In this document: one piece after another, positions 1 through 64,000 of the stretch
How the letters are laid out: each line of letters starts with the position of its first letter
Numbering within the stretch: the stretch's first letter is position 1
From: a virus
Taxonomy: Duplodnaviria > Caudoviricetes
Length of the DNA stretch: 64,000 nucleotides
Virus record (IMG/VR): IMGVR_UViG_3300032373_001170
Location: 1 to 64,000 of that record
Reading direction: 5' to 3' (one strand)
Notes under the pieces: model-generated
What the model was told of the DNA's origin: nothing
Seen by the model: the letters and a program-made list of their open reading frames with translations, nothing else
Database searches by the model: none
Made by a program: the position numbers and the translations under genes

Positions 1-1056
1 TTATTTCCCTTTGAATTTTTCAGGAAATAGACTGACAGGCGTTACTTCCACAGCTTTTCTTCTATAAACCCTATGGAAAGTTGACTTATTTCTATGACCA
101 AGAAGATCGTCATTGTCTGTGTTTGAACCAGCCATTGCTCTAATGTCATGATATGTGAAGCGCTCTTCTAATATCGGAGGGTATCGCTTTAGCATGCGTT
201 TCTCTCTCGCTTGAAAGTCTTCATCTGTTTCATCTTCTTGCTGGATATAGTGACCTGACGCGCGATCCATCCATCGACCAAACATAGTTTTAAAGCCGTT
301 CCTAGTATAAGGTTGCCCATCTTTTTTGTGTATGATAAAAATAGACTTCACACTGTGTATTTTTTCGGCGTCCATTAAAGCTTGATTCACTTCCTCGGTT
401 CTTTCTATTGATAGCTCCAGACCTCGCTTACCCGAATCAATTTCAATTTTATCCTTTTTTATGTGAAGGCTTTTTGTGAGCGATAAAACTTTATTTTGGC
501 GCAGCCCTGTTAGTCCAGAAATTATCATCGCAATCTTTATCATTGGATGCGGAATGAAATCATACACCGCCCAGAATTCCTCATGTGTAATAAGACGTTT
601 CCGTGGCGTCTCTGGATTACTTTCCACATCTCTACAAGGGTTTGTCTTTAGCACCCCCCATCTGATGGCTTTTTTAAAGACATGACTTAGTAGAGACTTG
701 TCTCTGTTCGCTCTGACTGGGGCATTCCTAGCGTCCATGTATGCATAAATATCTTGAGGGGTAATCTCTTCTGGTTGCATGTGAGAGAACGCCGTTCTCA
801 GAAATTTCATTGATGAAAGGTTATCTTCCTGGGTTGCTTTTGCTTTTCCCGGTATGATTTCAATGGTGTATTTATCGAACAACTGCCCCATCGTAAAGAT
901 ATGCTTATTATCTGAGTTAAGCTCGGTATATTTGATCATGGCTGCAACATAGTCTTTGCCTAGTGGCATCCACTTGTTGTTTACGACAAAATAGTACGCG
1001 CCGTGCTGAAAATACACGTAATCCGGGAGATCTTTTCTTTTAGTTCGTTTTCGCAC
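1..1056 (-). CDS. int: Phage tyrosine integrase
   Basis: 351 aa; catalytic-type motifs TGLRQ (R), YHDIRA (HxxR), LLGH and downstream VY (Tyr); N-terminal arm-binding-like region. Confidence 0.92.
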   Translation of the reverse strand: MRKRTKRKDLPDYVYFQHGAYYFVVNNKWMPLGKDYVAAMIKYTELNSDNKHIFTMGQLFDKYTIEIIPGKAKATQEDNLSSMKFLRTAFSHMQPEEITPQDIYAYMDARNAPVRANRDKSLLSHVFKKAIRWGVLKTNPCRDVESNPETPRKRLITHEEFWAVYDFIPHPMIKIAMIISGLTGLRQNKVLSLTKSLHIKKDKIEIDSGKRGLELSIERTEEVNQALMDAEKIHSVKSIFIIHKKDGQPYTRNGFKTMFGRWMDRASGHYIQQEDETDEDFQAREKRMLKRYPPILEERFTYHDIRAMAGSNTDNDDLLGHRNKSTFHRVYRRKAVEVTPVSLFPEKFKGK

Positions 1057-1267
1057 GACTTAATCCTGATAAATTTGGTTTGCTTCGCTTTTTTTGGAGT
1101 GGGCCATACAGTATTGACCTAGCAACTCTTGGATTTCCTGTAGCAGATATAAAGTGCGGTATCCCATATTCCCGTAAGTGCTCAATCTGCTTGCTTTTGA
1201 AAGCATAACCAGTCAAGTCCCTTAATTCATCGCGGCTCAGAAATAGTTCGGTTTTAACTTCAGCCAT
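1040..1267 (-). CDS. DUF4224-family putative excisionase
   Basis: 75 aa from ATG 1267; FLSRDELRDLTGY..KQIEHLREYGIP..GNPRVAR pattern; overlaps the int start. Confidence 0.75.
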   Translation of the reverse strand: MAEVKTELFLSRDELRDLTGYAFKSKQIEHLREYGIPHFISATGNPRVARSILYGPLQKKRSKPNLSGLSRAKTN

Positions 1268-1268
1268 G

Positions 1269-1487
1269 TTATCTATGCTCAATACTTTTAGGAGGCCACA
1301 TAACCACAGTTGACTCAACAGGAGTTCCATCTGCTGGAATAATTAAGTCTTCATGTTTCTTATTTCCACCCCGATCAAAGCCAGTAACTCTAATTGTTTG
1401 TGGTTCACAATTTAGTTCACTTACAATTGGTAAAAGCTTCATATTGATCAATTTGCAGTGATCTAGAATTGTTTTCTGCCTACTCAT
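1269..1487 (-). CDS. Hypothetical phage protein
   Basis: 72 aa ORF tightly packed in the leftward operon. Confidence 0.5.
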   Translation of the reverse strand: MSRQKTILDHCKLINMKLLPIVSELNCEPQTIRVTGFDRGGNKKHEDLIIPADGTPVESTVVMWPPKSIEHR

Positions 1488-1493
1488 TATTTA

Positions 1494-1796
1494 TTAATCC
1501 ATCCGTCTAAATCGAGGTAGAGCTTTTCGTATGTTTTTCGTTAATGTAGTTATGCTCTGGACACCTAGGAAGGCATCATTGCAATACACTCGGTAGTTAT
1601 CTATTCTGTCACCCTCAAAGCATTCAAATATCGCCGTTTCATTTGTTGCTTTTCTCTCTATCGTGATCTTGATGTACGGATCATGCTCAACATATGGCAA
1701 AGCTTCTCCAGCGTTTTGCATCCGCAGTCTTTCTTTTTTAGCTAAAGCCTGCTTCGACCATAGTTTTCTAGCCTTTTTATTTGACCTGTATGCCAT
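1494..1796 (-). CDS. Hypothetical phage protein
   Basis: 100 aa from ATG 1796 (MAYRSNKK); the longer track ORF overlaps the upstream gene. Confidence 0.6.
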   Translation of the reverse strand: MAYRSNKKARKLWSKQALAKKERLRMQNAGEALPYVEHDPYIKITIERKATNETAIFECFEGDRIDNYRVYCNDAFLGVQSITTLTKNIRKALPRFRRMD

Positions 1797-1839
1797 TGTT
1801 TTAATTGTATCGACTTTGCGCAATACGTATATTGCAGTG

Positions 1840-2058
1840 TTATACGGCTTGAGGTTGCTCGACCGCACTCCGCAAATGGCTGATCCTGACTGAGATATCA
1901 TCGCCGTTAAATTTCTCGTTGTAGTCAAGCATTGCGCTAGCCTTGCCGCCAGCGACAACGCCATGCGCCCACGTATCACACTGGGAATTCACTTTCATAG
2001 CAAAGGTTCCTTTTCGAGAGTGATTTACTAAATATGTTTTACCATTTTCTAAATTCAT
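1840..2058 (-). CDS. Hypothetical phage protein (cassette-like)
   Basis: 72 aa; stop TAA lies inside a GTTATAC core (1839-1845). Confidence 0.65.
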   Translation of the reverse strand: MNLENGKTYLVNHSRKGTFAMKVNSQCDTWAHGVVAGGKASAMLDYNEKFNGDDISVRISHLRSAVEQPQAV

Positions 2059-2085
2059 GCTTTTAATCTCCGTAGGTAAATCGCC

Positions 2086-2170
2086 GCATAACCATCAAAA
2101 TCTAGCGGACGGTTATAACGCAGCGTTCTTTTCAGCGGCATACCGCCGCCACTAATTTTGGTAGTTATAG
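2086..2170 (+). repeat. Stacked degenerate attC-like elements
   Basis: GCATAAC 2086-2092..GTTATAA 2112-2118, and TTATAAC 2113-2119..GTTATAG 2164-2170 (58 bp) with inner GCGGC/GCCGC stem. Confidence 0.55.
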
Positions 2171-2248
2171 CGCTCGTCCGGTTCAGCGCTGGCGTAAAGC
2201 TTTTAACCCTAGTGCCAGCTTCTTCGCCGGACGCTACGCTCTCCGGCT

Positions 2249-2818
2249 CTAGTTCCAATAAGCCGAAGGGTTTTCCCAATCAGGGTAATTTTCATTAAGC
2301 CAGCCAGTAGCAACCTTTTGCATTTCTTGCTCAGCCTCCCAGTACTTGTCAGAGTATTGATCACATTCCACTTTGTCGGTTTCGAATACGATGGAGTCGC
2401 CATCAAGAACGCGGTACTGAACATGCTCTTTTGCTTCGTAATCTTGGCGCAGGCAGAAACGACGATCCAAGTTCATGTGAGAACTGCGATCATAGAATGC
2501 CGCCTTATAAAAAATGCTTCCGCGCTTGCGGCCTTGGTCGTCAAGCAAATCACTCCACATCGAATGATCTGTTGGCTTCTTTGTCCATCCTTCAGGGAAT
2601 TGAACGTTAATAAAGATATCGTCGGCATCGTCACCAAAAACAAACCCAAGAGCCTCTAGTGCTTCACGGGGGCATTCTTTCGGCAGGGTTTCATTTGCTA
2701 CAAAGCTTTGCTGTCCGGCGGCTTCCTGGGCTTCGATTCCTCCAGGCGTGGATGCTGCAACAAAGTTATCAAGATCTCCGCTAGCTGCGGCCTGTAGTGC
2801 TGCTGGTGTAGTTTTCAT
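2249..2818 (-). CDS. Conserved-looking hypothetical phage protein (cassette-borne)
   Basis: 189 aa with SD (AGGAG) upstream; lies between cores GTTATAG 2164 and CTATAAC 2849. Confidence 0.8.
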   Translation of the reverse strand: MKTTPAALQAAASGDLDNFVAASTPGGIEAQEAAGQQSFVANETLPKECPREALEALGFVFGDDADDIFINVQFPEGWTKKPTDHSMWSDLLDDQGRKRGSIFYKAAFYDRSSHMNLDRRFCLRQDYEAKEHVQYRVLDGDSIVFETDKVECDQYSDKYWEAEQEMQKVATGWLNENYPDWENPSAYWN

Positions 2819-2848
2819 CGTGGTTCTCCTAGTTAAAGTGTAATCGCG

Positions 2849-2933
2849 CTATAACAAATAGCTACAGCCGACCCACAAACGCGGCGTTCGTTCCTCACTC
2901 TGCGATTGCGGTCGGCTGAGCATGGCGTTATGT
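2849..2933 (+). repeat. attC-like recombination site (85 bp)
   Basis: CTATAAC-AAATA-GCT(A)CAGCCGACC...GGTCGGCTGAGC-ATGGC-GTTATGT: R''/L''/L'/R' layout with one unpaired base in L''. Confidence 0.85.
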
Positions 2934-3134
2934 GGCAAAGCAGGTAAGGCTCACTTCGTCACCGTCAGTGCCTGTCGCTTCAAGTGGCCGCTCCATTCGC
3001 TCGCCACCATCAGTCCCTTCTCTAATAATACACACAGTAACTGGCAAATCGCCGTCAAGCCCAGAAAGGAACTCCCGCAACTCTTTAACATTAAACCCAA
3101 CATCATCATCACTCTCAACTTGTATTGCACACAT
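2928..3134 (-). CDS. Small acidic hypothetical protein (cassette-borne)
   Basis: 68 aa; both ATG and TAA lie within flanking attC core sites. Confidence 0.65.
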   Translation of the reverse strand: MCAIQVESDDDVGFNVKELREFLSGLDGDLPVTVCIIREGTDGGERMERPLEATGTDGDEVSLTCFAT

Positions 3135-3233
3135 AACAATTAGCTCCAGGCGACACCATACCGCGTCGCGTTTTGTGGTTAATTCTAGGCTATGCGGTGC
3201 GCGGTATGGCGCACCTGAGCATGGTCGTTATGT
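3131..3233 (+). repeat. attC-like recombination site (103 bp)
   Basis: ACATAAC-AATTA-GCT(C)CAGG..CCATACCGCG / CGCGGTATGG..CCTGAGC-ATGGTC-GTTATGT; the extra C gives an extrahelical G on the bottom strand. Confidence 0.88.
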
Positions 3234-3545
3234 GACGCTATAAACTTCCCTTTTACCCTCGCTATTTGGCGGAGATACAATTCCGTCTTGCTCCATATTT
3301 TCAATTAATCTAGCTGCTCTATTAAATCCAAGTTTGAATTTACGCTGAATGCCGCTAATAGATGCTCTGTTATTTTCGATAACAAACCTACATGCCTCAC
3401 TGTATTGCTGGCTGTATTCATTATCTGCGCAGGTATCGCATTTGCCGTTATCGGATAGTTTCCCGTGTCGACTGCAAACGCCATTTGCTACAGATAGTAA
3501 TGGAGGGTTGTTAATAGCCTGATTGTTTTGATTTGAGTTGCTCAT
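3228..3545 (-). CDS. Stand-alone FtsK gamma (winged-helix) domain protein
   Basis: YSEACRFVIENNRASISGIQRKFKLGFNRAARLIENMEQDGIVSPPNSEGKREV matches the FtsK-gamma pattern; no motor domain. Confidence 0.85.
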   Translation of the reverse strand: MSNSNQNNQAINNPPLLSVANGVCSRHGKLSDNGKCDTCADNEYSQQYSEACRFVIENNRASISGIQRKFKLGFNRAARLIENMEQDGIVSPPNSEGKREVYSVT

Positions 3546-3551
3546 ATTTAG

Positions 3552-3785
3552 TTACCTAGATAAAGGAAATATCTTAGCTATCTGTACTTCAGTTAATTCC
3601 ACAAAAACCAAATCATCCAGCTTTACATCAATCCATGATCCATCTCCGAATGTTAGCATTTTTTTCGCTGGGTCTAGGGTGCTGCTGCACTCTGCAAATC
3701 CGATCACAGGATGATTTAACCCGTAATTCTCGTGTCCCGTTAACACTGCTGTTACCTCACTCATGATCTTTTCCTCGCTATACAT
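3552..3785 (-). CDS. Hypothetical phage protein
   Basis: 77 aa; start lies in the ACATAAC core at 3782. Confidence 0.6.
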   Translation of the reverse strand: MYSEEKIMSEVTAVLTGHENYGLNHPVIGFAECSSTLDPAKKMLTFGDGSWIDVKLDDLVFVELTEVQIAKIFPLSR

Positions 3786-3810
3786 AACAAATAATTACAG
3801 TAGAGCGCCG
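3782..3810 (+). repeat. Truncated attC-like half site
   Basis: ACATAACAAATAATTACAG resembles the R''/L'' start of the 2849 and 3131 sites; no R' found. Confidence 0.5.
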
Positions 3811-3817
3811 AGTGAGT

Positions 3818-3994
3818 TTATTTGTGAAGAGAATGCGCATGTATGTATTCCTCACCTGCTTTGTTCATTCTGCTATCGAATGTCTCTTTTGTGTCACCAG
3901 ATTTAGTGGCGCATGGTCCTTTTAACGGGCAAGCATTCCCGCAGCTGTGTTGCGAACAAATATTCTTAACTACATCACTTCTATTGTCTTTCAT
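3818..3994 (-). CDS. Small Cys-containing hypothetical protein
   Basis: 58 aa from ATG 3994 (MKDNRSDVV..CSQHSCGNACPLKGPC). Confidence 0.55.
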   Translation of the reverse strand: MKDNRSDVVKNICSQHSCGNACPLKGPCATKSGDTKETFDSRMNKAGEEYIHAHSLHK

Positions 3995-4156
3995 AATGTT
4001 TCTCGATTTCTGCCGCTTCGCTAAAGATAAAAAACGCCGTATTAAATAGGTTAGCACTGACAACACCTTTACCGAACAATACTAAGAGGCCTCGAAGGTG
4101 TTTTGTTTCAGGACTTACAGTGCTCACGCCCTGAGGAAGTGCCTCGCGCTGTATAA

Positions 4157-4519
4157 TTAATCGATGCTTTGTGCCGTTAGAATCGCTCGATTGTGGATGT
4201 GCGGATAGTCTTCACTTAAGTATGTAATCACTACTTCATGCTTTAATAGCTGCCTGAATTCGTCCCAAAGTTTTCTATTAGTAACCTGAAACTCAAATAT
4301 TTCACCACCAACATCGATTTTCCCTACGCCAACTTGTACTACTACGCCGATGACATCAAAGTTAGTCAAGATGCCTTTCCATACTCTCCGTTCATTGTTT
4401 TTCAGCAGTTCCGTTTCATGGTCTTTTTTTAGTTGCTGCCAGCGGTCAAAGCCATAATCATTAGCAGTGATAGCTACGGGCAGTAGGGCGAACATTAGAT
4501 AAAGAATATATATTTTCAT
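4157..4519 (-). CDS. Hypothetical exported protein
   Basis: 120 aa; N-terminal hydrophobic signal-peptide-like stretch. Confidence 0.6.
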   Translation of the reverse strand: MKIYILYLMFALLPVAITANDYGFDRWQQLKKDHETELLKNNERRVWKGILTNFDVIGVVVQVGVGKIDVGGEIFEFQVTNRKLWDEFRQLLKHEVVITYLSEDYPHIHNRAILTAQSID

Positions 4520-4563
4520 TTTTAATCCAGTATATGTGCGTGTGTGTTGCTATTTTTCACCAT

Positions 4564-5058
4564 TTAAACTGCAAGACTATTTGGTTTACTCCGGATTTCA
4601 GAAACTTCTTCATTGCTTAATTCTCTAAGGCCTGGAACCGGTATATATCTGTTTTGCGCATCTTCAGGTACGTTAACTGCCCATTTGTCACCCAAGCGTT
4701 TTAACGAGGCAAAATAAACATTCTTTCCTTCTATAATCGCTTGGGAATTAATTAGTGATCGGAATTCATCAAGCTTGGGGCGCACCATGCTTGCTAACGT
4801 ATGCCGCATAACCTGACCATCTTCAGACGATTCATCGGGGCAGTAATACGGCGGATTTTTATAAGGCTTCCAACCAGGCGGGATCTCACCAGTAAACATG
4901 ACAGCTAAAATTTCCCCGTTTTCTTCAATATATTTGTCAATATCGAGTGATTTCAATATCATCTTTCGTAATGATTCGATCACTTCAAACTCCTTGTAAT
5001 GACTGGTTACGACATTTAGCAAATCGTTTCCTTCAACAGTAAAAAATCTGTAGTTCAT
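4564..5058 (-). CDS. Hypothetical phage protein
   Basis: 164 aa directly downstream of the SbcC-like gene. Confidence 0.7.
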   Translation of the reverse strand: MNYRFFTVEGNDLLNVVTSHYKEFEVIESLRKMILKSLDIDKYIEENGEILAVMFTGEIPPGWKPYKNPPYYCPDESSEDGQVMRHTLASMVRPKLDEFRSLINSQAIIEGKNVYFASLKRLGDKWAVNVPEDAQNRYIPVPGLRELSNEEVSEIRSKPNSLAV

Positions 5059-5069
5059 TTCCGTGCTCC

Positions 5070-7586
5070 CTATTGCTTATAAGCGCTAATATCAATAACT
5101 GCATCAGCCATTTGCCATAGCTCCGGCGTGTGTGAGATAAAAAACTCCTTGTCGTAATCCCCAATCTCAAGCACCTTCCTTTTCATGTTAAAAAATGCGA
5201 GCTTGTTATCCGGATCTAGCGCTCCGTCCAGCTCGTCAGAAAACAATGTTTTTAGCTTTATTGGAGAAAGACTCGCTTGATACAGGGCTATAGCGCGAGT
5301 GATTGCTTCGTTAATCCATACTCGCTGACCTCCCGACATGCATGCGATGTTTTTTTCTGAATCACTTTCGGAATCAAAAACAGTGATTTCAAAAACTTCT
5401 TTCTTTAGCCCGCTTTTCAATGTTTTCTGCGTATCAATTCGAACGCTAAATCTATGTCCGTAACAGGAGACTAATAACTCATTTGTATACGAAGCTAGGG
5501 TAGGGCCTGCATCGTCGATTGATAGCGCTATGATTCCATCAATTCCTAGTGCTGTTTGAAGCTGTGTCCAGATTGCGATTTCATCTTCCAACTTTGTGCC
5601 TAGAGCTTTTAGCTTTTTAGCGCCATACAAAGCCAAAATAACTTGATCCAATTCCGCTTTGGCAGTGGCAATAATGTTATTTTGTTTTTCAATAAAAAGA
5701 TCGAGACTAGCAAGCTCTGTATCTGCTGAGGATAATTCCTTTTCAGCCTGCTCTAGTCCACTAGCCTCGACAGGAGGGGGTAATCGTTTTAATTCGGTTT
5801 CAATACTGGAAATCGCGTTATCTCTTATTATCTGCGCGTCAACTTTTCTCTGATCTAATGCTTTCTTTGCTTCACCTTCGCTAATAACTAGCTGGTTAAT
5901 CTGTATCTCAATTTCTTTGATCGATGAGTTTGCAGTATTGATTAAATCTTTAATGGATGCTTGTGATTCCTGCGCTTTCACAATTAATGATTCGTTATGC
6001 TCTATTACATCCGTAGCGTCATTTAAAGATTCCGTGAGGGCAGTAATTTTATTGTTCTCATCGATATCTGATTGTGCGGTGTCGATCTGTTTTTGTAGTC
6101 TGGTTAATTGCTCTTGGGGATTTCCAAGAGCGGCAATTTCCCCTGTTATTGCCTTAATATCTTTTGCGAACGCTTCATATTCTGTTCTTGCCTTATTTAG
6201 TTCAGCGTTAACTGCGACGCATTGATCTTTCGCTTTGATCGCGTTTTCTAATAGCTTGCAATTGATTTGCATATCGCTACCTTGACAGGGTACTTCGCTG
6301 CACAGCTGCGCTCTAAGCTCATAGTCTTTAAGCTGTTCAGTTTTCGATGTACCTTCCGATGCAAGCTTCTGAGCCTTAACAGCCAGTTCGCTACGCTGAT
6401 CAAAGAGCGCCTGAATTTTAATCACATCTGATCGTAATTTCTCCCGTTCTTTGATAAGGTCAGCTAAAGCCTCATTAAGGCCAGGCGATTTTTGCTGGGC
6501 TGAAATAATCACAGGTTTCTTACAGATTAAATCTTGTTGTCGCTTAATTTGTTGGCTATATCCGGCTATTTGCTGGTCATACGAGCTGGACTGAGTTTTG
6601 TAACTGGCTATCTGACTAGCCAGCCCTTTTATTGCCTTCGCTTTTTGATCTTTTTCGTTTTCGCTTCTATTTCTAAGTGAGTGTATATCCGAATCAACTT
6701 CACTAAATTTATCTTTCAGTTGCTTTTCGGTAAATATTTTACGAGAATCTAAGTCATTTCGGCGTATTTCAACTTCAGTATTTTGATTGTTCTCGGCTTG
6801 TAAATCGGCAACTCTCCGTGTAGCTGCTTGAACTTTATTTCTCGCGATAGGTTGATCAAGCTTGGCCTTATCGAGCATCCTCTCTGCATCGTTTACAGTA
6901 TTCGTTAGTGCACTTTTTTTGGATTCGTTTTCAGCTGCTGCACTAAGATCTGACTGCATCAGAGACAGCTTCATCTGCAGGCCTTTTTTAACGGTGCCAG
7001 CTTTCTGTCCTAACTCAACTACTTGGTTCATGTTTAGCAATTCTGACATTAACGACTTAATATCACCATTGTCATATGTTGATATAGCAGGTCTACCTTG
7101 AGCAGCAAATTGTGAAGTAAAGAACATTTCTGGTGTGCCTAGCAGACTATTTATACAAGCGTCGTATGTTGTTGACTTACCATCGCTCACTAAGCCATTC
7201 TCTGCTGTGAACGGTTCCCAGTTTCCCTCAGCATCCTGGTAAAATAGATATGATTCTGTTTTTTTAGTTCTGTTCGCCCCTTTAATTACAATTGACGATC
7301 GATAGAGAACTCCGTTATCTGAGAAAACGAATTCCTTTTCAGCGTTGCCTATTGTTTCATCGTAATAACTGAATGATCCCGGAGAATAATTTTTCACTTT
7401 TGACGGCATAATGCGGTATGGCTGCATATTATCTATAACTGTTGTTTTCCCAGCACCGTTGTGACCGATTACAGCTATTAATTTTGCGTCGCCAACCAAC
7501 TCTTCAAAGTTCAAATAAAGCTCGTCTCTATTTAAACCGTCCTTGATGCCTATAAAATGTTTTAATCTTACACTTATTGGTAGCAA
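5070..7586 (-). CDS. SbcC/Rad50-like SMC ATPase
   Basis: Walker A GHNGAGKT, long coiled coil with central CSEVPC hook-like motif, signature MSGGQ, Walker B/D-loop FSDELDGALD, H-loop ISH. Confidence 0.92.
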   Translation of the reverse strand: MLPISVRLKHFIGIKDGLNRDELYLNFEELVGDAKLIAVIGHNGAGKTTVIDNMQPYRIMPSKVKNYSPGSFSYYDETIGNAEKEFVFSDNGVLYRSSIVIKGANRTKKTESYLFYQDAEGNWEPFTAENGLVSDGKSTTYDACINSLLGTPEMFFTSQFAAQGRPAISTYDNGDIKSLMSELLNMNQVVELGQKAGTVKKGLQMKLSLMQSDLSAAAENESKKSALTNTVNDAERMLDKAKLDQPIARNKVQAATRRVADLQAENNQNTEVEIRRNDLDSRKIFTEKQLKDKFSEVDSDIHSLRNRSENEKDQKAKAIKGLASQIASYKTQSSSYDQQIAGYSQQIKRQQDLICKKPVIISAQQKSPGLNEALADLIKEREKLRSDVIKIQALFDQRSELAVKAQKLASEGTSKTEQLKDYELRAQLCSEVPCQGSDMQINCKLLENAIKAKDQCVAVNAELNKARTEYEAFAKDIKAITGEIAALGNPQEQLTRLQKQIDTAQSDIDENNKITALTESLNDATDVIEHNESLIVKAQESQASIKDLINTANSSIKEIEIQINQLVISEGEAKKALDQRKVDAQIIRDNAISSIETELKRLPPPVEASGLEQAEKELSSADTELASLDLFIEKQNNIIATAKAELDQVILALYGAKKLKALGTKLEDEIAIWTQLQTALGIDGIIALSIDDAGPTLASYTNELLVSCYGHRFSVRIDTQKTLKSGLKKEVFEITVFDSESDSEKNIACMSGGQRVWINEAITRAIALYQASLSPIKLKTLFSDELDGALDPDNKLAFFNMKRKVLEIGDYDKEFFISHTPELWQMADAVIDISAYKQ

Positions 7587-7634
7587 TGTATTTCCCTCAC
7601 TATTATTTTATTAAACGGTAGTAAATAGCAACCA

Positions 7635-8879
7635 TTAAGCAGCTGTTAAAATTCTTTCTTGATCGATTAACGTTTCCAGTATCTCATCAGAATCAAGTGA
7701 TTCGAGCAAAAGCAATCGTTCCTGGAGCGGTGCTGGTTTTATTTCTGTTGTATCTGCCCATTTAGCCAGCTTGGATGTAAGAGATACATCGGTATTTATT
7801 CCGCTCGCTCTTGTTCGCTGTATGGGATTGATAATCCCCTCGACTTTGCACATTTCAGCGCCAGCTTTGAGGAAAATATTTTCTATTTCCTTTTTATCAA
7901 TTGAGCTTCTAAATTCTTGGTCAACGTGGTAGCGAATTCGCACGTGAGCACCTTTTGCTTGTTGTGCTATGTCGTTGAGTTCAACCATATCTGGTACACC
8001 GTCAAAGTTAGCTTGCAAGAGTGTTTTAGCAGGTGTTTTAATGAATTCTGTAGTCACAGCATCGGAATCGACACCCCAAATTATAAAGCCCTTATCTGTT
8101 AGTTCACCGAAATGAAGTCGTCCAATTGAGCCGGCGTAAGCAATGATTCTTCCCTGATCCTCCCACTCCTGGTACTGATGAATATGACCGATCATATTTG
8201 CTACTGCTCCAGCAGCGAATATTGCCCCGGTGGTAAATTCGTGATCGGTGCCAGCCATCGGAACACCTTGCTCAGTGATGCAGCCAGTTATTGTTCCATG
8301 AGATGTAAAAACAGTTGCTAGTCCAGTAGCGCGAGCTTTTAAGTTGCTACTGTTCCAACCTTTGCAAATATCTAGCACATAATCCCCAACAGCATCAGCT
8401 GCATCTTTGACACCGACTGTTCCGGCTAACTTTGCTTTGTTGATGGTTGGTAGGCATGAAAAAAGCGCTTTACTGTTAGAAGGGATTTCTTCAAATCCCC
8501 ATGCATCAGACTGGATCCATGTATTATCGTTTGTCAGCACGACTTGTGAAATAGAATCAGCGACATGTATAGGAAAGTTTCCGCCTAGTGTTTTCAGCAC
8601 GTCAAGTGAACCAGGTGTATCATGCGAATAAGTCCCTTGGAGCACAAGGCCTGGCATTACTTCAGTTAATCGTTTTAGTTGAAGCAGCATTGCGGCAACT
8701 ACAGCTGCGTTCAAATCGATTCGTAAATCAGTCAAATCCCCAGAAATCAAAAAGGCATCACATTTATTTTCAATAGCCTGTGCTACGGCAAACTCGAAAC
8801 ATCGAGTGACTTCGCTTAGGTACTTTGGTGAATAGTGTACGTCAGAGAAGTGTGCAATTTTTAACATTCTATTATCCAT
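7635..8879 (-). CDS. SbcD/Mre11-like metallophosphoesterase nuclease
   Basis: FSDVH, SGDLTD, QGTYSHD, SHG and GHIH motifs; adjacent to the SbcC-like gene; start set at ATG 8879. Confidence 0.88.
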   Translation of the reverse strand: MDNRMLKIAHFSDVHYSPKYLSEVTRCFEFAVAQAIENKCDAFLISGDLTDLRIDLNAAVVAAMLLQLKRLTEVMPGLVLQGTYSHDTPGSLDVLKTLGGNFPIHVADSISQVVLTNDNTWIQSDAWGFEEIPSNSKALFSCLPTINKAKLAGTVGVKDAADAVGDYVLDICKGWNSSNLKARATGLATVFTSHGTITGCITEQGVPMAGTDHEFTTGAIFAAGAVANMIGHIHQYQEWEDQGRIIAYAGSIGRLHFGELTDKGFIIWGVDSDAVTTEFIKTPAKTLLQANFDGVPDMVELNDIAQQAKGAHVRIRYHVDQEFRSSIDKKEIENIFLKAGAEMCKVEGIINPIQRTRASGINTDVSLTSKLAKWADTTEIKPAPLQERLLLLESLDSDEILETLIDQERILTAA

Positions 8880-9954
8880 TGTTGTCGCCTTCAGGTGATG
8901 GGAATTCTGGCATTTCAAAACTGTTGTCTAGCCCGTTATTTTCTATCGCCTCACTGGGGGCGGTGGATGTGTTTTCTAATGCCTCATATGCTTCAGTCGC
9001 TTTCTCCGAAAGAGTATCTTCATCATTAAATGACTCTGATAAGAATAAAAGCTCTTGATCAACTTGTACTTCAGTTAGCCATTGTTTAACTTTTATGGGT
9101 TGCTTTGTTTGCGGATCCAGCATAGAAACCATGCGCTGAACCTTGGTTACATAAAATATTGGCTTACCCTGTTCAAAACCGGAAATTCTACCGCGCTTAA
9201 AGGATACTTGTGCTAGCTGCTGGCGTATCTCACTTAGTGCATAAAAAGACCGAGTGGAGAGTTCGATAAGAAGCCCCCTCGGTACTTTTGGTATATGGAA
9301 GAATAACGATCCAGATAACGTGCAGGCGCGTGATTGGTACTCACGGCACGAGCCAGGAATGCATTCACCATTATTTTCATTGCGAAGTATGATATTACGA
9401 CCACCGAATTGTCGCGCCCCTCTGTTATTTGAGGTATTAGGTTGCAGTGGCTCGTACATTTTACAAAAACGATTACCCACTGAATCGTACTCCGACCAGT
9501 ACTGCAAACCTTTCGCGCCAAAACATTTGAGAGCATGAGGCAATGCCGAGTAGATATCATCTGTTGAAAAGTATATAGGGAAAGATTTCAGCACTCGACC
9601 GTCTTCGGTGTCAGTACCGTATTCATCCATAATGAGCTTTGCTACTTCCGGATCGGAAAACTCTCGCGCCTTAACTGTAAAATATGGAACATTTCTGGGT
9701 GTAAGGGGGTGTGCTTTGGAGTCGCCTAAATGAGTTCTGATTCGCTGCACAATGGCTTCATTGGAAGCCCCAGCCTCAGTTCCTTTATCAAAAATATTCT
9801 GAACACCAGGCTTCGCGGCGGCAGCGCGAGTGAGGACCTTAATGCCAGCGCGTATTTTCCCTGATGCTCGTAAAACGGGTTTGTGTGAACCAAGAATGTC
9901 GTTTTTATGTAAAGGGGGTGGATGTCCTTCTGATGTGTGCACGATAGCATTCAT
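8872..9954 (-). CDS. Gp3-like / recombination directionality factor-like protein
   Basis: GKIRAGIK start, Cys cluster CIPGSCREYQSRACTLSGSLFF and acidic tail resemble the phiBT1 gp3-like family (recognised by eye). Confidence 0.55.
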   Translation of the reverse strand: MNAIVHTSEGHPPPLHKNDILGSHKPVLRASGKIRAGIKVLTRAAAAKPGVQNIFDKGTEAGASNEAIVQRIRTHLGDSKAHPLTPRNVPYFTVKAREFSDPEVAKLIMDEYGTDTEDGRVLKSFPIYFSTDDIYSALPHALKCFGAKGLQYWSEYDSVGNRFCKMYEPLQPNTSNNRGARQFGGRNIILRNENNGECIPGSCREYQSRACTLSGSLFFHIPKVPRGLLIELSTRSFYALSEIRQQLAQVSFKRGRISGFEQGKPIFYVTKVQRMVSMLDPQTKQPIKVKQWLTEVQVDQELLFLSESFNDEDTLSEKATEAYEALENTSTAPSEAIENNGLDNSFEMPEFPSPEGDNNG

Positions 9955-9956
9955 TT

Positions 9957-10316
9957 TTAATTTAACTCCATATTGTTTTCAATCGAATCAATGCATTCTT
10001 TCAAGCGGGTCATGTTTAATGGTAACTGGAAGGCAACCACTAAAGCTTCTGCGTAGTTTGCAGCCGCCCAAACTTTCTTTGTAAATTCGGCTGGGCAGGT
10101 TTCCGCGTTACTTGCTGCGCGATCCAAAATTCTTTTTGTAGTGAATTGGCAGCGAATGAGTGCATGATCAGGCAAATCCCCGCTCAAGTGAGACTCTAAT
10201 GAATCTAGACACTTTTTGACGCTATTGTCGCAAGGATAAACGCTTGAGAACGAAAGCAGGTTGCTTTGCAGGCTGCGGTAAATCACTTCATTGCTGGTTA
10301 CTGCTAAATTCTTCAT
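9957..10316 (-). CDS. Hypothetical protein, first gene of the leftward operon
   Basis: 119 aa; strong SD AGGAGG upstream. Confidence 0.65.
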   Translation of the reverse strand: MKNLAVTSNEVIYRSLQSNLLSFSSVYPCDNSVKKCLDSLESHLSGDLPDHALIRCQFTTKRILDRAASNAETCPAEFTKKVWAAANYAEALVVAFQLPLNMTRLKECIDSIENNMELN

Positions 10317-10337
10317 GTGGTCACCCTCCTTGAAAGC

Positions 10338-10366
10338 AATATTAGCACGTCGAATAATAAAATCAA
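10338..10366 (-). promoter_or_regulatory. PL-like promoter with overlapping operator
   Basis: Minus strand TTGATT-16 bp-TAATAT; overlaps operator ATTATTCGACGTGCTAATATT. Confidence 0.6.
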
Positions 10367-10441
10367 ATAAATTAGACAGGAAAATTATTATTTGCGAAAC
10401 GATTGAAGAATTAATCAGGAAGGGATTGCATATTTAGATCG

Positions 10442-10463
10442 AGCACCCTGCGCTCAGGGTGCT
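10442..10463. terminator. Hairpin downstream of cI
   Basis: AGCACCCTG-CGCT-CAGGGTGCT perfect 9-bp stem; U-tract weak. Confidence 0.4.
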
Positions 10464-10481
10464 TTGTGCGGAAAGTACTCG

Positions 10482-11015
10482 TTACGTTGCTAGATAAATA
10501 AATTTACCTATAATTTCTTGAGTAGGGTCTTTATTTTCCGCAAGGCATTCGATGTACACTGTAATTATAAGTTTGGCGAACACTTTAGCTTTGAGCTTAA
10601 TTGAGTGCTCCTCAATATATGTGACAACAGCTTCAATTACTTTTTCAAACAGCTCTTTTTGTCCAGAAGAAAGCTGGAGATACTCTAGTTCAGCTGAGTC
10701 TTTGCGAGCATTTTGTTGTAAGAAAGCAGCGTTTCCAGTCACTTTAGCGACATATTTATCGAATTCTGGCCGGATGTCGGTCGGTTTTACGCCTAGCAAT
10801 TCAGCCCATTTTAAGACTGCGTTCACGCTGAGTGGCGTGTGCGCGTTCAGGTGTTGACTTACAATTCCTTGACTCTTGAACCCCATATCCTCGGCAATTT
10901 CATCTTGATTTATGCCTGGGTGTCGTAATTTCCAAGCCCTGTATAGGCGAGACAAGTTTTCAGATGCGCGTATGTCTTCTTGGGTTAGCGGTTTTCGATT
11001 TCTTTTGTTACCCAT
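10482..11015 (-). CDS. cI: CI-like phage repressor (HTH, no S24 peptidase domain)
   Basis: Lambda-CI-like HTH (INQDEIAEDMGFKSQGIVSQHLN); divergent from the cro-like gene. Confidence 0.8.
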   Translation of the reverse strand: MGNKRNRKPLTQEDIRASENLSRLYRAWKLRHPGINQDEIAEDMGFKSQGIVSQHLNAHTPLSVNAVLKWAELLGVKPTDIRPEFDKYVAKVTGNAAFLQQNARKDSAELEYLQLSSGQKELFEKVIEAVVTYIEEHSIKLKAKVFAKLIITVYIECLAENKDPTQEIIGKFIYLAT

Positions 11016-11049
11016 CTTGAGTTACCTGGAGGTTGAACGTCGTGAATAT

Positions 11050-11070
11050 ACTATTTGCACTACTAATACA
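11050..11070 (+). promoter_or_regulatory. Putative repressor operator
   Basis: ACTATTTGCACTACTAATACA resembles the operators at 10338 and 11100. Confidence 0.5.
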
Positions 11071-11090
11071 AAAATAGCTGGACAAAAGTC

Positions 11091-11120
11091 TTGACTAAGA
11101 ATATTCGACCACCTAATATT
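11091..11120 (+). promoter_or_regulatory. PR-like promoter with overlapping operator
   Basis: TTGACT-17 bp-TAATAT; operator AATATTCGACCACCTAATATT at 11100-11120. Confidence 0.7.
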
Positions 11121-11129
11121 GAGCTAAAC

Positions 11130-11408
11130 ATGATTACAGAAATGAATTTAAATCAGTACCTAAGCGAGTCGGGCATCAATCAAACTGATTTCGCAACGAA
11201 CATGAAGCGGACGCAGGGCAGAATTGCTCAATGGTTAAAAAATGGAGTGCCACCACTAATGGCAATTCCTGTTGAGGCTGCGACGGGTGGACTGGTTCCT
11301 CGCTATATAAGTTCTCCGGAAATATATCCTCCAGAGCAATATCGCGTAGTTTACCCAGTACTGTTTCAGCTTCTGTATAGTCATGCTGTTAATAATAAGA
11401 CAAGTTAA
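11130..11408 (+). CDS. cro: Cro/YdaS-like HTH regulator
   Basis: LNQYLSESGINQTDFA..TQGRIAQW..VPP..AIPVEAATGG..V pattern; start ATG 11130 or 11142. Confidence 0.78.
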   Translation: MITEMNLNQYLSESGINQTDFATNMKRTQGRIAQWLKNGVPPLMAIPVEAATGGLVPRYISSPEIYPPEQYRVVYPVLFQLLYSHAVNNKTS

Positions 11409-11497
11409 GTAGGGGATTGAAGGGGAAGCGTAGGGACAGCAAATCTTTTTATCCAGATAAACGTGAGGATCGAAGTCGATAAACGAAGGAGCTTAAA

Positions 11498-11770
11498 ATG
11501 AGCAATATTAATGAAGTTAGGCGCAAGTTAGATCAAGTGTTGCTGAGCGTTGACAGAGAGCAGGCTGCTGAATCTCTTCAGCTAAAGAAATCAGAGGTTT
11601 CTCGTAAAATTAACGGTGACAACGGATGGAATAATGAGCAGCTTGCAAAGATTATCAGTCTTGCTGGTGCTCAAATCATACCTGGAGACGGTAGTTACGT
11701 GATTGTCCCATCGGAAGAGTATGAAGCCACTAAGTTTTTTGCTCAAAAAGGTTTTTCGTTAGCGAGTTAG
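11498..11770 (+). CDS. CII-like regulator
   Basis: 90 aa after cro; EQAAESLQLKKSEVSRK HTH resembling lambda CII. Confidence 0.65.
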   Translation: MSNINEVRRKLDQVLLSVDREQAAESLQLKKSEVSRKINGDNGWNNEQLAKIISLAGAQIIPGDGSYVIVPSEEYEATKFFAQKGFSLAS

Positions 11771-12163
11771 TCTTTCGAGTCGCTTCCTTATAGTAGTCGT
11801 GCGAGGTTTATTTTCGAGAATCTTTATTAATTGATTGATGACGATATCGATTTCTGGGTCATCGAGTGTAGATATCGCATCCAATATGACTCTATTTTTT
11901 TTGTTTATGCCGGCAAAAAACTCTTCTGGCGATGAGTCGAGCAACTTAAGAAGCACCAGGAATTGCTGCAGATAGAGATTTTTACCTTCATAGAAATTAA
12001 GAATATTGGAGAGGGTTGAGTGGTGAATTCTTTCCGGAACATCGAGAGAGTGGGTTTTTCCGCATATGATTCGCATCGAGTCTTCTGATTGCTTAATCAG
12101 CTTGTTTAAGCGATTAAGGATTAATTTGGTTTCTTTGTTGGCAAGATATGTCATATCTTGCAT
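11759..12163 (-). CDS. XRE-like HTH protein in reverse orientation (moron-like)
   Basis: 134 aa; IHHSTLSNIL..NLYLQQFLVLLKLLDSSPEEFF pattern. Confidence 0.55.
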   Translation of the reverse strand: MQDMTYLANKETKLILNRLNKLIKQSEDSMRIICGKTHSLDVPERIHHSTLSNILNFYEGKNLYLQQFLVLLKLLDSSPEEFFAGINKKNRVILDAISTLDDPEIDIVINQLIKILENKPRTTTIRKRLERLTR

Positions 12164-12186
12164 GGTAGTGAATAGCTACCCGGAAC

Positions 12187-12207
12187 ACAATTAGTTGTAC
12201 TAATACT
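12187..12207. promoter_or_regulatory. Putative fourth operator
   Basis: ACAATTAG-TTGTA-CTAATACT fits ATT(A/C)G-N5-CTAATA. Confidence 0.45.
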
Positions 12208-12344
12208 CGGAGGGGTTATGTTTCAAATATTGGAGTTGTCGAGTGCGCTTCGTCAATTGATTTCTTTTTTCTCGTTCAATATTCAGGGTTTTAAATGAAT
12301 TGCAAATCCAAAATTGGCTGTCGTCATGACGTCATGACGGCGGC

Positions 12345-13127
12345 ATGATGGCAACGGTAAAAGTAAAAGACTGGCCAAAATGGCAGACATACCGAAAAGA
12401 TCGCGGCACACCACCATGGATAAAAGTGTATCGGAATCTCATGAGCAATCCAGAATGGGCAGATTTAACCGATGCCGAAAAGGGGCAGTTAGTGTCAATG
12501 TGGATTGTAGCCGCAGATAAAGAAGGTGATTTACCTGGTGATTCACGGATTCTACAAAAAATGTGCATGCTTGATGAGCAGCCAAACGTCAACAGATTCA
12601 TTGACTTAAAGTTCTTAATGCGAGTCGGTTGCCAAAGTGACGCCAGAGTGACAACAGATGGTCACCCCAAAGGTGTCGAGCTGCCAACCAAAAACAAGCA
12701 AAGTGACGCACCAGAGACAGAGACAGAGACAGAGACAGAGACAGAGACAGAGACAGATAAAAACACTACCTCGCCAAAAGAAATTGACGAGAAGGATTTG
12801 GAAGTTGCTACGCACATTTATAATGGACTTCTAAGAATCAACCCGAAGCATGACAAGCCAAATTACACTGCATGGGCCAAAGATGTTCGATTAATGCGAG
12901 AAAGAGATAGGCGGACGCATGACGAAATTAAAAATCTATTTGATTGGGCAAATAATGATTCGTTTTGGCAGACAAATATTCTTTCACCGTCAAAACTTCG
13001 GAAACAATGGAATCAACTGACTATCAAGCGAGGTGTGTCAAAAAATAATAAGCACAGTGGCTTTAAGGAAAGGGATTATTCACAAGGAACAGATGAACTC
13101 AAAGACCCTAAATGGGCTGAAGAATGA
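12345..13127 (+). CDS. Phage replication initiator (lambda O-like C-terminus)
   Basis: N-terminal WIKVYR..EWADLTDAEKGQL; C-terminal WANNDSFWQTNILSPSKLRKQW; followed by a DnaC-like ATPase. Confidence 0.85.
   Translation: MMATVKVKDWPKWQTYRKDRGTPPWIKVYRNLMSNPEWADLTDAEKGQLVSMWIVAADKEGDLPGDSRILQKMCMLDEQPNVNRFIDLKFLMRVGCQSDARVTTDGHPKGVELPTKNKQSDAPETETETETETETETDKNTTSPKEIDEKDLEVATHIYNGLLRINPKHDKPNYTAWAKDVRLMRERDRRTHDEIKNLFDWANNDSFWQTNILSPSKLRKQWNQLTIKRGVSKNNKHSGFKERDYSQGTDELKDPKWAEE
12633..12709 (+). other. Putative origin iterons within the initiator gene
   Basis: CAAAGTGACGC at 12633 and 12699, plus related AGTGACA and inverted GTCAC between them. Confidence 0.45.
12714..12755 (+). repeat. (GAGACA)7 tandem repeat encoding (ET)7
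   Basis: Seven exact hexamer units, in frame. Confidence 0.95.
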
Positions 13128-13762
13128 GTACCGCCTTGAGTCAGAAAACTAAAAACGAGTCTCCTGCTGATGATTATAAAAGGCGTGAGCTTTTTAGAAA
13201 TGCAGAGATCCCGGTTAGATTTAAAGGTAAAGACTTTGATAGCTACTTACCCACATGTGAAGGAGGAAAAAAGGCCCTTAGAATTTCGAAAAGCTTCGCG
13301 GGAAGTTTTAGTGATCGTTTGGCGTGTGGGGATGGGTTGATATTTTTTGGGAAAACGGGAACTGGGAAAACTCATTTAAGCTGCGCTATTGCTAGTTACA
13401 TCATTCGTGAATTTGGTTATTCAGTTTTATTTACCGAAGTGCTAGAGATGACGAGGCAAATTAAAGAAACATATAGAAGAGACACGGCACAGACTGAGCG
13501 TGAAGTGATGCGAAAATTCTGCCGCCCAAGCCTGCTTATACTGGATGAGGTTGGAATGCAATTCGGTAGCGATGCAGAAAAAGTCATCGTGTCAGATATT
13601 ATAAATATAAGATATAAGCGCGTAAAATCAACAATATTGGTTAGTAACTTAACACTGAGTGAGCTAGAAGCGTGTGTTGGTGATCGTGGTGTAGATCGCA
13701 TGTACGAAGGCGGCGGGGTGATTATTCCATTTGACTGGGGTAGTTACCGACGTGGATCTTAA
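13124..13762 (+). CDS. DnaC/IstB-like helicase loader ATPase
   Basis: GKTGTGKT Walker A, LLILDEVG Walker B, TILVSNL, GDRGVDRM. Confidence 0.9.
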   Translation: MSTALSQKTKNESPADDYKRRELFRNAEIPVRFKGKDFDSYLPTCEGGKKALRISKSFAGSFSDRLACGDGLIFFGKTGTGKTHLSCAIASYIIREFGYSVLFTEVLEMTRQIKETYRRDTAQTEREVMRKFCRPSLLILDEVGMQFGSDAEKVIVSDIINIRYKRVKSTILVSNLTLSELEACVGDRGVDRMYEGGGVIIPFDWGSYRRGS

Positions 13763-13783
13763 CGGCAGAATGGAGGATCTCAT

Positions 13784-14317
13784 ATGAAACCTGAGAATCT
13801 GGGTCTGAAAATGTTTACCTGCCCAAACTTGCCGGGTAATTTGCGATTAACAGCAAATAGCTGTTCGACTCAATGGAAAAAAGCGTCAGAACAAAAACCG
13901 GGGAAAGGGTGCCCATTGTTCGAGTGCAGAGGGTGTGAGATTGGGGCGAAAAATTCCGGAGTATTGCACCCTGAAGAATTAAGAAAGCCTTGTGAGATAG
14001 ATAGGATATGCCTTAATTGTCATAAACCGGCAAGCAGCTTAGTCTACAAACGATTGTGTATTTCTTGTTATAACCGAGTGCTTGAAGTAGTGAAAGGTGT
14101 AAATGCAAAGGGGACTAAGCCAGTAAAGCACGGCCCCGTTTTTACAGTGCGGATAGCTTACTTGGTTAATGGGAAGCGAAAAGAAAGGGTGATAGAAAGA
14201 GTTTCGTCATTACTCGAAGCTGAGCTATCGATAGTAAAAAGTTATGACGAAAAGGTTTCATTTATGCGCTCTGTCGATGGTTTGATCAGTGATCAATACA
14301 GCATGTTTAGATTGTAA
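13784..14317 (+). CDS. Cys-rich (Zn-finger-like) hypothetical protein
   Basis: CRGC, CLNC and CISC pairs; SD GGAGG upstream. Confidence 0.7.
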   Translation: MKPENLGLKMFTCPNLPGNLRLTANSCSTQWKKASEQKPGKGCPLFECRGCEIGAKNSGVLHPEELRKPCEIDRICLNCHKPASSLVYKRLCISCYNRVLEVVKGVNAKGTKPVKHGPVFTVRIAYLVNGKRKERVIERVSSLLEAELSIVKSYDEKVSFMRSVDGLISDQYSMFRL

Positions 14318-14751
14318 TGACTAGGCGAAATAAAATCATTAGAAGTGTGGGGAAGCGATCAGAATCAGTTGAGCAGCAAAGCTTGTTTAACTGGCGAGAT
14401 GAAATGGTAATGAAGTTCCCTGGTAGATACCCTGGAATTGACGAGATGCTTGCGACACTAAACGGAGCGTATTTACAGGGTAGCAAGGAACAAAGAGCTC
14501 GTCGATGGGTGCAACTCAAGAAGGAGGGGGCTAGAGAAGGAGTGGCAGACATTTTTCTACCAGTGCCTGTTTCTACCTATTCTGGGCTTTGGATTGAGAT
14601 GAAGATAGAAAAAGGTGGTGTAACCAGTCAATCTCAAAAAGAAGTTGCCGCAAAAATGATGCAGCGAGGCTACTATTTTGGAGTTTGCGCTGGTGTTGCG
14701 TCAGCGATCAGACTTATACAGTTTTATTATTCTATGGATGATTATCTTTGA
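14317..14751 (+). CDS. VRR-NUC family nuclease
   Basis: E..EQ..LF.W; KKEGAREGVADIFL; GLWIEMK; SQSQKE. Confidence 0.82.
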   Translation: MTRRNKIIRSVGKRSESVEQQSLFNWRDEMVMKFPGRYPGIDEMLATLNGAYLQGSKEQRARRWVQLKKEGAREGVADIFLPVPVSTYSGLWIEMKIEKGGVTSQSQKEVAAKMMQRGYYFGVCAGVASAIRLIQFYYSMDDYL

Positions 14752-14925
14752 GTTAATTGGTAGCTATATACAACCATTTGAAGTTGGAGGAAATATGTTG
14801 AGAAGAAAAAGTGATTTGCTAGCGAAGAGAACTAAGCTTCAGCATTTTTTTACATTGTGCATGCTGGGTTACTTTATCCTGGTGGCCAAAGCTCTTTTTG
14901 ATTGGGTATTGGCGTTGGGAATGCA

Positions 14926-15453
14926 ATGAGTGACGATGAGATGATGCTTGACATGTATTCCGTGCCAGGCGATGAAGATGTAAATCCTAGAGCTTATTAC
15001 GACCAGCTGTTAGCTGACTGTCCAGAACATAGTGATTTAGCAGATGGTGAGGCAGTTGTTGATTTTCTTTTTGTTCGCGATCCCGTTGTGATGCAGGGAA
15101 GGGAGGTTTTAGGGGCGGTTCATTTACCTGCGGTTCAAGGTAAGTTAAAAAAAGTTTTCCTGTGGATGATTATCAGCTTATTCGGACGGCTGCCCGATTT
15201 TCTTGTAACGATTGACAAACAATATTGGGATAGTGGTAGCGAAATAGATCAAGAAATACTTATTTACCATGAGATGTGTCACATGATACATCAGGTCAAT
15301 AACGAAGGTGAGCTTAGGTTTGATTTGTATGGTAATCCTATATGGGGATTACGAGGGCATGACGTTGAGGAGTTTACTCAAACAGTCCAGCGTTACGGTG
15401 CGTACAGCAACGAAATTAGGGAGTTTATCAATGCCGCAAATAGAAAAGACTGA
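14926..15453 (+). CDS. Putative phage metallopeptidase
   Basis: LIYHEMCH (HExxH) and GHDVEEF..V.RYG. Confidence 0.75.
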   Translation: MSDDEMMLDMYSVPGDEDVNPRAYYDQLLADCPEHSDLADGEAVVDFLFVRDPVVMQGREVLGAVHLPAVQGKLKKVFLWMIISLFGRLPDFLVTIDKQYWDSGSEIDQEILIYHEMCHMIHQVNNEGELRFDLYGNPIWGLRGHDVEEFTQTVQRYGAYSNEIREFINAANRKD

Positions 15454-15625
15454 GCGTGGATTGGTGTTTGGAGATCCAGTAAAAATTATGGATGATTGTG
15501 GTGCGGAGCTCTGCCGAGGAAAAATAAATAGTTACGATGCAACTAAAGACTGGTTTCAGGTCGAGTTTGAACATTCATTACCTAAATTTATTAATTATCC
15601 TGCTCACCGAGTTTGGCCGGTATGA
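15431..15625 (+). CDS. Small hypothetical protein
   Basis: 64 aa from ATG 15431; stop overlaps the next start (ATGA). Confidence 0.5.
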   Translation: MPQIEKTERGLVFGDPVKIMDDCGAELCRGKINSYDATKDWFQVEFEHSLPKFINYPAHRVWPV

Positions 15626-16506
15626 CAGATAAAGATTTGTCCAGCTATCGTGTGATCGCGAAATTTGACGCGTTCATTCGTAGGCCTGAGCCACTTAAGA
15701 CAGGAATGACCGCATTGCTATTTGCTGAGAATGGGCCTCATGCCGATGAGGTCAATAAGCTAGGGATTAGCGAATATCAAGATGCGTTTGTGAGCGTGGA
15801 GATGTTCGATGGGCAAGAAACAATGGATGGTTTTTTTGGTTATATTCGAAGACCTAAGCCGCTTGTGAGTGGAATGATTGCGCAATTCTTTGGTGAGAAT
15901 GGCGACGACTCTGACAAGATCGCTGCTCTGAGCTTGAGTAATTTCCTAGATATGCGACTGACGTTTTGTGTGAGGTATATCCAAGATCCGGCAGGCAAAG
16001 ATATGAAGAAAGCCAAAGGCCCATATAGCGAAGCGGCTTCGCTTTTGTGGAGGTCTAGCTTCTTCGCTACTCCTGACGTCTGGGTAAAGACTGGTACAGA
16101 TAAAGAATTCCTCGCGTGGGTAATTACTCGGCCTTGTTGTATTTCTAAAGAATATGGAAATCACAAAGGTGACATCGTTCCGATGCATGTTCGTCGTGTT
16201 GCTAACGGTTCAGGGACTAGTATTAAACCTGAGTATAGTGCAATTGCCGGTTGCTGGTTTCATCATAATGCGATGCAGCATCAGAGTGGCGAGAGTGCTG
16301 TAGGGGGGCGAGATTTTTTCGATAGGCAACGCATACAGCACTTAAGATTATGGGGTTGGCAGTGCTTGGTTAGTTTAAACAAGGCAGAAAGTATGACGTT
16401 CGTTCCACCAGAGTTCGTGTACTCATGGGCAGTTGCAAATTCTGTAGACCAGTACCTACCGCTGCAATATCGGAAGTTTGTTAGGTTAGAGGCTGGGAAC
16501 AAGTAA
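15622..16506 (+). CDS. Protein with C-terminal DUF968/HNH-like Zn-nuclease domain
   Basis: FLAWVITRPCCIS...MHVRR...GTSIKPEYSAIAGCWFHHNAMQH. Confidence 0.6.
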   Translation: MTDKDLSSYRVIAKFDAFIRRPEPLKTGMTALLFAENGPHADEVNKLGISEYQDAFVSVEMFDGQETMDGFFGYIRRPKPLVSGMIAQFFGENGDDSDKIAALSLSNFLDMRLTFCVRYIQDPAGKDMKKAKGPYSEAASLLWRSSFFATPDVWVKTGTDKEFLAWVITRPCCISKEYGNHKGDIVPMHVRRVANGSGTSIKPEYSAIAGCWFHHNAMQHQSGESAVGGRDFFDRQRIQHLRLWGWQCLVSLNKAESMTFVPPEFVYSWAVANSVDQYLPLQYRKFVRLEAGNK

Positions 16507-16515
16507 CAATTGAAA

Positions 16516-16782
16516 ATGTTTATAGCAGAAGCGATAGAAATCATGACAAGACCTGTAACAATATTTGAATACTGGAGGCCGGACGATGCTGAGTATGATG
16601 ATTCATATCAGAAGCGTGAAATGGGAAAGGGTGTTTTCCATGAGTTCGGTGTTAGCTACGAAAATGTTGGCGATAGCGTGGGTAACTATTCAACCGCGAT
16701 TATTGAACTACCAAATGGACAAATTGTTAATGAGCCTGTTGAAATGATTCAATTTGATGACAAAGGTAAGGAAAATGGCTAA
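16516..16782 (+). CDS. Hypothetical phage protein
   Basis: 88 aa from ATG 16516; overlaps the ssb start. Confidence 0.65.
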
Positions 16783-17239
16783 AGGTGTAAATAAGGTGAT
16801 TTTGGTTGGCAACATAGGTGGTGATCCGGAGGTTCGTTATACTCCCGGCGGAAGTGCTGTCGCAAACGCAACAATAGCAACTAGTGATACCTGGAAAGAC
16901 AAAAATACTGGGCAAAAGCAGGAGCGCACTGAATGGCATCGGGTTGTGTTCTTTAATCGTCTAGGGGAGATAGCAGGCGAGTATTTAAAGAAAGGATCAA
17001 AGGTTTATGTGGAAGGAAGTTTGCGAACACGCAAGTGGCAAGATAAAAATGGTCAAGATCGGTACACGACTGAAATAGTTGGTAGTGAAATGCAAATGCT
17101 TGATTCAAAAAGTGGCTCTCAAGCGGGCACAGGCAGTCCAGCAGGTAGTTATCAGCATTCCCCGAATAATAGAGCCCCATCACCGGAGCCAGTGGCCGCA
17201 GCAGACTATTCTGATTTTGATGACGATATTCCTTTCTAG
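16775..17239 (+). CDS. ssb: Single-stranded DNA-binding protein
   Basis: [43 protein letters not shown]; C-terminal DFDDDIPF. Confidence 0.97.
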
Positions 17240-17283
17240 ACGGAATATCATAGACTAGTTGTTTAATTAATCACAGGACTTGA

Positions 17284-17934
17284 ATGATGCTAAGAAAGTT
17301 AACCAAGCAAATGAAATCGGAACTTTTTCAATTGATTGCGATGAAACTCGTGAGATCTGAAGTTGAAGAGTATGAACACTCAATTAAAGTACTAGCTGAC
17401 GCGCTATGGGAATGGAAATACAAAAAAGATATAGACATTATTACGACTCTCCCTGACGGGTTCATGCGCACTTGCAGCTGCGCAAACCTAGCGCACATCG
17501 ATTTTCTAGTAATAAATATAAACCAAATAACAAATTGTTATATGCCAGAAAAACTAAGTAATAGCTCTTCTAGTTGGGCACATACCACAAATTCAATTTC
17601 GTTTACTTCAAAAAAACGTGTTAAGCGTGATGATCAATATAGTGTGTCCATTGCCGCACATGAGCTACCAAAAAGCTTAATGAATCGCATTGATAAAATG
17701 AAAAAGAAGTCGGAGGTCCTGCGAGATAAAATTAGTAGTCTCATGGTGGAGCTGAAAGGCGTTATACAGTCTAGCAAAACTATAAAAGATTTGAGAGAAA
17801 TACTGCCAGAATTTAGTGAGTTTTATCCTTCCGATAATGCGGATAGTTTTCCTGTAATTTCCGTTTCAGCGGACAATATTCAATCCGCTGCTAGAAAATG
17901 GGCAAAAAATAACGCTGCCACATCAGCTCAATAG
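17284..17934 (+). CDS. Nmad5-like phage protein
   Basis: 216 aa; RKLTKQMK start and VIQSSKTIKDLREILPEF end resemble Nmad5 (by eye). Confidence 0.45.
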   Translation: MMLRKLTKQMKSELFQLIAMKLVRSEVEEYEHSIKVLADALWEWKYKKDIDIITTLPDGFMRTCSCANLAHIDFLVININQITNCYMPEKLSNSSSSWAHTTNSISFTSKKRVKRDDQYSVSIAAHELPKSLMNRIDKMKKKSEVLRDKISSLMVELKGVIQSSKTIKDLREILPEFSEFYPSDNADSFPVISVSADNIQSAARKWAKNNAATSAQ

Positions 17935-17942
17935 ATCCGTAA

Positions 17943-19052
17943 ATGGAGTGTGACATGATTGGATTTAATGTAGGTGATTTACTTAACTCTCTTAATGTAG
18001 TTGGTTTGGCGAAACCATCAAGGGAGGTGATACCTATTCTCGGTAATGTTTATATTAATTATGGTGCCAATTCACATTTGCTAGTAACAGATATGGATGT
18101 TCAGTTAGCTAGCCGAATTGATATCTCTCGCAGTGATTTAAGTGGTAGCTTGTTGCTACCACTTGGTAAGCTAGTTGGCATTTGTAAAGTGCATGATAAG
18201 AGTGAAGATGGGGTTATCAATATCGGGGCCAATAATCTCTCTATTCGAATAGGTGTGGGGCGATATACGTTTAATAAAGTTTCTCCTGATGATTTTCCTG
18301 TCCAGGTTTCAAGAGAGGATGAGGAGTCGCTGTGTCCAAGTATATCATCACCGCTTATGAAAAAATGCGTGCAACTCGTCGAGCATGCTCAAGCAATCAA
18401 TGACGTTAGATACTATCTCAACGGGATTCACTTTGAGGTTATTGATAACGTTATGCATGTAGTAGCAACCGACGGACATCGCTTAGCCTATTTTAGGATG
18501 GATGTGGATATGAAAAACACTAATTTCACAGTGCCGAAAAAAGGAGTTGAGGTTTTAAAAAAAGCACTTGACCAGGAGGAGCAAGTGGAGATCAAGGTTG
18601 GAAATAAAAGCATTGAGATTGTCGGGGAACAGGTATCCGCAAGATCAAATCTAGTGGATTGCCGGTACCCTGATTACAGGCAATTTTTTAAGCAGAAAGG
18701 CGACTTAAAGGTGCTTGTGAAAAGAGCAGATCTGGTCAATGGCTTAAGACGAGCTGTTATTATTTTGGATCTCAAGAGACGAGCTATCAAACTCACGTTT
18801 GACAAAGACAAGATAGAAATATTTGCCACGAATGCTGCAGGCGAAACGGCTGACGATGATGTGCCGTGCTCGATGAGTAAGAATATAAAGCTGGAGCGTG
18901 GTTTTAATCCAGAGTACATCCTTGATGCGATCAGTGTTATCGGCTCAGAAAACATTGAGATGTGGATAGATCCCAATAGTGATAGCGGTCTAGTTATTAT
19001 GGGTGAGGGCGATGAATCATACGCTGCGGTAGTGATGCAGATGCGATTGTAG
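17943..19052 (+). CDS. dnaN: DNA polymerase III beta sliding clamp homologue
   Basis: PILGNV, DVRYYLNGIHF, VATDGHRLA, YPDYRQ, GFNPEYILDAI, VVMQMRL. Confidence 0.92.
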   Translation: MECDMIGFNVGDLLNSLNVVGLAKPSREVIPILGNVYINYGANSHLLVTDMDVQLASRIDISRSDLSGSLLLPLGKLVGICKVHDKSEDGVINIGANNLSIRIGVGRYTFNKVSPDDFPVQVSREDEESLCPSISSPLMKKCVQLVEHAQAINDVRYYLNGIHFEVIDNVMHVVATDGHRLAYFRMDVDMKNTNFTVPKKGVEVLKKALDQEEQVEIKVGNKSIEIVGEQVSARSNLVDCRYPDYRQFFKQKGDLKVLVKRADLVNGLRRAVIILDLKRRAIKLTFDKDKIEIFATNAAGETADDDVPCSMSKNIKLERGFNPEYILDAISVIGSENIEMWIDPNSDSGLVIMGEGDESYAAVVMQMRL

Positions 19053-19062
19053 GTGAAGATCG

Positions 19063-19230
19063 ATGCTTAATATTCCTCAGCTTAAAGGTGGCATGTGCGC
19101 AAAATGCAAAGATAGAGACGAAGACTGTAGTCATTTGCCGTTTTACAAAATGCCGGTGATAAAAAAGGAAGAAGATGCGACTAACGTCAAGCGCAGTTCG
19201 TCCAGCCGCCCAGAAAAGCCAAAGAATTAG
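19063..19230 (+). CDS. Small Cys-containing phage protein
   Basis: 55 aa MLNIPQLKGGMCAKCKDRDEDCSHLPFYKMPVI..; below the track cutoff. Confidence 0.45.
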   Translation: MLNIPQLKGGMCAKCKDRDEDCSHLPFYKMPVIKKEEDATNVKRSSSSRPEKPKN

Positions 19231-19312
19231 TGTGCGAAATGATATGGCTAAAGATGATTTGCGACGACTGGTTAATTTCGATTGTACTAGATAGATTCTA
19301 TGGAGGTAATTA

Positions 19313-19501
19313 ATGGAGGATTGGATGGACGATTACGCGCAAATGATAGCAGACTGCATTAAGCGAGAGCCTAGGATGTCTGAATGGGAGCAGGGCTTTA
19401 TTCAGTCGATTAACGATCAAGTTAATAGGGGGAAATCATTAACACCAAATCAAATTAGCAAGCTAAATAGTATTTGGGAAAAAGTCACAGAGAAAGGTTG
19501 A
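19313..19501 (+). CDS. Hypothetical phage protein
   Basis: 62 aa; SD GGAGG; MSEWEQGFIQSI..LTPNQ..L..IW. Confidence 0.7.
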   Translation: MEDWMDDYAQMIADCIKREPRMSEWEQGFIQSINDQVNRGKSLTPNQISKLNSIWEKVTEKG

Positions 19502-19513
19502 TTTGAAAATTTT

Positions 19514-19720
19514 ATGCATGAATTTATCGATCAATCTTATCACGGTTTTGGAAGGTGGAAGCAATGCGTGAATTGCGGAGCTACGCGGCATAGTGGTTTG
19601 TATTGGTTAGGTGGCTACAAATCAAAGGTAAAACCACCATGCACTATAAACCATGATAACGAATTCAAAAAGTGGATTGATAATGCACTTGACGCAATAG
19701 ACGGAGAAGATGATGCCTAG
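19514..19720 (+). CDS. Hypothetical phage protein
   Basis: 68 aa with CVNC. Confidence 0.55.
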   Translation: MHEFIDQSYHGFGRWKQCVNCGATRHSGLYWLGGYKSKVKPPCTINHDNEFKKWIDNALDAIDGEDDA

Positions 19721-20057
19721 AAATATGAGCTTCGCTCTTACTAAAGAGCAAATAAAGAATAGAACCAAATTTGTGACCAGACGTTTTGGTTGGCTTTTCT
19801 TAAAACCCGGTGATGTTTTAAATGCTGTAGAGAAGTCTATGGGGCTGAAGAAAGGTGAAAAAGTGAAAAAACTTGCGCTTATCCGAGTGATTTCTGTCGG
19901 AGAGGAGCCTCTAAGTGAAATCACAAAGGAAGATTGCATCCTGGAAGGCTTTCCAGATTACGAACCTGTAGATTTCGTGAATATGATGATCGATCATTCT
20001 CAGGGGAAAGTTAAGCCTGACGATGAAGCAAATAGGATTGAGTTTGAATACATTTAG
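19710..20057 (+). CDS. ASCH-domain protein
   Basis: MSFALT..I..RTK.VTRR.GW..LKPGD...EITKEDCILEGF. Confidence 0.8.
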   Translation: MMPRNMSFALTKEQIKNRTKFVTRRFGWLFLKPGDVLNAVEKSMGLKKGEKVKKLALIRVISVGEEPLSEITKEDCILEGFPDYEPVDFVNMMIDHSQGKVKPDDEANRIEFEYI

Positions 20058-20102
20058 TTCTTCATTCAGTTAGCTTGAGGAATTTGCATTGGGGTTTTTA
20101 TT

Positions 20103-20351
20103 ATGAATATTTACGACAGTCAAAAGTGGGGCGTTTACATTGCTGGCCCAGGGAATGTGTTAGCAGCGAATACATTTGAGGAAGCTACAGAAAAAGCGGC
20201 AGAATTAAACAAGATAGTTGTTGACCACATAAAATCAAATTATTCAGGCGGCAACTACCCCATTGTTTTTGCTAATGTTGATAGATGGGAAAATATATCA
20301 AAGTTCGAGCACAGCCCAAGCGAAACAGATTGGGAAAATGCGTTTTCGTAA
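20103..20351 (+). CDS. Hypothetical phage protein
   Basis: 82 aa; stop lies in a TAAC core-like context. Confidence 0.65.
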   Translation: MNIYDSQKWGVYIAGPGNVLAANTFEEATEKAAELNKIVVDHIKSNYSGGNYPIVFANVDRWENISKFEHSPSETDWENAFS

Positions 20352-20378
20352 CGCATCTATATGGATAAGGACTAGAGC

Positions 20379-20558
20379 ATGCCCGTGATAAATGTAGAGT
20401 GTCAAAATGAAGAATGCACAAAATATAATGATTACGAATGCGAGTGGGAATCCTGTGCCGAAGGCTCCACTCATGTTTGCGAATGTGATTGCGGGACTAA
20501 AGCGCAATTCACTATCAGTTACCCGGATCCAATTGCTGATGAAGAGCAAGCAATTTAG
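20379..20558 (+). CDS. Small Cys-rich acidic protein (Zn-ribbon-like)
   Basis: 59 aa MPVINVECQNEEC...CECDCG; fills the gap exactly; below the track cutoff. Confidence 0.55.
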   Translation: MPVINVECQNEECTKYNDYECEWESCAEGSTHVCECDCGTKAQFTISYPDPIADEEQAI

Positions 20559-20598
20559 TTTTGGCGTATAGGCTGTATTTATGCAAACAGAGGATCCT

Positions 20599-21342
20599 AT
20601 GATGGGTGATAAAACAGGAATAAGTTGGACTGACCACACATTTAATCCGTGGTGGGGATGCACGAAAATAGCGCGAGGCTGCGACAATTGTTATGCAGCA
20701 ACGCTGGATAAACGAACAGGTGGTGACTACTGGGATGTGAATCAAAAGCCTCGCAGAACAAGCAAGACTAACTGGCGTAAAGTGCTGACCTGGCATAACC
20801 AGGCAGTCAAAGAAAACCGACGACATCGTGTCTTTTGTGGCTCCATGATGGACTGGTGTGATAAGGATGCGCCAGAGGGTGCGTTAACCGATCTCTTTGA
20901 GTTGATAAAGACAACACCCATGTTGGATTGGCAGTTACTCACTAAGCGCGCCACCCTTATTAAACATAGGTTGCCTGATGATTGGGGGACCGGTTACGAC
21001 AACGTTTGGCTTGGTGTGACAGTGGAAGATCAGGAATATGGCAAACCCAGAATTGATGCTCTTCGGAACATACCTGCAAAAGTAAGATTTATAAGTGCGG
21101 AGCCATTGCTAGAAGATCTTGGTGATATATGCCTAGCTAATATTGATTGGTGCATTATCGGTGGGGAGTCAGGGCCTGGGTTTAGAGCCATGAAAGAGGA
21201 TTGGGCAATTAAATTAGCGTTATATTGCAAGTCGTTCAGTGTTGCAATTTGGTTCAAACAGCATGGCGGTAACTCACGCGATAAAGGTGGCGATATGCTT
21301 GGTGGTCGTGAATTCAAGAACTGGCCTAGATCTGCTGTTTAG
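20599..21342 (+). CDS. DUF5131 / phage Gp37Gp68 family (radical-SAM-like)
   Basis: ISWTDHTFNPWWGCTKIARGCDNCYA (CX6CX2C), WQLLTKR, NVWLGVTVE, RFISAEPLL, WCIIGGESG, FKQHGG. Confidence 0.9.
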   Translation: MMGDKTGISWTDHTFNPWWGCTKIARGCDNCYAATLDKRTGGDYWDVNQKPRRTSKTNWRKVLTWHNQAVKENRRHRVFCGSMMDWCDKDAPEGALTDLFELIKTTPMLDWQLLTKRATLIKHRLPDDWGTGYDNVWLGVTVEDQEYGKPRIDALRNIPAKVRFISAEPLLEDLGDICLANIDWCIIGGESGPGFRAMKEDWAIKLALYCKSFSVAIWFKQHGGNSRDKGGDMLGGREFKNWPRSAV

Positions 21343-21374
21343 TGTGAATTTTAGATATTAGTTTTATAAAAGGA

Positions 21375-21719
21375 TTGAAAATGAAAGCATCAGTTAAAGT
21401 AATGAGATCGTATGACTACAATCATTTCGAAGTATCATTGTCTTCTGAAGAAGTTTCATCTTTAGAAGAGGTGGACGATCTGAGAAAGAGTGCTGCCAGA
21501 CTAGTTGATAAGGCCGTCATTCAATATCAAACCTCCAAAAACCATGCGTTAAGAATTCCGGATCAAGAGTTATCTAGGCAAGCAAAAATAATTACGGAGA
21601 ATCATCCGAAATCTGAGTGGACAGAAGAGCAAAAAGCGATAATCAAAAAGCATGAAGATGATATGTACTGGTCTAATCGAATATTTGATTATGAAGACGA
21701 GTGGGATGTAGATAATTAG
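21375..21719 (+). CDS. Hypothetical phage protein
   Basis: 114 aa ORF in operon. Confidence 0.65.
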   Translation: MKMKASVKVMRSYDYNHFEVSLSSEEVSSLEEVDDLRKSAARLVDKAVIQYQTSKNHALRIPDQELSRQAKIITENHPKSEWTEEQKAIIKKHEDDMYWSNRIFDYEDEWDVDN

Positions 21720-21741
21720 ACGAGCGCCAGCGGGAAAGATA

Positions 21742-21999
21742 ATGAGTGCTGTCACTGATAAGGGTGGAAGTATAGGTGATGTTTGTGGTGTGGAGTGTCC
21801 AGCGTGGGTGATGTTTGGCGGTGAGCGCTATGATTACTGCCGAGAAGCTTATTACGAAGATATAGGTGGAGTGCTACGCTGCCAGATGACCGATGGAGAA
21901 ATTCACCTGTCTCCTGGAGTGGTTTACAGAAAAGCTGACAAAAACACTGAAGCGCCATGCTGCGCTGGTGAGTGTGAATACTGTATTGGCGACTATTAA
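21742..21999 (+). CDS. Hypothetical phage protein
   Basis: 85 aa, Cys-rich C-terminus. Confidence 0.55.
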   Translation: MSAVTDKGGSIGDVCGVECPAWVMFGGERYDYCREAYYEDIGGVLRCQMTDGEIHLSPGVVYRKADKNTEAPCCAGECEYCIGDY

Positions 22000-22038
22000 T
22001 AAGCCAGGTTTAAAGGGGAGACATAAAGGAGATGCAAT

Positions 22039-22245
22039 TTGAAAATTAGCAAAGTTATTGAGCGATTGGAGCAAGTGAAAAAAGCTGAAGGAGATATCGA
22101 AGTAACAGGAACATCATCGTTTTTACCGGATGGATACAGCCGAGATGACGGGCCTATTGCTGATGTATTTGAAAGTACCATTGAGAATTTCGTGATTGTG
22201 AATGATTCATCGGGATTAGGTCGCAGAGTTAGGCTGTTTTTATAG
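22039..22245 (+). CDS. Hypothetical phage protein
   Basis: 68 aa; SD AAGGAG upstream. Confidence 0.6.
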   Translation: MKISKVIERLEQVKKAEGDIEVTGTSSFLPDGYSRDDGPIADVFESTIENFVIVNDSSGLGRRVRLFL

Positions 22246-22267
22246 CGCGACGCTAGGTATTGAGTGA

Positions 22268-22771
22268 TTGCTATATTTTTGGAGAATTCAGTTGATAACA
22301 AATAGCTACCAGCCAACTCATCGTCAATTGTGTGATAGAGCAGCTTATTGGTTGCAACAAAGCAGAAATTGTAAGCTGGTTTTAGTGGAGCGAAATTCTG
22401 GAATGGGCGGTGAAGAGCCTGACGCTATTGGATGGACACCTTGCGGGTATAGCTATTTAGTTGAAGCTAAAGTATCGAGAGCTGATTTTTTAGCTGACGC
22501 TAAAAAGCCTCACCGAAAAAAACCACAAAGTGGAATGGGAAAAAGTCGCTTTTTACTGTGCCCTAAAGGAATGATTCAACCTGAAGAAACGCCTGAAGGC
22601 TGGGGTTTGCTCTGGGCTACTGAGCATCAAATTAGGCTTAAAAATCACGACGATTTGGTTAACAAAGGTGAATTCGAGATTGATCAAAAAAAGGAAATGC
22701 AAATGCTTATCCATTCTTACCGAATGGTAAAGCTTGGCGTGATGATTGTGCCGATTGGAAACGAAATTTGA
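22268..22771 (+). CDS. PD-(D/E)xK nuclease-like (MmcB-like) protein
   Basis: EEPDAIGW..YLVEAKVSRADFLAD.KKPHR..PEGWGLL; start uncertain. Confidence 0.65.
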   Translation: MLYFWRIQLITNSYQPTHRQLCDRAAYWLQQSRNCKLVLVERNSGMGGEEPDAIGWTPCGYSYLVEAKVSRADFLADAKKPHRKKPQSGMGKSRFLLCPKGMIQPEETPEGWGLLWATEHQIRLKNHDDLVNKGEFEIDQKKEMQMLIHSYRMVKLGVMIVPIGNEI

Positions 22772-22830
22772 AGACAATAGATTTCTCAAGATACCGAGAA
22801 CCGTTATTTTAACAATCCGAGACCGAAAAC

Positions 22831-23334
22831 ATGAGTGAAACCGCCAATCTAGAATCAAGAAGTGCATTAGCTGCTACCAGAGAAGATGTTGTCATATCGC
22901 CCTGCTCTATGACTACATCACAAAACGAAAATGACGTAGCTGAAGGTCAATCCGTCTCTAAGCCATTGCTAGATTTTGCCTACTCATTGGACGACGAAAG
23001 ATATACAGATTTTGAAAGTATCGTGGACGAAGTTAATTCCGATTATCCAGCAGGTAAAGCAGTGATAATAAGCAAAGGCGAAAAAATACAATACTCTCAC
23101 AGTGATTTCATCAACATCGATGTATTTTTTGAGCTTTTGAATGAAGCAGCTTACGAGGAATGCGGGGAGTATGGCGAAGACTATATGTGCAAAGTAGATA
23201 AAGAAAAGCGCGATGAGCTGAAAAAGATTATATCAGAATGGTTGGGTGAGAATTTTGAAGCGCCCAACTTCTTTACTGTTAAAAACATAACAAAAATGGA
23301 AGTGGTTGCTGTTTGCGCGCCAGAAACTAAATGA
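22831..23334 (+). CDS. Acidic hypothetical phage protein
   Basis: 167 aa ORF. Confidence 0.65.
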   Translation: MSETANLESRSALAATREDVVISPCSMTTSQNENDVAEGQSVSKPLLDFAYSLDDERYTDFESIVDEVNSDYPAGKAVIISKGEKIQYSHSDFINIDVFFELLNEAAYEECGEYGEDYMCKVDKEKRDELKKIISEWLGENFEAPNFFTVKNITKMEVVAVCAPETK

Positions 23335-23690
23335 ATAAAGAAGTGCTGGACTGCATAGATCGGCTGAAGGAGGTGTTCCCGAAATCGTTTATTTACAAGA
23401 ATGACGAGCTGATAGTTGAGCCGAAGAACAATATCTACTTCCGAATTGATGACGTGGAAAGTGAAATCGATTTTAAGTGCAAGATTGTCGAATGGCTATC
23501 TAGGCCAGCACACAAAGGGCTTAGCAAGTGGTGGCAAAGTAGAATTAGAAGCGGGATGAATAAGTTTCTCGGGACAGCGTTCACGCCTGAAGAAATGAGC
23601 ACAATTTACACCCACCTTGGATGCTGCTGCAATCGACAAAAAACAAAGGTCTTTATCTTATCTGGATACGATGTTGGTACATTGGCATAA
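23331..23690 (+). CDS. Hypothetical phage protein
   Basis: 119 aa; stop lies in GCATAAC core. Confidence 0.7.
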   Translation: MNKEVLDCIDRLKEVFPKSFIYKNDELIVEPKNNIYFRIDDVESEIDFKCKIVEWLSRPAHKGLSKWWQSRIRSGMNKFLGTAFTPEEMSTIYTHLGCCCNRQKTKVFILSGYDVGTLA

Positions 23691-23810
23691 CGGTTTAGCT
23701 TACTCGTGCTGTGCGAACTGGAGATTAAACGATGGCAACTGAAACAAGAGAACAACCAAGCAACAGCGAAACGTCGATACGTAGCGTTGATGTAGAGCCT
23801 GCTGTAATGC
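23685..23810 (-). repeat. Degenerate attC-like element
   Basis: GCATAAC-GGTTTAGCT...GTAGAGCCTGCT-GTAATGC (core one mismatch from GTTATGC); contains the SD and ATG of the next gene. Confidence 0.5.
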
Positions 23811-24016
23811 CTACCGCTCATCAGGGCGCAGCGGTTGGAGCACTCAGGATCGCACTGTTGGCGATGGATGAAGCACAGAGACATATCGAAAGCCACTATC
23901 TAAATGACCTGATTTTAAATCGAACCGACTATATTGAGAAACAAGCAGAACTCAACAATATGCGCTTAGCAGCAGCCGAAGCATTAAAGCCTATGTGGAA
24001 AATTGTTGAGGTGTAA
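23732..24016 (+). CDS. Hypothetical phage protein
   Basis: 94 aa; starts inside the attC-like element; stop lies in GTGTAAC. Confidence 0.6.
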   Translation: MATETREQPSNSETSIRSVDVEPAVMPTAHQGAAVGALRIALLAMDEAQRHIESHYLNDLILNRTDYIEKQAELNNMRLAAAEALKPMWKIVEV

Positions 24017-24042
24017 CGTCGCAACTAACAGGAAACAAGCAC

Positions 24043-24237
24043 ATGAGTATTCAGCCCTGGAAACACCCTCCATTAAATGAATGGTCTATTTGCGGAATGA
24101 ACCACTACCACGTTGACGGTGAAAAACGCTTATTTGTATCAATGACAAAAGATGGTAAATGCATTACTGAAGAAGGTGCTGACAACGAATATTTATGGAA
24201 TCGCCTTTGGCATAAAGCTGATATGGGGAGAAAATAA
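24043..24237 (+). CDS. Hypothetical phage protein
   Basis: 64 aa; stop overlaps the next start (TAATG). Confidence 0.65.
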   Translation: MSIQPWKHPPLNEWSICGMNHYHVDGEKRLFVSMTKDGKCITEEGADNEYLWNRLWHKADMGRK

Positions 24238-24515
24238 TGTCAAACACAATACCACCAATAACAAACCCATTAGGGAAACACTGGCAGCAACCCAAGGTCA
24301 GCGAAATTGAAATTGATGATAAATATGCAGTAATGGAAAAGAGTGCATTCAATAAGTTACTTGAGTATTCAACATCAACACCATCTGGTGTGTATATCGG
24401 CAAAATGTGGAAGGGTCAGTACTCAAATGGAAAATGGTATCTAGCTTGGTTTAGTAAAGGTGATGATGCTGGAACGTACTTGAACAATAACTATAGAATT
24501 ATATTAGGCGTATAA
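24237..24515 (+). CDS. Hypothetical phage protein
   Basis: 92 aa; stop lies in GTATAAC core. Confidence 0.7.
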   Translation: MSNTIPPITNPLGKHWQQPKVSEIEIDDKYAVMEKSAFNKLLEYSTSTPSGVYIGKMWKGQYSNGKWYLAWFSKGDDAGTYLNNNYRIILGV

Positions 24516-24580
24516 CAAATAAGCTCATTTGTTGCGAACGATGTACGAGTGAATAATAAATGTGAAGCGCCTGGTTATGG
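24510..24580 (-). repeat. attC-like site (71 bp)
   Basis: Minus strand CCATAAC-CAGGC-GCTTCACATTTATTA...CAACAAATGAGC-TTATTT-GTTATAC. Confidence 0.75.
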
Positions 24581-24594
24581 CGCGTGGAGGAATA

Positions 24595-25500
24595 ATGACA
24601 CAGATTAACCGAACTGGAAGGGTTGTTTTTGGCGATGTCTCTTTGAGTGTATGGGAAGAAGGGCTTGGCGGGTCATTGCAAGAGCGCGCAGCCTGGGAAA
24701 AGTCTTTTAAAAGACAGGTATTCAAGCGGATCATTCAAACATTAAACCGCATAGGTTGGAAATGCGTTATCCCTCAGGATGACATTGATCAGTATGGCCA
24801 GCGATTTGCTGAGGGACGACGCTACTGTGTCAAGGGTAATCTGAAAGCCGACTTATCTATTGCAGGCAGGCACATCGAGCTCAAGATGTTCCAGAATACT
24901 AATGCCCCTGATCGCCCAGACCATGAAGGGCGCTATCAGTTCGATAAAGAGAGGCACATGCCTTACGTAATGCGCCTGGAGATGGAGCGATCCAGGCGGA
25001 AGATTAAAGCTTATTTGTGCAATGTATTCTCCGGGTATGAGTTTAAATCTGATAAAAATGATGGGCGATCAAATAAATGCGGACCAAGTCACATGACAGC
25101 GATGGAATGGCTTGACGGGTGCTACAAGACAAGCTGTCACTTTAAAGGCGACCTAACTACATATCAAATTAGTAACTACAACAGAAAGTCAGCTAATGAC
25201 ACTTTATTGAAGCATGGCCAGCGCGTCTGGTTTGCTGATCGAAAAGGGAGAATTTGCACCGGTATTGCTTACTACAACATTAATAATATGTGGTGGGTGA
25301 TAACTGGGAAATACGATCATACAAACATGGGCTCACACAAACTCTTCACCGTACAACCTGAGAACATTCGGCAGAAGCGGAATGAAAGACAGAGAGAGGC
25401 AAAACTAAAGAACCTATTAGCTGAATCAGTAGAAGCTATGAAATTCGAGCGATCCGTACAACTGCGTGATCTATTGTATCCGGCTGCGATAGCGCCATAA
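24595..25500 (+). CDS. Hypothetical phage protein (cassette-borne)
   Basis: 301 aa from ATG 24595 with SD GGAGG; bounded by GTTATGG and CCATAAC. Confidence 0.8.
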   Translation: MTQINRTGRVVFGDVSLSVWEEGLGGSLQERAAWEKSFKRQVFKRIIQTLNRIGWKCVIPQDDIDQYGQRFAEGRRYCVKGNLKADLSIAGRHIELKMFQNTNAPDRPDHEGRYQFDKERHMPYVMRLEMERSRRKIKAYLCNVFSGYEFKSDKNDGRSNKCGPSHMTAMEWLDGCYKTSCHFKGDLTTYQISNYNRKSANDTLLKHGQRVWFADRKGRICTGIAYYNINNMWWVITGKYDHTNMGSHKLFTVQPENIRQKRNERQREAKLKNLLAESVEAMKFERSVQLRDLLYPAAIAP

Positions 25501-25556
25501 CACCCGGCAATAAAGCGCCGACGCTTAAGGAGGTCGCGTTGATTGCTTGGTTATAC
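25495..25556 (-). repeat. attC-like site (62 bp)
   Basis: Minus strand GTATAAC-CAAGCAATCAACGCGAC..GTCGGCGCTTTATTGCCGGGT-GTTATGG. Confidence 0.82.
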
Positions 25557-26274
25557 GAATTTTGAGGAAGATAATATGAGAGACTATTTTTATCAAATCA
25601 AAGGAAAGGACTCTAGCGAATACGCGAATTCCCCCTGGGCTTGGCCTCCTCTATTTTGCGGAAAAGTATCCGCTCAAGACAAAAAGGAAGCTAAGCTAAT
25701 TATTGAAGAAGAATACTGTAGAAAATTCCCTCTTAGAGTGCTTCGTAAAGATTTGGAGCAGAATCATTACCTGCTAAATATACGGGAGATAGCTGAGAAC
25801 GACCAGCGGACCCGCGATCTTTTTAATTCTAACGAATGCCAGCAGTGCGGCAAGAAGTTTAGACGAATCGATCTTTACAATGACCATAACGAATCATATA
25901 AAGGTAGCGAATACTGCAGTCAAGAATGCAAGCAGACTTATCTTGAATTAAATCGTGTTGTTGAGTTGGATGTGACCGGGAATGGTAAGCCGGTAATATA
26001 CCGAATACGCAACATCAAAACTGATATGTCCTATGTAGGTAAAACCACTCAAGTATTTACATTACGTTGGTACCAACATTTCTACCAAGGAGGAGCTTGT
26101 AAGTTTCATCAAGCTATAAAAGATTCAAATCTCGACGAATGGGAATTTAGAATTCTGGAAATAGTGGATATATCGGATGCGGCTTGTCGAGGTCAACTAA
26201 TCGCTGATAGAGAGCGTTTCTGGATTAAAACATTAGACACTATTGAATGCGGCTATAACAGTGCATTCGTATAA
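25543..26274 (+). CDS. GIY-YIG nuclease-domain protein with Cys-rich linker (cassette-borne)
   Basis: VIYRIRN..SYVGKT..RWYQH..EFRILE..ERFWI..GYN; CQQC and CSQEC motifs; start TTG 25543 or ATG 25576. Confidence 0.82.
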   Translation: MLGYTNFEEDNMRDYFYQIKGKDSSEYANSPWAWPPLFCGKVSAQDKKEAKLIIEEEYCRKFPLRVLRKDLEQNHYLLNIREIAENDQRTRDLFNSNECQQCGKKFRRIDLYNDHNESYKGSEYCSQECKQTYLELNRVVELDVTGNGKPVIYRIRNIKTDMSYVGKTTQVFTLRWYQHFYQGGACKFHQAIKDSNLDEWEFRILEIVDISDAACRGQLIADRERFWIKTLDTIECGYNSAFV

Positions 26275-26396
26275 CGAAAAACGTAACCTGTTCACTACCG
26301 TAACTTTGAACAGGTAAACGACGATGAATTTTAACCAAGGCAAGCACCACAACGAAACCACGCGGTAGTGAATCTGCGTTGACGTGCTTGTTATAT
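26269..26396 (-). repeat. attC-like site (128 bp)
   Basis: Minus strand begins ATATAAC-AAGCACGTCAACGCAGA; 10-bp inner stem TTCACTACCG/CGGTAGTGAA; ends GTTATAC. Confidence 0.82.
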
Positions 26397-26419
26397 TTTT
26401 TGAGGTGTGAGGGTGATTA

Positions 26420-26662
26420 ATGATTACTGATAAAATCGAAATATTACACAAGGCCGTGCTAGATGGTTTTGAAGTCAGGCAGTTTGGCCGAAACAACAAC
26501 CCGCACATAAGAGCCGAATTGCAAAATTTTAGTACAGGGGAAACCATAGAGTGTAGCTCTAAAGCAGTCTTGGAGCTTGAGCGAGATAATATGCTAATTC
26601 TAGATTGCTGCGCTGGTGGATCTGAATATGCTCTACAGCCTGCATTTAGAAAAGGAGATTGA
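26420..26662 (+). CDS. Hypothetical phage protein
   Basis: 80 aa; SD GAGG upstream. Confidence 0.6.
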   Translation: MITDKIEILHKAVLDGFEVRQFGRNNNPHIRAELQNFSTGETIECSSKAVLELERDNMLILDCCAGGSEYALQPAFRKGD

Positions 26663-26665
26663 GCA

Positions 26666-26851
26666 ATGCCAACTTACCAAATTGAAAGAGATATCACAGA
26701 AGCCAACGGGACTCAGACATTTACAGTCGAGGCAGAAAATGAATTCGAAGCAAGGGAGAAGTTTGCAGACGGCGCCGGCAAATTGATCGACGAGGAGCTG
26801 AATGCCGAAGGGTTAGAACCCGTAGACACATGTGAAGTTTACGAAATATAA
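26666..26851 (+). CDS. Small acidic hypothetical protein
   Basis: 61 aa; stop lies in ATATAAC 26846-26852. Confidence 0.65.
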   Translation: MPTYQIERDITEANGTQTFTVEAENEFEAREKFADGAGKLIDEELNAEGLEPVDTCEVYEI

Positions 26852-26902
26852 CTAATATTAAAACGCATAAATGCGGATATACACTGCTTTGAGGAGATTT
26901 GT

Positions 26903-27163
26903 ATGGCAAAAAAGGATGAAGAGGCTTTGTGGGTGATAACAGATCATGTCTGTCGGTTCTGTTTTGGTCGAGTTCTCCGGTCGCAAGACGGGGCTTTGGT
27001 AAGGTGTGCAGATTGTTCGGCCCAAGTAAAGAATAAAAAAGTAACTGAGTTATGCGCCTGTGGTCAGGAATATAAAACAGGTGGGCCAGTTGCTTTGAAA
27101 TGCAAGAAGAATCCAGAGCATATTGTCGGCATCGGTCAAGAAGTCATGGTCGAGCACGGTTAA
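26903..27163 (+). CDS. Cys-rich (Zn-finger-like) protein
   Basis: HVCRFC, RCADC and LCACG; SD GAGGAG. Confidence 0.7.
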   Translation: MAKKDEEALWVITDHVCRFCFGRVLRSQDGALVRCADCSAQVKNKKVTELCACGQEYKTGGPVALKCKKNPEHIVGIGQEVMVEHG

Positions 27164-27267
27164 ATAGTACGTAATTTGCGCAGCGCTATCATTCACTATC
27201 GTTCTCTCTATCATTCGTGAAGATACTATCAAATAAATATTGATAGTACTGATAGCTGAGGGCGGTA

Positions 27268-27873
27268 GTGGCGGTATCAAAAGAAATTAAGTTACAAGCT
27301 GTTAGCGATATCCAGCAGCACTTGAAAAATGTTGGCTCAAAGGATTGGGCCAAATTGAGAGTGAAGTACAAAGACGTGCCTGAGCCAACGTTTTTTCGAT
27401 GGGTCAAGGCGATTAAAGAGGGGAAGCTGACAACAAAAAAGCAGGTTAAGTCTCATCAAAAGCAGATCGAGCGTGAGATGAAATCGGGGAAGCGAGTAGC
27501 GAAAGCGCTTCCTGTTGCGCCACCTCCTAGCTACATATCCAAAACCGAAGGCGAAGAAAATAACGGCACTGATCTCGTTGATTTTATGACGCAGTATGAG
27601 TTTCTGTACAACGATGCGGTGATGCTTCGCGATGCATCTTTCAATGCTGATGGCAAGCTTCGTAATGCGCGGACGTTTGGTGACTCAGTAAAGCTCAGAA
27701 CATCTCTACTTGATACAAAGCTGAAGGCCCTAAAGGAAATATGGGATCTTCAGCAAATGCAAAAATTCTACGAAGTTGTTCTCTTTGAAATACGACAAGA
27801 AAATCCGGAGACGGTAAAGCGAATTATTAAGCGTTTGCGCGAAGCCAATGCGCTGCACGGTATGTCAGTTTAG
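27268..27873 (+). CDS. Probable terminase small subunit
   Basis: 201 aa with N-terminal HTH (VPEPTFFRWV); immediately upstream of terL. Confidence 0.6.
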   Translation: MAVSKEIKLQAVSDIQQHLKNVGSKDWAKLRVKYKDVPEPTFFRWVKAIKEGKLTTKKQVKSHQKQIEREMKSGKRVAKALPVAPPPSYISKTEGEENNGTDLVDFMTQYEFLYNDAVMLRDASFNADGKLRNARTFGDSVKLRTSLLDTKLKALKEIWDLQQMQKFYEVVLFEIRQENPETVKRIIKRLREANALHGMSV

Positions 27874-27875
27874 GC

Positions 27876-29894
27876 GTGGCTAGAATCCCGAATTACCAAC
27901 GCGGTCTTGATGACATGCTTATGGAGCTGGAGCTGGAGACTGGTTATCGCCTAAAAACTGTTGTTATTCCTCCTGAAATGACATTTAGGGAATGGGTCGA
28001 GAAGTTGGGCCGTGAAGGGTTAAAGGTAGATGGAAAGCCGTTCACTCTTGATAATCGCGGTGCTCTGCACTTTATTTACGATCTTATACCAACCACGATT
28101 GAGGAAGCGCATAAAAAACATATTGTGCTGATGAAGGGTGCCCAGATGGGGCTGACGGTGTGGGAAATGCTCGCTGATATTTACATGGCGATCAAGTTTA
28201 CACCTTGCTCGATTGGTATGTATGTCCCGTCTTCAATGCTCGCACCATACAAATCAACGCATCGTTTCTTACCAGTACTGCGGACTGTCCCAGATGCTTA
28301 TCAAATGCTGCTTGAATCAGGTAGAGCGGATGGCAGTAAACGCTCAAGCGAAGGTAATGTATTAACTCGAGTACTTGGTGATTCAAAACTGTTGTTTCTA
28401 TGGACTACAGGTAGCGTAGCGACAGAATCATTTCCGCTAGATATTATCAGCTTTGATGAAGTGCAAGAAATGCTCGTTGCTGACATGGAAAAGGTTATGG
28501 AACGGATGTCGGCGTCGGACATTAAGTACGTCATGATGTTGTCTACAGCAAAATGGCCCGATTCTGATATTCACTACTGGTATAAGCAGGGCAAGGAATA
28601 CCAGTTTCATAACACTTGCGGTTGTGAAGGTGGCGTTATCTTGGATGAAGAGTTTCCAGATTGCATCCAGTATAACGATGGGAAATACGGTGAAGCGACA
28701 AAAGGCGAATATGTATATGCCTGCCCCAAGTGTGGCGAGCATATTCCAGACAATCAAGCTGGCGAATGGGTTGCAAAATATCCAGAGGCTCATATTGACA
28801 GTGCACACCTTCCTCAGTTAATTAGCGCAACGGTCACACCGGGCGAAATGCTTCTGGCATTCAATAACGCGACTGATATGCAGAACTTTTACAATAGAAA
28901 GTTAGGCAAGCCGTTTGCGGATCCATCACAGATACCGATTAACTTAGCCATGCTAAATCTTTGTGCCGAGGATGGTATGAAGATTGGGTTGAAATGGAAA
29001 ACGTCAGCAAAAGATACTTACATGGGTATTGATCAGATGGGGGCATTTAATTGTGTAATGATTAAAGAACGGTTACCGGACGGGCGTCAAGCTGTCATCC
29101 ATGTGGAGTCCATCTATCAAAACGATCCTTTTTCCCGGTGCGATGACATAATCAGGGAGTTTGGCGTGTCAGTTTGCGTCGTTGAAACACTGCCGAATTA
29201 TAATGATGCAAAGCGGTTTGCTATTAGATGGCCAGGCCGTGTATTTCTTGCTAGTTACAAAAAACTAGAGAATGATATGATTCAATGGGGTGATGCGAAG
29301 CAATCTAAAGCAGACAGAAAAACAGATGAGAACGAACGTGACAGATATACGGTAATGCTTGATCAGTACAAATGCATGCAGACATCGATGTCCAGATTTT
29401 CAAAACGTCAATGCGTTTTTCCTGATCCGAAAGGACTCTACCAAGATATCCTAGAAAAAGGTATGAAGAAACGGATTGCGATTCTGCAGGATGAGGTATT
29501 CCTTCACTTCACGAAAACTGCGCTAGTAGTAGAAAAAGATCCTGATGAGAAGAAGTTTAAACGAAAAGTTGTGAAAGTTGGTATCGATCCGCATTACAGT
29601 TATACAAACATGTTGTGCGATGTCGCCTGGGCAAGAGCTCATGGCACGACATCATTCATATTAGCTAATGAAACAAGGGAGTTAGATCACGTGCAGGATA
29701 AAATTGTTGAAGCTATGCCGGGATTGCCAGCAGAGGTTGTCGATATGCTTGCGGAGTTGTCTGGCGATGTTTGTGGACGCTGCATTTCGTATGAAAAGGA
29801 TAAGTCGAAGTGTGAATCGCGAAATCTCTTAGTCAGGGCTAAAGATCCTGGTTGTTTTGAGTTTATCGTTAATCCTTTTTACTCTAAGACTTAG
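27876..29894 (+). CDS. terL: Terminase large subunit, GpA family
   Basis: VLMKGAQMGLT Walker A, ESFPLDIISFDEV Walker B, LSTAK, YMGIDQ nuclease motif. Confidence 0.9.
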   Translation: MARIPNYQRGLDDMLMELELETGYRLKTVVIPPEMTFREWVEKLGREGLKVDGKPFTLDNRGALHFIYDLIPTTIEEAHKKHIVLMKGAQMGLTVWEMLADIYMAIKFTPCSIGMYVPSSMLAPYKSTHRFLPVLRTVPDAYQMLLESGRADGSKRSSEGNVLTRVLGDSKLLFLWTTGSVATESFPLDIISFDEVQEMLVADMEKVMERMSASDIKYVMMLSTAKWPDSDIHYWYKQGKEYQFHNTCGCEGGVILDEEFPDCIQYNDGKYGEATKGEYVYACPKCGEHIPDNQAGEWVAKYPEAHIDSAHLPQLISATVTPGEMLLAFNNATDMQNFYNRKLGKPFADPSQIPINLAMLNLCAEDGMKIGLKWKTSAKDTYMGIDQMGAFNCVMIKERLPDGRQAVIHVESIYQNDPFSRCDDIIREFGVSVCVVETLPNYNDAKRFAIRWPGRVFLASYKKLENDMIQWGDAKQSKADRKTDENERDRYTVMLDQYKCMQTSMSRFSKRQCVFPDPKGLYQDILEKGMKKRIAILQDEVFLHFTKTALVVEKDPDEKKFKRKVVKVGIDPHYSYTNMLCDVAWARAHGTTSFILANETRELDHVQDKIVEAMPGLPAEVVDMLAELSGDVCGRCISYEKDKSKCESRNLLVRAKDPGCFEFIVNPFYSKT

Positions 29895-30177
29895 CAGGTT
29901 TATTTTTGTGTTGCTCAAGTTTTAGTAAAGCACACTGGAGTTCGATAACGTGTGGCCCAGAGAATACGAGCGGATATCCTTTGGTGAATTGCCTAGCTGC
30001 GCTTTTAATTCTAATGCTGAATTCTTTGTTTGATTTGTACTGACAGCGCAACCAGTCTAGGTAACTGCCAACTTCCAATGGAGGTGACGCCCAGCATGTA
30101 ACGCCTATTGTCGTGTCTATTTCGTAAGCCTTGATTTTACCGGTCGGAATATCAGGCTTCATGTCTATATAGTTCAA
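29884..30177 (-). CDS. Hypothetical protein (reverse-strand insert)
   Basis: 97 aa; start overlaps the upstream stop. Confidence 0.5.
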   Translation of the reverse strand: MNYIDMKPDIPTGKIKAYEIDTTIGVTCWASPPLEVGSYLDWLRCQYKSNKEFSIRIKSAARQFTKGYPLVFSGPHVIELQCALLKLEQHKNKPAKS

Positions 30178-30389
30178 GTGATTGTCGTGTTTTTGCTATC
30201 TCTTAGTACTTTGTAATTAGCAATTCCACGCCTTAGCTCGTCAGACCATTTAACCGGGATGGGGTGGTTGTCGGCTGCGTAGCGATTGATAGCCTCGCTT
30301 AATTCAACAAGCCGATCAAATTGAATCATTTCTTTGTGAAGGAATTCTGGCTTAAGCCCAACAGTTGGTTTCTTGTGTTTTGATGCCAT
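30174..30389 (-). CDS. Hypothetical protein (reverse-strand insert)
   Basis: 71 aa with SD GAGG. Confidence 0.55.
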   Translation of the reverse strand: MASKHKKPTVGLKPEFLHKEMIQFDRLVELSEAINRYAADNHPIPVKWSDELRRGIANYKVLRDSKNTTIT

Positions 30390-30568
30390 TAGGTTTTTCC
30401 TCTATTCTCAAATTCGTATTCGTCGCAGTCATATATATCTTCATTACCGACAATACAAGCAAACACTTTTACCGGGCGCCAGGGCATAGCCCAATCGATA
30501 TCTTTCACTCCAAGGTATGTAATCCACGCAATAAATACTGCTAGTGGCAGCTGTTGGGATAGTCTCAT
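30389..30568 (-). CDS. Small protein with hydrophobic N-terminus
   Basis: 59 aa MRLSQQLPLAVFIAWITYLG..; SD GGAG; stop overlaps the next ATG. Confidence 0.5.
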   Translation of the reverse strand: MRLSQQLPLAVFIAWITYLGVKDIDWAMPWRPVKVFACIVGNEDIYDCDEYEFENRGKT

Positions 30569-30602
30569 GGTGTTCTCCGTTTCTTGCGGTATTAATCAAG
30601 CG

Positions 30603-30645
30603 AATATACATTCACGACATATTGTAAATGTCGTGAATATAAGAT
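30603..30645. promoter_or_regulatory. Back-to-back pair of putative late promoters
   Basis: GTCGTGA-ATG-TATATT on minus (30618-30603) and GTCGTGA-ATA-TAAGAT on plus (30630-30645). Confidence 0.7.
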
Positions 30646-30652
30646 TCATCAC

Positions 30653-32371
30653 ATGAGAAGAAACCGTGACGACCCCAGGCAAATATCATTTTTGAATACT
30701 GCGCCAGCTGATGAGCGGATGGATGCTCAACGTGAGTTATCTAAATCTCACATGCCGCTCTCTTCAGAACTGATTCCAAATGAAGATATTCAACGCGTTG
30801 TTGACCATATAAATAACATTTATCAAGAACAGCAGATGAATAAAGCGACTGTTATTCCTTTTCCATCAAGGAAAAAGAAATCATCTCGTGGACTTCAGTC
30901 GGTTTACCTGGATGATTTGCAGATATTTGCGCATGGGGAGTACTTTGATAAGCCTTCGCCAATGGGTTTTGATGCATTGCGGTCTATGGTTGATCAAACG
31001 CCAGTATTAAATGCTGTGATTATGACGCGCATTAAACAGGTTAGTCGTTTTACTCGACCTCAAGAAGATGATAATGGAACTGGTTTTGTTATTCGTCATA
31101 GAGACAAAGATCACAAAGTAACGCCCGATGAGCAGGCCGCGATAATTCAAATTACAAGATTTTTTAATAATTGTGGCTGGGAGTTCGATCCACGCAAACG
31201 ACAAAGATTAAAGCGCGATAACTTCACTCAGTTTATGGCTAAGTCTGTTCGTGATTCGCTGACAATGGATGCAGCCCCGATTGAAACAGAAATGAAAAAA
31301 GATATCCGAAAGGGAATGGATGGGTTCTACGCTGTCGATGGAGCAACCGTTAGGCTATGTAGTGAATCCGGGTATCGCGGTGACGATGAAATATTTGCAC
31401 TGCAAGCTATTCAGGGGCAGATACGCACAGCTTACACTTTCAACGATTTAATATATGTTCCTCGAAACCCTCGCACGGATGTAAAACTTGCAGGTTATGG
31501 TCTTGGTGAAACCGAACTGATGATACGAGTTGTTACAGGCTTTCTTAATGCCATGACGTACAACATCAAAGGGTTTGATGACAACGCAATACCTAAAGGT
31601 ATGCTGCATTTGTCTGGCGATTATGACGCCAACGAGTTAGCAGCGTTCAAACGTTATTGGGCTTCAATGGTCAAGGGAATTAATAACGCGTGGGCAGCAC
31701 CAGTGATGGTTTCGAAAGATCAAGAAAGCCGTGCAAGTTTTGAGACGTTCGGTAACGAATATAATGAAATGCATTTTTCTAAATGGATGACTTTTTTAGT
31801 ATCTATTATTTGTGCAATTTATTCGATGTCGCCTGATGAGATTAACTTCGAATCTTTTTCCGCGAATACGTCGTCGATGTCTGGAGAAGATACGGCAGAG
31901 AAGTTAGCAAGCTCTAAAGACAAAGGTTTACGACCTTTATTGGCCTACTATGAGTCATTGATGAGTGATTACATCTGCTCTGTTTTTTCTGATAAGTATG
32001 TTTTCCGTTTTGCAGGGCTTGATCCTGAGGATAAAGAAAAGAAATTTGAAGTCAATAAGCTAACGATGTCGATTAATGAATTACGTTTAGCAGAAGGGGG
32101 CACTAAGGCACCCGGTGCTTGGGGTGATGCTCCGGCAAATCCAACTTTGCTACAAGTGTGGGTGCAAGAACAGCAAGCTGGTAAGACTGAAGACTTTGGT
32201 GCTGTTGATGAGAGCCAACCTGATCAAGAAAACGAAATGGAAAAACATCAAGAAGGGGTGGGCGGTGAGGATGTAGATGATAAAACGGAGAGTGCTGATA
32301 ACGTTGGCAGCGGCGGGGATGATTTGGAGTTAAGGAAATCAATACCTGACATATATGTGATAGACACATAG
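30653..32371 (+). CDS. Portal protein
   Basis: 572 aa after terL; YAVDGATVR, RNPRTD..GYGLGETE, GLRPLL..E, SINELR patterns. Confidence 0.88.
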   Translation: MRRNRDDPRQISFLNTAPADERMDAQRELSKSHMPLSSELIPNEDIQRVVDHINNIYQEQQMNKATVIPFPSRKKKSSRGLQSVYLDDLQIFAHGEYFDKPSPMGFDALRSMVDQTPVLNAVIMTRIKQVSRFTRPQEDDNGTGFVIRHRDKDHKVTPDEQAAIIQITRFFNNCGWEFDPRKRQRLKRDNFTQFMAKSVRDSLTMDAAPIETEMKKDIRKGMDGFYAVDGATVRLCSESGYRGDDEIFALQAIQGQIRTAYTFNDLIYVPRNPRTDVKLAGYGLGETELMIRVVTGFLNAMTYNIKGFDDNAIPKGMLHLSGDYDANELAAFKRYWASMVKGINNAWAAPVMVSKDQESRASFETFGNEYNEMHFSKWMTFLVSIICAIYSMSPDEINFESFSANTSSMSGEDTAEKLASSKDKGLRPLLAYYESLMSDYICSVFSDKYVFRFAGLDPEDKEKKFEVNKLTMSINELRLAEGGTKAPGAWGDAPANPTLLQVWVQEQQAGKTEDFGAVDESQPDQENEMEKHQEGVGGEDVDDKTESADNVGSGGDDLELRKSIPDIYVIDT

Positions 32372-32424
32372 GTATGCTGAAGCGACGTAACAGGATAATC
32401 GTTTTGTAACTGAGAGAGAAATTA

Positions 32425-32943
32425 ATGATAGTGGACCATTATACAAATAAAGATTCGCATCTCCAGCAAGACGGTAGGCGGCGCGTAGAGCATGTTTTTG
32501 TTGATCACGCGGGGATGAAGTATCTTGACGGTGCTAGGCTGGTCAGTGGTTTATGGGGTGAGAGTGAATATGCTGCGCAGCGCGAATCAATGGTCGCCAC
32601 GAAGAATCAAAAGTTGCTAAGTAATGAGTTTTCATTCTATTTGCAGGAGCTTAAAAATAATAGAAATCCGTTTCGAGATCCAGAAAATAATCTTGTACCG
32701 CCGAAGTATCACTCATTTCAGTCTGCTGTGAAGGCGGTTTCAGATTTTTTAAGAGAGCTGAGTGGCGATGAGCTTGTCGAGTTTCGTTTTGTTTTTAATC
32801 ACTTGCTGAATTTGGGCACTGATGACGAATTGATTGCCATCCTAGAGCTAACTTCAGAAGAGCTGATAGAAATAAGACTACGAGAAGATGTGTTTAAAAG
32901 ACTTAATAGTGCATTAGCGCCAATGGGGGCGATGAATGGTTGA
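32425..32943 (+). CDS. Hypothetical protein
   Basis: 172 aa; overlaps the next gene. Confidence 0.65.
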   Translation: MIVDHYTNKDSHLQQDGRRRVEHVFVDHAGMKYLDGARLVSGLWGESEYAAQRESMVATKNQKLLSNEFSFYLQELKNNRNPFRDPENNLVPPKYHSFQSAVKAVSDFLRELSGDELVEFRFVFNHLLNLGTDDELIAILELTSEELIEIRLREDVFKRLNSALAPMGAMNG

Positions 32944-34288
32944 TATGGCTGTTGATTCCTTTTCCGGCAGCGATGCAAATGGTGGCGCTGACTGGAATGA
33001 TGAGCTAGCAACGTTAACTGCAGCATTTGCTGCTGCCTCATCAGGAGACACAATATATCTGCGAAATTCAAATGGCGGTGGTTTCTTAGAGCAGTTTGGC
33101 GGGGATGCTACGTTCTCAGGGCCTACTGCGGTTGGTAGTAGGCCAATAAGGATCATCGCCGTTCTATCAACTACGACTAACTGGCCTCCTCAAGAATCAG
33201 ATCTAGTAGTTGATCAGCTTGATTCAGATGTTGCCGTTCTGGAAAACACTGGCAACAATGACATTCGTAGTGATGGCTTCAATTATTGGCGAGGGGCAAT
33301 AGTTAAAGCTGGTGCTTTTTTTAATGATAGCCGGTCTCAGTGCTCTAGCATTTTTGAAAAATGCCAGATCCATTATGGTGTCGTGGCAGGGGGATCTAGG
33401 TATATTTATATTGGAGCGACCTCTTCCCCCGCAGGCCCATGGACTCTGACGCTCATTGATACAGACATAGTTCCATCGGCTGCCGATGATGCTATTGCAA
33501 ATTTTCATCGAGGAGCGAAGCTTATTTGGCGTGGCGGAAGTGTGCTCGGCTCTTCTGTGAACGAGGCGTTTGTTTTTAATGAGGGAGGGAGTGCAGAGGT
33601 ATTTGGCGTTAATATGTCTATAATAACTGGCACTATTGTCTCAGTACCAGCTAGTGCAGAAGTCGCGATTGATGCGCTCTTTCATCGTTGCACTGTAAAT
33701 GCTCTTGCGACAAAGGTGGTAAACAATGCGCCGATGTCTATCGGTAGAGTGCGGTTTCTTGAGTGTGACTCTGTTGATAATGTAAATAATGCAGAAATCA
33801 GTGATAACGAGGGTGATGTTTTTAATGATACTGGTATCACCATGGTTGGTGGTTATAGCGCGTATTCAGCTGATTACAGTTTAAAGTTTGTGACTACTGC
33901 TAACGTGGTTCCAATTATTCGTCCACTACGATATTTGGTTGGCAAGATTAATGTTGATCTATCATCAGTGAGAACGTTTGTTATTCCGTTCGTTCATGAT
34001 TCCGCAACACCGCTGGATAATACTCAAATTTGGCCTGAGCTAGAAATCATCAGTCAATCGTCAACCTTAGGGCAGATAATATCAGGACGGGTTTCTAGTA
34101 TTCTCAGCACACCGGCTGTTCATTCGGCGTCTACAGAGACTTGGAATAACACTCAAGGCATGACTAGCGAGAATAAACAAGAAATGTCCATTTCTACACC
34201 CATTAGCAAACACTCTGTAGTTTATGTTTATGCTTGTTTGGCAGAGTTAAGTTATGCAGCCTATATTGGCAAGGTGAGTCATTCCTAA
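32936..34288 (+). CDS. Putative beta-helix/fibre-type structural protein
   Basis: VDSFSGSDANGGADW..LATLTAAFAAASSGDTIYL start typical of beta-helix proteins; Gly/Asn/Ser-rich. Confidence 0.55.
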   Translation: MVDMAVDSFSGSDANGGADWNDELATLTAAFAAASSGDTIYLRNSNGGGFLEQFGGDATFSGPTAVGSRPIRIIAVLSTTTNWPPQESDLVVDQLDSDVAVLENTGNNDIRSDGFNYWRGAIVKAGAFFNDSRSQCSSIFEKCQIHYGVVAGGSRYIYIGATSSPAGPWTLTLIDTDIVPSAADDAIANFHRGAKLIWRGGSVLGSSVNEAFVFNEGGSAEVFGVNMSIITGTIVSVPASAEVAIDALFHRCTVNALATKVVNNAPMSIGRVRFLECDSVDNVNNAEISDNEGDVFNDTGITMVGGYSAYSADYSLKFVTTANVVPIIRPLRYLVGKINVDLSSVRTFVIPFVHDSATPLDNTQIWPELEIISQSSTLGQIISGRVSSILSTPAVHSASTETWNNTQGMTSENKQEMSISTPISKHSVVYVYACLAELSYAAYIGKVSHS

Positions 34289-35466
34289 TGGACCTGCTAG
34301 GTGCTGATGGAGTTTTTGTTGAGACCGGATCAGGTTTTGATTTACTAACCGCTGAAGGTGTTGTTTTTGATGTGCTGGCAGGGGCTGGTACACCGGTGGC
34401 TTCTGCATACTCGGCGGGCTTGGAATATGCTTCGACTATCCAGGTTAGCAAAGGTGCGTACGTCGAAAGCAACACTGATGTAGAGACTCAGCAATCACAA
34501 TCAATCGAAAATAGAAGTAATATCGCGTCGCTGGATTTCGGTCGATTTGAAAGCGTTGCTGATATTTCAGCAGCAACCGATTTGTGCGTAGAATCTCTTG
34601 CTCAGGTTGTTTCTCAGGTTCTAGGTCAGCGTGAAAATGTTACCGAGATTTCAATAGCCGCTGTTTCCCGTGCTGAGTTGCTGGCGAGGATGATTGTGAG
34701 TCTAGACGCGCTCAAAGAGAACAGTGCCTTACTCGTGGCTTCTGCAATTAGTCAGCCCGAGAACCTGGGCGGCCTTATTCGTCAGGAGTTATCGTTATTT
34801 GAATCGGGACAAGGCTTAGCTGCTGTTGCTGCGTCAGTATCATCAGTTATTGAATCGTTACAACTAGTAGTTTCTGACTATGCTTCATTGCATGAAGTGA
34901 AAGCAGGTGTTGTCTCGGTAAATGCAGCATTAGCAAGTCAAATCGAGTCTGCAAGCTCGGTTTACGTAGAGTTGAGCAGTTTGCTTGAATCACGCGGAAT
35001 CATAGTGTCGGCTATTCCAGCAAGTGATGAAGGTCTTTCCTCGCTATCAATTGGGCAAAGTATTGTTTACGAATCGATAAATTCGTCTCTAGTGATTTCC
35101 TCTGGGCCAGCAAGCTACGAAATGTTGCAGCGAGTAAAGCAAAGCGACAATCAACCATATGCTTTTATTCAGGCGATTTCTATATCGCGAATAGGGCAGT
35201 ATCAGACTGTAGCGACGGTCATTGCGACGGGCAGTGAAGCAAGTGAAATATTAAAAAGTACCGGCACGGGCTATCAGGTTAGCGATGAAGCCTTGCAATT
35301 ATTGCAGAGCGTATCAGAATCAAAAATAGAGTTTTTCTCTTCCGGCTTCGCTCTATATTATATTGATTTCGTGGGACTGCTAACCGAATTCATCGACAGT
35401 AGTAGCGCTGGAATGGATTTCGATGTATCGGTTTCAAAGTTCATAGACACAACAAGCGCGAAGTAG
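34288..35466 (+). CDS. Ser/Ala/Val-rich repetitive protein, putative fibre shaft
   Basis: 392 aa from ATG 34288; recurring E-S/A/G-L/I..V motif. Confidence 0.55.
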   Translation: MDLLGADGVFVETGSGFDLLTAEGVVFDVLAGAGTPVASAYSAGLEYASTIQVSKGAYVESNTDVETQQSQSIENRSNIASLDFGRFESVADISAATDLCVESLAQVVSQVLGQRENVTEISIAAVSRAELLARMIVSLDALKENSALLVASAISQPENLGGLIRQELSLFESGQGLAAVAASVSSVIESLQLVVSDYASLHEVKAGVVSVNAALASQIESASSVYVELSSLLESRGIIVSAIPASDEGLSSLSIGQSIVYESINSSLVISSGPASYEMLQRVKQSDNQPYAFIQAISISRIGQYQTVATVIATGSEASEILKSTGTGYQVSDEALQLLQSVSESKIEFFSSGFALYYIDFVGLLTEFIDSSSAGMDFDVSVSKFIDTTSAK

Positions 35467-35481
35467 TCGTGAATATAAAAT
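35466..35481 (+). promoter_or_regulatory. Putative late promoter
   Basis: GTCGTGA-ATA-TAAAAT. Confidence 0.7.
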
Positions 35482-35507
35482 TGTCGCAACTTTAAAAGAG
35501 GTGCGAT

Positions 35508-36260
35508 ATGGCAATTTTAGTATCCGAGCTGAAGAAATATGGCGCTGCTAATCGTCCAGAAGATGATGTCAGCGTATCTGGTGGTGGGATAGATGCGAAC
35601 TGTGTATTGGATGTTGCTCAGTTAACCGCCAATACTACCCTTCGTATTTTTTCTGATAACGCAGCAGACACCACTCAGTCAATTACAATCACGGGTAGGC
35701 TCCCGTCAGGCGAAATTTCGAGTGATGTTATCCCTATGAATGGGGTGGATGGGACAATATTGGTTGTCGGTGCCGTAACCTTTGAACGTTTTCTCAAATT
35801 GGCTGCAAGCGCTCCATTGGTTGGAAACTTAACGGTGGAACAAGATACTGACGGAGCTGATATTGTCACCCTTCCAGCGGGAAAAACTCACGCGTCTATT
35901 ATGTTTATCGGTTCGGAAAGTGAGGCTGCTGAAACGGATCGATATGAACAAGAGATTTGGCGCAATGAAAGCGCTGAGTCAAAAACACTTCTGAATGCTG
36001 CAATGCAGCTTCTTTCCGATCCAAGCGCAATCATTATGGTGGGAATGGAAATCGCAAAAGACAGCGCGACAAGTGTCGCAAACAGAAAAGCGCTGCCCGC
36101 CGGTGTCTCTTTCTTTGATGATGGCGCATCCATTGCTGTGCCAGGCAATCAGCTTGAAGCCAACTCTTCCATTATTTTATGGGTAAATCAAAAGCTAGCC
36201 GCTGGTGCGGCTCCCTTAAAATCTACATTCACAACTGAATTGTCGGGATCATCAATATGA
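35508..36260 (+). CDS. Putative structural/decoration protein
   Basis: 250 aa, beta-rich composition; SD GAGG. Confidence 0.6.
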   Translation: MAILVSELKKYGAANRPEDDVSVSGGGIDANCVLDVAQLTANTTLRIFSDNAADTTQSITITGRLPSGEISSDVIPMNGVDGTILVVGAVTFERFLKLAASAPLVGNLTVEQDTDGADIVTLPAGKTHASIMFIGSESEAAETDRYEQEIWRNESAESKTLLNAAMQLLSDPSAIIMVGMEIAKDSATSVANRKALPAGVSFFDDGASIAVPGNQLEANSSIILWVNQKLAAGAAPLKSTFTTELSGSSI

Positions 36261-36547
36261 GCGCAGCTAAACCCATAAAGCCTTCTCCAAAATGTGCCGG
36301 TCGTGTCGTTGGTGTTTATAGCGAAGCTGACGTTAGCGGGGCTAAGACAAGAGAGCTAAAGTTGATTTTAACAAAAAAATTGGGATTTCAAAAGCGGGCG
36401 GGATGCGGCTTTGATCTCTCCGAGTTAGCAGCTAAGCTTCCGCATGATGGCAAAGTCCGAAGCGTTGAGTGCCCTAAATGCGGTAATATAATCAAAGCAT
36501 TCAATGCTGCATTTAAATCCGAGCCCGGTTTGGATAAAGGCGAGTAA
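36257..36547 (+). CDS. Small Zn-ribbon-like protein
   Basis: VECPKCG; translationally coupled. Confidence 0.6.
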   Translation: MSAAKPIKPSPKCAGRVVGVYSEADVSGAKTRELKLILTKKLGFQKRAGCGFDLSELAAKLPHDGKVRSVECPKCGNIIKAFNAAFKSEPGLDKGE

Positions 36548-36876
36548 TGGATGCAGAGGTCGAAAAATATGTATCCGGAGAGTCCGGCGTAGGTCTTCGG
36601 CATAATACCGGCAGGGATCTAATAGCAGCAATAAGTCTAAAGCTTACTATTACGACGCCTACAGGTGATATATGGGAAGCGGTTGGTGTTATTGTCGGTG
36701 CCTCTGATGTTACAACAAAAAGATTAGGTTTATTTAAGGGTGGGGAATATGCTGTATATATAACAAAGCCTGGTGAATTTGTTGCTCTAGGTTATTACTT
36801 TCTTCAGTGGGAATTTGATTTCGGAGGCGGGAAGGTTTTGAAACCTGAGCTACAGATACTTGAAGTCGAATTATGA
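36547..36876 (+). CDS. Ig/BppU-like small structural protein
   Basis: LKLTITTPTG..YITKPGEF...GYYFLQW pattern. Confidence 0.5.
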   Translation: MDAEVEKYVSGESGVGLRHNTGRDLIAAISLKLTITTPTGDIWEAVGVIVGASDVTTKRLGLFKGGEYAVYITKPGEFVALGYYFLQWEFDFGGGKVLKPELQILEVEL

Positions 36877-38078
36877 ATAATCGAAGCGTTAGCAAAGGCG
36901 ATTCGGTTTATTTTCAATCAAAGCATGGCCCTAAGTCTGGTGTTGTCCTTTCTCACGGTGAGCATGGCTTGTCGGTAGATTCTGATGGGCAAACTCATAA
37001 AGTTTATTGGAAGCACCTGCTTGGTCATAAGCAGCGTTTGCAGCACAAAATGTCGCTTGTTGAAAAAGGCGAAGACGGTGCAATCGTAAAAAATGAAAAA
37101 GGTGATCATAGCTATATCGCGGGCGAAATGCCAGAGGCTGCTGGTTATCTCGACAAGATATCATCCCTAGATGAAAATTCCGAAGGTGATTTAATTACCA
37201 GACGCATAGAGCGCGAACTTGAGCAAGTAACTCGCTATATGGTTGTTGACGCAAGGTCTCTTGACGACGGTAATGTGCTAGTCATAGAGTCAGTTAAAAC
37301 ATCACCATTACTGCTAAAACATCTGGAAGACAATAAACTTCAAATCGACTATGACGCATTTAACATGGTTAAAGCTGATGGCGATAAAGAAGAAAGCCTC
37401 GTTCTCATTCAATTTACTGTTGAAGATGATCAATTGCAAAATCTTGTTAATGCGGTCGCGATATTTCAACGTAAAAAGTCTACAGATAATGAAATGATTA
37501 TTGTACGCGGACGTGAGGTTAAGGGCATGCAGTCTGCGACTATGGCTATTAAGTCAATTAGTGGTCGCTCTGTATTTTATTTTGATCAAAAAGCAGATGA
37601 GGAAGTGTCAGAAAATGTGTCAGTATCAAATGACCTGGTGGATTTAATGATGAAATCTAATTCATTAGTGATATTCAAAAGCTCTACAGTAAATCGTCAA
37701 GGACCAGTTTTAGATAATTCATCAGATGTAAAGCATGAGATAGAGACGGAAGATGATGATATTGTGGATTCTAGTGATCAAAGCAGCGCGAGCGCTGAAG
37801 TGTTTCCAGAGCAGAGCGAAGAGGAAGAGGAGCTGGCAACTTCGGTAGGCGGTGAAAATTCAGAAGGTCAAATTGAAGAAAATGAGCAAGATGAATTGTC
37901 GCCTGAGCCTTTAGAGGTCAAAGATAATGATGAGTCGATAGAAAAAAAAAGTAAGCCGAAACTTAGAAAATCAATAGCCGGTTTTTTTAGCCGTATGTTC
38001 TCCCGTTCGGGAGGCAACCCTCAAGAAAAAGCAAGCAAACCTGTTTTGGTTGTTTTCAAGTCAGGCAAGAATGACTAA
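36873..38078 (+). CDS. Hypothetical protein with acidic C-terminus, putative internal head protein
   Basis: 401 aa; several hydrophobic-x-KS motifs. Confidence 0.65.
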   Translation: MNNRSVSKGDSVYFQSKHGPKSGVVLSHGEHGLSVDSDGQTHKVYWKHLLGHKQRLQHKMSLVEKGEDGAIVKNEKGDHSYIAGEMPEAAGYLDKISSLDENSEGDLITRRIERELEQVTRYMVVDARSLDDGNVLVIESVKTSPLLLKHLEDNKLQIDYDAFNMVKADGDKEESLVLIQFTVEDDQLQNLVNAVAIFQRKKSTDNEMIIVRGREVKGMQSATMAIKSISGRSVFYFDQKADEEVSENVSVSNDLVDLMMKSNSLVIFKSSTVNRQGPVLDNSSDVKHEIETEDDDIVDSSDQSSASAEVFPEQSEEEEELATSVGGENSEGQIEENEQDELSPEPLEVKDNDESIEKKSKPKLRKSIAGFFSRMFSRSGGNPQEKASKPVLVVFKSGKND

Positions 38079-39234
38079 GCCTGTCTTATTCGATATTGGA
38101 CCGTTAAGCTGCTCATGCACTGATCATGTGCTTGAAGAAATGCATAAGGCGCTTATTGACCCGCCTGGATCTGAAGGAGTATGGAAGCCGCATCATGACT
38201 TATACGTGCGTGATCACATTGAAGACGTAACTCAGTGGGGACTAAAAATATTAGTCGATATTCAATCAGATATGCTTTCAATTATCGAAGGCAGCCCGGT
38301 CAAAAATGACGAAAACCTGTTAGGCAAGGCGTTAGGCTGGACTCGATATACGGAAAAGGAATTCGAAGCAATACAGCGGTTATTGGAAGATAAAGGCCCA
38401 GAAAATTACAGCGTTGACGACTGGATGATGGTAGTTGATTTGATTGTGCATCGATATTTGCCAAGTGATGTAGTACGGACTGAAGCGGAATATATTGCAA
38501 TGCGCTCTGTGATGCTCGGTAAAATACAGGCGAGCACTGAGCGCAAAAAACTTAAAAATAAGGAAATTCTTGCGCTTGCTGGCGGCTTACCGGAAAGCGC
38601 AGCCAATATTGCATCGATATCAAAGCTCTCATTGAGAGAGCAATCTGTATTTGATATCTCAAAAGCTAGGTCTGCACTATATATTACTGAGCTTGGTGAT
38701 AGCACAAGGCGTCGAATAAAACAGATTGTCATTAATCATCATCAAAATATATTAAACGACGATCCTGATTCAAGCCTGTGGAATTTAGAAAGTAATTTGC
38801 TTGATGAGTTTGGTGTGCTTAATCGTGACTGGCGAAGAATTGCATTAACCGAAGTGGCAGAGAATACAAATCAAGGTTTTATCGCAAGTCTCGAAGAGGG
38901 GACGGTAGTTCAGCGTGTTGAAGCATACGATGGTGCCTGTAGTTTCTGCCGTAAAATTAATGGATCGAAATACACCGTGGTGGACGCAGCTAGAACAGAT
39001 AAACGCGGTGAAACTGAGGTATGGGTTGGAAAAACAAATGTTGATAGATCTTCAAGCCCAAGAAAGCGAGTTGGAGACGAACTGATTGATAGGTCGCCTT
39101 CTGAGTTATGGTGGCCTGCAGCTGGTGTCCAGCATCCACATTGTCGCGGGACGTGGAGAGTTATTCATCAGGCTTCCTCTGACGTTGATCCTGAGTTCGC
39201 GAAGTGGATTGACAAAGCTTTATCAGCCGCTTAG
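38071..39234 (+). CDS. MuF-like minor head protein
   Basis: RDWRRIALTE, ACSFCRKING, HPHCRG. Confidence 0.8.
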   Translation: MTKPVLFDIGPLSCSCTDHVLEEMHKALIDPPGSEGVWKPHHDLYVRDHIEDVTQWGLKILVDIQSDMLSIIEGSPVKNDENLLGKALGWTRYTEKEFEAIQRLLEDKGPENYSVDDWMMVVDLIVHRYLPSDVVRTEAEYIAMRSVMLGKIQASTERKKLKNKEILALAGGLPESAANIASISKLSLREQSVFDISKARSALYITELGDSTRRRIKQIVINHHQNILNDDPDSSLWNLESNLLDEFGVLNRDWRRIALTEVAENTNQGFIASLEEGTVVQRVEAYDGACSFCRKINGSKYTVVDAARTDKRGETEVWVGKTNVDRSSSPRKRVGDELIDRSPSELWWPAAGVQHPHCRGTWRVIHQASSDVDPEFAKWIDKALSAA

Positions 39235-39249
39235 TCGTGAACTTATATT
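39234..39249 (+). promoter_or_regulatory. Putative late promoter
   Basis: GTCGTGA-ACT-TATATT. Confidence 0.65.
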
Positions 39250-39298
39250 AACGGTCGAACATGATGGTTTTGTTTCACGTAACAAATCGGAGAAATTA

Positions 39299-39793
39299 AT
39301 GAATAGAATTAGAGTATGTATAGCAACAATATTGCTGGCGGTCAGCACTTCAGCTTCAGCTTGGGTTAGTGATCTAACCAATCCATTGTCTGTAAACTAT
39401 TCTGCTGTGGAGAAAGATATTACCGTATCGGTTAAATCAGATTACAGCGTCAAATCAGTTGGTGGCTTGAAAGAAAGTAAACACTCAGAAGATATTATCT
39501 TACTCGTCAAGCCTGATTACGGAGCCAAATCAGCTGCTGACTTTAAAGTCGACAAGCGGAATATCTGCGTTAGTTGTCATGCAAACGAAAACCCGATGTG
39601 GCCACCCTCATTTGCGGGAGCAAGCATCCAGATTAACGATGGTGAACCGAGTGGGAAGATAAGCGCCTCTTATCATGTGCATGGACCAGGTTGCAGTCAT
39701 AAAGCAAACGGAAATGCTAAGCGTATTGATAAGACACTCATAGCAACCGCTAGCGGTATGCTTGCTGAGAAAATCCTTCGGACAGATTTGTAG
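39299..39793 (+). CDS. Exported protein with a CxxCH motif
   Basis: 164 aa from ATG 39299; signal peptide (ILLAVSTSASA); CVSCH. Confidence 0.65.
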   Translation: MNRIRVCIATILLAVSTSASAWVSDLTNPLSVNYSAVEKDITVSVKSDYSVKSVGGLKESKHSEDIILLVKPDYGAKSAADFKVDKRNICVSCHANENPMWPPSFAGASIQINDGEPSGKISASYHVHGPGCSHKANGNAKRIDKTLIATASGMLAEKILRTDL

Positions 39794-39823
39794 CGCTCTA
39801 TAGCTCAAAGTTAGATAAAAGCG

Positions 39824-39849
39824 AAAGGCGGCCTGAGGCCGTCTTTTTT
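39824..39849 (+). terminator. Rho-independent terminator
   Basis: AGGCGGCC-TGA-GGCCGTCT followed by a T-run. Confidence 0.8.
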
Positions 39850-39852
39850 ATT

Positions 39853-39868
39853 GTCGTGAGCATAATAT
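39853..39868 (+). promoter_or_regulatory. Putative late promoter
   Basis: GTCGTGA-GCA-TAATAT immediately after the terminator. Confidence 0.72.
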
Positions 39869-39896
39869 CAAGGCACGTACAAAAGGAGAAAACCAG

Positions 39897-40469
39897 GTGG
39901 AAAAAATCAAGTGTTACATGCTAATGGAAACAGAAAGCGCTAGGCTTTATGTGCGCCGATATAGCAAGTCACCGGGGTGCTCTGTCTCAGCGTCAGGCGT
40001 GCATAACAAAATAGAACTGATTTCAGAAGACGCTAAAAGCGTAATTAGCGACATATTTGAATCTGAGAAACGTAAGCTTGTTTCGTGTGAGTGTGGATAC
40101 AAGTTCAAGGATGACGACCCTGCTGTTTATTCCATTATTGATGTCTATAGTCGCTCTGATACTGGTGAACTCGTAGAGCTGAGAAATGCGGATGTTGGAG
40201 CAATGTGGTTTTCAGATACGTATCCATGGAAAGGGCCTGATCGAAAATCTCTAGTAGTCAGAACGCCAGGTGGCGACTGGCCAATTGATATGCAGGCAAG
40301 TAATTGTGATAAGAAAGATGATAAAACTCACAAATGCTGGGTACGTCATGGTAAGCCACCTGAAGTAACTGTTGATAAAAACGGTAATACCTGCGGCGCT
40401 GGTGCAGGCTCAATTCTTATTAAGGGTTATCATGGATTCCTTCGCAACGGATATCTGGAGCGCTGCTAA
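39897..40469 (+). CDS. Cys/His-motif hypothetical phage protein
   Basis: HKCWVRHG..TVDKNGNTCGAGAGSI..YHGFLRNG; SD AAGGAG with GTG start. Confidence 0.7.
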   Translation: MEKIKCYMLMETESARLYVRRYSKSPGCSVSASGVHNKIELISEDAKSVISDIFESEKRKLVSCECGYKFKDDDPAVYSIIDVYSRSDTGELVELRNADVGAMWFSDTYPWKGPDRKSLVVRTPGGDWPIDMQASNCDKKDDKTHKCWVRHGKPPEVTVDKNGNTCGAGAGSILIKGYHGFLRNGYLERC

Positions 40470-41368
40470 TGACATTAGCCGTATTTTATAAATCACCTAC
40501 GCCCGCTCAGATCGAAGCAGGTAATTATCCGAAAAAGCATATTCGTTTGTATGGAATGAAGATTTCTATAGAGAATAGAAAAGGCAGTATTCGGACTGGA
40601 GTAGACAAAGGCGGTAGTAGTTGGTCTATAAAAATGAAATTTGATTACGGGGATATTAAAGGTACGGCGGGACTGGATGGTGATGACTTAGATGTTTATG
40701 TTGGTCCAGATAAAGATGCAGAAAAAGTTTATGTGGTTCATCAGCACAAAATTGAAAAAGTTAAAAGCTGGCCGAAAGAAACATGCGAAAAATGCGGAGA
40801 AGAGCATCAAGAATGTTGGCACGACATAGATGAAGATAAAGTGATGATGTGCTTTTCATCAAAGCAAGCAGCGGTCGAAGCTTACTTATCCCAATACGAT
40901 AGCCCGTTATTTCTAGGTCCAGTAACTGAAATGAGTGTTGACGAGTTTAAGAAGAAAGCGCTCGCCACGAAGGACAAGCCTAAATTGATCAAATCTCTTT
41001 TTCTTAAGGGTGGAGTTAAGCCTGCGCTCTGTTTTGACTTTGATAAGGTAATTCATAGTTATAAAAATGGATGGGAAGGCCCGTCAAAGATAAGTGGAGG
41101 ACCCGTTCCCGGCGTGAACGATATGATTAAAGTGTGCCGTGAGCACTTTAAAGTTGTTGTAAATTCTGCCAGGTGTCAGAGTAAAACTGGTAGAGAGGCG
41201 ATTGAAAAATGGTTGAAAGATAATGATATTGAGGTCGATGAGGTGTCAGAACATAAACCGATAGCCGTAGCCTACATTGACGATCTAGCAATACCGTTCA
41301 CGGGCGATTGGCTTAATGTTCAAAAGAGACTAAAAGAGCTTACAGATGCGAATGTAAGCAGGCCGTAG
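40469..41368 (+). CDS. InPase-like domain fused to a HAD-family phosphatase
   Basis: PTPAQIEAGNY.K.H..ISIEN.KGS.R.G..DYG.I.GT.G.DGDDLDVYVG, DEDKVM; then FDFDKVIHSY (DxD), KP and YIDD. Confidence 0.8.
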   Translation: MTLAVFYKSPTPAQIEAGNYPKKHIRLYGMKISIENRKGSIRTGVDKGGSSWSIKMKFDYGDIKGTAGLDGDDLDVYVGPDKDAEKVYVVHQHKIEKVKSWPKETCEKCGEEHQECWHDIDEDKVMMCFSSKQAAVEAYLSQYDSPLFLGPVTEMSVDEFKKKALATKDKPKLIKSLFLKGGVKPALCFDFDKVIHSYKNGWEGPSKISGGPVPGVNDMIKVCREHFKVVVNSARCQSKTGREAIEKWLKDNDIEVDEVSEHKPIAVAYIDDLAIPFTGDWLNVQKRLKELTDANVSRP

Positions 41369-41383
41369 TCGTGAGCTGATAAT
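41368..41383 (+). promoter_or_regulatory. Putative late promoter
   Basis: GTCGTGA-GCT-GATAAT. Confidence 0.65.
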
Positions 41384-41415
41384 TGGCCACTAATAACTCG
41401 AATTAGTGGCCGCTC

Positions 41416-44400
41416 ATGAAATTGCTTGTATTAGTCAAGTCCCTTGCGAATCAATTAGGATTGTTTGATTCATCTGTTGAAATAGATGGCTACACGCGTA
41501 AAGACGGTGTATACGTCAAGCCTCATCGATCAACTAGAAAGAAAAAAACTGGTAAGCCTACAAACAATAAAATCCCTTATACGCCAGACTTGTTTGCCGA
41601 TAGCTCCCCATCAGTCACGCAAAAAACAAAAGCTCCCGCTAAATATGAGACAGCTGATATGTTTGGCGGAGACTCTATTCCTGTTGTATTCAACTCCCCT
41701 GTAAAAAGAGAAGATCTTATAGCTGCTGCGGATCGTGAAAACGAAAAAACAGTAACTGATGTAAAACCGAAAAAAGCTAAAAAGAAAGCAATAAGCGCCA
41801 ACGAAAAAGAACTGACTAATGCACCAGATCAAGGCAGCGTCAATCAGAGTGATGATTTTGCGTTTGGAGTTCCTGAGGGAGTAACCAAAGGCGAAAGAGT
41901 AAAGCTAAACAATACAGCCCTTGAATTACTATCATCGAAAGAAGGCGATTTTACCACTGAAGAAAGAGAAGTACTCTCCAAATACAGTGGGCAGGGCGGA
42001 GTTGGAGATTCTTTAAATGAATTCTATACGCGACAAGATGTTGCTGATGCTATGTGGTCGGTACTTCGCAATAATGGATTTCATGGGGGCGATGTTTTAG
42101 AACCCTCCTGCGGCACTGGGATGTTTTTACATACTGCGCCAGACGACACAAAAGTAATCGGTGTTGAGCTAGATACAGCAAGTGCACAGATTGCAAAAGC
42201 AATACATCCAGGACATGAAGTTTCGCAAGGCAGTCTTGAAATGTTTGCTACTCAAGATGTTCGACAGTTTGATGCGGTGATCGGTAATGTTCCTTTTGGG
42301 ATCCGAGGCGGGTTAATTAAAGATGATAAGCCCTATCTGTCTACCGCAGAACAGTACTTTGTTGATACTTCGATTGATAAAGCAAAAGAGCACGGGCTTG
42401 TCGCGTTGATTGTTCCTACCGGGATAATGGATGGCAAAAATAATCGCTCTTTTCGTGAGAGAGTACTAAGAAAAGCTGAATTTGTTTCAGCGTATCGTCT
42501 ACCTAACACAGCATTTGCACATTCACACACGGAAGTTACTTCGGATATCGTCATTTTCAGAAAACGGCCACAAGATGTGGGGGGGGCGTTAAGTGTTGTT
42601 GATCAGCACTCGATGAAGGAGCTGGGCGTTTGGAATTCGGAATTCTTAGCGGGCAATTACTTTAGCAATAAAGGCCTAGATAACGTTTTTGGCAAGCCTG
42701 AGGCAGGTTGGCGAGCTAAGGCTGGTATGGGGAATGATTTCACCGTTGTAGGCTCGATGGATGGTGTTGCTGATTCCATTGCGGGTATGGGTGATGGTAA
42801 TTCAACATCGGATTTAACCGTTCAAAAAATATTAGAAAATCTTGATGATGAGACGAAAGCAAGAGCGCTAAACGCGACGAGAAAGCCAGTATATGAAGTT
42901 GCCGAGCTTGGCGATGTCAAGGTGATTGACGGTATTACATATGTGCTGCAGGGCGAGCCTCCTAGATGGCACAGAGCCAATGAAGAGGAGATATCTTCAG
43001 CGGTAACAGAGGCAAGCGAAGTTTCATTGCAGTTAGACGCAATGTTCGCTGACGATGAAAGTGGTCGAGATTTCAATCGTGAATCGACGATTAAGTTGTT
43101 GGATGATTATGTGTCGCAGCACGGTATCCCGTCAAAAAACAAAGATCTTCAGTTAGCAGCGAAAAATGACAAGCAGCTATATCGTTTGATTGGCGCTGTA
43201 AATGAGGATGGATCTTACTCCGATATGGTGACGGGATCTACGTCTTCCTCTGAAGATTCAGATTTTGATAATGTCGCCACACGCTTAATTATTCAAAAAG
43301 GTATCTTCAGTGCTGAAGAAATTGCGACAGCATGGTCGGGTGGTGATAAAGAATTATCGCTAGATCACTTGTTTTCCTCTGATCTCTACGCAGTTGATTC
43401 CAACGGTAAAAACTGGACGTCGATGGATGAATATTTGTCAGGCGATCTGTGGGTTAAGTATGACGCGATGACCCAGGCGCTTGAACGCGAAGGTATTGCT
43501 TCACATTACCTGGATAAGTACAAAAAACAGTTAAATGCACTCGAAGAAGCAATTGCGCCGAAACTTCTTGAGGATGTTGAATGCCAGATTAACAGTGGGT
43601 GGATACCGCTAGCCGTTATAGAGCAGTGGTATAACGAATCGTACGTGCAACCTCGCATAGATAATGCTGGGGCAACTGGATGGAAGCCTGATTATATCAA
43701 GCTTAGCTATGAATCCGGATTGTATACGGTGGAAGGTGGTCTTTATGATTCTGACTTGATTACCAAATACTTGAACCGTACCGGCGTACGAAAAGATGAC
43801 CTTTCAGATGTTGAAGAATTAAATCTGAGCTTTAAAGATTGGCTATTGTCGTCTGAATCTCGCGATGAAATCGAGGATTTGTATAACCGAAAATTTCGGG
43901 GTTATAGAGCAAAGCAATATTCTGATGCGCCGATGAATATACCCGGAATGAATCCAGCGTTAGACGTTAATGCGTATCATTTTTCCGGATTACGCTGGGC
44001 GCTGGATGCTGGTAAAGGAATCGTAGCAGATGATGTTGGGTTAGGTAAAACCGCCCGTGGTTTGATGCTGGCGAAGCTTTCAAAAGTAAATGGGACAGCT
44101 AAAAAACCAACAATCGTTGTGCCTAAATCAGTGTTGGCCAATTGGAAAGAGGAAATCGATTTTTGGTTCCCTGGTTCCAAAGTGCTCATTGTCGGTGAAA
44201 CTTATTCGACGGATAAGGATGGCAATCAAAAATCCGTCACTGACAATAAACAAGCCAGAGATAGAAAACTTCACGAGCTATCTCAAAATGAATACGATTT
44301 TGTTCTTATTTCTCGACCAGCTTTTAATAATATCGATATAGATCCAATCACGAAGGGTGAATATCTCAATGATGATTTTTGGGTTCAGCGATCAGATGCT

Positions 44401-47295
44401 TTAGGTCAGGCAGGAGATAAGCGAACCAAAAAAATCCGTGAGTCGTACAATCAAGCCATGGCTAAACGTGAGTTTAGTGATAGGACAGATGCGATATATT
44501 ACGATGATCTCGGTATTGATATGTTGATCATGGATGAAATGCACGCCTACAAGAATCTATTTGCGGCAAGAAGTCGATTTGGTGAGACTCCAAAATTTTT
44601 AGGTGGATCCGGATTATCGAACCAAGCATTAGATTTTTACTATAAATCGAGATTACTCAGAGAGAATAATAACGGCCTTGGTGTCTATGGCTTAACTGCC
44701 ACGCCAACTAAAAATAGCCCGCTTGAAATTTATTCAATGATTTCTCATATTGCGCCTGAAGAGTTTACTAAGATTGGTATCAAAAACTCTGAAGACTTCC
44801 TTGATCGTTTTTGCGACTTTAAACTTGAAAGTATTCTATCGACATCAGGGGATATCGAAGAATGCTCGGCGGTTTCGGGGTTTAAAAATATGGATGAGCT
44901 TAGAGAAATAATCAAACGCCATATTGATCGCAGGACGGCTGATCAGGTTGGGTTGAGGCTCCCTGAGCGCAAAGATATTACGCACATGATCGATATGTCT
45001 CCAGAGCAAGAAGACGTCTATGCAGACCTTCGAGTGCGCGCAGCTGAGTCGCATGGTAGCGATGATACCGGTGATGCTCATATATTCTCAATTATGAGCG
45101 ATATGTCAAAAGCTGCGATGGATTTGAATTTGTACGATTCGGAAAAATATAAAAAATCGGCTAGTCCCAAATATAAGGAGGCAGCGAAGCATATATCGGA
45201 GGGCGCGAAAAACGGCGGTCAGGTTGTATTCCTTAATTTTGTAGACGCTCACGAGAAGCTGACAGATGAGCTAGTGAAAAATGGAATGAAGCGTTCAGAA
45301 ATAGGAATTATCAACGCGAAATCCGCAAAGTCATCATCTCAACGGCAAAATATTGCAAACAAATTTAACGCTGGTGTGCTGAAAGTTGTGATAGGCAACG
45401 ATGCCACTATGGGCGAGGGTGTTAATCTCCAAAAGAACACTACTGATCTGCATCACATGGATTTACCGTGGGAACCTGCGGCAATGCAGCAGCGCGATGG
45501 AAGGGGGTTGCGTCAAGGCAATAAGTCAGAGGGAATTCGAATTCATTCTTACTTGGCCAAAGGTTCTTTTGATGGTTATCGGTATCAAACAATCCGCTCT
45601 AAGAAAGATTGGCAGGACTCACTGTGGAATGGCGGTAATAAGCTTGAAAATCTAGCGAGGGAAGGGTCTTTTAGTCGCGACGATATGTTAATCATGTTAT
45701 CAGCAGATCCGGAAGAGGCTAGAAAACAGTTTGAAAGCAATAAAGCAGCTGCGCAAGAACGATTAGCTGCGGTTAAGAGAGGTGAGTCTTCTGCGTTATT
45801 TGTTAAATTTCAAGAAATGAAAAATAGCTTTTCTCAGTTGAGAAATCGCAGCTCCAAATCTGCAATGAGACTAGAGATGAGCATTAACAAAGCAAGAGAT
45901 CGCTTGAGTAAAGATAAATATTTCGATTCAAAATCGGCTCTAGATAAAAAAGGGCCAGTGCTTATGCAGCCGCAAACCGGCGATGTATTTCATGCCGGGG
46001 TTGGATTTGAAATGTCGGGTGGCAAGGATCAACCAATGAACTGGTCATCTAGCAAATCAAGGTGGGTTGTAACCGACGTATCATTGAAGCATAAGCAAAT
46101 TACTGCTAGGGAGTATGGTAAACCAGAAAGTCGGACGCATAAGTTCGATCTTGAAAAAATGGGGAAAGGTACTAAGTCTTTTAAGTATGATTATAAAGAA
46201 GAAGAGAAAGATATAGGTAAGTTGGCGGTTTCGTCAACGGTAAAAGGTGCCGTTCAAGGTGGAATTAAACGATGGTCTAAGAATATTGACGGTCATACTG
46301 ATACCGCATTGCCTCAGAAAATGATTGATGCTGCAACAAATGCAATTCAGAAAAATTCAGCGAACGATTCTTGGCATATGAATACACAACTATCCGCAGC
46401 TATGCATGTTGCGATCAGGGATTCGCTTGATTCTGTAGCGCCTGAAAATATGCATTCTGAGACGACTGAAGCTATTGCTGATACGATATTCAAAACCGTA
46501 AAGTTTGCCAGCCAGGGTGTTGATATAAATAAAATCAAGTCGCCAGTAGACTTGGCTAGCGCTAAGCCCGGTTTTATTGAGCATAATAAGGCAGCATTGC
46601 AAGCCCATCTTAAATCTAAGGTGCTTGATTATTCCGATGGGACTAGTGGTCCTTATGCGTTTATCGACAGGGATGGTGAGGCGCTTGCCACTCCAAGTTA
46701 CGATGGAGGGAAGAAAGTTAACGAATTTGATTTAATGCTCCCTACCAAAGACAACCACTCCAAGGCCATTCGCGCTTGGGCAAACGAAGAAAAAACCAGG
46801 GAAATAGCAACCATATACGGTAATGGAAGACGTGGTTCTGACAGAGCGGAAATTGTTTATCCTAAGTGGCGATTTGGGCCACATAAACGTAATCCGTGGG
46901 CCAGTATCGGCCCCGAGTTGTTTGGTGAATCGTTTGTTGGTGAGGCTAGGGAGCATTTGAAAAAAGATATTGAGCATGAAGCTAAATATCTAGCGAAAGA
47001 TTTTGTTCGAACATACAAAACATATAGGCCTCTCGTTGAAATGAAAGGGGGGCGGGCGCACTGGCCGGAAAAAGCAATCAATGCTATGTGGGAGAAAGCG
47101 AAAACAGCGGGAGAGCTGGATACTAAGGTCAGCGATTTGATTGGTGGCTCTGCAGATTATGAGTATTTCAAGCATTTTACGAATTTGCCAGTTGGAAATA
47201 TGTTGCAGCAGCTATCAAGAGTTAATAGCCATGAAGATCTTGAGAAAAAGTTACAGAAGGAAAATGAAAAGAGAGAAGCATCCGCTGTATCATAA
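41416..47295 (+). CDS. DarB-like N6-adenine methyltransferase-SNF2 helicase fusion
   Basis: 1959 aa; EFYT, VLEPSCGTG, GVELD, VIGNVPF; helicase DDVGLGKT, MDEMH, TATP, QRDGRGLRQG. Confidence 0.88.
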   Translation: MKLLVLVKSLANQLGLFDSSVEIDGYTRKDGVYVKPHRSTRKKKTGKPTNNKIPYTPDLFADSSPSVTQKTKAPAKYETADMFGGDSIPVVFNSPVKREDLIAAADRENEKTVTDVKPKKAKKKAISANEKELTNAPDQGSVNQSDDFAFGVPEGVTKGERVKLNNTALELLSSKEGDFTTEEREVLSKYSGQGGVGDSLNEFYTRQDVADAMWSVLRNNGFHGGDVLEPSCGTGMFLHTAPDDTKVIGVELDTASAQIAKAIHPGHEVSQGSLEMFATQDVRQFDAVIGNVPFGIRGGLIKDDKPYLSTAEQYFVDTSIDKAKEHGLVALIVPTGIMDGKNNRSFRERVLRKAEFVSAYRLPNTAFAHSHTEVTSDIVIFRKRPQDVGGALSVVDQHSMKELGVWNSEFLAGNYFSNKGLDNVFGKPEAGWRAKAGMGNDFTVVGSMDGVADSIAGMGDGNSTSDLTVQKILENLDDETKARALNATRKPVYEVAELGDVKVIDGITYVLQGEPPRWHRANEEEISSAVTEASEVSLQLDAMFADDESGRDFNRESTIKLLDDYVSQHGIPSKNKDLQLAAKNDKQLYRLIGAVNEDGSYSDMVTGSTSSSEDSDFDNVATRLIIQKGIFSAEEIATAWSGGDKELSLDHLFSSDLYAVDSNGKNWTSMDEYLSGDLWVKYDAMTQALEREGIASHYLDKYKKQLNALEEAIAPKLLEDVECQINSGWIPLAVIEQWYNESYVQPRIDNAGATGWKPDYIKLSYESGLYTVEGGLYDSDLITKYLNRTGVRKDDLSDVEELNLSFKDWLLSSESRDEIEDLYNRKFRGYRAKQYSDAPMNIPGMNPALDVNAYHFSGLRWALDAGKGIVADDVGLGKTARGLMLAKLSKVNGTAKKPTIVVPKSVLANWKEEIDFWFPGSKVLIVGETYSTDKDGNQKSVTDNKQARDRKLHELSQNEYDFVLISRPAFNNIDIDPITKGEYLNDDFWVQRSDALGQAGDKRTKKIRESYNQAMAKREFSDRTDAIYYDDLGIDMLIMDEMHAYKNLFAARSRFGETPKFLGGSGLSNQALDFYYKSRLLRENNNGLGVYGLTATPTKNSPLEIYSMISHIAPEEFTKIGIKNSEDFLDRFCDFKLESILSTSGDIEECSAVSGFKNMDELREIIKRHIDRRTADQVGLRLPERKDITHMIDMSPEQEDVYADLRVRAAESHGSDDTGDAHIFSIMSDMSKAAMDLNLYDSEKYKKSASPKYKEAAKHISEGAKNGGQVVFLNFVDAHEKLTDELVKNGMKRSEIGIINAKSAKSSSQRQNIANKFNAGVLKVVIGNDATMGEGVNLQKNTTDLHHMDLPWEPAAMQQRDGRGLRQGNKSEGIRIHSYLAKGSFDGYRYQTIRSKKDWQDSLWNGGNKLENLAREGSFSRDDMLIMLSADPEEARKQFESNKAAAQERLAAVKRGESSALFVKFQEMKNSFSQLRNRSSKSAMRLEMSINKARDRLSKDKYFDSKSALDKKGPVLMQPQTGDVFHAGVGFEMSGGKDQPMNWSSSKSRWVVTDVSLKHKQITAREYGKPESRTHKFDLEKMGKGTKSFKYDYKEEEKDIGKLAVSSTVKGAVQGGIKRWSKNIDGHTDTALPQKMIDAATNAIQKNSANDSWHMNTQLSAAMHVAIRDSLDSVAPENMHSETTEAIADTIFKTVKFASQGVDINKIKSPVDLASAKPGFIEHNKAALQAHLKSKVLDYSDGTSGPYAFIDRDGEALATPSYDGGKKVNEFDLMLPTKDNHSKAIRAWANEEKTREIATIYGNGRRGSDRAEIVYPKWRFGPHKRNPWASIGPELFGESFVGEAREHLKKDIEHEAKYLAKDFVRTYKTYRPLVEMKGGRAHWPEKAINAMWEKAKTAGELDTKVSDLIGGSADYEYFKHFTNLPVGNMLQQLSRVNSHEDLEKKLQKENEKREASAVS

Positions 47296-47307
47296 ATAGA
47301 GAGAGTA

Positions 47308-47634
47308 ATGAATAAAAACGAATTAGATAAATGCTTGATTAGTATATTACAAATATTGCAAGCAAAGCCATTAGCCTACCGATCATTCGGTATTTACTGG
47401 TGGCCAATTAAAGCAATTCTGAAGCAGAAATATACAAAAGAGAATTTGTATCTGCTTGGTGACTATGTGGATCCAGATGGTGTGGAAAGAGTGCCGGATG
47501 TCGGGGTGTCTGAAATGATTAAACAGGCCTTCTCAGAATTTCAAATGAATACTTCCTTTGGTTTTGACGGTAATCAAGTTACCGACACCGAAGGTGAACC
47601 GTACACTATATTTGATCAGGATGCGGATATCTGA
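47308..47634 (+). CDS. Hypothetical protein
   Basis: 108 aa directly after the DarB-like gene. Confidence 0.7.
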   Translation: MNKNELDKCLISILQILQAKPLAYRSFGIYWWPIKAILKQKYTKENLYLLGDYVDPDGVERVPDVGVSEMIKQAFSEFQMNTSFGFDGNQVTDTEGEPYTIFDQDADI

Positions 47635-47715
47635 ACACCTAGCCGAAAAGGATCAATGGTTTTTGAAGTGTAGCCGGTGACGCAGGTCGTTACCATAGGC
47701 TATCTTCAGGTGATT

Positions 47716-47731
47716 GTCGTGAATGTAATAT
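47716..47731 (+). promoter_or_regulatory. Putative late promoter
   Basis: GTCGTGA-ATG-TAATAT; a variant GTCGTTA-CCA-TAGGCT lies at 47686-47701. Confidence 0.72.
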
Positions 47732-47737
47732 TTCGAC

Positions 47738-50700
47738 ATGAGCCTACTCAATAAAGCTATTTTATTCATCAAATCTATCCCTTCAGGTGCTCGCTGGATT
47801 ACTGTACACCCACATAAAGACGGTAAAGGTCAACCTCTGCTCATCCAAGAAGAAAGAAACGGGACTGCTCGTGTTATTGGTGGGGCCGGAGGTAAGCTTA
47901 ACTATCTGAAACTAAAAGGCGTTAAGTCCGAGGCGGAGTATAAAAAGCAATCAGCCGATAAAGCAAAAGCCAAAACTGCAGAAAAAAAAGCTCAACGAAA
48001 ACGAGACAAAGATCTAGGCGTATACGAGGCAAAGAAGCAAGCAAAAGAGAATGTTTCTAGTCAACGCATAGCGCATGAAAAAGAATATATAAAAACAGTT
48101 TCTAGCGCTATGGGCTGGGATGACAAGGAGACTGAGTTTCCAGAAGAGCTTTATGAGAATGTATCAGAAAATGCGCGCACCAAAGCAAAAGAAAAGCATC
48201 ATCGTCAGCTCTTATCGAAAGCTAACGAAGCGGTTGAGGTTCAACGGCGACAGCTTGTCGTTGATGCTGATGCACGAACGCAAGCCGATATCGGGGAAAT
48301 ACCCCTAGACTCCGATGATAGCAATGTATTATCGGTCGATGATATTGACCCTATTCACATTCCGGCAGGATTAGGTTATACGGCGAATTACAGTAAACGC
48401 GCAGAACAGAAAGGCCTGACAAAAGACCAGTTGAGTGATGAGCTGCGTTCGCTGCGAAAGGATGGCGAAAGTAAAGCGAATTCCTCAACCAATAAAGCGA
48501 GGCAGATAGCTGATGAATTGAAAAATATTAGGGATGAGTCAGTTTCAGGTATTCATGCAGGAATCGCCGATCCAGCGGAAGCGGTCAAACTTATCAAGGC
48601 GCAGAAAGCACTTAAAGAAATTCAGAAAAAAGCGCGGCAAGCGAACACAGATATCGATTCATCAATTGAACCTAAAGCGTATGTTTTATCTGTTTCGAAT
48701 AATGAGATCAATATTGATTCTGATCTTGAGAATGATTTAAGAACGTTAAAAACAAGAGCTTTTCTTTCCGAGGTCGGAAAGATCGATGATTACGAAAAGT
48801 CACTTGGTAAACATTTAGGCGTTGGTTCGTATAACGCAATCAATTCATTCTCCCTGACTGCGACTGGATCCGCCTTAATTGATCGTGATGTCGTCGATGT
48901 GCTTGGCGTTGCTGGCGCGTCACAAGTCGTTATTCGTCGATTAACGAAAGACATGACCGATGATGAAATGTCGAATATTAAACAGGCGCTTGAGCAATTT
49001 CATAAAGATCATTATATACCCATGACTGACAGTGCGTTGAAGCGAACGCAGGAATTGCATGATGTCGCCAAAGAGATTGAAATTAATTCCGCCATGGATG
49101 GCGCTGATCTATCGCAGATGATGACATTGAACGAGCAGCGTAAGAATGCAATCGCTGAGGCGCAAAAGATAATCGGTCAAACGCTTGGGGAAATGGAGAC
49201 AAATGCTGCGCTCATTATGGCATTAGGCCAAGGGAGAAAAGATCAAGTAGAAGTTTCCATGGGCAAAACATCAAATGAGCAAGCGATAAAACAAGCCAGG
49301 GCTATTGGGTTAGAGCGCGGTGATTACGTTATTGCCAAAGCTGGAGTAAATCGATTTTTGACGATAAGCGCTGATGGTATGGATCGATTAGCAAGCCCGG
49401 TAAACAGAGGCGACATTGAGCACCAGCGCAAAACGATGGATATCATCGAGGGGCGCAACGATGAAGATAACTGGCTGCCTGGAGGGATTGCAAATCGTCC
49501 TGATCTTTCTTTAAGTCTAATGCCTGGAGTTGCCGAAAAGCTTTCAAAGCCATTTAACGCTGATGGAAATGTTGAGCAGTCAATTAAGGACTACATTGGC
49601 GGCAGAACTGCTGATGGAGACAAGCCCGTCGATATCATTTCCGACCTGATGTCGCAAGATATGCCTCAGCATACAGTTGGTCGAGACTCTTATATTGCCG
49701 CTCTTAACAAGATCGCACCTTTAAAAGCTGATGACGGCTCAATGATCCGCGCAGAAAATCATGAGAAAGCATTTCAAAGCATGGCTGATGATTTTGTTCA
49801 GGCTCAATATGGTAGTAAAAGGCAACCAATACATCAACAGACTTTCGAAACTGATCACTTTGCAGTCGATGCGCTGCATCGGGCGTTATCACAAGAGCCG
49901 ATGGGTATCGCTGCTTATAAGCCAATTGGTGAGCTTGATAAAAAAGAGTGTCACCAATTAAGGAAATATTTTGCCAAACATATTGGTAAGCAAGATGAAA
50001 ACGTAAATCAGCTAAGAGAGAATTTAGCGCTGCATCTTGGCAAGCAGCCGGAAAAAGAAATCGAGGATATGTTCGGAACCGGGACAAATCCGGAGTATAC
50101 CGACTGGAAGTCAAAACGAGATTCGTTATCTGAGGATATCAATAGCGCAGAGCTAAACTGGCAAAAGTATTCAAAAATGATGGGCGGCCCTGAAAAGGCA
50201 TATGCAGCGATTCAGGATGTAGTTCGTTCTAGTGTTTCGAAATCATTTCAAGAAACCTATAACACGTTAAACCCGTCTTCACCGTTAAAATTAGGCAGAA
50301 CTGTAATCCGAGGCAATTTAAACCATCTGGACGCTGTCGATCGTGACGCCAGAGATAAGCGAGTAACCGAGCAGAGAGAACTGGTGGATTCTCTAAGGGA
50401 TAGAGTTCAGGGGCGTTATGCGTCAGGCGCAGTGTCTGACAAAATGGATGCCGCAAGGGAAAATATAGAGGCAATGTCTCAGTCTCAAATGGGTTTTTTC
50501 TCAACTCATGAAAGCGAACCTGAGAAAGAAGTGCCTTTAGCCAGAGACGAACGAAATACCCTCGGACATGCTGCTGAGTTAAAAATCGCAAGCATGATGC
50601 CTATTGTCGGGAAGAACTTCAAAGCTGATCAGCCTACGCAATTATGGCAAGCGAGCATGAATGGAAAGTATATTAATCAGCAGCGTGCGGTAAAGCTGAT

Positions 50701-52228
50701 TGAGCATAATAAAAGGCTTGTTCTTGCTCAGGGTGTCGGCTCAGGTAAATCGCTTATTGGTTTGGCGGGGTTTTCGCATTTGCACGAACAAGGTAAAGCG
50801 CATCGTGGGCTATTCATTGTTCCGTCAATCGTTCAAGGACAATTCAATGGTGAGGCGCTTCGTTATCTAGATCCGGGAAAATTCAAATGGCATGCGCAAC
50901 CTGGAGCGAGTCGAGAAGAGAGAATTCAAGGGTACAAGGATCCTGAAAATCATTTCTCTGTTGTTACTCATGCAGGATTTCGTGATGACATGCTTTATCT
51001 TGGAGCTAAGCAATCGGGCATTGAAAAAGAGGAAATGAGCAATCGAGTTAATAGCATGACTGACCCAGAGCGAAAAGCGTGGGCAAAGTCGGTGATGACT
51101 GCCGAAGGCATTGATTACGATTATCTCATGGTCGATGAAGGTCATGATTTACTTAATCGTGCAGGAAAACAAAATTCGAGGATGGCCAATGTCATTGATG
51201 GCGTTAGTGCAAACGCGTCATATTACGTTAGCGCAAGCGCTGATCCCGTTAAAAATGACGCATCTGAGGTCCATGATTTGCTAAGAAAAATGGACCCTGA
51301 GAAATATTCAGACAGAGATAAGTTTATGCGTCGTTATGGCGTTGATACTGTTTCGTCCAAGGAGGGGTTGCGGCGGGAAATGTCTCGTTATTTTTACCCT
51401 GGTCGTATCGAATCAGGAAAAAAGGCGCATAAGATAACAAAGACGTTACCTTTAAGCTCTGCACAAAAAGAATCTTTGGGCAGAATCGATAGAGCTGTGG
51501 CTCAGTCTCGAATTGAAAAAATTCGGGGTAATGTAGATGTTGATAGTATGAAGATATTATCTCCAGCTTCATTTGAAAATTCGGATGTTGGTCAGCACAA
51601 AGAAATCGCTGCAAAGCTTCAAGACAATGTTGGAATTATGCATTCTACGGCGGTCAGGCGAATTCTCGATTCTCATGCTGAAAATCCAAAAATGGATTAC
51701 GTGGATAAATTTGCCGAAGAAAGGCGCGGGAAACCTGGGGTCATATTTGCGCATTCACTTGATTCCGTTTCTCAGATCGAGAAGAGACTAAGAAAAAACG
51801 GGCATAAGGTAGTAACGCTTACCGGTAACGATTCATCTAGTGACAAAGAAAAGAAAAAGCAAGCGTTTAAGCCTGAGCATGATGGTGAGGCGGAAGCGGA
51901 TATTATAATTGCTTCTGATGCCGGGGCAACCGGCGCAAATTTGCAGCGCGGGCAATGGCTGGTTCAATACGATACACCGATGACCGCAAAAACACACGCG
52001 CAACGTCGAGGACGTATTGATCGTCTTGGACAAAAGAACGATGTTGAATTGGTTGACTTAGTATCTGATCATGCAACAGAACGAAAAAATCGTCGTCGCC
52101 TAACTAATAAATATCAGTTGCGTGAGGTGCTTACCTCTCCACTTGAAGGTTTAGATGATACTGGTTTTGCCGGCTACCTTCAAAAGTCAAAACTAAAGAA
52201 AGAGGGTAACGATGGAACAGCCCATTAA
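47738..52228 (+). CDS. Large SNF2/SF2 helicase-domain protein
   Basis: 1496 aa; AQGVGSGKS, MVDEGH, SASADP, GANLQ, QRRGRIDRLG; long uncharacterised N-terminal region. Confidence 0.88.
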   Translation: MSLLNKAILFIKSIPSGARWITVHPHKDGKGQPLLIQEERNGTARVIGGAGGKLNYLKLKGVKSEAEYKKQSADKAKAKTAEKKAQRKRDKDLGVYEAKKQAKENVSSQRIAHEKEYIKTVSSAMGWDDKETEFPEELYENVSENARTKAKEKHHRQLLSKANEAVEVQRRQLVVDADARTQADIGEIPLDSDDSNVLSVDDIDPIHIPAGLGYTANYSKRAEQKGLTKDQLSDELRSLRKDGESKANSSTNKARQIADELKNIRDESVSGIHAGIADPAEAVKLIKAQKALKEIQKKARQANTDIDSSIEPKAYVLSVSNNEINIDSDLENDLRTLKTRAFLSEVGKIDDYEKSLGKHLGVGSYNAINSFSLTATGSALIDRDVVDVLGVAGASQVVIRRLTKDMTDDEMSNIKQALEQFHKDHYIPMTDSALKRTQELHDVAKEIEINSAMDGADLSQMMTLNEQRKNAIAEAQKIIGQTLGEMETNAALIMALGQGRKDQVEVSMGKTSNEQAIKQARAIGLERGDYVIAKAGVNRFLTISADGMDRLASPVNRGDIEHQRKTMDIIEGRNDEDNWLPGGIANRPDLSLSLMPGVAEKLSKPFNADGNVEQSIKDYIGGRTADGDKPVDIISDLMSQDMPQHTVGRDSYIAALNKIAPLKADDGSMIRAENHEKAFQSMADDFVQAQYGSKRQPIHQQTFETDHFAVDALHRALSQEPMGIAAYKPIGELDKKECHQLRKYFAKHIGKQDENVNQLRENLALHLGKQPEKEIEDMFGTGTNPEYTDWKSKRDSLSEDINSAELNWQKYSKMMGGPEKAYAAIQDVVRSSVSKSFQETYNTLNPSSPLKLGRTVIRGNLNHLDAVDRDARDKRVTEQRELVDSLRDRVQGRYASGAVSDKMDAARENIEAMSQSQMGFFSTHESEPEKEVPLARDERNTLGHAAELKIASMMPIVGKNFKADQPTQLWQASMNGKYINQQRAVKLIEHNKRLVLAQGVGSGKSLIGLAGFSHLHEQGKAHRGLFIVPSIVQGQFNGEALRYLDPGKFKWHAQPGASREERIQGYKDPENHFSVVTHAGFRDDMLYLGAKQSGIEKEEMSNRVNSMTDPERKAWAKSVMTAEGIDYDYLMVDEGHDLLNRAGKQNSRMANVIDGVSANASYYVSASADPVKNDASEVHDLLRKMDPEKYSDRDKFMRRYGVDTVSSKEGLRREMSRYFYPGRIESGKKAHKITKTLPLSSAQKESLGRIDRAVAQSRIEKIRGNVDVDSMKILSPASFENSDVGQHKEIAAKLQDNVGIMHSTAVRRILDSHAENPKMDYVDKFAEERRGKPGVIFAHSLDSVSQIEKRLRKNGHKVVTLTGNDSSSDKEKKKQAFKPEHDGEAEADIIIASDAGATGANLQRGQWLVQYDTPMTAKTHAQRRGRIDRLGQKNDVELVDLVSDHATERKNRRRLTNKYQLREVLTSPLEGLDDTGFAGYLQKSKLKKEGNDGTAH

Positions 52229-52451
52229 TACACTAAAGCGCAGACTGATGGAGCTTTCCTCTTTAACGAGTAAATCTAATATAACGTCCGAAAAGATCAA
52301 GCAAGCTGCTGCTGATCGGCTAGACGTAGTAAATCAAAATATCAAAAAGCTGCGCCCCCGTGTCATTCAAGATGATGCCGCAGCTGAGCTGTACAAAAAA
52401 TATGTATACGAGCGTGGTCAGCTTTCTTTATTGATCGGAAAATCAAAATAA
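52212..52451 (+). CDS. Small hypothetical protein
   Basis: 79 aa overlapping the helicase stop; SD GAGG. Confidence 0.6.
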   Translation: MEQPINTLKRRLMELSSLTSKSNITSEKIKQAAADRLDVVNQNIKKLRPRVIQDDAAAELYKKYVYERGQLSLLIGKSK

Positions 52452-52509
52452 ATCCCCTGGAATACTCTTTTACTTTCTTTATACAGCGTTGTGTTTGCCG
52501 TAACTCGTA

Positions 52510-52525
52510 GTCGTGAAACTATATT
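52510..52525 (+). promoter_or_regulatory. Putative late promoter
   Basis: GTCGTGA-AAC-TATATT upstream of the head operon. Confidence 0.72.
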
Positions 52526-52598
52526 TATAACTCACAAAGTGAGGACCTTAGGGACGATTAAGCACTAAACAAAGCGCTTTCCGCCTCCTTTTTAATTT

Positions 52599-53471
52599 AT
52601 GCATTTATTTCAAGAACAAAAACATCTGTGTATTACGCAGATGCTTAAAGCTACACCAGCTGAAGAGTCTGGCAGGCGGTTTGTGTATATCGAAGCCTCC
52701 AATGAGGCGCTGGATATACAGAATGAAATTGTATTATCGAAGGCCTTAAAAGATTCTGCGGAATATTATCTAAAATATGGAAACATTGATTTAGATCATA
52801 TTACCCAGATAGGTGCGAAATCAAATATTAAAGATTATCACTTTTACGAGATAGGAAAACCTATTGACGTAAAAATTGATGGAACAAAAACGTTTGTTAA
52901 AGCAGAAATATATTCAGGTGAAGGGTCAAGTGTAGAACGTGCAAATAAATTCTGGGATTCACTAACAAATCAAACGCCTCCTCAGCGATGGTACCCAAGT
53001 ATTGGCGGCTCGATATTGCAAAAATCTGAGGATTTTGACGCCGAAGCCGGTGAAAAAAGAGTGTTAGTTACTGAAGTTCGTTGGACAAATATCGGATTCA
53101 GTAAAACGCCGGTTAACGCCAATGTTGCAGGTGTTGCAACCGTTCCCATTGGGGCGCTTGCTAAATCGTTTAGTGGTGCCGGGTTCGATATCGAAAAAGC
53201 GCTGGAAGCGGGTTACGGAACTGATTCGGCAAGTTTAACAGGCGGTGGTGCGTTACGGATTCAGTCACTACATAGAAAGCCAGTTAATTACTGGGATTTC
53301 AGAGAGTCTTTAGGCGCAGCTGTTGTTGATCGAATGATCAAAAATCCTGGTGCTGCAAGCATGATTGAATTTGCTGTTAACCAACTTAAATTAAACCGCG
53401 CAAAAGCATCCGAGTGGGTTGAGCGCTTTATGTCAGATGTGAAAGCGGACCTTAAAAGGAGAGCCAAATGA
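52599..53471 (+). CDS. Prohead protease
   Basis: YIEASNEALDIQNEIV, GNIDLDH, YPSIGG, IGFSKTPVN; position before scaffold and capsid; start 52599 or 52641. Confidence 0.75.
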   Translation: MHLFQEQKHLCITQMLKATPAEESGRRFVYIEASNEALDIQNEIVLSKALKDSAEYYLKYGNIDLDHITQIGAKSNIKDYHFYEIGKPIDVKIDGTKTFVKAEIYSGEGSSVERANKFWDSLTNQTPPQRWYPSIGGSILQKSEDFDAEAGEKRVLVTEVRWTNIGFSKTPVNANVAGVATVPIGALAKSFSGAGFDIEKALEAGYGTDSASLTGGGALRIQSLHRKPVNYWDFRESLGAAVVDRMIKNPGAASMIEFAVNQLKLNRAKASEWVERFMSDVKADLKRRAK

Positions 53472-54106
53472 GTTATAAAAAATTGCTTAATGAGTTGGAG
53501 ACGATGAGTAAATCATTGCCAGCAATCGAAGATGACAAAGACAAAGATAAAGACAAAGATGTGGATGATAAAAGTCTTCCTGATGGTGCGGCGGGTGATG
53601 AGCTTATTGTTGATAATGCGGGGGATGATACCGATGACGACGATCTCACTAAGTCAATGACTGTCGTGAAGCTCGATGACGGTTCCGAAGCTCAAGCATT
53701 TGATGGCGAGGAATTGATAAAGTCATTTAATTCTAAGCTAAACAAGCAAGCTGTCAGTGTCGGTGAGGTTTTCACTGCTCAAAACAAATTGATTAAAACA
53801 TTAGCTGATACAGTCACGTCACAGGCGGAGATGATGAAGTCAATGCAAGTGAGTATCGATGAAGTCGGCAATAGCGGCAAGGGGCGTAAAACGGTTGTCA
53901 ATCTACAAGAAAAGCCAGACTTAAATAAGAGCTTGGAAAACGGTAGTGAGCAACTAGGCATAAAGCCGCATGAATTCCATGGACTGCTGACTAAAGCGCT
54001 TAAAGCAAAAGTAATTACGCCGCACGAAGCAACAACAGCAGAAACGCTAATCAACAGCGGGAGAAACCCCTCAGAAGAAGTTGTAGCTAAAGTGATGGGG
54101 CAGTAA
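53468..54106 (+). CDS. Probable scaffolding protein
   Basis: Acidic and coiled; between protease and capsid; multiple (L/M/I)xKS motifs. Confidence 0.6.
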   Translation: MSYKKLLNELETMSKSLPAIEDDKDKDKDKDVDDKSLPDGAAGDELIVDNAGDDTDDDDLTKSMTVVKLDDGSEAQAFDGEELIKSFNSKLNKQAVSVGEVFTAQNKLIKTLADTVTSQAEMMKSMQVSIDEVGNSGKGRKTVVNLQEKPDLNKSLENGSEQLGIKPHEFHGLLTKALKAKVITPHEATTAETLINSGRNPSEEVVAKVMGQ

Positions 54107-54164
54107 TTCTTAAATATTTTTTAATATAACTGGTAGTAAAAAGCAACCATATAAGGGGCACATA

Positions 54165-55595
54165 ATGAATCCATCTTTAATTTTTCCTGAAGGGGCGACG
54201 ACCGGACAGGCAGATATGTCATCCGTGCAGGAGCTTCGAAAAGCGCTGGAGGCAGGATACGGAACCGATGTAAGCGCATTAACAGGCGGTGGCGCGTTAC
54301 GTATTCAGTCACTAGATACAACTATGATGGCTACTATACAGCAGAACCAGCATTTTACTTTATTTAACGCATTACAGACGTCAGACGCAACAGCGACTGT
54401 TGATGAATGGACAGAGCAAGATGGTGTGGGTGGATTCCCAGGGGGGTCAACCAATACAGAAACTGGCGGTATTGGGTCAGCTACCGGAGAGTATGCTAGA
54501 CGCACAGGCTCTGTTAAATATTTAATGACTCGACGTGAAGTGTCACTAGTTACGACACTGCAAAACAACATTACCGACGCTGAAACAATTGAGCAAAATA
54601 ACGGTGCACTACAGTTGTTGACGGACGCAGAGCATTTGTGCTTTGAGGGCGATTCGACAGTCGTTCCGACTGAATATGACGGTATCTACACTCAGTTACG
54701 CGATCTGAATAGCTCTGATCATATTATTGATTTGGCTGCGACTCCATTAGATTCTATTGGGCCGATTAATAGCGCAGCCGCTGTCATTGCTGGTCCTGGT
54801 AATTTTGGACGCCCAACAGATTTGTATTGTTCATTTTTGGTCCAATCAGATTTTGATACAGGTTTAGACCCTGCATTTCGCGTCGCCCTGGACAATAATC
54901 CTAACAGCTTAATGTTAGGCGCTCCAGTGACAGGTATTCGAACATCACACGGTAATATCAAAAATTGCCCTGACGTGTTTATTCGTGATGAGGTTCAGCA
55001 ACAGCCATTTGAGCTGCAGTATCCGGCTATTGCGGCAGTGAATAATTTTACCCCTCAATCTGCCGCTCCTGTAGCTTCGGCGCACGTTGATTCGAAATTT
55101 CAGGGAGCGCACGCTGGCAATTATTATTATTTGGTGGCTGGCGTGAATGCTAAAGGTCAGTCTGTAGGGTTTGTCTCTGCTCAGGTCGCCGTTGCTTCTG
55201 GAGATAGAGTGACTCTTACCATTGGTGCTTCAGCAGCGGATACAGAAACAGGGTATGTGATTTATCGTAGCCGTAGAAATGGCTCAAACGCTGTGAATGA
55301 TTTTCGTGAAATGGCGCGTATCGGCAAGACCGGTGCTTCAACTGCTTACGTTGACTATAACACGGATATCCCCGGATGTTCTAAGGCGTATGTTTTGAAT
55401 ATGCAGCAGGGTCAAAATGCTATCACCTGGCGACAACTGTTACCTATGATGCGTTTCGAGCTATATCCGACTAACTCCGCGGTTAAGCCTTGGGCGCAAC
55501 TGTTATTTGGATACTTGCGTATTGCGAAGCGTAAGCAGCACGTTGTCATCAAAAACATTCTACCCAATGGCGCGAAGTGGCAGCCTTTTGTGTAA
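54165..55595 (+). CDS. Major capsid protein (SPO1/Twort-like type)
   Basis: 476 aa; KALEAGYG..GGALRIQSLD N-arm; AEHLCFEGDS..EYDGI. Confidence 0.85.
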   Translation: MNPSLIFPEGATTGQADMSSVQELRKALEAGYGTDVSALTGGGALRIQSLDTTMMATIQQNQHFTLFNALQTSDATATVDEWTEQDGVGGFPGGSTNTETGGIGSATGEYARRTGSVKYLMTRREVSLVTTLQNNITDAETIEQNNGALQLLTDAEHLCFEGDSTVVPTEYDGIYTQLRDLNSSDHIIDLAATPLDSIGPINSAAAVIAGPGNFGRPTDLYCSFLVQSDFDTGLDPAFRVALDNNPNSLMLGAPVTGIRTSHGNIKNCPDVFIRDEVQQQPFELQYPAIAAVNNFTPQSAAPVASAHVDSKFQGAHAGNYYYLVAGVNAKGQSVGFVSAQVAVASGDRVTLTIGASAADTETGYVIYRSRRNGSNAVNDFREMARIGKTGASTAYVDYNTDIPGCSKAYVLNMQQGQNAITWRQLLPMMRFELYPTNSAVKPWAQLLFGYLRIAKRKQHVVIKNILPNGAKWQPFV

Positions 55596-55600
55596 TCCAT

Positions 55601-55640
55601 AAAGAGACATGCGTCATTGTTGACGCATGTCTCTTTTATT
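55601..55640 (+). terminator. Rho-independent terminator after the capsid gene
   Basis: 16-bp stem AAAGAGACATGCGTCA-TTGT-TGACGCATGTCTCTTT. Confidence 0.85.
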
Positions 55641-55795
55641 TGAATCTCTATGGGGTCCATTCCCCGCTCCTTGGAGCGAAAAATAAATTAGCTCAGCGAT
55701 TGAATACCCCGCTTTCGAGTGAAACAAGAAAGTCGAGCGTTCAGCGAGAGAGCTTGCTCCGGGGATATTTATTTATTCTAGTGAGAGGGTCTGAC

Positions 55796-56035
55796 ATGAG
55801 TGAAAAAAAGTTTACAGTTTTATGTGTGCTACCAAATGCGTCAAAGCAAATTAGCGGTATTTCCTTTGAACAAACAGTTGATGGGATGATTGCGCGGGAT
55901 GTTCCTGAGGAAATAGCTCTTAAGATGGGATCAATTGAAGGATATGAAATCAAGGAAGCCGCAGGAGATAAAAGCAGTCCCCCGGCAACTGATAACGCTA
56001 AAGGGGCTGAATCGAAGACAACAAAAGCAAAATAA
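55796..56035 (+). CDS. Small head-associated hypothetical protein
   Basis: 79 aa from ATG 55796 with SD GAGG. Confidence 0.6.
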   Translation: MSEKKFTVLCVLPNASKQISGISFEQTVDGMIARDVPEEIALKMGSIEGYEIKEAAGDKSSPPATDNAKGAESKTTKAK

Positions 56036-56054
56036 AATAATTACAAAACTCTGT

Positions 56055-56079
56055 GCGCCTATTCGTTAGGCGCTTTTTT
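56055..56079 (+). terminator. Rho-independent terminator
   Basis: GCGCCTA-TTCGT-TAGGCGC-TTTTTT. Confidence 0.75.
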
Positions 56080-56105
56080 ACTACCAAGTTCGTACGGAGT
56101 ATCTG

Positions 56106-56327
56106 ATGGGTAAAAATCAAAGAAATCTCAATAAGTCCAGCCCCGTTAATGCAGATGTTAAATTGGGTAACACGATTGCCGAATTGATTGCTGGATATAA
56201 TGACTTAGCATTAAAGTATAATTCACTTCTCGCGAAATTGGATGGTGACGCTGGCGTGACGGATGCAAATTATACAGCTCTATTATCTGCCGAATCCACC
56301 GACATTACTGATATCGAGTCTCGATAA
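56106..56327 (+). CDS. Small virion-associated hypothetical protein
   Basis: 73 aa; coiled stretch YNDLALKYNSLLAKLD. Confidence 0.65.
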   Translation: MGKNQRNLNKSSPVNADVKLGNTIAELIAGYNDLALKYNSLLAKLDGDAGVTDANYTALLSAESTDITDIESR

Positions 56328-57092
56328 GTGACTATCTTCGACAGAAAGAGATCTGTCCTTGAATTACAGAAAGACCGATTAATTCGTGTAGCTCAAACGT
56401 ATTTTCCTGATGTCGAGCTGTCAGATAATTATATCTGGGGGAAGTTGCGTGCGGCTGAACGTGAGATCGAAAAGAAACTTCGTGTTTTTTTGGAGCCGGT
56501 AGTCGTTTTACCTGAAACCGCTTCCCAAACAGAGATGGATGCACTTGATGCTGCGGGTACTCGGTGGGTTGAAGAGTCCGGCTATGATTGGAGTCCAGAG
56601 CTTTTTCAGGGTAATTCCTGGGGCTTCATTATTACGCGCAGAAAGCCAATTATATCGGTGGACTATATCAGATTTGAATACCCAATCAGTAACACAACTA
56701 TTTTTACTGTTCCTGATCAATGGATTCGCCTTGATAAAAAATATGGTCACATACGGCTATTGCCAGTAGGCACGCTGGTTTCTGCTCCGCTTAATAGCTA
56801 TATCATGTCTGTGATGGGGGGAGGGCAAACAGTTCCTCATATATTAATGCTGCGGTACACAGCGGGCATTAAGGATATATCAGAAGAGCATCCGGATATT
56901 GTTGATGCGATTAAAAAATTAGCTGTGTTGAAAATAATTGCTGATGAGTTTTTACCGACATCTTCCAGCATTAGCGCTGATGGATTGATTGAATCAACGT
57001 CGATTGATATGGATAAACATCACGCGCATATAGACAAAACCATTGAAGACGCACGCGATGAGCTTCAAGGTATTAGAATGATAGCGCTGTGA
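56328..57092 (+). CDS. Head-tail adaptor / neck protein
   Basis: 254 aa; AEREIEKKL, LRYTAG; position after the capsid gene. Confidence 0.65.
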   Translation: MTIFDRKRSVLELQKDRLIRVAQTYFPDVELSDNYIWGKLRAAEREIEKKLRVFLEPVVVLPETASQTEMDALDAAGTRWVEESGYDWSPELFQGNSWGFIITRRKPIISVDYIRFEYPISNTTIFTVPDQWIRLDKKYGHIRLLPVGTLVSAPLNSYIMSVMGGGQTVPHILMLRYTAGIKDISEEHPDIVDAIKKLAVLKIIADEFLPTSSSISADGLIESTSIDMDKHHAHIDKTIEDARDELQGIRMIAL

Positions 57093-57721
57093 AACTCTCT
57101 CCCAAGAAATTCAACCGATTTGTCGCGCGTATTGGGCAAAACGTTTCTTGGAAGCGAGCGTATGATTGTCCTTGCAAAGATCCTAATTCAGGAGCCGCTA
57201 GCTATGACTGTTTGATCTGCGATGGTGTTGGTCACGTTTGGGATGATGCTCTTCCCTGTAATCTGGCGCTTTCTGGTCAAAAGATCCAAAGGCAATGGGC
57301 CGATTTCGGTGCATGGGAAAATGGAGATGTAGTTGTAACGATTGGCAGTGATTCGCCAGTATACAAAGCTGGAGAATTTGATCGGATTACTCTGGAGGAT
57401 TCTAGCGCACCATTTTCGATTACAAAAATCCATGATGGTAGTGAAAGACTGCCATTTAAAATCGTTGTTATTGATCGAATATTCTGGCTAGACGATGAGA
57501 GCAATATCATTAATGGGGAAATTCCGACGGTTGATGTCGATGGCTCGCTAACCTGGATCGTTTCACCTCCGAGCGGAATTCAATACTCCATTACAGGCCG
57601 ACGCAGGCCCGAGTATTATATGTATCAAGAGTTTCCTCAAGACCGCGCGCACTTTCAAGGCGCTGCTTTACCGAGAAGGGTTGTTTTGCGCTCATTCGAA
57701 CTAATGAGTAAATCATTATGA
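57089..57721 (+). CDS. Head-closure / neck protein
   Basis: CPC..CLICDGVG and GEFDRITL pattern; position. Confidence 0.6.
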   Translation: MKLSPKKFNRFVARIGQNVSWKRAYDCPCKDPNSGAASYDCLICDGVGHVWDDALPCNLALSGQKIQRQWADFGAWENGDVVVTIGSDSPVYKAGEFDRITLEDSSAPFSITKIHDGSERLPFKIVVIDRIFWLDDESNIINGEIPTVDVDGSLTWIVSPPSGIQYSITGRRRPEYYMYQEFPQDRAHFQGAALPRRVVLRSFELMSKSL

Positions 57722-58539
57722 GTGCGCTCAATATATCGATAGATCTGGGCAGGTTAATACCACTTGATAGCGGTGTCGATAAAACTTTTCCTCACTTAGC
57801 CTTTGCGGTTAGAAAAATCACTGAACGAGGTCAAGAAATTTGGCAAGGGTATGCGTCAGGCGCTCAACTACCTGGCGGCGAAGTCATTCATTCTCGTTCC
57901 GGTAAATATCTTCGCTCAATCCAACAAAAAAGCACGGGGGAATTCAGCGGAGAAGTATTTTCTGACCTTCCTTACGCAAAAGGAATTGAAAGTGGATTTC
58001 CTGCGCGAGACATGAAAAAAATGCTCGATACTTCCGCGAAGACCAGAGTAAGCAAAAAAGGGAAGCGTTATCTAATAATACCTTTTAGACATGGGATACC
58101 GGGTTCCAACTTTAGAAGCGTTATGCCGGTCGAAGTTCATGATATGTGGCGAGGATTGAAATCGTCAAAAGTTACTGGTACACGTTTCGAGCCGTCAGCG
58201 ACCGGAGCGTTAAACATAAAAACAAGACGAGCGATGCAGGTAGCTCGGCGCACCTATAGATGGGGTGATCGCATGAAAGCAGAGCGATTGCTGTCTGCTG
58301 GCGTCACGGGTCGAAAGTTACGTGACATGACGGGCATGGTTAATTTAAAAAATCCGGAAGGTGGGCACTCATCATATATGACGTTTCGCGTGATGGTTGA
58401 AGGTAGTAGCGGATGGCTCGCGAAAGCAAGAGCAGGATATTTCCCGGCTAAAAGTACAGCAGAGCGATTGCGGCCTGCAGCTGAAGCTGCATTTAAAGAG
58501 GCTGTTAGCCGTGATGTTCAACACTATTTATTGAGGTAA
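57718..58539 (+). CDS. Neck / tail-completion protein
   Basis: SGKYLRSI, YAKGIESG..DMK, YLIIPFRHG, YMTFR. Confidence 0.6.
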   Translation: MSALNISIDLGRLIPLDSGVDKTFPHLAFAVRKITERGQEIWQGYASGAQLPGGEVIHSRSGKYLRSIQQKSTGEFSGEVFSDLPYAKGIESGFPARDMKKMLDTSAKTRVSKKGKRYLIIPFRHGIPGSNFRSVMPVEVHDMWRGLKSSKVTGTRFEPSATGALNIKTRRAMQVARRTYRWGDRMKAERLLSAGVTGRKLRDMTGMVNLKNPEGGHSSYMTFRVMVEGSSGWLAKARAGYFPAKSTAERLRPAAEAAFKEAVSRDVQHYLLR

Positions 58540-58541
58540 GA

Positions 58542-59360
58542 ATGATTAGCTACATATCGCCATTGCGTCCCGGTAATGCAACACATGTTTTTGTTTCCCC
58601 CCCTGAATCCGCTACTAAATGGCGATTGCTTCGGCGCACGGACGATTTGTTTTCCGGCGAAGATGATGCCGGCGCCGTGCTTGTCGAAGAAAGCAACGAT
58701 ACGAATATTATCGATGTGGAAGGTCTCATAAATGGCGTTCTCTATTATTACAAAATTTACTATTTCGATGGCTTGGTCTGGACATCATCAGCAACAAGCT
58801 CAGTTACACCTAATGCAATATATGAGGGTGATGATATTGATGTGCTGTCAATTCTACGTGACAGGCTTGCTGCAGGTTTAAAAGTGGAAGCTGCCAGGAA
58901 TAAGCTAAGGCCAAATTCTGGTGAAATAAAAGTAATGAACGCGCCTCCCAAATATGAAGACAACGCGTTCCCGGTCGTGAGTATACATTTAGATTCGGAT
59001 AGCGCTTCTGAGTGGGCGACTGGCTCTAACTTGTTTGTTGACGACGATGTTGAAGGTGAAAGTTGGTTAGCTAGATGGCAGATATCCATTATTGGATGGA
59101 GCTTAAATCCAGATGAGCGTATTAGTTTGAGGCGCGCGATAAAGCGGGTGATTGCGGCAAACTATGCAATTTTCAGTAGTAAATACGGAATGCAGCAAAT
59201 CGATTTTGACCAGAGCGATGTCGAGGATATGGAAAGGTTTTCAGCACCGGTGTATCAAGTTGCTACTCGGTTTAGCTGTATGGCTCCTGCATATGTTTTA
59301 GATAATCCTGATGTGAATGCCGGATTAATCGATAGCGTCGAGGTGGTTCACGCAGTATAG
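58542..59360 (+). CDS. Tail terminator-like protein with FN3-like N-terminus
   Basis: GLINGVLYYYKIY; FPVVSIHL.SD; upstream of the sheath gene. Confidence 0.55.
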   Translation: MISYISPLRPGNATHVFVSPPESATKWRLLRRTDDLFSGEDDAGAVLVEESNDTNIIDVEGLINGVLYYYKIYYFDGLVWTSSATSSVTPNAIYEGDDIDVLSILRDRLAAGLKVEAARNKLRPNSGEIKVMNAPPKYEDNAFPVVSIHLDSDSASEWATGSNLFVDDDVEGESWLARWQISIIGWSLNPDERISLRRAIKRVIAANYAIFSSKYGMQQIDFDQSDVEDMERFSAPVYQVATRFSCMAPAYVLDNPDVNAGLIDSVEVVHAV

Positions 59361-59375
59361 GAAAATGGAAAGTTT

Positions 59376-59597
59376 ATGAATGAAAAAATAAAACAAGCAG
59401 CAGAAAAGAAGGCTGAGATTCCAGACAGCTTCCCTTTAACGCTTGACGAATTTTGTGCGCAGATGTCTGCCGTTGATGATCGGGTTGAACTAATCGGCGG
59501 TTTTCACGCTTCGGAATTGGCATCTGGTAACGTGAAAGATACCTCGAAAAACTACAAGCTACGTTTTAGTGTTTTCTCAAATAAAGAAGTTAAATAA
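59376..59597 (+). CDS. Small hypothetical tail-region protein
   Basis: 73 aa. Confidence 0.6.
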   Translation: MNEKIKQAAEKKAEIPDSFPLTLDEFCAQMSAVDDRVELIGGFHASELASGNVKDTSKNYKLRFSVFSNKEVK

Positions 59598-59608
59598 GGG
59601 GGATTGTA

Positions 59609-61318
59609 ATGCCCGTGTTTTTTAATGGGCGAGTATATAACTCGCCAGGCGTAATGACTGCTGTCGATGACTCGGCGCTAGCGAATAGAAATATTAGCTC
59701 CGGAAACACGCTGGTATTAGTGGGAAGTTCTCTCGGTGGAGAGCCAGGTAAGGCCTTAGAGTTTAGCTCTCCCGCAGAGGCAAAGGGTGTGCTTCGTGGT
59801 GGTGAACTACTAACTGCGGTTGAATTTGCATTTAGCCCCAGCGCGCAGACTGGCGGACCTTCGAAAATAATTGCCGCACGCGTAAATCCCGCAACACAGT
59901 CTACGTTAAGCGTAGAGGCCTCTGCTGCTGAAGTGCTTTCCCTTAAATCAACTGATTATGGTTCTTATGCAAACCAGATCAAGGTGAAGATTGAGACTGG
60001 AACGAGTAAGGGCAAAAAACTTACGACTCAATTTGGGGATGACTATTTTAGTCAAGATGACGTATATCGCGAATCGTTTAGCGTTCAGTACACAGGCGCT
60101 CAGGTAACGGGTGAGATGACCGTGAGCAATTCTAGTGTTGTGTTGTCAGCTCCATCCGGTAATCCTGTCGCTACCATTGATCTGAATGTTTACGACACCG
60201 TTCAGAAACTTGTTGACTTCATTAGCTCGCAAGCCGATTTTACGTGCGCTGTTCTTGATGGTAACGGTGCGAAGTTAACGTTGAATAGTCTAGACAGCAC
60301 TACAAACGTCGATATCAAGACTGCCTCATACGTAGCGAAAGCTGATTTACAGGCTTGCGTTGACTGGTTTAACGGTGTTGGCGAGGGCTACGTAACAGCT
60401 ACTCGATCGGTAGCCGCAGGAATTGCGCCTGACAATATTTCATTCACGTACCTAGCTGGCGCAATTGACGGTGTTATTACAAATAACGAATGGAGTAGTG
60501 CTTTCAATATGCTCCAAACTGAAGACGTGCAGTGGGTCGTCCCTGTCACTTCTGATGCGTCTATACATGCAATGGCTGAAACGCATGTCAGTTACATGTC
60601 AACCATCGCAAAACAAGAGCGCCGATGCCTTGCTGGAGGTGCAATCGGTCTAACGGTTGATAATCATATTGCCGCCGCGAAAGCGCTTAATTCTGACCGA
60701 ATTTCGATGTGTGCTCCTGGGATTTACGAATACAATTCCGAAGGGGATTTAACTCTGTACGCGCCTTATATGACAGCTGCAAAAGTTGCTGGGGCTTTCG
60801 CTGGTGTAAGCCCTGGAACACCGATGACGAATAAGTCGATTGCTGTTCGGGGACTTGAATTTAAGTATAAGAACCCTAGTGATACCGATAAGCTAATCAA
60901 TGGAGGCGTCCTTGCGGTCGAAGATACCGGTCAGGATTATCGAGTCGTCAAAAGCATTACAACCTGGTTGACAGACAGTAATTACAATCGAGTCGAAGTA
61001 TCAACTGGTGTGGCGCTGGACTTTGTTTCTCGAACAGTAAGACCGGCGCTTCAGCGACTAGTAGGAAAGAAAGGTGGCCCGCTCTCATTAGCTGAAGCAG
61101 TCAGTGTTGCCGATTCTACTCTGCGTGAATTAGCGAGGCCCGAGCCTGGTGGTCCAGGAGTTATTGTTGGTGATGCAGAAAATCCGGCATATAGATCCAT
61201 ATCAGCAAGCCTTGAGGGTGATGTGCTTAGAGTTGAATTTCAGTGTAGCCCAGTTATTCCAATAAACTACGTGCCTACAATTATTCACGCAGTACCATTT
61301 TCAGCATCCGCTCAGTAG
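59609..61318 (+). CDS. Contractile tail sheath protein
   Basis: 569 aa; FFNGR..PGV, LKSTDYG..ANQIKVKIE, PMTNKSI, VVKSITT, VIPINYV. Confidence 0.9.
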   Translation: MPVFFNGRVYNSPGVMTAVDDSALANRNISSGNTLVLVGSSLGGEPGKALEFSSPAEAKGVLRGGELLTAVEFAFSPSAQTGGPSKIIAARVNPATQSTLSVEASAAEVLSLKSTDYGSYANQIKVKIETGTSKGKKLTTQFGDDYFSQDDVYRESFSVQYTGAQVTGEMTVSNSSVVLSAPSGNPVATIDLNVYDTVQKLVDFISSQADFTCAVLDGNGAKLTLNSLDSTTNVDIKTASYVAKADLQACVDWFNGVGEGYVTATRSVAAGIAPDNISFTYLAGAIDGVITNNEWSSAFNMLQTEDVQWVVPVTSDASIHAMAETHVSYMSTIAKQERRCLAGGAIGLTVDNHIAAAKALNSDRISMCAPGIYEYNSEGDLTLYAPYMTAAKVAGAFAGVSPGTPMTNKSIAVRGLEFKYKNPSDTDKLINGGVLAVEDTGQDYRVVKSITTWLTDSNYNRVEVSTGVALDFVSRTVRPALQRLVGKKGGPLSLAEAVSVADSTLRELARPEPGGPGVIVGDAENPAYRSISASLEGDVLRVEFQCSPVIPINYVPTIIHAVPFSASAQ

Positions 61319-61330
61319 GAGAATTAAGTA

Positions 61331-61756
61331 ATGGCTCAAAAAAATGTGCAGACACATAGTGCAAATAGAGTTCTTGTTAAGATGGATGGCACAACCGTTG
61401 GTGCGATTCAATCCATGAGAAGCAGTGATGACTATTCACCCGATGCAGCTTCAGGGGTTGGTGATATCCATGCGTTTGAATACGTACCGACAATGGCTCG
61501 CCATACTATCAACGTTTCTAGCATGGTGCTGATTAAAGCTAATCTCCGAAAGCTGGGATTAATACCAGAAAATGGTGACGCAGTGCTGAAAGGTAATGTC
61601 TATGACATTATTGAGCAAGACAAAGATACCGGTGAGATTTTACGAAAGTTCATTGGGTGCTCTTACGCAAGTGGTGATATTGATGTGCAGAAACATCAGA
61701 TCGTTACTTCCAATGCGGTATTTAATGCGCTTGATGTATCTGGCTTAAATGCATAG
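61331..61756 (+). CDS. Tail tube protein
   Basis: 141 aa right after the sheath; HSANRV.VK.DG..VG.IQS. Confidence 0.82.
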   Translation: MAQKNVQTHSANRVLVKMDGTTVGAIQSMRSSDDYSPDAASGVGDIHAFEYVPTMARHTINVSSMVLIKANLRKLGLIPENGDAVLKGNVYDIIEQDKDTGEILRKFIGCSYASGDIDVQKHQIVTSNAVFNALDVSGLNA

Positions 61757-61793
61757 TTAGTCACCTGGATTATTTTTAGTAGGAGGGTCGATA

Positions 61794-62180
61794 TTGGAAT
61801 CGTTTGCGCTTAATCCCGTAATGGAGACAATCAAAACCGATGAAGCCGGGAAGCCCGTTTTAAATAAAGGGTTGCCAGAAAAAGAGGAAAAAAAATTAGG
61901 AGAGTTCATATTTCGGCGTCGTACTTTACGAGATGAATTTAAGATCGGTGCTGAGTATTCTCGCCTCACCGAAGGAATCGATACTCCATCTCGTGGACTT
62001 AGTTATATATCAGAGGCCACTGCAAATATAAAAGTCCTGCTAGTCGCGGGTCCTGACGGATGGGATCTTGAAAAGCTTGACCCGCTCGACCAAGACACCT
62101 TCACGGAAATAACTACGATTTACAAAGCCCTTCAAGAGAGGGAAATTTTTTTTCGTGGAGAGCGAAAACGCCACAGTTAA
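61794..62180 (+). CDS. Tail assembly chaperone (G-like)
   Basis: SD AGGAGG with TTG start; between tube and tape measure; T8 run near the end. Confidence 0.7.
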   Translation: MESFALNPVMETIKTDEAGKPVLNKGLPEKEEKKLGEFIFRRRTLRDEFKIGAEYSRLTEGIDTPSRGLSYISEATANIKVLLVAGPDGWDLEKLDPLDQDTFTEITTIYKALQEREIFFRGERKRHS

Positions 62181-62430
62181 AAAAATAGGACGCAGAAACG
62201 CTGGCACTTTTAGATTGTGGTATCGCCGTACGTACAACTTGGCGCCAACAGATGACCGTTATTTAGACGCAACTGATCAAATTATTGAGGCTGAATACTA
62301 CTCCCATTTTTTTGATGACCTCCATCAAAAAGGCAAGCTCGATGACTACGTTGAGGATGATGCTTTCGATGAAACACTTGAATCAATAACTAACAACGAA
62401 GAGGAGTGGGAGGTTCCAGATGAGCGTTAG
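62155..62430 (+). CDS. Tail assembly chaperone extension (T-like)
   Basis: WYRRTYNLAPTDDRYLDAT; overlaps the upstream ORF in the +1/-2 frame. Confidence 0.65.
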   Translation: MESENATVKKIGRRNAGTFRLWYRRTYNLAPTDDRYLDATDQIIEAEYYSHFFDDLHQKGKLDDYVEDDAFDETLESITNNEEEWEVPDER

Positions 62431-64000
62431 AATCCCGATTTACACCGACCCGACTCAGACTGTTGGTGCTCTTGATCGAATTTCTCAGGCGATTGAAAAA
62501 ACTGGTCAAGAAGGGAAGAAATTTGCGGAAATTGATTTTTCACACCCTGAGCTACAACAATTCGCAGAAGATGCAAAACAGCTGCAATCAAATTTTGAAG
62601 AGCTTCTTAAAGTTGGTCGCGGTGGAACAGCTGCAGCTATTAGGGCTGGAGAGTATGAGGATGTTTTTGACTGGAATCAGGGGAACAAAAAACAATTTCC
62701 TAACGAAAATGAGCGCATCCGCCATCAGCGCGATGTAACAAATTACGTTTCTCAAGGCACTAGTTTTGAGAAAAAGTCGGAAGAAAACCAGGGTGGTGGA
62801 TTTATGTCTTCACTGCCTTTGCCTGGAATGGGAGGGCTTCTCAAGTGGGCACTTGGAATTGCTGGAATAACAAAAGCTACCAGCATGATCTCAGAAGGCG
62901 TTCAGTCCGCTCAGCAAGAAGCTACCGGAATTGATACGCTCAGTCGTGCCACTAATGATCTAGCCGGTGATTTTAACTCTTTAAAAAATGATGTTCGCGC
63001 AGTCGGTAGTGGGTTGCAGCTCACGTACAACGAGTCTATTCGGTTGTCTGGTTTTTACGCTAAGGCATCTGGCCTGAAAGATCACGATAAGATAACTTCT
63101 GAATCACGAGACTCAGCTGCTTTTGCACGTAGCTTTGGGCTTAATCCAGATGCAACGGCAAAGAGCTTTGGGCAAATGCGGTGGATGGGGGCTGGCGGCG
63201 AAGATCGCAAGCAGTTTGCAGTTATGCTGGCTGATGCTATCAACTCCGGTGGTATGTGGGCAAAGGCGGATGAAGTTATCAGCTCTGTAGCGGCGTGGAT
63301 CCAAGAGTCAGAGGGAGTCATGGTAAACGCGCCGAATGTTGAAGGTTATCTCGCTGCTCAATCCGCAATGAATGCGTCAAATCAACCGGGGTTGCAAGGA
63401 GCGGCAGGCGCGACTGTCCTTTCTCGTCTCGATACTGGCGTCAGGCAGCCAGGCTTTGGGGAAGCTGGCATGAATTTCATGTGGAGAGCGCTGTCTCGGG
63501 GTGGAAACGCAGACCCATCATCCAGTGAAAATGATCTCGATCCATTTCAATTACGATACCTTTTGGAAGAGGGGGCCTGGGGAAGCAGGAGCTCGGCTTT
63601 TGGAAGCATGGATATCGGTCTCTCAGGGAGTGAGACGAATTTTGAAAAAATCATGAACGAAATGAATCTTCGGTACGAGGGGCGAAGCCCCATGATGAAA
63701 GCGGACGCTCTCTCCAATTTGCTTGGGCTTAGTATGCATCAATCGCTTGCCTTATCGAATATGGATCCATCTAGCTTTGGATCGTTAGGGAAGATGCTTA
63801 AAGATTCGAATGTCGATCTTAAAAGCCTGAATATGACCGGCTTGAAGGAGATGGGGAATATCGATAAGGGTAGCCATGCAGATTTGATAGGCATGAGGGA
63901 CAGCTTAATCAAGGACGACCGCTTGCGCCAGTTTGAAGTGGGCAGTCTAGAGCGTGCAGAAACAAAAGAAGAGCTGAAGCAGGCTTTAATAAAAATCACC
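62420..64000 (+). CDS. Tape measure protein (5' part, runs off the window)
   Basis: ATG 62420 (MSVRIPIYTDP..), apparently open to the end; Ala/Gly/Ser-rich helical sequence after the chaperones. Confidence 0.8.
   Translation, partial: MSVRIPIYTDPTQTVGALDRISQAIEKTGQEGKKFAEIDFSHPELQQFAEDAKQLQSNFEELLKVGRGGTAAAIRAGEYEDVFDWNQGNKKQFPNENERIRHQRDVTNYVSQGTSFEKKSEENQGGGFMSSLPLPGMGGLLKWALGIAGITKATSMISEGVQSAQQEATGIDTLSRATNDLAGDFNSLKNDVRAVGSGLQLTYNESIRLSGFYAKASGLKDHDKITSESRDSAAFARSFGLNPDATAKSFGQMRWMGAGGEDRKQFAVMLADAINSGGMWAKADEVISSVAAWIQESEGVMVNAPNVEGYLAAQSAMNASNQPGLQGAAGATVLSRLDTGVRQPGFGEAGMNFMWRALSRGGNADPSSSENDLDPFQLRYLLEEGAWGSRSSAFGSMDIGLSGSETNFEKIMNEMNLRYEGRSPMMKADALSNLLGLSMHQSLALSNMDPSSFGSLGKMLKDSNVDLKSLNMTGLKEMGNIDKGSHADLIGMRDSLIKDDRLRQFEVGSLERAETKEELKQALIKIT

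Follow-up and report, generated by a model that had tools for sequence, protein, structure and literature searches.

How could a phage without an integron integrase come to carry genes arranged as integron cassettes? This question is raised by a window of 64,000 nucleotides, the whole stretch of DNA analyzed here, which belongs to a 79.7-kb virus record. The original prediction placed at least five attC-like hairpins, besides degenerate ones, between small genes in the two early arms and proposed that the phage shuffles these genes with the help of a host integron integrase (IntI). The phage is a temperate lambdoid prophage of an uncultured marine gammaproteobacterium, and it carries two attC arrays of the type known as CALINs, which are attC clusters without an integron integrase. 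As set out below, these are probably genuine integron-type cassette arrays whose crossovers a host integron integrase would carry out in trans.

Six intergenic hairpins of the window are attC sites by sequence and by covariance model, and four of them also by a well-formed fold (Table 1). The covariance model R1, which was built from class 1 integron attCs only (aadA1, aadA2, psp, qacH, orfF, and cmlA1), matched attC A and attC B with scores above the 11 to 17 bits that it gives to true Vibrio and Shewanella attCs. The broader model R3, built from matches in other phage loci, matched all six sites (E ≤0.006, the E-values of R1 to R3 being rough). With filters off, its top eight matches in the window were the six sites and two reverse-strand echoes. 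R3 also recovered the attCs that experiments have validated in phages TJE1 and H101, and it gave no matches in 1.17 Mb of TerL-related phage loci or in 0.5 Mb of phage DNA surrounding 189-aa gene homologues. Both R2 and R3 go back to a motif derived from the window, and the fully independent evidence is confined to R1 and the control with validated sites.

Most structural features agree with this assignment. A joint alignment of sites A and B with attC_cmlA1, with attC_estX, and with seven sites of other viral contigs shows compensatory changes in eight of 18 pairs, an extrahelical base 3 bp into L'' (a bulge in column 19), and spacers of 5 nt and 5/6 nt. In model alignments the other four sites have the same geometry, with a spacer of 7 nt in attC F. 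The core boxes of all six sites read NNATAAC ... GTTATNN, which fits the attC R'' (RYYYAAC) and R' (GTTRRRY) boxes. The bottom strands of attC A, B, D, and G fold well (z -2.6 to -3.6), that of attC D as a single hairpin, while the minimum-energy fold of the strongly structured attC G is two hairpins and not one. The five hairpins first proposed are thus real attCs by model, with the qualifications that attC E folds poorly, attC F folds only moderately, and a sixth good site, attC D, had been missed. Two remnants were also found. The scores of attC C are not significant alone, and the orphan R box at 26846 is followed by no full attC by sequence and has no R3 match in the window.

Table 1. Positions of the recombination sites and genes discussed here. 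R1, R2, and R3 are covariance models with rough E-values; z refers to the single-stranded (bottom-strand) fold.
Feature	Position	Strand	Description	Scores
Phage-type tyrosine integrase	1..1056	-	Adjoins host tRNA-His/Arg/Pro cluster	phrog_1 E 1.5e-28
attC D	2085..2170	+	Leftmost full site, left array; R'' GCATAAC, R' GTTATAG	R3 32.2 bits, E 5e-5; R2 17.7 bits; z -2.6
189-aa gene, function unassigned	2249..2818	-	In cassette 2165-2927, ending in attC A	
attC A	2848..2933	+	R'' CTATAAC, R' GTTATGT; near attC_cmlA1	R1 35.5 bits, E 2.6e-8; R3 57 bits; z -2.6
68-aa ORF	2928..3134	-	In cassette 2928-3227; from ORF list; called as gene in independent assemblies	
attC B	3130..3233	+	R'' ACATAAC, R' GTTATGT	R1 27.8 bits, E 7e-6; R3 73 bits; z -3.4
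Two-gene cassette	3228..3785	-	FtsK-gamma domain protein 3228-3545 and 77-aa ORF 3552-3785	
attC C, decayed	3781..3830	+	R''-L'' half kept, 3' half degenerate; R'' ACATAAC pairs with R' at 3227	R3 11.5 bits; R2 10.1 bits
attC E	24510..24581	-	Last site, right array; on - strand R'' CCATAAC, R' GTTATAC	R3 23.1 bits on - strand (E 0.006), 12.3 bits on + strand; z -0.5
301-aa gene, phage protein family of unassigned function	24595..25500	+		phrog_7674 E 2e-104
attC F	25495..25557	-	On - strand R'' GTATAAC, R' GTTATGG	R3 23.1 bits on - strand (E 0.006), 10.6 bits on + strand; R1 12.7 bits on - strand; z -1.3
232-aa gene, GIY-YIG homing-endonuclease-like	25576..26274	+		PF01541 on called gene; phrog_314 E 1.2e-8
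attC G	26269..26397	-	On - strand R'' ATATAAC, R' GTTATAC	R3 38.1 bits on - strand, E 2e-6; no match on + strand; z -3.6
Two small cassette genes, 80 aa and 61 aa	26420..26851	+	ORFs	
Orphan R box	26846..26852		ATATAAC; closes chain with GTTATAT at 26390	

The boxes also link neighboring sites to one another. In six of six cassettes, each R'' is the exact complement of the R' at the start of its own cassette (pairs 2164/2849, 2927/3131, 3227/3782, 24574/25495, 25550/26269, and 26390/26846, all six as listed in the original prediction), and the outer positions are mostly mismatched inside one hairpin (2/4, 2/4, 4/4, 3/4, 2/4, 2/4). Judged by sequence, the cassette boundaries carry the scar that would be expected of an IntI crossover at G|TT in R'. 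A random R''/R' pair drawn from the pooled boxes matches with a probability of 0.096. Five phages gave 19 pairs of adjacent sites separated by at most 1.4 kb, and 10 of these pairs were perfect (P 2.6e-6); with this phage removed, six of 15 were (P 0.002), the chain being replicated in the phages G001, G002, and G003. The same rule held at five of five junctions in the locus L257 and in the true integron arrays of G081, the host-lineage genome described below. Separately, in the left array, the R'' at 2086 would partner a GTTATGC that falls within an ORF, at 1549.

In the leftward arm, the left array is located in the accessory region next to int; in the rightward arm, the right array directly precedes the terminase genes. 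The two mirrored arrays flank the immunity and replication region. Lambdoid phages carry their moron and accessory genes in hot spots in the int-proximal b/ea region and in the region before the terminase genes. The window arrays are found at these positions too, and they likewise contain small nonessential genes. The attC top strand is the + strand in the left arm and the - strand in the right arm, and it is therefore antisense to the genes in both, including the FtsK-gamma, GIY-YIG, phrog_7674, and 189-aa genes. Along the direction of transcription, each unit consists of a hairpin and then a gene. The canonical cassette polarity, which had been assumed originally, is thus inverted here. This orientation is not peculiar to the window: nine viral records contributed 41 sites, of which 23 were antisense, six sense, and 12 mixed, and antisense sites are in the majority in eight viral records other than this one, in one metagenome contig, and in the Pseudoalteromonas phage H101.

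Because the attCs are antisense in both arms, the recombining bottom strand lies on the non-template strand, and replication starting between the arms would place it on the lagging-strand template as well. The cassette genes are presumably transcribed from phage early promoters. Any meaning given to the polarity is conjectural. An integron Pc would not drive expression of genes in this orientation, so that their exchange with bacterial integrons would yield nothing useful; this, and a polarity for which the proposal does not account, speak against it. One tentative reading, possible rather than probable, is that phages of integron-rich marine Gammaproteobacteria keep a backwards cassette pool of their own, in which every gene is preceded by an attC in antisense orientation. 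The bottom strand, lying on both the non-template strand and the lagging-strand template, might then fold most readily within the short window of infection or induction, with the SOS-induced IntI of the host as the engine that swaps accessory and anti-defence genes. Such a pool would be a source of site-specific mosaicism separate from the bacterial cassette pool. In addition, the inverted polarity leads to a testable prediction as to which strand and which process, transcription or replication, folds the attC.

Clusters of this kind, with two to three sites in one cluster, have been published in phage genomes (Qi et al. 2023, PMC9892861), as the original prediction noted, and the arrays as such are less novel for that reason; the antisense orientation of the sites sets the present ones apart. 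Inverted polarity and the junction scar are not discussed in that study, in which attCs of H101 and TJE1 were recombined by IntI1 in experiments (PMC9892861). As in the window phage, the attCs of published phage CALINs, including that of H101, sit between small phage genes and no intI is present. H101 is close in further respects, with R3 scores of 34 to 38 bits, similar to those of the window sites, genes that are likewise antisense to the attCs, and a chain rule obeyed at one of two junctions. The TJE1 array differs in its sense polarity, and the window phage differs from the published cases in being temperate and lambdoid with two mirrored arrays around its immunity and replication region. 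Classical integrons, both class 1 mobile and sedentary chromosomal, share the attC architecture (R''-5 nt-L'' with an extrahelical base, and L'-5/6 nt-R') and the junction scar, and attC A and attC B are near relatives of attC_cmlA1 and attC_estX. Unlike classical integrons, the window arrays lack intI, have genes antisense to the attC top strand, and contain phage-type genes.

As had been claimed, the phage encodes no integron integrase of its own. The integrase beside the left array is the only tyrosine recombinase of the record (a single weak PF00589 match), and the tRNA cluster next to it was seen in a longer contig (L163). It is not an integron integrase: it has no TIGR02249 match, belongs to no NCBIfam family, and gave an E of 0.45 by BLASTP against the IntI of G081. 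The full record contains no TIGR02249 match and no serine recombinase. With three and three attC sites and no integron integrase in the record, the arrays are CALINs by definition; they are not complete integrons, as an intI adjoining an array is absent, and neither an attI nor a Pc was identified for the window arrays. No tyrosine recombinase of any kind was found in four other attC-bearing phages (G001, G002, G003, and G005), and a host enzyme is therefore required.

The closest available host-lineage genome is the MAG G081 (GCA_945787715.1), which has the tRNA-folD-kinase synteny, a FolD that is 88% identical, and an empty attachment site where the prophage is absent. This genome carries four intI genes above the curated 265-bit cut-off and a truncated fifth, together with at least 16 attCs of the same family as the window sites (R3 35 to 55 bits). 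Its integrons follow the chain rule as well, but their arrays adjoin intI and consist of canonical sense cassettes, and G081 is without the exact 21-nt motif of attC A and attC B. Because the phage lacks IntI and a relative of its host has four to five integron integrases and attCs of the same family, action of a host IntI in trans is plausible. The host enzyme would make the crossover at G|TT in R', single genes with their attC would be excised as circles, and the circles would enter attCs already present in phages, prophages, or integrons of the same cell. Since intI is typically LexA-controlled, the enzyme would be induced together with the prophage.

The true attCs, their scars, and the intI genes of the host lineage all favor cassette shuffling through a host IntI; the proposal drew no support from variation. 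Five independent assemblies, each covering one arm or the other and jointly covering both arrays, were 100% identical to the window, and no cassette-level polymorphism or other sign of current shuffling was found among them. This identity suits a possible but doubtful alternative, namely that the arrays are fossils, assembled by IntI-type recombination in an ancestor or another element and now inherited as inert intergenic DNA. The weak folds of attC E and attC F and the remnants at 3781 and 26846, which indicate that part of the system is decaying, point the same way. However, four sites still fold and score well, the 7-mer chain is intact at all six junctions, the host lineage has several intact intI genes, and similar sites of phage H101 recombine in assays (PMC9892861).

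Another recombinase, either the phage's own integrase 1 kb from the left array or an Xer-like enzyme, is a very improbable operator of the sites. A - strand integrase followed by + top-strand attCs does mimic the layout of intI and its array, but this integrase is unrelated to the IntI and Xer families and sits at a tRNA attachment site, the right array is inverted and 24 kb away, and the same attC family occurs in the four phages that have no tyrosine recombinase. It is very improbable that the phage took the arrays from a chromosomal integron of its host by illegitimate recombination or imprecise excision, as in the Vibrio anguillarum phages. Such captures are documented (PMC9892861) and same-family attCs are numerous in the host lineage, but there are two separate arrays deep in the prophage, each antisense to phage transcription, the genes are of phage type (phrog_7674, GIY-YIG, FtsK-gamma), and the host-lineage arrays have sense polarity. 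That the hairpins serve phage regulation in the early operons, for instance as terminators or RNA processing sites, and only look like attCs is likewise very improbable, for although they lie between early genes, give a stem and then a U-rich stretch when read antisense (e.g., TATTTGTTAT), and belong to a class of sites thought to be weak terminators (PMC9892861), a terminator scan called none of them, and neither the homology to class 1 attCs nor a 7-mer chain that crosses genes instead of hairpins is explained by an RNA function.

Returning to recombination in trans by host IntI, the consequences would extend beyond this phage. In lambdoid phages, mosaic joints are generally attributed to illegitimate or homologous recombination rather than to site-specific attC crossovers. 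If single genes are routinely cut and pasted from phage to phage by host integron integrases, some of the mosaicism of phages would gain a defined site-specific mechanism, especially in early and accessory regions with anti-defence genes such as orphan methyltransferases, and integrons and phages would have one recombination currency in common. The two mirrored arrays and the intI-bearing host lineage offer a convenient template for tests with cloned sites.

The products of the cassettes are diverse. The FtsK-gamma protein has a strong domain match (PF09397, E 9.5e-26) and an FtsK/SpoIIIE-like PHROG assignment, homologues of the 301-aa protein occur in Vibrio, Cronobacter, Bordetella, Microcystis, and Sinorhizobium phages, and the 61-aa product matches phrog_10718 (E 1.3e-5). 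The 68-aa ORF had no match in a family search, and its coding strand is ambiguous, as the cassette also contains an alternative 73-aa ORF on the + strand. The 189-aa gene has 1478 homologues. Counting against cassette shuffling through a host IntI, no attC was found near 80 other viral ones; in its favor, the closest context available, that of the L257 homologue (66% identity), has an antisense attC directly upstream and unrelated neighbors.

Two attC cassette arrays without an integron integrase, as claimed in the original prediction, were confirmed in the phage genome. Clusters of attC sites lacking integron integrase (CALINs) have already been published for phages, with 17 described and five of the six tested sites recombining (Qi et al. 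2023, PMC9892861), and the arrays in the window therefore belong to the published kind. What is new here is the presence of a mirrored pair of arrays in a temperate lambdoid phage, an explicit junction scar, a systematic inverted polarity, and a connection to a host lineage that carries several intI genes.

The presence of attC hairpins in both arms was checked with covariance models, starting from bona fide attC sites of annotated integrons within phage and genomic-island records. The first model, R1, was trained on six class 1 attCs only and, with filters off, gave its best two window matches at 2848-2933(+) (35.5 bits, E 2.6e-8) and 3130-3233(+) (27.8 bits, E 7e-6). R1 by itself is too narrow because real Vibrio and Shewanella attCs score only 11-17 bits with it. 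Judged by eye, site 2848 closely resembles attC_cmlA1, and a 21-nt motif common to sites 2848 and 3130 was found in 8 viral contigs and 37 metagenome contigs. The exact motif was absent from 401 sampled Gammaproteobacteria genomes and from five genomes with a related TerL. Alignment of the motif contigs with attC_cmlA1 and attC_estX revealed the canonical attC design, which consists of R'', a 5-nt spacer, 3 bp, one extrahelical base, and the stem, with L' and R' forming the opposite side, and compensatory changes were present in 8 of 18 pairs. This alignment was the source of R2, which also recognized class 1 aadA-type attCs (30-37 bits), and R2 matches in loci other than the window were the source of R3. 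The models used alignments A2 and A4 only; MAFFT misaligned long attCs. Six sites in the window were matched by R3.

Features of the window, with R3 scores for attC sites, and integron integrase genes of the host-lineage MAG G081
Feature	Location	Strand	Remarks
Integrase	1-1056	-	
Leftward arm			SbcCD-like genes
attC site	2085-2170	+	32 bits, E 5e-5
attC site	2848	+	57 bits, E 7e-11
attC site	3130	+	73 bits, E 1.4e-14
Replication initiator	12345	+	
Long rightward arm			
attC site	24510-24581	-	23 bits, E 0.006
attC site	25495-25557	-	23 bits, E 0.006
attC site	26269-26397	-	38 bits, E 2e-6
Large terminase	27876		portal and tail genes come next
G081 integron integrase genes, including a truncated fifth	C66:20803-21741, C202:482-1420, C34:34642-35583, C220:1587-2333, C184:1-600		

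Beyond the six sites, R3 gave only two reverse-strand echoes below E 0.3 in the window, and it had no match in 1.17 Mb of terminase-related phage loci or in 0.5 Mb around homologs of one cassette gene. As a positive control, R3 recovered the attCs of phages TJE1 and H101, for which IntI1-driven recombination with attI1 has been shown (Qi et al. 2023, PMC9892861). In single-strand folding, sites 2085, 2848, 3130, and 26269 showed clear structure (z -2.6 to -3.6), 25495 was moderate, and 24510 was weak; 3781 and 26846 are remnants only. The weakly matching stretch 23685-23811(-) was not counted as a site (15.6 bits, E 0.34) since it lies outside the cassette chain; its R'' core is mutated, and it may be an older, decayed attC site. 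A scan with a hand-written attC grammar was dropped as unspecific (15 matches versus ∼18 in shuffles). A terminator role of the attC sites was considered, and none was called by a simple terminator scan. The window had no matching family in Rfam. An AT-rich perfect palindrome at window 17524-17544 (ATAACAAATTGTTAT-like) matched all three attC models weakly on both strands. The palindrome lacks a stem-loop between its boxes and could represent an operator or origin element.

The gene layout of the window, which covers bases 1-64000 of the 79.7 kb IMG/VR provirus record, is lambdoid, and the sign of the GC skew switches at ∼9-10 kb, between both arms. The arrays do not stem from misassembly, since independent assemblies of several ENA, JGI, and Logan samples contain identical stretches that cover them. 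The prophage is present in samples ENA ERZ27251191 and ERZ27251221 and in SRR9045848 and SRR9045884. Among 50,697 named phages, there was no match to 25 kb of the window (megablast) or to site 3130 (blastn).

When IntI builds an array, the R'' of each cassette pairs with the first six bases of that same cassette rather than with the R' of the hairpin it belongs to. This junction scar is present in the window, where all six R''/R' pairs that had been proposed are exact complements and five of the six hairpins have mismatched ends of their own. Based on boxes pooled from 35 sites, a random R''/R' pair matches with a probability of 0.096, and 10 of 19 neighboring pairs are perfect (P 2.6e-6); with this phage left out, the count is 6 of 15 (P 0.002). 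In G002, another attC-bearing phage, two further junctions match in the four variable positions with a mutated core. The chain holds for 5/5 junctions in L257, a 5.8-kb phage-like contig (JGI 3300033388), and is also obeyed in the true integron arrays of G081. To our knowledge, crossover inside R' is the sole process that gives such a pattern.

All three models place the attC top strand on the + strand in the left arm, where genes are on the - strand, and on the - strand in the right arm, where genes are on the + strand, with strand-call margins of 10-27 bits. The top strand is thus opposite to the genes, and each cassette consists of a hairpin followed by a gene along transcription. This polarity is the reverse of that in class 1 cassettes, in Vibrio and Shewanella arrays, and in the arrays of G081. 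Crude ORF calls for 41 sites in nine viral records gave 23 antisense, 6 sense, and 12 mixed sites, and all five attCs of L257 (2474-4782) are antisense. As in the window, 3/3 attC sites of phage H101 (NC_029094) are antisense: its published and experimentally validated CALIN at 76228-77987 has attCs on the + strand and gp133-gp135 on the - strand, a polarity that goes unmentioned in Qi et al. 2023 (PMC9892861). Phage TJE1, unlike the window, has sense polarity. The inverted polarity would put the attC bottom strand on the non-template strand and, with an origin between the arms, also on the lagging-strand template.

The prediction that the phage has one phage-type recombinase and no integron integrase held, as no IntI and no serine recombinase were found in the record. 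The sole tyrosine recombinase, a divergent integrase next to tRNA-His/Arg/Pro, could be assigned to no family and shows no similarity to IntI. The insertion site of the prophage adjoins this tRNA-His/tRNA-Arg/tRNA-Pro cluster upstream of folD (contig L163, 12883-13166) and is unoccupied in two related MAGs (L166 and L167). In a longer contig, the host flank encodes the tRNAs, folD, a Ser/Thr kinase, and a Sel1-caspase protein. Among public genomes, the closest one that shares this synteny but lacks the prophage is the Gammaproteobacteria MAG G081 (GCA_945787715.1), which was drawn in the class sample and has a FolD that is 88% identical. G081 contains four integron integrase genes that exceed the curated cut-off and a truncated fifth, an unusually large set for a genome of 4.4 Mb, together with at least 16 attCs that R3 scores at 35-55 bits, some of them directly adjacent to intI. 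Four other attC-bearing contigs (G001, G002, G003, and G005) come from real phages, which encode a portal, a protease, RecT, helicases, and methyltransferases; each carries 4-8 sites of the same attC family as the window, and no tyrosine recombinase was found in them. Given a record without IntI or serine recombinase, attC phages without tyrosine recombinase, and an integron-rich G081, recombination by a host IntI in trans would be the economical explanation. The genomic comparisons thus lend support to the proposal that the arrays may be served by a host IntI. Orphan DNA methyltransferase genes adjoin antisense attCs in G001 (L119, 3304-4275) and G005 (L120, 8811-9830), reminiscent of the methyltransferase cassettes that Qi et al. 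pointed out (PMC9892861).

The cassette genes are phage-type and encode phrog_7674, a GIY-YIG endonuclease-like protein, an FtsK-gamma protein, and small unknowns. A 189-aa cassette gene has 1478 homologs, with no attC nearby at 80 viral copies. Its closest copy with context (66% identity) is in L257, where it occupies an antisense attC cassette with unrelated neighbors and where nucleotide similarity to the window stops at the R'' box. This cassette is the only comparative hint that cassettes may be mobile. No cassette protein of the window was shared with other attC-bearing loci, and all copies of the prophage are identical. Searches with the SbcC-like protein and TerL found no close relative for indel mapping because the former has no relatives among viral contigs and TerL relatives are at most 80% identical and without attCs.

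Elsewhere in the window, Pfam marks indicate that an SSB, an Nmad5-family protein, and a DNA polymerase III beta clamp are encoded at 16754-19052 (+). A 1959-aa protein at 41416-47295 (+) has DNA methyltransferase, helicase, and DarB-like antirestriction matches and, from these, looks like a large injected anti-restriction protein.

Follow-up and report, generated by a model that had tools for sequence, protein, structure and literature searches.

Integron-type attC sites in reversed polarity bound accessory genes in both early arms of a lambda-like phage

Results

Reversed cassettes in both early arms

The temperate, lambda-like phage of record IMGVR_UViG_3300032373_001170 carries small accessory genes bounded by integron-type attC sites in both of its divergent early arms. 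At all six supported sites the bottom strand of attC carries the gene, in contrast to the canonical cassette arrangement of a gene on the top strand with attC downstream. The structural data are probably best read as two CALINs (clusters of attC sites lacking an integron integrase) of reversed, phage-typical cassettes, with polarity set by the direction of genes and transcription. The window analysed here is the first 64,000 nucleotides of the 79.8-kb record, and its relevant features are collected in Table 1.

Table 1. Sites, genes and landmarks of the window, with supporting scores.
Feature	Position	Strand	Evidence or detail
Lone R'-type core (G/TTATAC), left boundary of first left-arm cassette	1839..1845	+	G006 cassette homology begins exactly at GTTA
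72-aa cassette gene	1840..2058	-	58% identity to G006 cassette ORF L010:1241-1459
attC site L1, top strand on +	2086..2175	+	model R2 34.7 bits, E 3e-5; model R3 22.9 bits
189-aa cassette gene, without family match	2249..2818	-	
attC site L2 (core at 2851-2931; 5' arm with extra A)	2849..2938	+	model R2 70.6 bits (reverse strand 28.0); model R3 62.9 bits; fold energy -19.5 kcal/mol
68-aa ORFan gene, stop in R' of L2, start in R'' of L3	2928..3134	-	
attC site L3 (core at 3131-3233; 5' arm with extra C)	3131..3238	+	model R2 85.7 bits (reverse strand 32.9); model R3 57.8 bits
FtsK-gamma-domain gene of 105 aa, stop within R' of L3	3228..3545	-	PF09397, E 9.5e-26
77-aa gene, ATG inside decayed R''-like box CATAAC	3552..3785	-	
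Decayed half-site L4, retaining the R''-L'' arm but not the 3' arm	3782..3835	+	17-mer with 2 mismatches
HTH repressor-like gene	10482-11015	-	
Divergence point of early-left (-) and early-right (+) genes	11015..11091	.	ORF map
cro-like gene	start 11091	+	
O-like replication initiator, internal repeats 12631-12757, presumed origin	12345..13127	+	phrog_391, phrog_2514
Orphan R''-L'' half-site, sense with its gene	22295..22314	+	2 mismatches in 17
Claimed site R1, unsupported	23680..23810	-	model R2 12.2 bits, E 2.8 over window
attC-like site R2, marginal	24505..24580	-	model R2 17.3 bits, E 0.2; geometry scan match
301-aa gene between sites R2 and R3, stop in TAAC box of R3	24595..25500	+	phrog_7674
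attC-like site R3, marginal	25490..25556	-	model R2 20.8 bits, E 0.035; model R3 13.8 bits; geometry scan match
GIY-YIG homing-endonuclease-like gene between sites R3 and R4, stop in TAAC box of R4	25576..26274	+	PF01541, phrog_314
attC site R4 (top strand on -; 5' arm with extra C)	26264..26396	-	model R2 48.4 bits, E 3e-8; model R3 21.5 bits, E 0.0065

The left attC cluster occupies the int-proximal end of the early-left operon, with three sites inside 1.2 kb. The right cluster closes the early-right operon immediately before the terminase genes, with one firm and two marginal sites inside 1.9 kb. Each arm therefore has the defining features of a CALIN: at least two attC sites close together without intI. 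Neither has intI and attI adjoining the array, as a complete integron would: a TIGR02249 search of the 79.8-kb record returned no intI match, attI and Pc are missing from the phage, and the sole recombinase in the record is a lambda-type prophage integrase (1-1056). No further attC sites lie past 64 kb in the record. No near relative was found among deposited phages; for the SbcC-like protein, Leptospira phage LE1 gave a distant match only, and the viral contigs no relative.

Site identity

Three covariance models (R1-R3) were made in this analysis, two of them without window sequence: model R2, from 66 sites of other phage and MAG loci and applied to the window with filters off, and model R3, from bacterial MAG array sites only, all with sense genes. 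Together the models detect six sites in the window, and model R3 assigns the same strands as model R2 to the five best. Across 80 related phage loci (terminase relatives, 1.03 Mb in all), no covariance-model match was obtained; these relatives lack attC sites and yielded no comparison of cassette presence and absence. With filters off, 90 kb of control sequence gave a single match, of 11.8 bits, and even marginal site R2 exceeds everything in that control. Rfam at gathering thresholds gave no match in the window, generic repeat and energy scans found only L2 and L3, and GTTRRRY counts are at chance level. The 17-mer pattern has 39 exact matches in viral contigs, about half of them chance occurrences without a hairpin.

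The sites have inverted R''/R' cores with AAC and GTT, reading ATAAC...GTTAT in five and CATAAC...GTTAT in L1. The unpaired spacers are of 5 nt on one side and 5-7 nt on the other, and one extra base follows the third L'' pair in L2, L3 and sites R2, R3 and R4. The extrahelical L''-side base has a role in marking the bottom strand (PMC5027507). L2, L3 and R4 keep the complete attC geometry, comprising AAC/GTT cores, unpaired spacer and extra L''-side base. In the alignment of the site family, 9 of 22 stem pairs show compensatory changes; the stem is kept by pairing and not by sequence. At the sequence level, geometry and covariation identify these as integron-type attC sites, in line with the models made here, and recombination by IntI is predicted for them.

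Polarity relative to genes

The sequence-only reading held that every attC-like site is inverted relative to its gene, in mirror symmetry, with the top strand on + in the left arm and on - in the right. This stands for six of about eight sites, firmly for L1-L3 and R4 and marginally for sites R2 and R3. In both arms, the covariance models put the top strand opposite the coding strand; an assignment to the coding strand itself was not obtained. The claim finds no support at L4 and site R1, which score at noise level and were rejected as full attC sites (L4 at 11.4 bits under model R2; site R1 also has TTAC for TAAC and overlaps a coding region). The exception to it is the half-site at 22295..22314, which forms codons 2-8 of an ORF starting at TTG 22292. 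For reference, the sense strand of aadA1 in R100 reads TAAC, 5-nt spacer, 3 bp, extra base, stem, 3 bp, 6-nt spacer and GTTA; in the window, this geometry lies on the strand opposite the genes.

The reversed sites also overlap coding signals of their neighbours. The TAA stop lies inside the ATAAC/GTTAT box in six cassette genes (72-aa, 68-aa, FtsK-gamma, 92-aa, 301-aa and GIY-YIG), and the stop codon of the 72-aa gene is the TTA of the lone core at the left boundary. Where the site type is best conserved, the R''-L'' arm gives in reverse reading (CTGGAGCTAATTGTTATG) a ribosome-binding site and an ATG with which the next gene begins; in L3 the same reading gives GGAG, 9 nt and ATG. At 15 of 15 sites scoring at least 78 bits, the ATG from the reverse-read CAT of R'' opens an ORF of 55-112 aa. 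At bacterial sense-type sites, it opens only 8-49 codons. The right-arm sites, two of them only marginal, do not use the embedded start codon.

Other phages and bacterial arrays

The same polarity recurs elsewhere. In four other phage records (G006-G009), 34 of 41 sites are reversed, three are sense (doubtful calls) and four are undecided, with ORF strands taken from open frames and not from curated genes. Bacterial MAG arrays gave 11 sense sites, one reversed and five undecided. Polarity is reversed in all the other phage arrays examined, irrespective of array position. One of these phages, G009, is complete at 56 kb, with terminal repeats, terminase, primase and helicase, and carries 22 sites in two arrays mirrored about its gene-divergence point, at which no iterons appeared.

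The 72-aa cassette and its attC arm are common to G006, an unrelated phage: the R''-L'' arm of L1 is conserved, and homology starts at G/TTA, the crossover point. A search for homologues of the 68-aa cassette protein found none. In an integrated element of the bacterial MAG G004, the same site family adjoins a gene for IntI, which scores 363 bits, in excess of the TIGR02249 cut-off, and lies downstream of the array. Here, the attC top strand points away from intI, and the array ORFs share their direction with intI and with a lambda-type integrase adjoining pheST. Polarity is reversed there too.

Discussion

Transcription as the probable determinant of polarity

In this design, the gene occupies the attC bottom strand, the R' box supplies the TAA stop of the upstream gene and, in the best-conserved site type, the reverse-read R''-L'' arm (CTGGAGCTAATTGTTATG) would supply the ribosome-binding site and ATG of the downstream gene. 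Promoters would be those of the phage operon, with cassettes expressed only if their genes run with it. Because expression would require the operon direction, site polarity must follow gene direction, and two divergent early operons would then produce mirror-image polarity. The reversed polarity of every other phage array examined, together with that of the G004 element, ties polarity to gene direction. We infer that IntI of host or phage origin moves these cassettes, that transcription direction and not replication sets their polarity, and that the start signals embedded in the attC arms are used. As the record holds no IntI, mobility here would depend on an unseen host enzyme.

The design may have originated beside an integrase gene. 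Integrase mechanics would fix the attC top strand away from intI; if cassette genes were co-transcribed with a downstream intI, they would necessarily fall on the bottom strand. In a lambda-like replicon, this arrangement also makes the bottom strand the lagging template, which may incidentally raise recombination.

Alternative explanations

A different account makes replication the selecting force: with bidirectional theta forks leaving the O-like gene, each arm would have the bottom strand as its lagging template. This would promote excision and exchange during phage replication, for example after SOS induction with host intI expressed. The bottom strand of attC folds and recombines better on the lagging-strand template (review PMC8946536). 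The origin near 12.6 kb that the sequence-only reading proposed is plausible, as the gene order (cro-like, cII-like, O-like initiator, then DnaC-like loader) and the internal repeats give a lambda-like layout that would place it at 12.3-13.1 kb; its function is assigned by lambda analogy only. Given bidirectional forks from about 12.6 kb, the predicted lagging-template geometry is correct for the six supported sites. In a search of five phage records for O-like and DnaC-like genes, an O-like gene appeared only in G008, where it and the array occupy opposite arms with a polarity that fits the replication account, in a layout compatible with both models. However, all genes run on - left of about 11 kb and on + right of it, so the window cannot separate the direction of transcription from that of replication, and the axis of symmetry may just as well be the point, at about 11.05 kb, where transcription diverges.

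Lambda-type phages change over to rolling-circle replication, which would cost one arm its lagging-template advantage. As a prophage, the genome has both arms replicated by one host fork. The arrays of G009 flank its primase-helicase genes with one polarity, for which transcription is the simpler fit. With a putative origin and replication mode, and with no IntI in the phage, selection of polarity by replication seems unlikely. Equally doubtful is a broader version, a phage-run reversed integron, in which coding on the bottom strand would give that strand a double role, as non-template strand in the early operons and as lagging template for outward forks. Arrays would then be highly recombinogenic during replication with SOS-induced integrase, and the two arms would form a fast gene-exchange bank shared with bacterial integrons.

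The absence of IntI favours the suggestion that the hairpins are no longer IntI substrates here and, whatever their attC ancestry, persist as inherited intergenic RNA or DNA elements that serve expression as terminators, as processing sites or in translational coupling. The conserved arm is, after all, a ribosome-binding site with ATG, and the decayed half-site at 3782-3800 still gives the ATG of the 77-aa gene. Right-arm sites are degenerate, and cassette variation is absent among the three assemblies compared, two others carrying identical copies of the left arm. This is nonetheless distinctly improbable, as L2, L3 and R4 retain full attC geometry, the variable stem is maintained by compensatory changes across the family, and a cassette whose boundary falls at the crossover point is present in an unrelated phage as well. 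Very improbable is the action of host XerCD-type recombinases in place of IntI, with the cassette-borne FtsK-gamma protein as a possible activator of XerD. The presence of an FtsK-gamma-domain gene within the left array is what prompts this idea, but PHROG matches show that phages commonly encode stand-alone FtsK-gamma proteins, no resemblance between the site cores and dif was noticed, and the same site family adjoins a bona fide IntI in G004.

Comparison with known systems

Integrons are treated as bacterial devices, with cassettes read from one promoter on the top strand. If the reversed design is consistent, phages and bacterial integrons would draw on partly separate, still exchangeable cassette pools, and phage accessory genes, possibly anti-defence genes included, would move as ready-to-translate units. 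Strand choice could also tune recombination to the phage life cycle, since the strand governs integrase activity and itself depends on replication.

Reversed cassettes in phages did not come up in our literature search. Of the six phage attC sites tested by Qi, Rajabal, Ghaly, Tetu and Gillings (2023, PMC9892861), five recombined with attI1 via IntI1; these authors described phage cassettes as having the bacterial-typical orientation, or as divergent owing to mosaicism. Like those phage CALINs, the arrays described here have attC sites bounding small genes in phages without intI. Unlike those cassettes, genes here and in the four other phage records are systematically coded by the bottom strand, stop and start codons come from the attC arms, and mirror-image arrays occupy both divergent arms.

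The site geometry itself is that of canonical cassettes (aadA1 of In2/Tn21 in R100) and of sedentary chromosomal integrons: R'' (AAC), 5-nt spacer, L'' with extra base, variable stem, L', 5-7-nt spacer and R' (GTT). As in chromosomal integrons, the same site family is found beside IntI in MAGs with the top strand away from intI. In contrast to canonical cassettes, the gene here is on the bottom strand with attC upstream of it, and expression would come from phage operon promoters. The replication-orientation bias described by Loot and colleagues (PMC8946536) involves the same principle, in that availability of the bottom strand as ssDNA depends on the template. Sedentary chromosomal integrons keep the bottom strand on the leading template, limiting excision (PMC8946536), whereas here, given bidirectional replication starting at the O-like gene, it would lie on the lagging template in either arm.

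Polarity of the attC-like sites

The aadA1 cassette of plasmid R100, read directly, provided the polarity reference. On the sense strand, its attC runs from TCTAAC through a 5-nt spacer, GTT, an extra C and the stem to AAC, followed by a 6-nt spacer and GTTAGA. It is therefore the coding strand that serves as the canonical top strand, and its extra base falls within the 5′ arm. The two clearest window sites (2851-2931 and 3131-3233) are long imperfect hairpins ending in ATAAC and GTTAT. In each, an unpaired 5-nt spacer is followed by three pairs, then by a single extra base on the plus strand (5′ arm) and a long stem. When the whole record was scanned for this geometry, six matches had R boxes of 5 bp or more. 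Shuffled controls gave about 4.5 matches when R boxes down to 4 bp were allowed, which puts the chance expectation at about one for 5 bp. ATAAC...GTTAT is common to five of the six, and these five lie exactly on gene boundaries: two left-arm sites on the plus strand and three right-arm sites on the minus strand.

A 17-mer from the R''-L'' arm is present in 39 viral contigs, about half of which are chance matches; the others contain full hairpins of the same family. Compensatory changes affect 9 of 22 stem pairs, and a stricter 22-mer matches 14 contigs of gammaproteobacterial metagenome-assembled genomes (MAGs). Covariance models were built from 2 window and 12 viral sites (R1), from 66 matches in other loci without window sequence (R2), and from 12 sites of bacterial arrays only (R3). 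R2 had no match in 1.03 Mb of related phage DNA and, unfiltered, a single match of 11.8 bits in a 90-kb control. Six window sites are supported, four firmly and two marginally (R2 scores 85.7, 70.6, 48.4, 34.7, 20.8 and 17.3 bits). Two other claimed sites (12.2 and 11.4 bits) fall within noise.

R2 assigns the top strand to plus for the supported left-arm sites and to minus for the right-arm ones, and R3 agrees at the five best. In contrast to aadA1, the strand with canonical top-strand geometry is thus the non-coding one, and the genes of all supported sites lie opposite it. The sequence-only reading, in which all attC-like sites are inverted relative to their genes, holds for these six. Besides the two noise-level sites, one right-arm half-site (2 of 17 mismatches) is in sense orientation, forming codons 2-8 of a gene that starts with TTG at 22292, and "all" was therefore an overstatement. 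Site 2851-2931 has an R''-L'' arm that the opening codons of this 160-aa ORF nearly copy, on the strand that goes against the right-arm pattern; the start of the ORF may be a captured attC arm that became coding sequence. At 3782-3800, a second half-site whose 3′ arm is gone still supplies the ATG of a 77-aa gene. Separately, a strong hairpin at 2169-2245 may represent either a collapsed site or a terminator.

Features of the window and of related loci
Feature	Coordinates	Strand	Remark
Prophage integrase	1-1056		followed by DUF4224 gene
72-aa cassette gene	1840-2058
Strong hairpin	2169-2245		no gene or AAC/GTT cores; between site 2086-2175 and 189-aa gene
FtsK-gamma cassette gene	3228-3545	minus	105 aa; PF09397, E 9.5e-26
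Repressor-like HTH gene	10482-11015		opposite cro-like and cII-like genes
O-like initiator	12345-13127	plus	after cro-like and cII-like genes
(CAGAGA)x7.7	12712-12757		perfect microsatellite within O-like gene
Transposase-like gene (phrog_513)	14902-15453	plus	within right-arm replication/recombination module
160-aa ORF	22292-22771	plus
Half-site	22295-22314	plus
GIY-YIG homing-endonuclease-like gene	25576-26274	plus
gpA-type terminase	start 27876
intI locus, bacterial MAG G004	L053:1036-4065		between reversed cassette array and lambda-type integrase
Nearly identical attC sites	L042:944-1045, L043:4190-4291, L045:4950-5051, L046:951-1052, L052:115-216

Gene boundaries and cassette contents

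The reversed sites contribute gene boundaries. The TAA stop lies within the ATAAC/GTTAT box in six genes (72-aa, 68-aa, FtsK-gamma, 92-aa, 301-aa and GIY-YIG), and the ATG of the 68-aa gene is the reversed reading of CAT in the R'' box of site 3131-3233. Family-wide, the reversed R''-L'' arm reads CTGGAGCTAATTGTTATG, that is, GGAG, nine bases and ATG. At sites scoring at least 78 bits, this ATG starts an ORF of 55-112 aa in 15 of 15 cases; at bacterial sense-type sites it yields just 8-49 codons.

The 72-aa product shares 58% identity with a cassette ORF in another phage record, G006. The DNA similarity starts exactly at G|TTA and takes in the R''-L'' arm of site 2086-2175, which is how integrase-made boundaries would be expected to look in sequence. 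In the window, the left boundary of this cassette adjoins non-attC DNA, which fits either a cassette inserted at a secondary GTT site or a neighbouring site that has decayed. The FtsK-gamma domain activates XerD in bacteria, so Xer recombination or chromosome handling in the host might be influenced by the 105-aa protein, which is barely more than this domain. The GIY-YIG gene lies exactly between two attC-like sites and therefore represents a second kind of mobile gene within a cassette slot.

Reversed arrays in other phages and their link to IntI

The reversed design is not peculiar to this phage. It was assessed by a boundary test in records G006 (64.7 kb, 7 sites), G007 (43.5 kb, 10 sites), G008 (4 sites) and G009 (56 kb with terminal repeats, 22 sites), from each of which IntI is absent: of 41 calls, 34 were reversed and 4 undecided, and the 3 sense calls were weak. 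In bacterial MAG arrays the test called 11 sites sense and 1 reversed, with 5 undecided. Genes for terminase, virion protein, primase, helicase and Erf mark G009 as a real phage, and the window layout recurs there, with about 16 sites on one strand in the leftward arm and 7 on the other in the rightward arm; the arrays meet at the point of gene divergence. In this complete phage (L064, L065, L068, L069), the mirrored arrays span about 15 kb of early regions and are interspersed with DNA methyltransferase and primase-helicase genes.

MAGs with this site family encode IntI above the TIGR02249 cut-off. Five nearly identical sites occur in MAGs labelled Piscirickettsiaceae, Acidiferrobacteraceae, Lysobacterales and unclassified Gammaproteobacteria, reflecting either spread of cassettes between orders or binning errors. 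In G004, attC sites lie immediately upstream of intI with the top strand directed away from it, as in canonical mechanics, and the ORFs between them are co-directional with intI. This intI adjoins a lambda-type integrase, itself beside pheST, an arrangement that looks like an integron at the int end of an integrated element; the array position therefore matches the int-proximal left array of the window. Were intI the tail of an operon crossing the array, these mechanics would make the attC top strand antisense, and co-transcription would be limited to bottom-strand genes. This suggests a reason for the reversal of phage cassettes.

Replication and transcription

The 79.8-kb provirus record, whose first 64 kb make up the window, is that of a lambda-like temperate phage. 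Host genes (FolD, protein kinase) directly adjoin beyond the integrase, as seen in an identical copy on a 108-kb metagenome contig. Genes lie on the minus strand throughout the left arm, as far as about 11 kb; the DnaC-like loader and the remaining right arm, after the O-like initiator, are on the plus strand. The linker of the O-like gene contains AGTGAC repeats beside the (CAGAGA)x7.7 run, which could be coding linker, iterons or both; the lambda origin likewise lies inside gene O.

In the sequence-only reading, bidirectional replication from an origin near 12.6 kb would keep the bottom strand on the lagging template in both arms, which would favour excision. The geometry of that proposal is correct: with forks leaving the O-like gene in both directions, the attC bottom strand (minus in the left arm, plus in the right) would be the lagging template on either side. 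The principle is also established, as recombination is better when the bottom strand lies on the lagging template, a placement that chromosomal arrays avoid (PMC8946536). However, the directions of transcription and of replication from the presumed origin coincide throughout the window, and no array separating them was found among the other phage records examined. Furthermore, the phage has no IntI, a single host fork traverses both arms of the prophage, and late rolling-circle replication would help one arm only. Replication as the determinant is consistent but unproven, and polarity that follows gene direction is the more economical explanation.

Neither reversed polarity nor the presence of start signals within attC was described in the papers found by full-text literature search. 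Published work already covers phage CALINs and shows that IntI1 recombines attC sites from phages (PMC9892861). That study regarded phage cassette orientation as typical or mosaic, whereas the reversal observed here is systematic.
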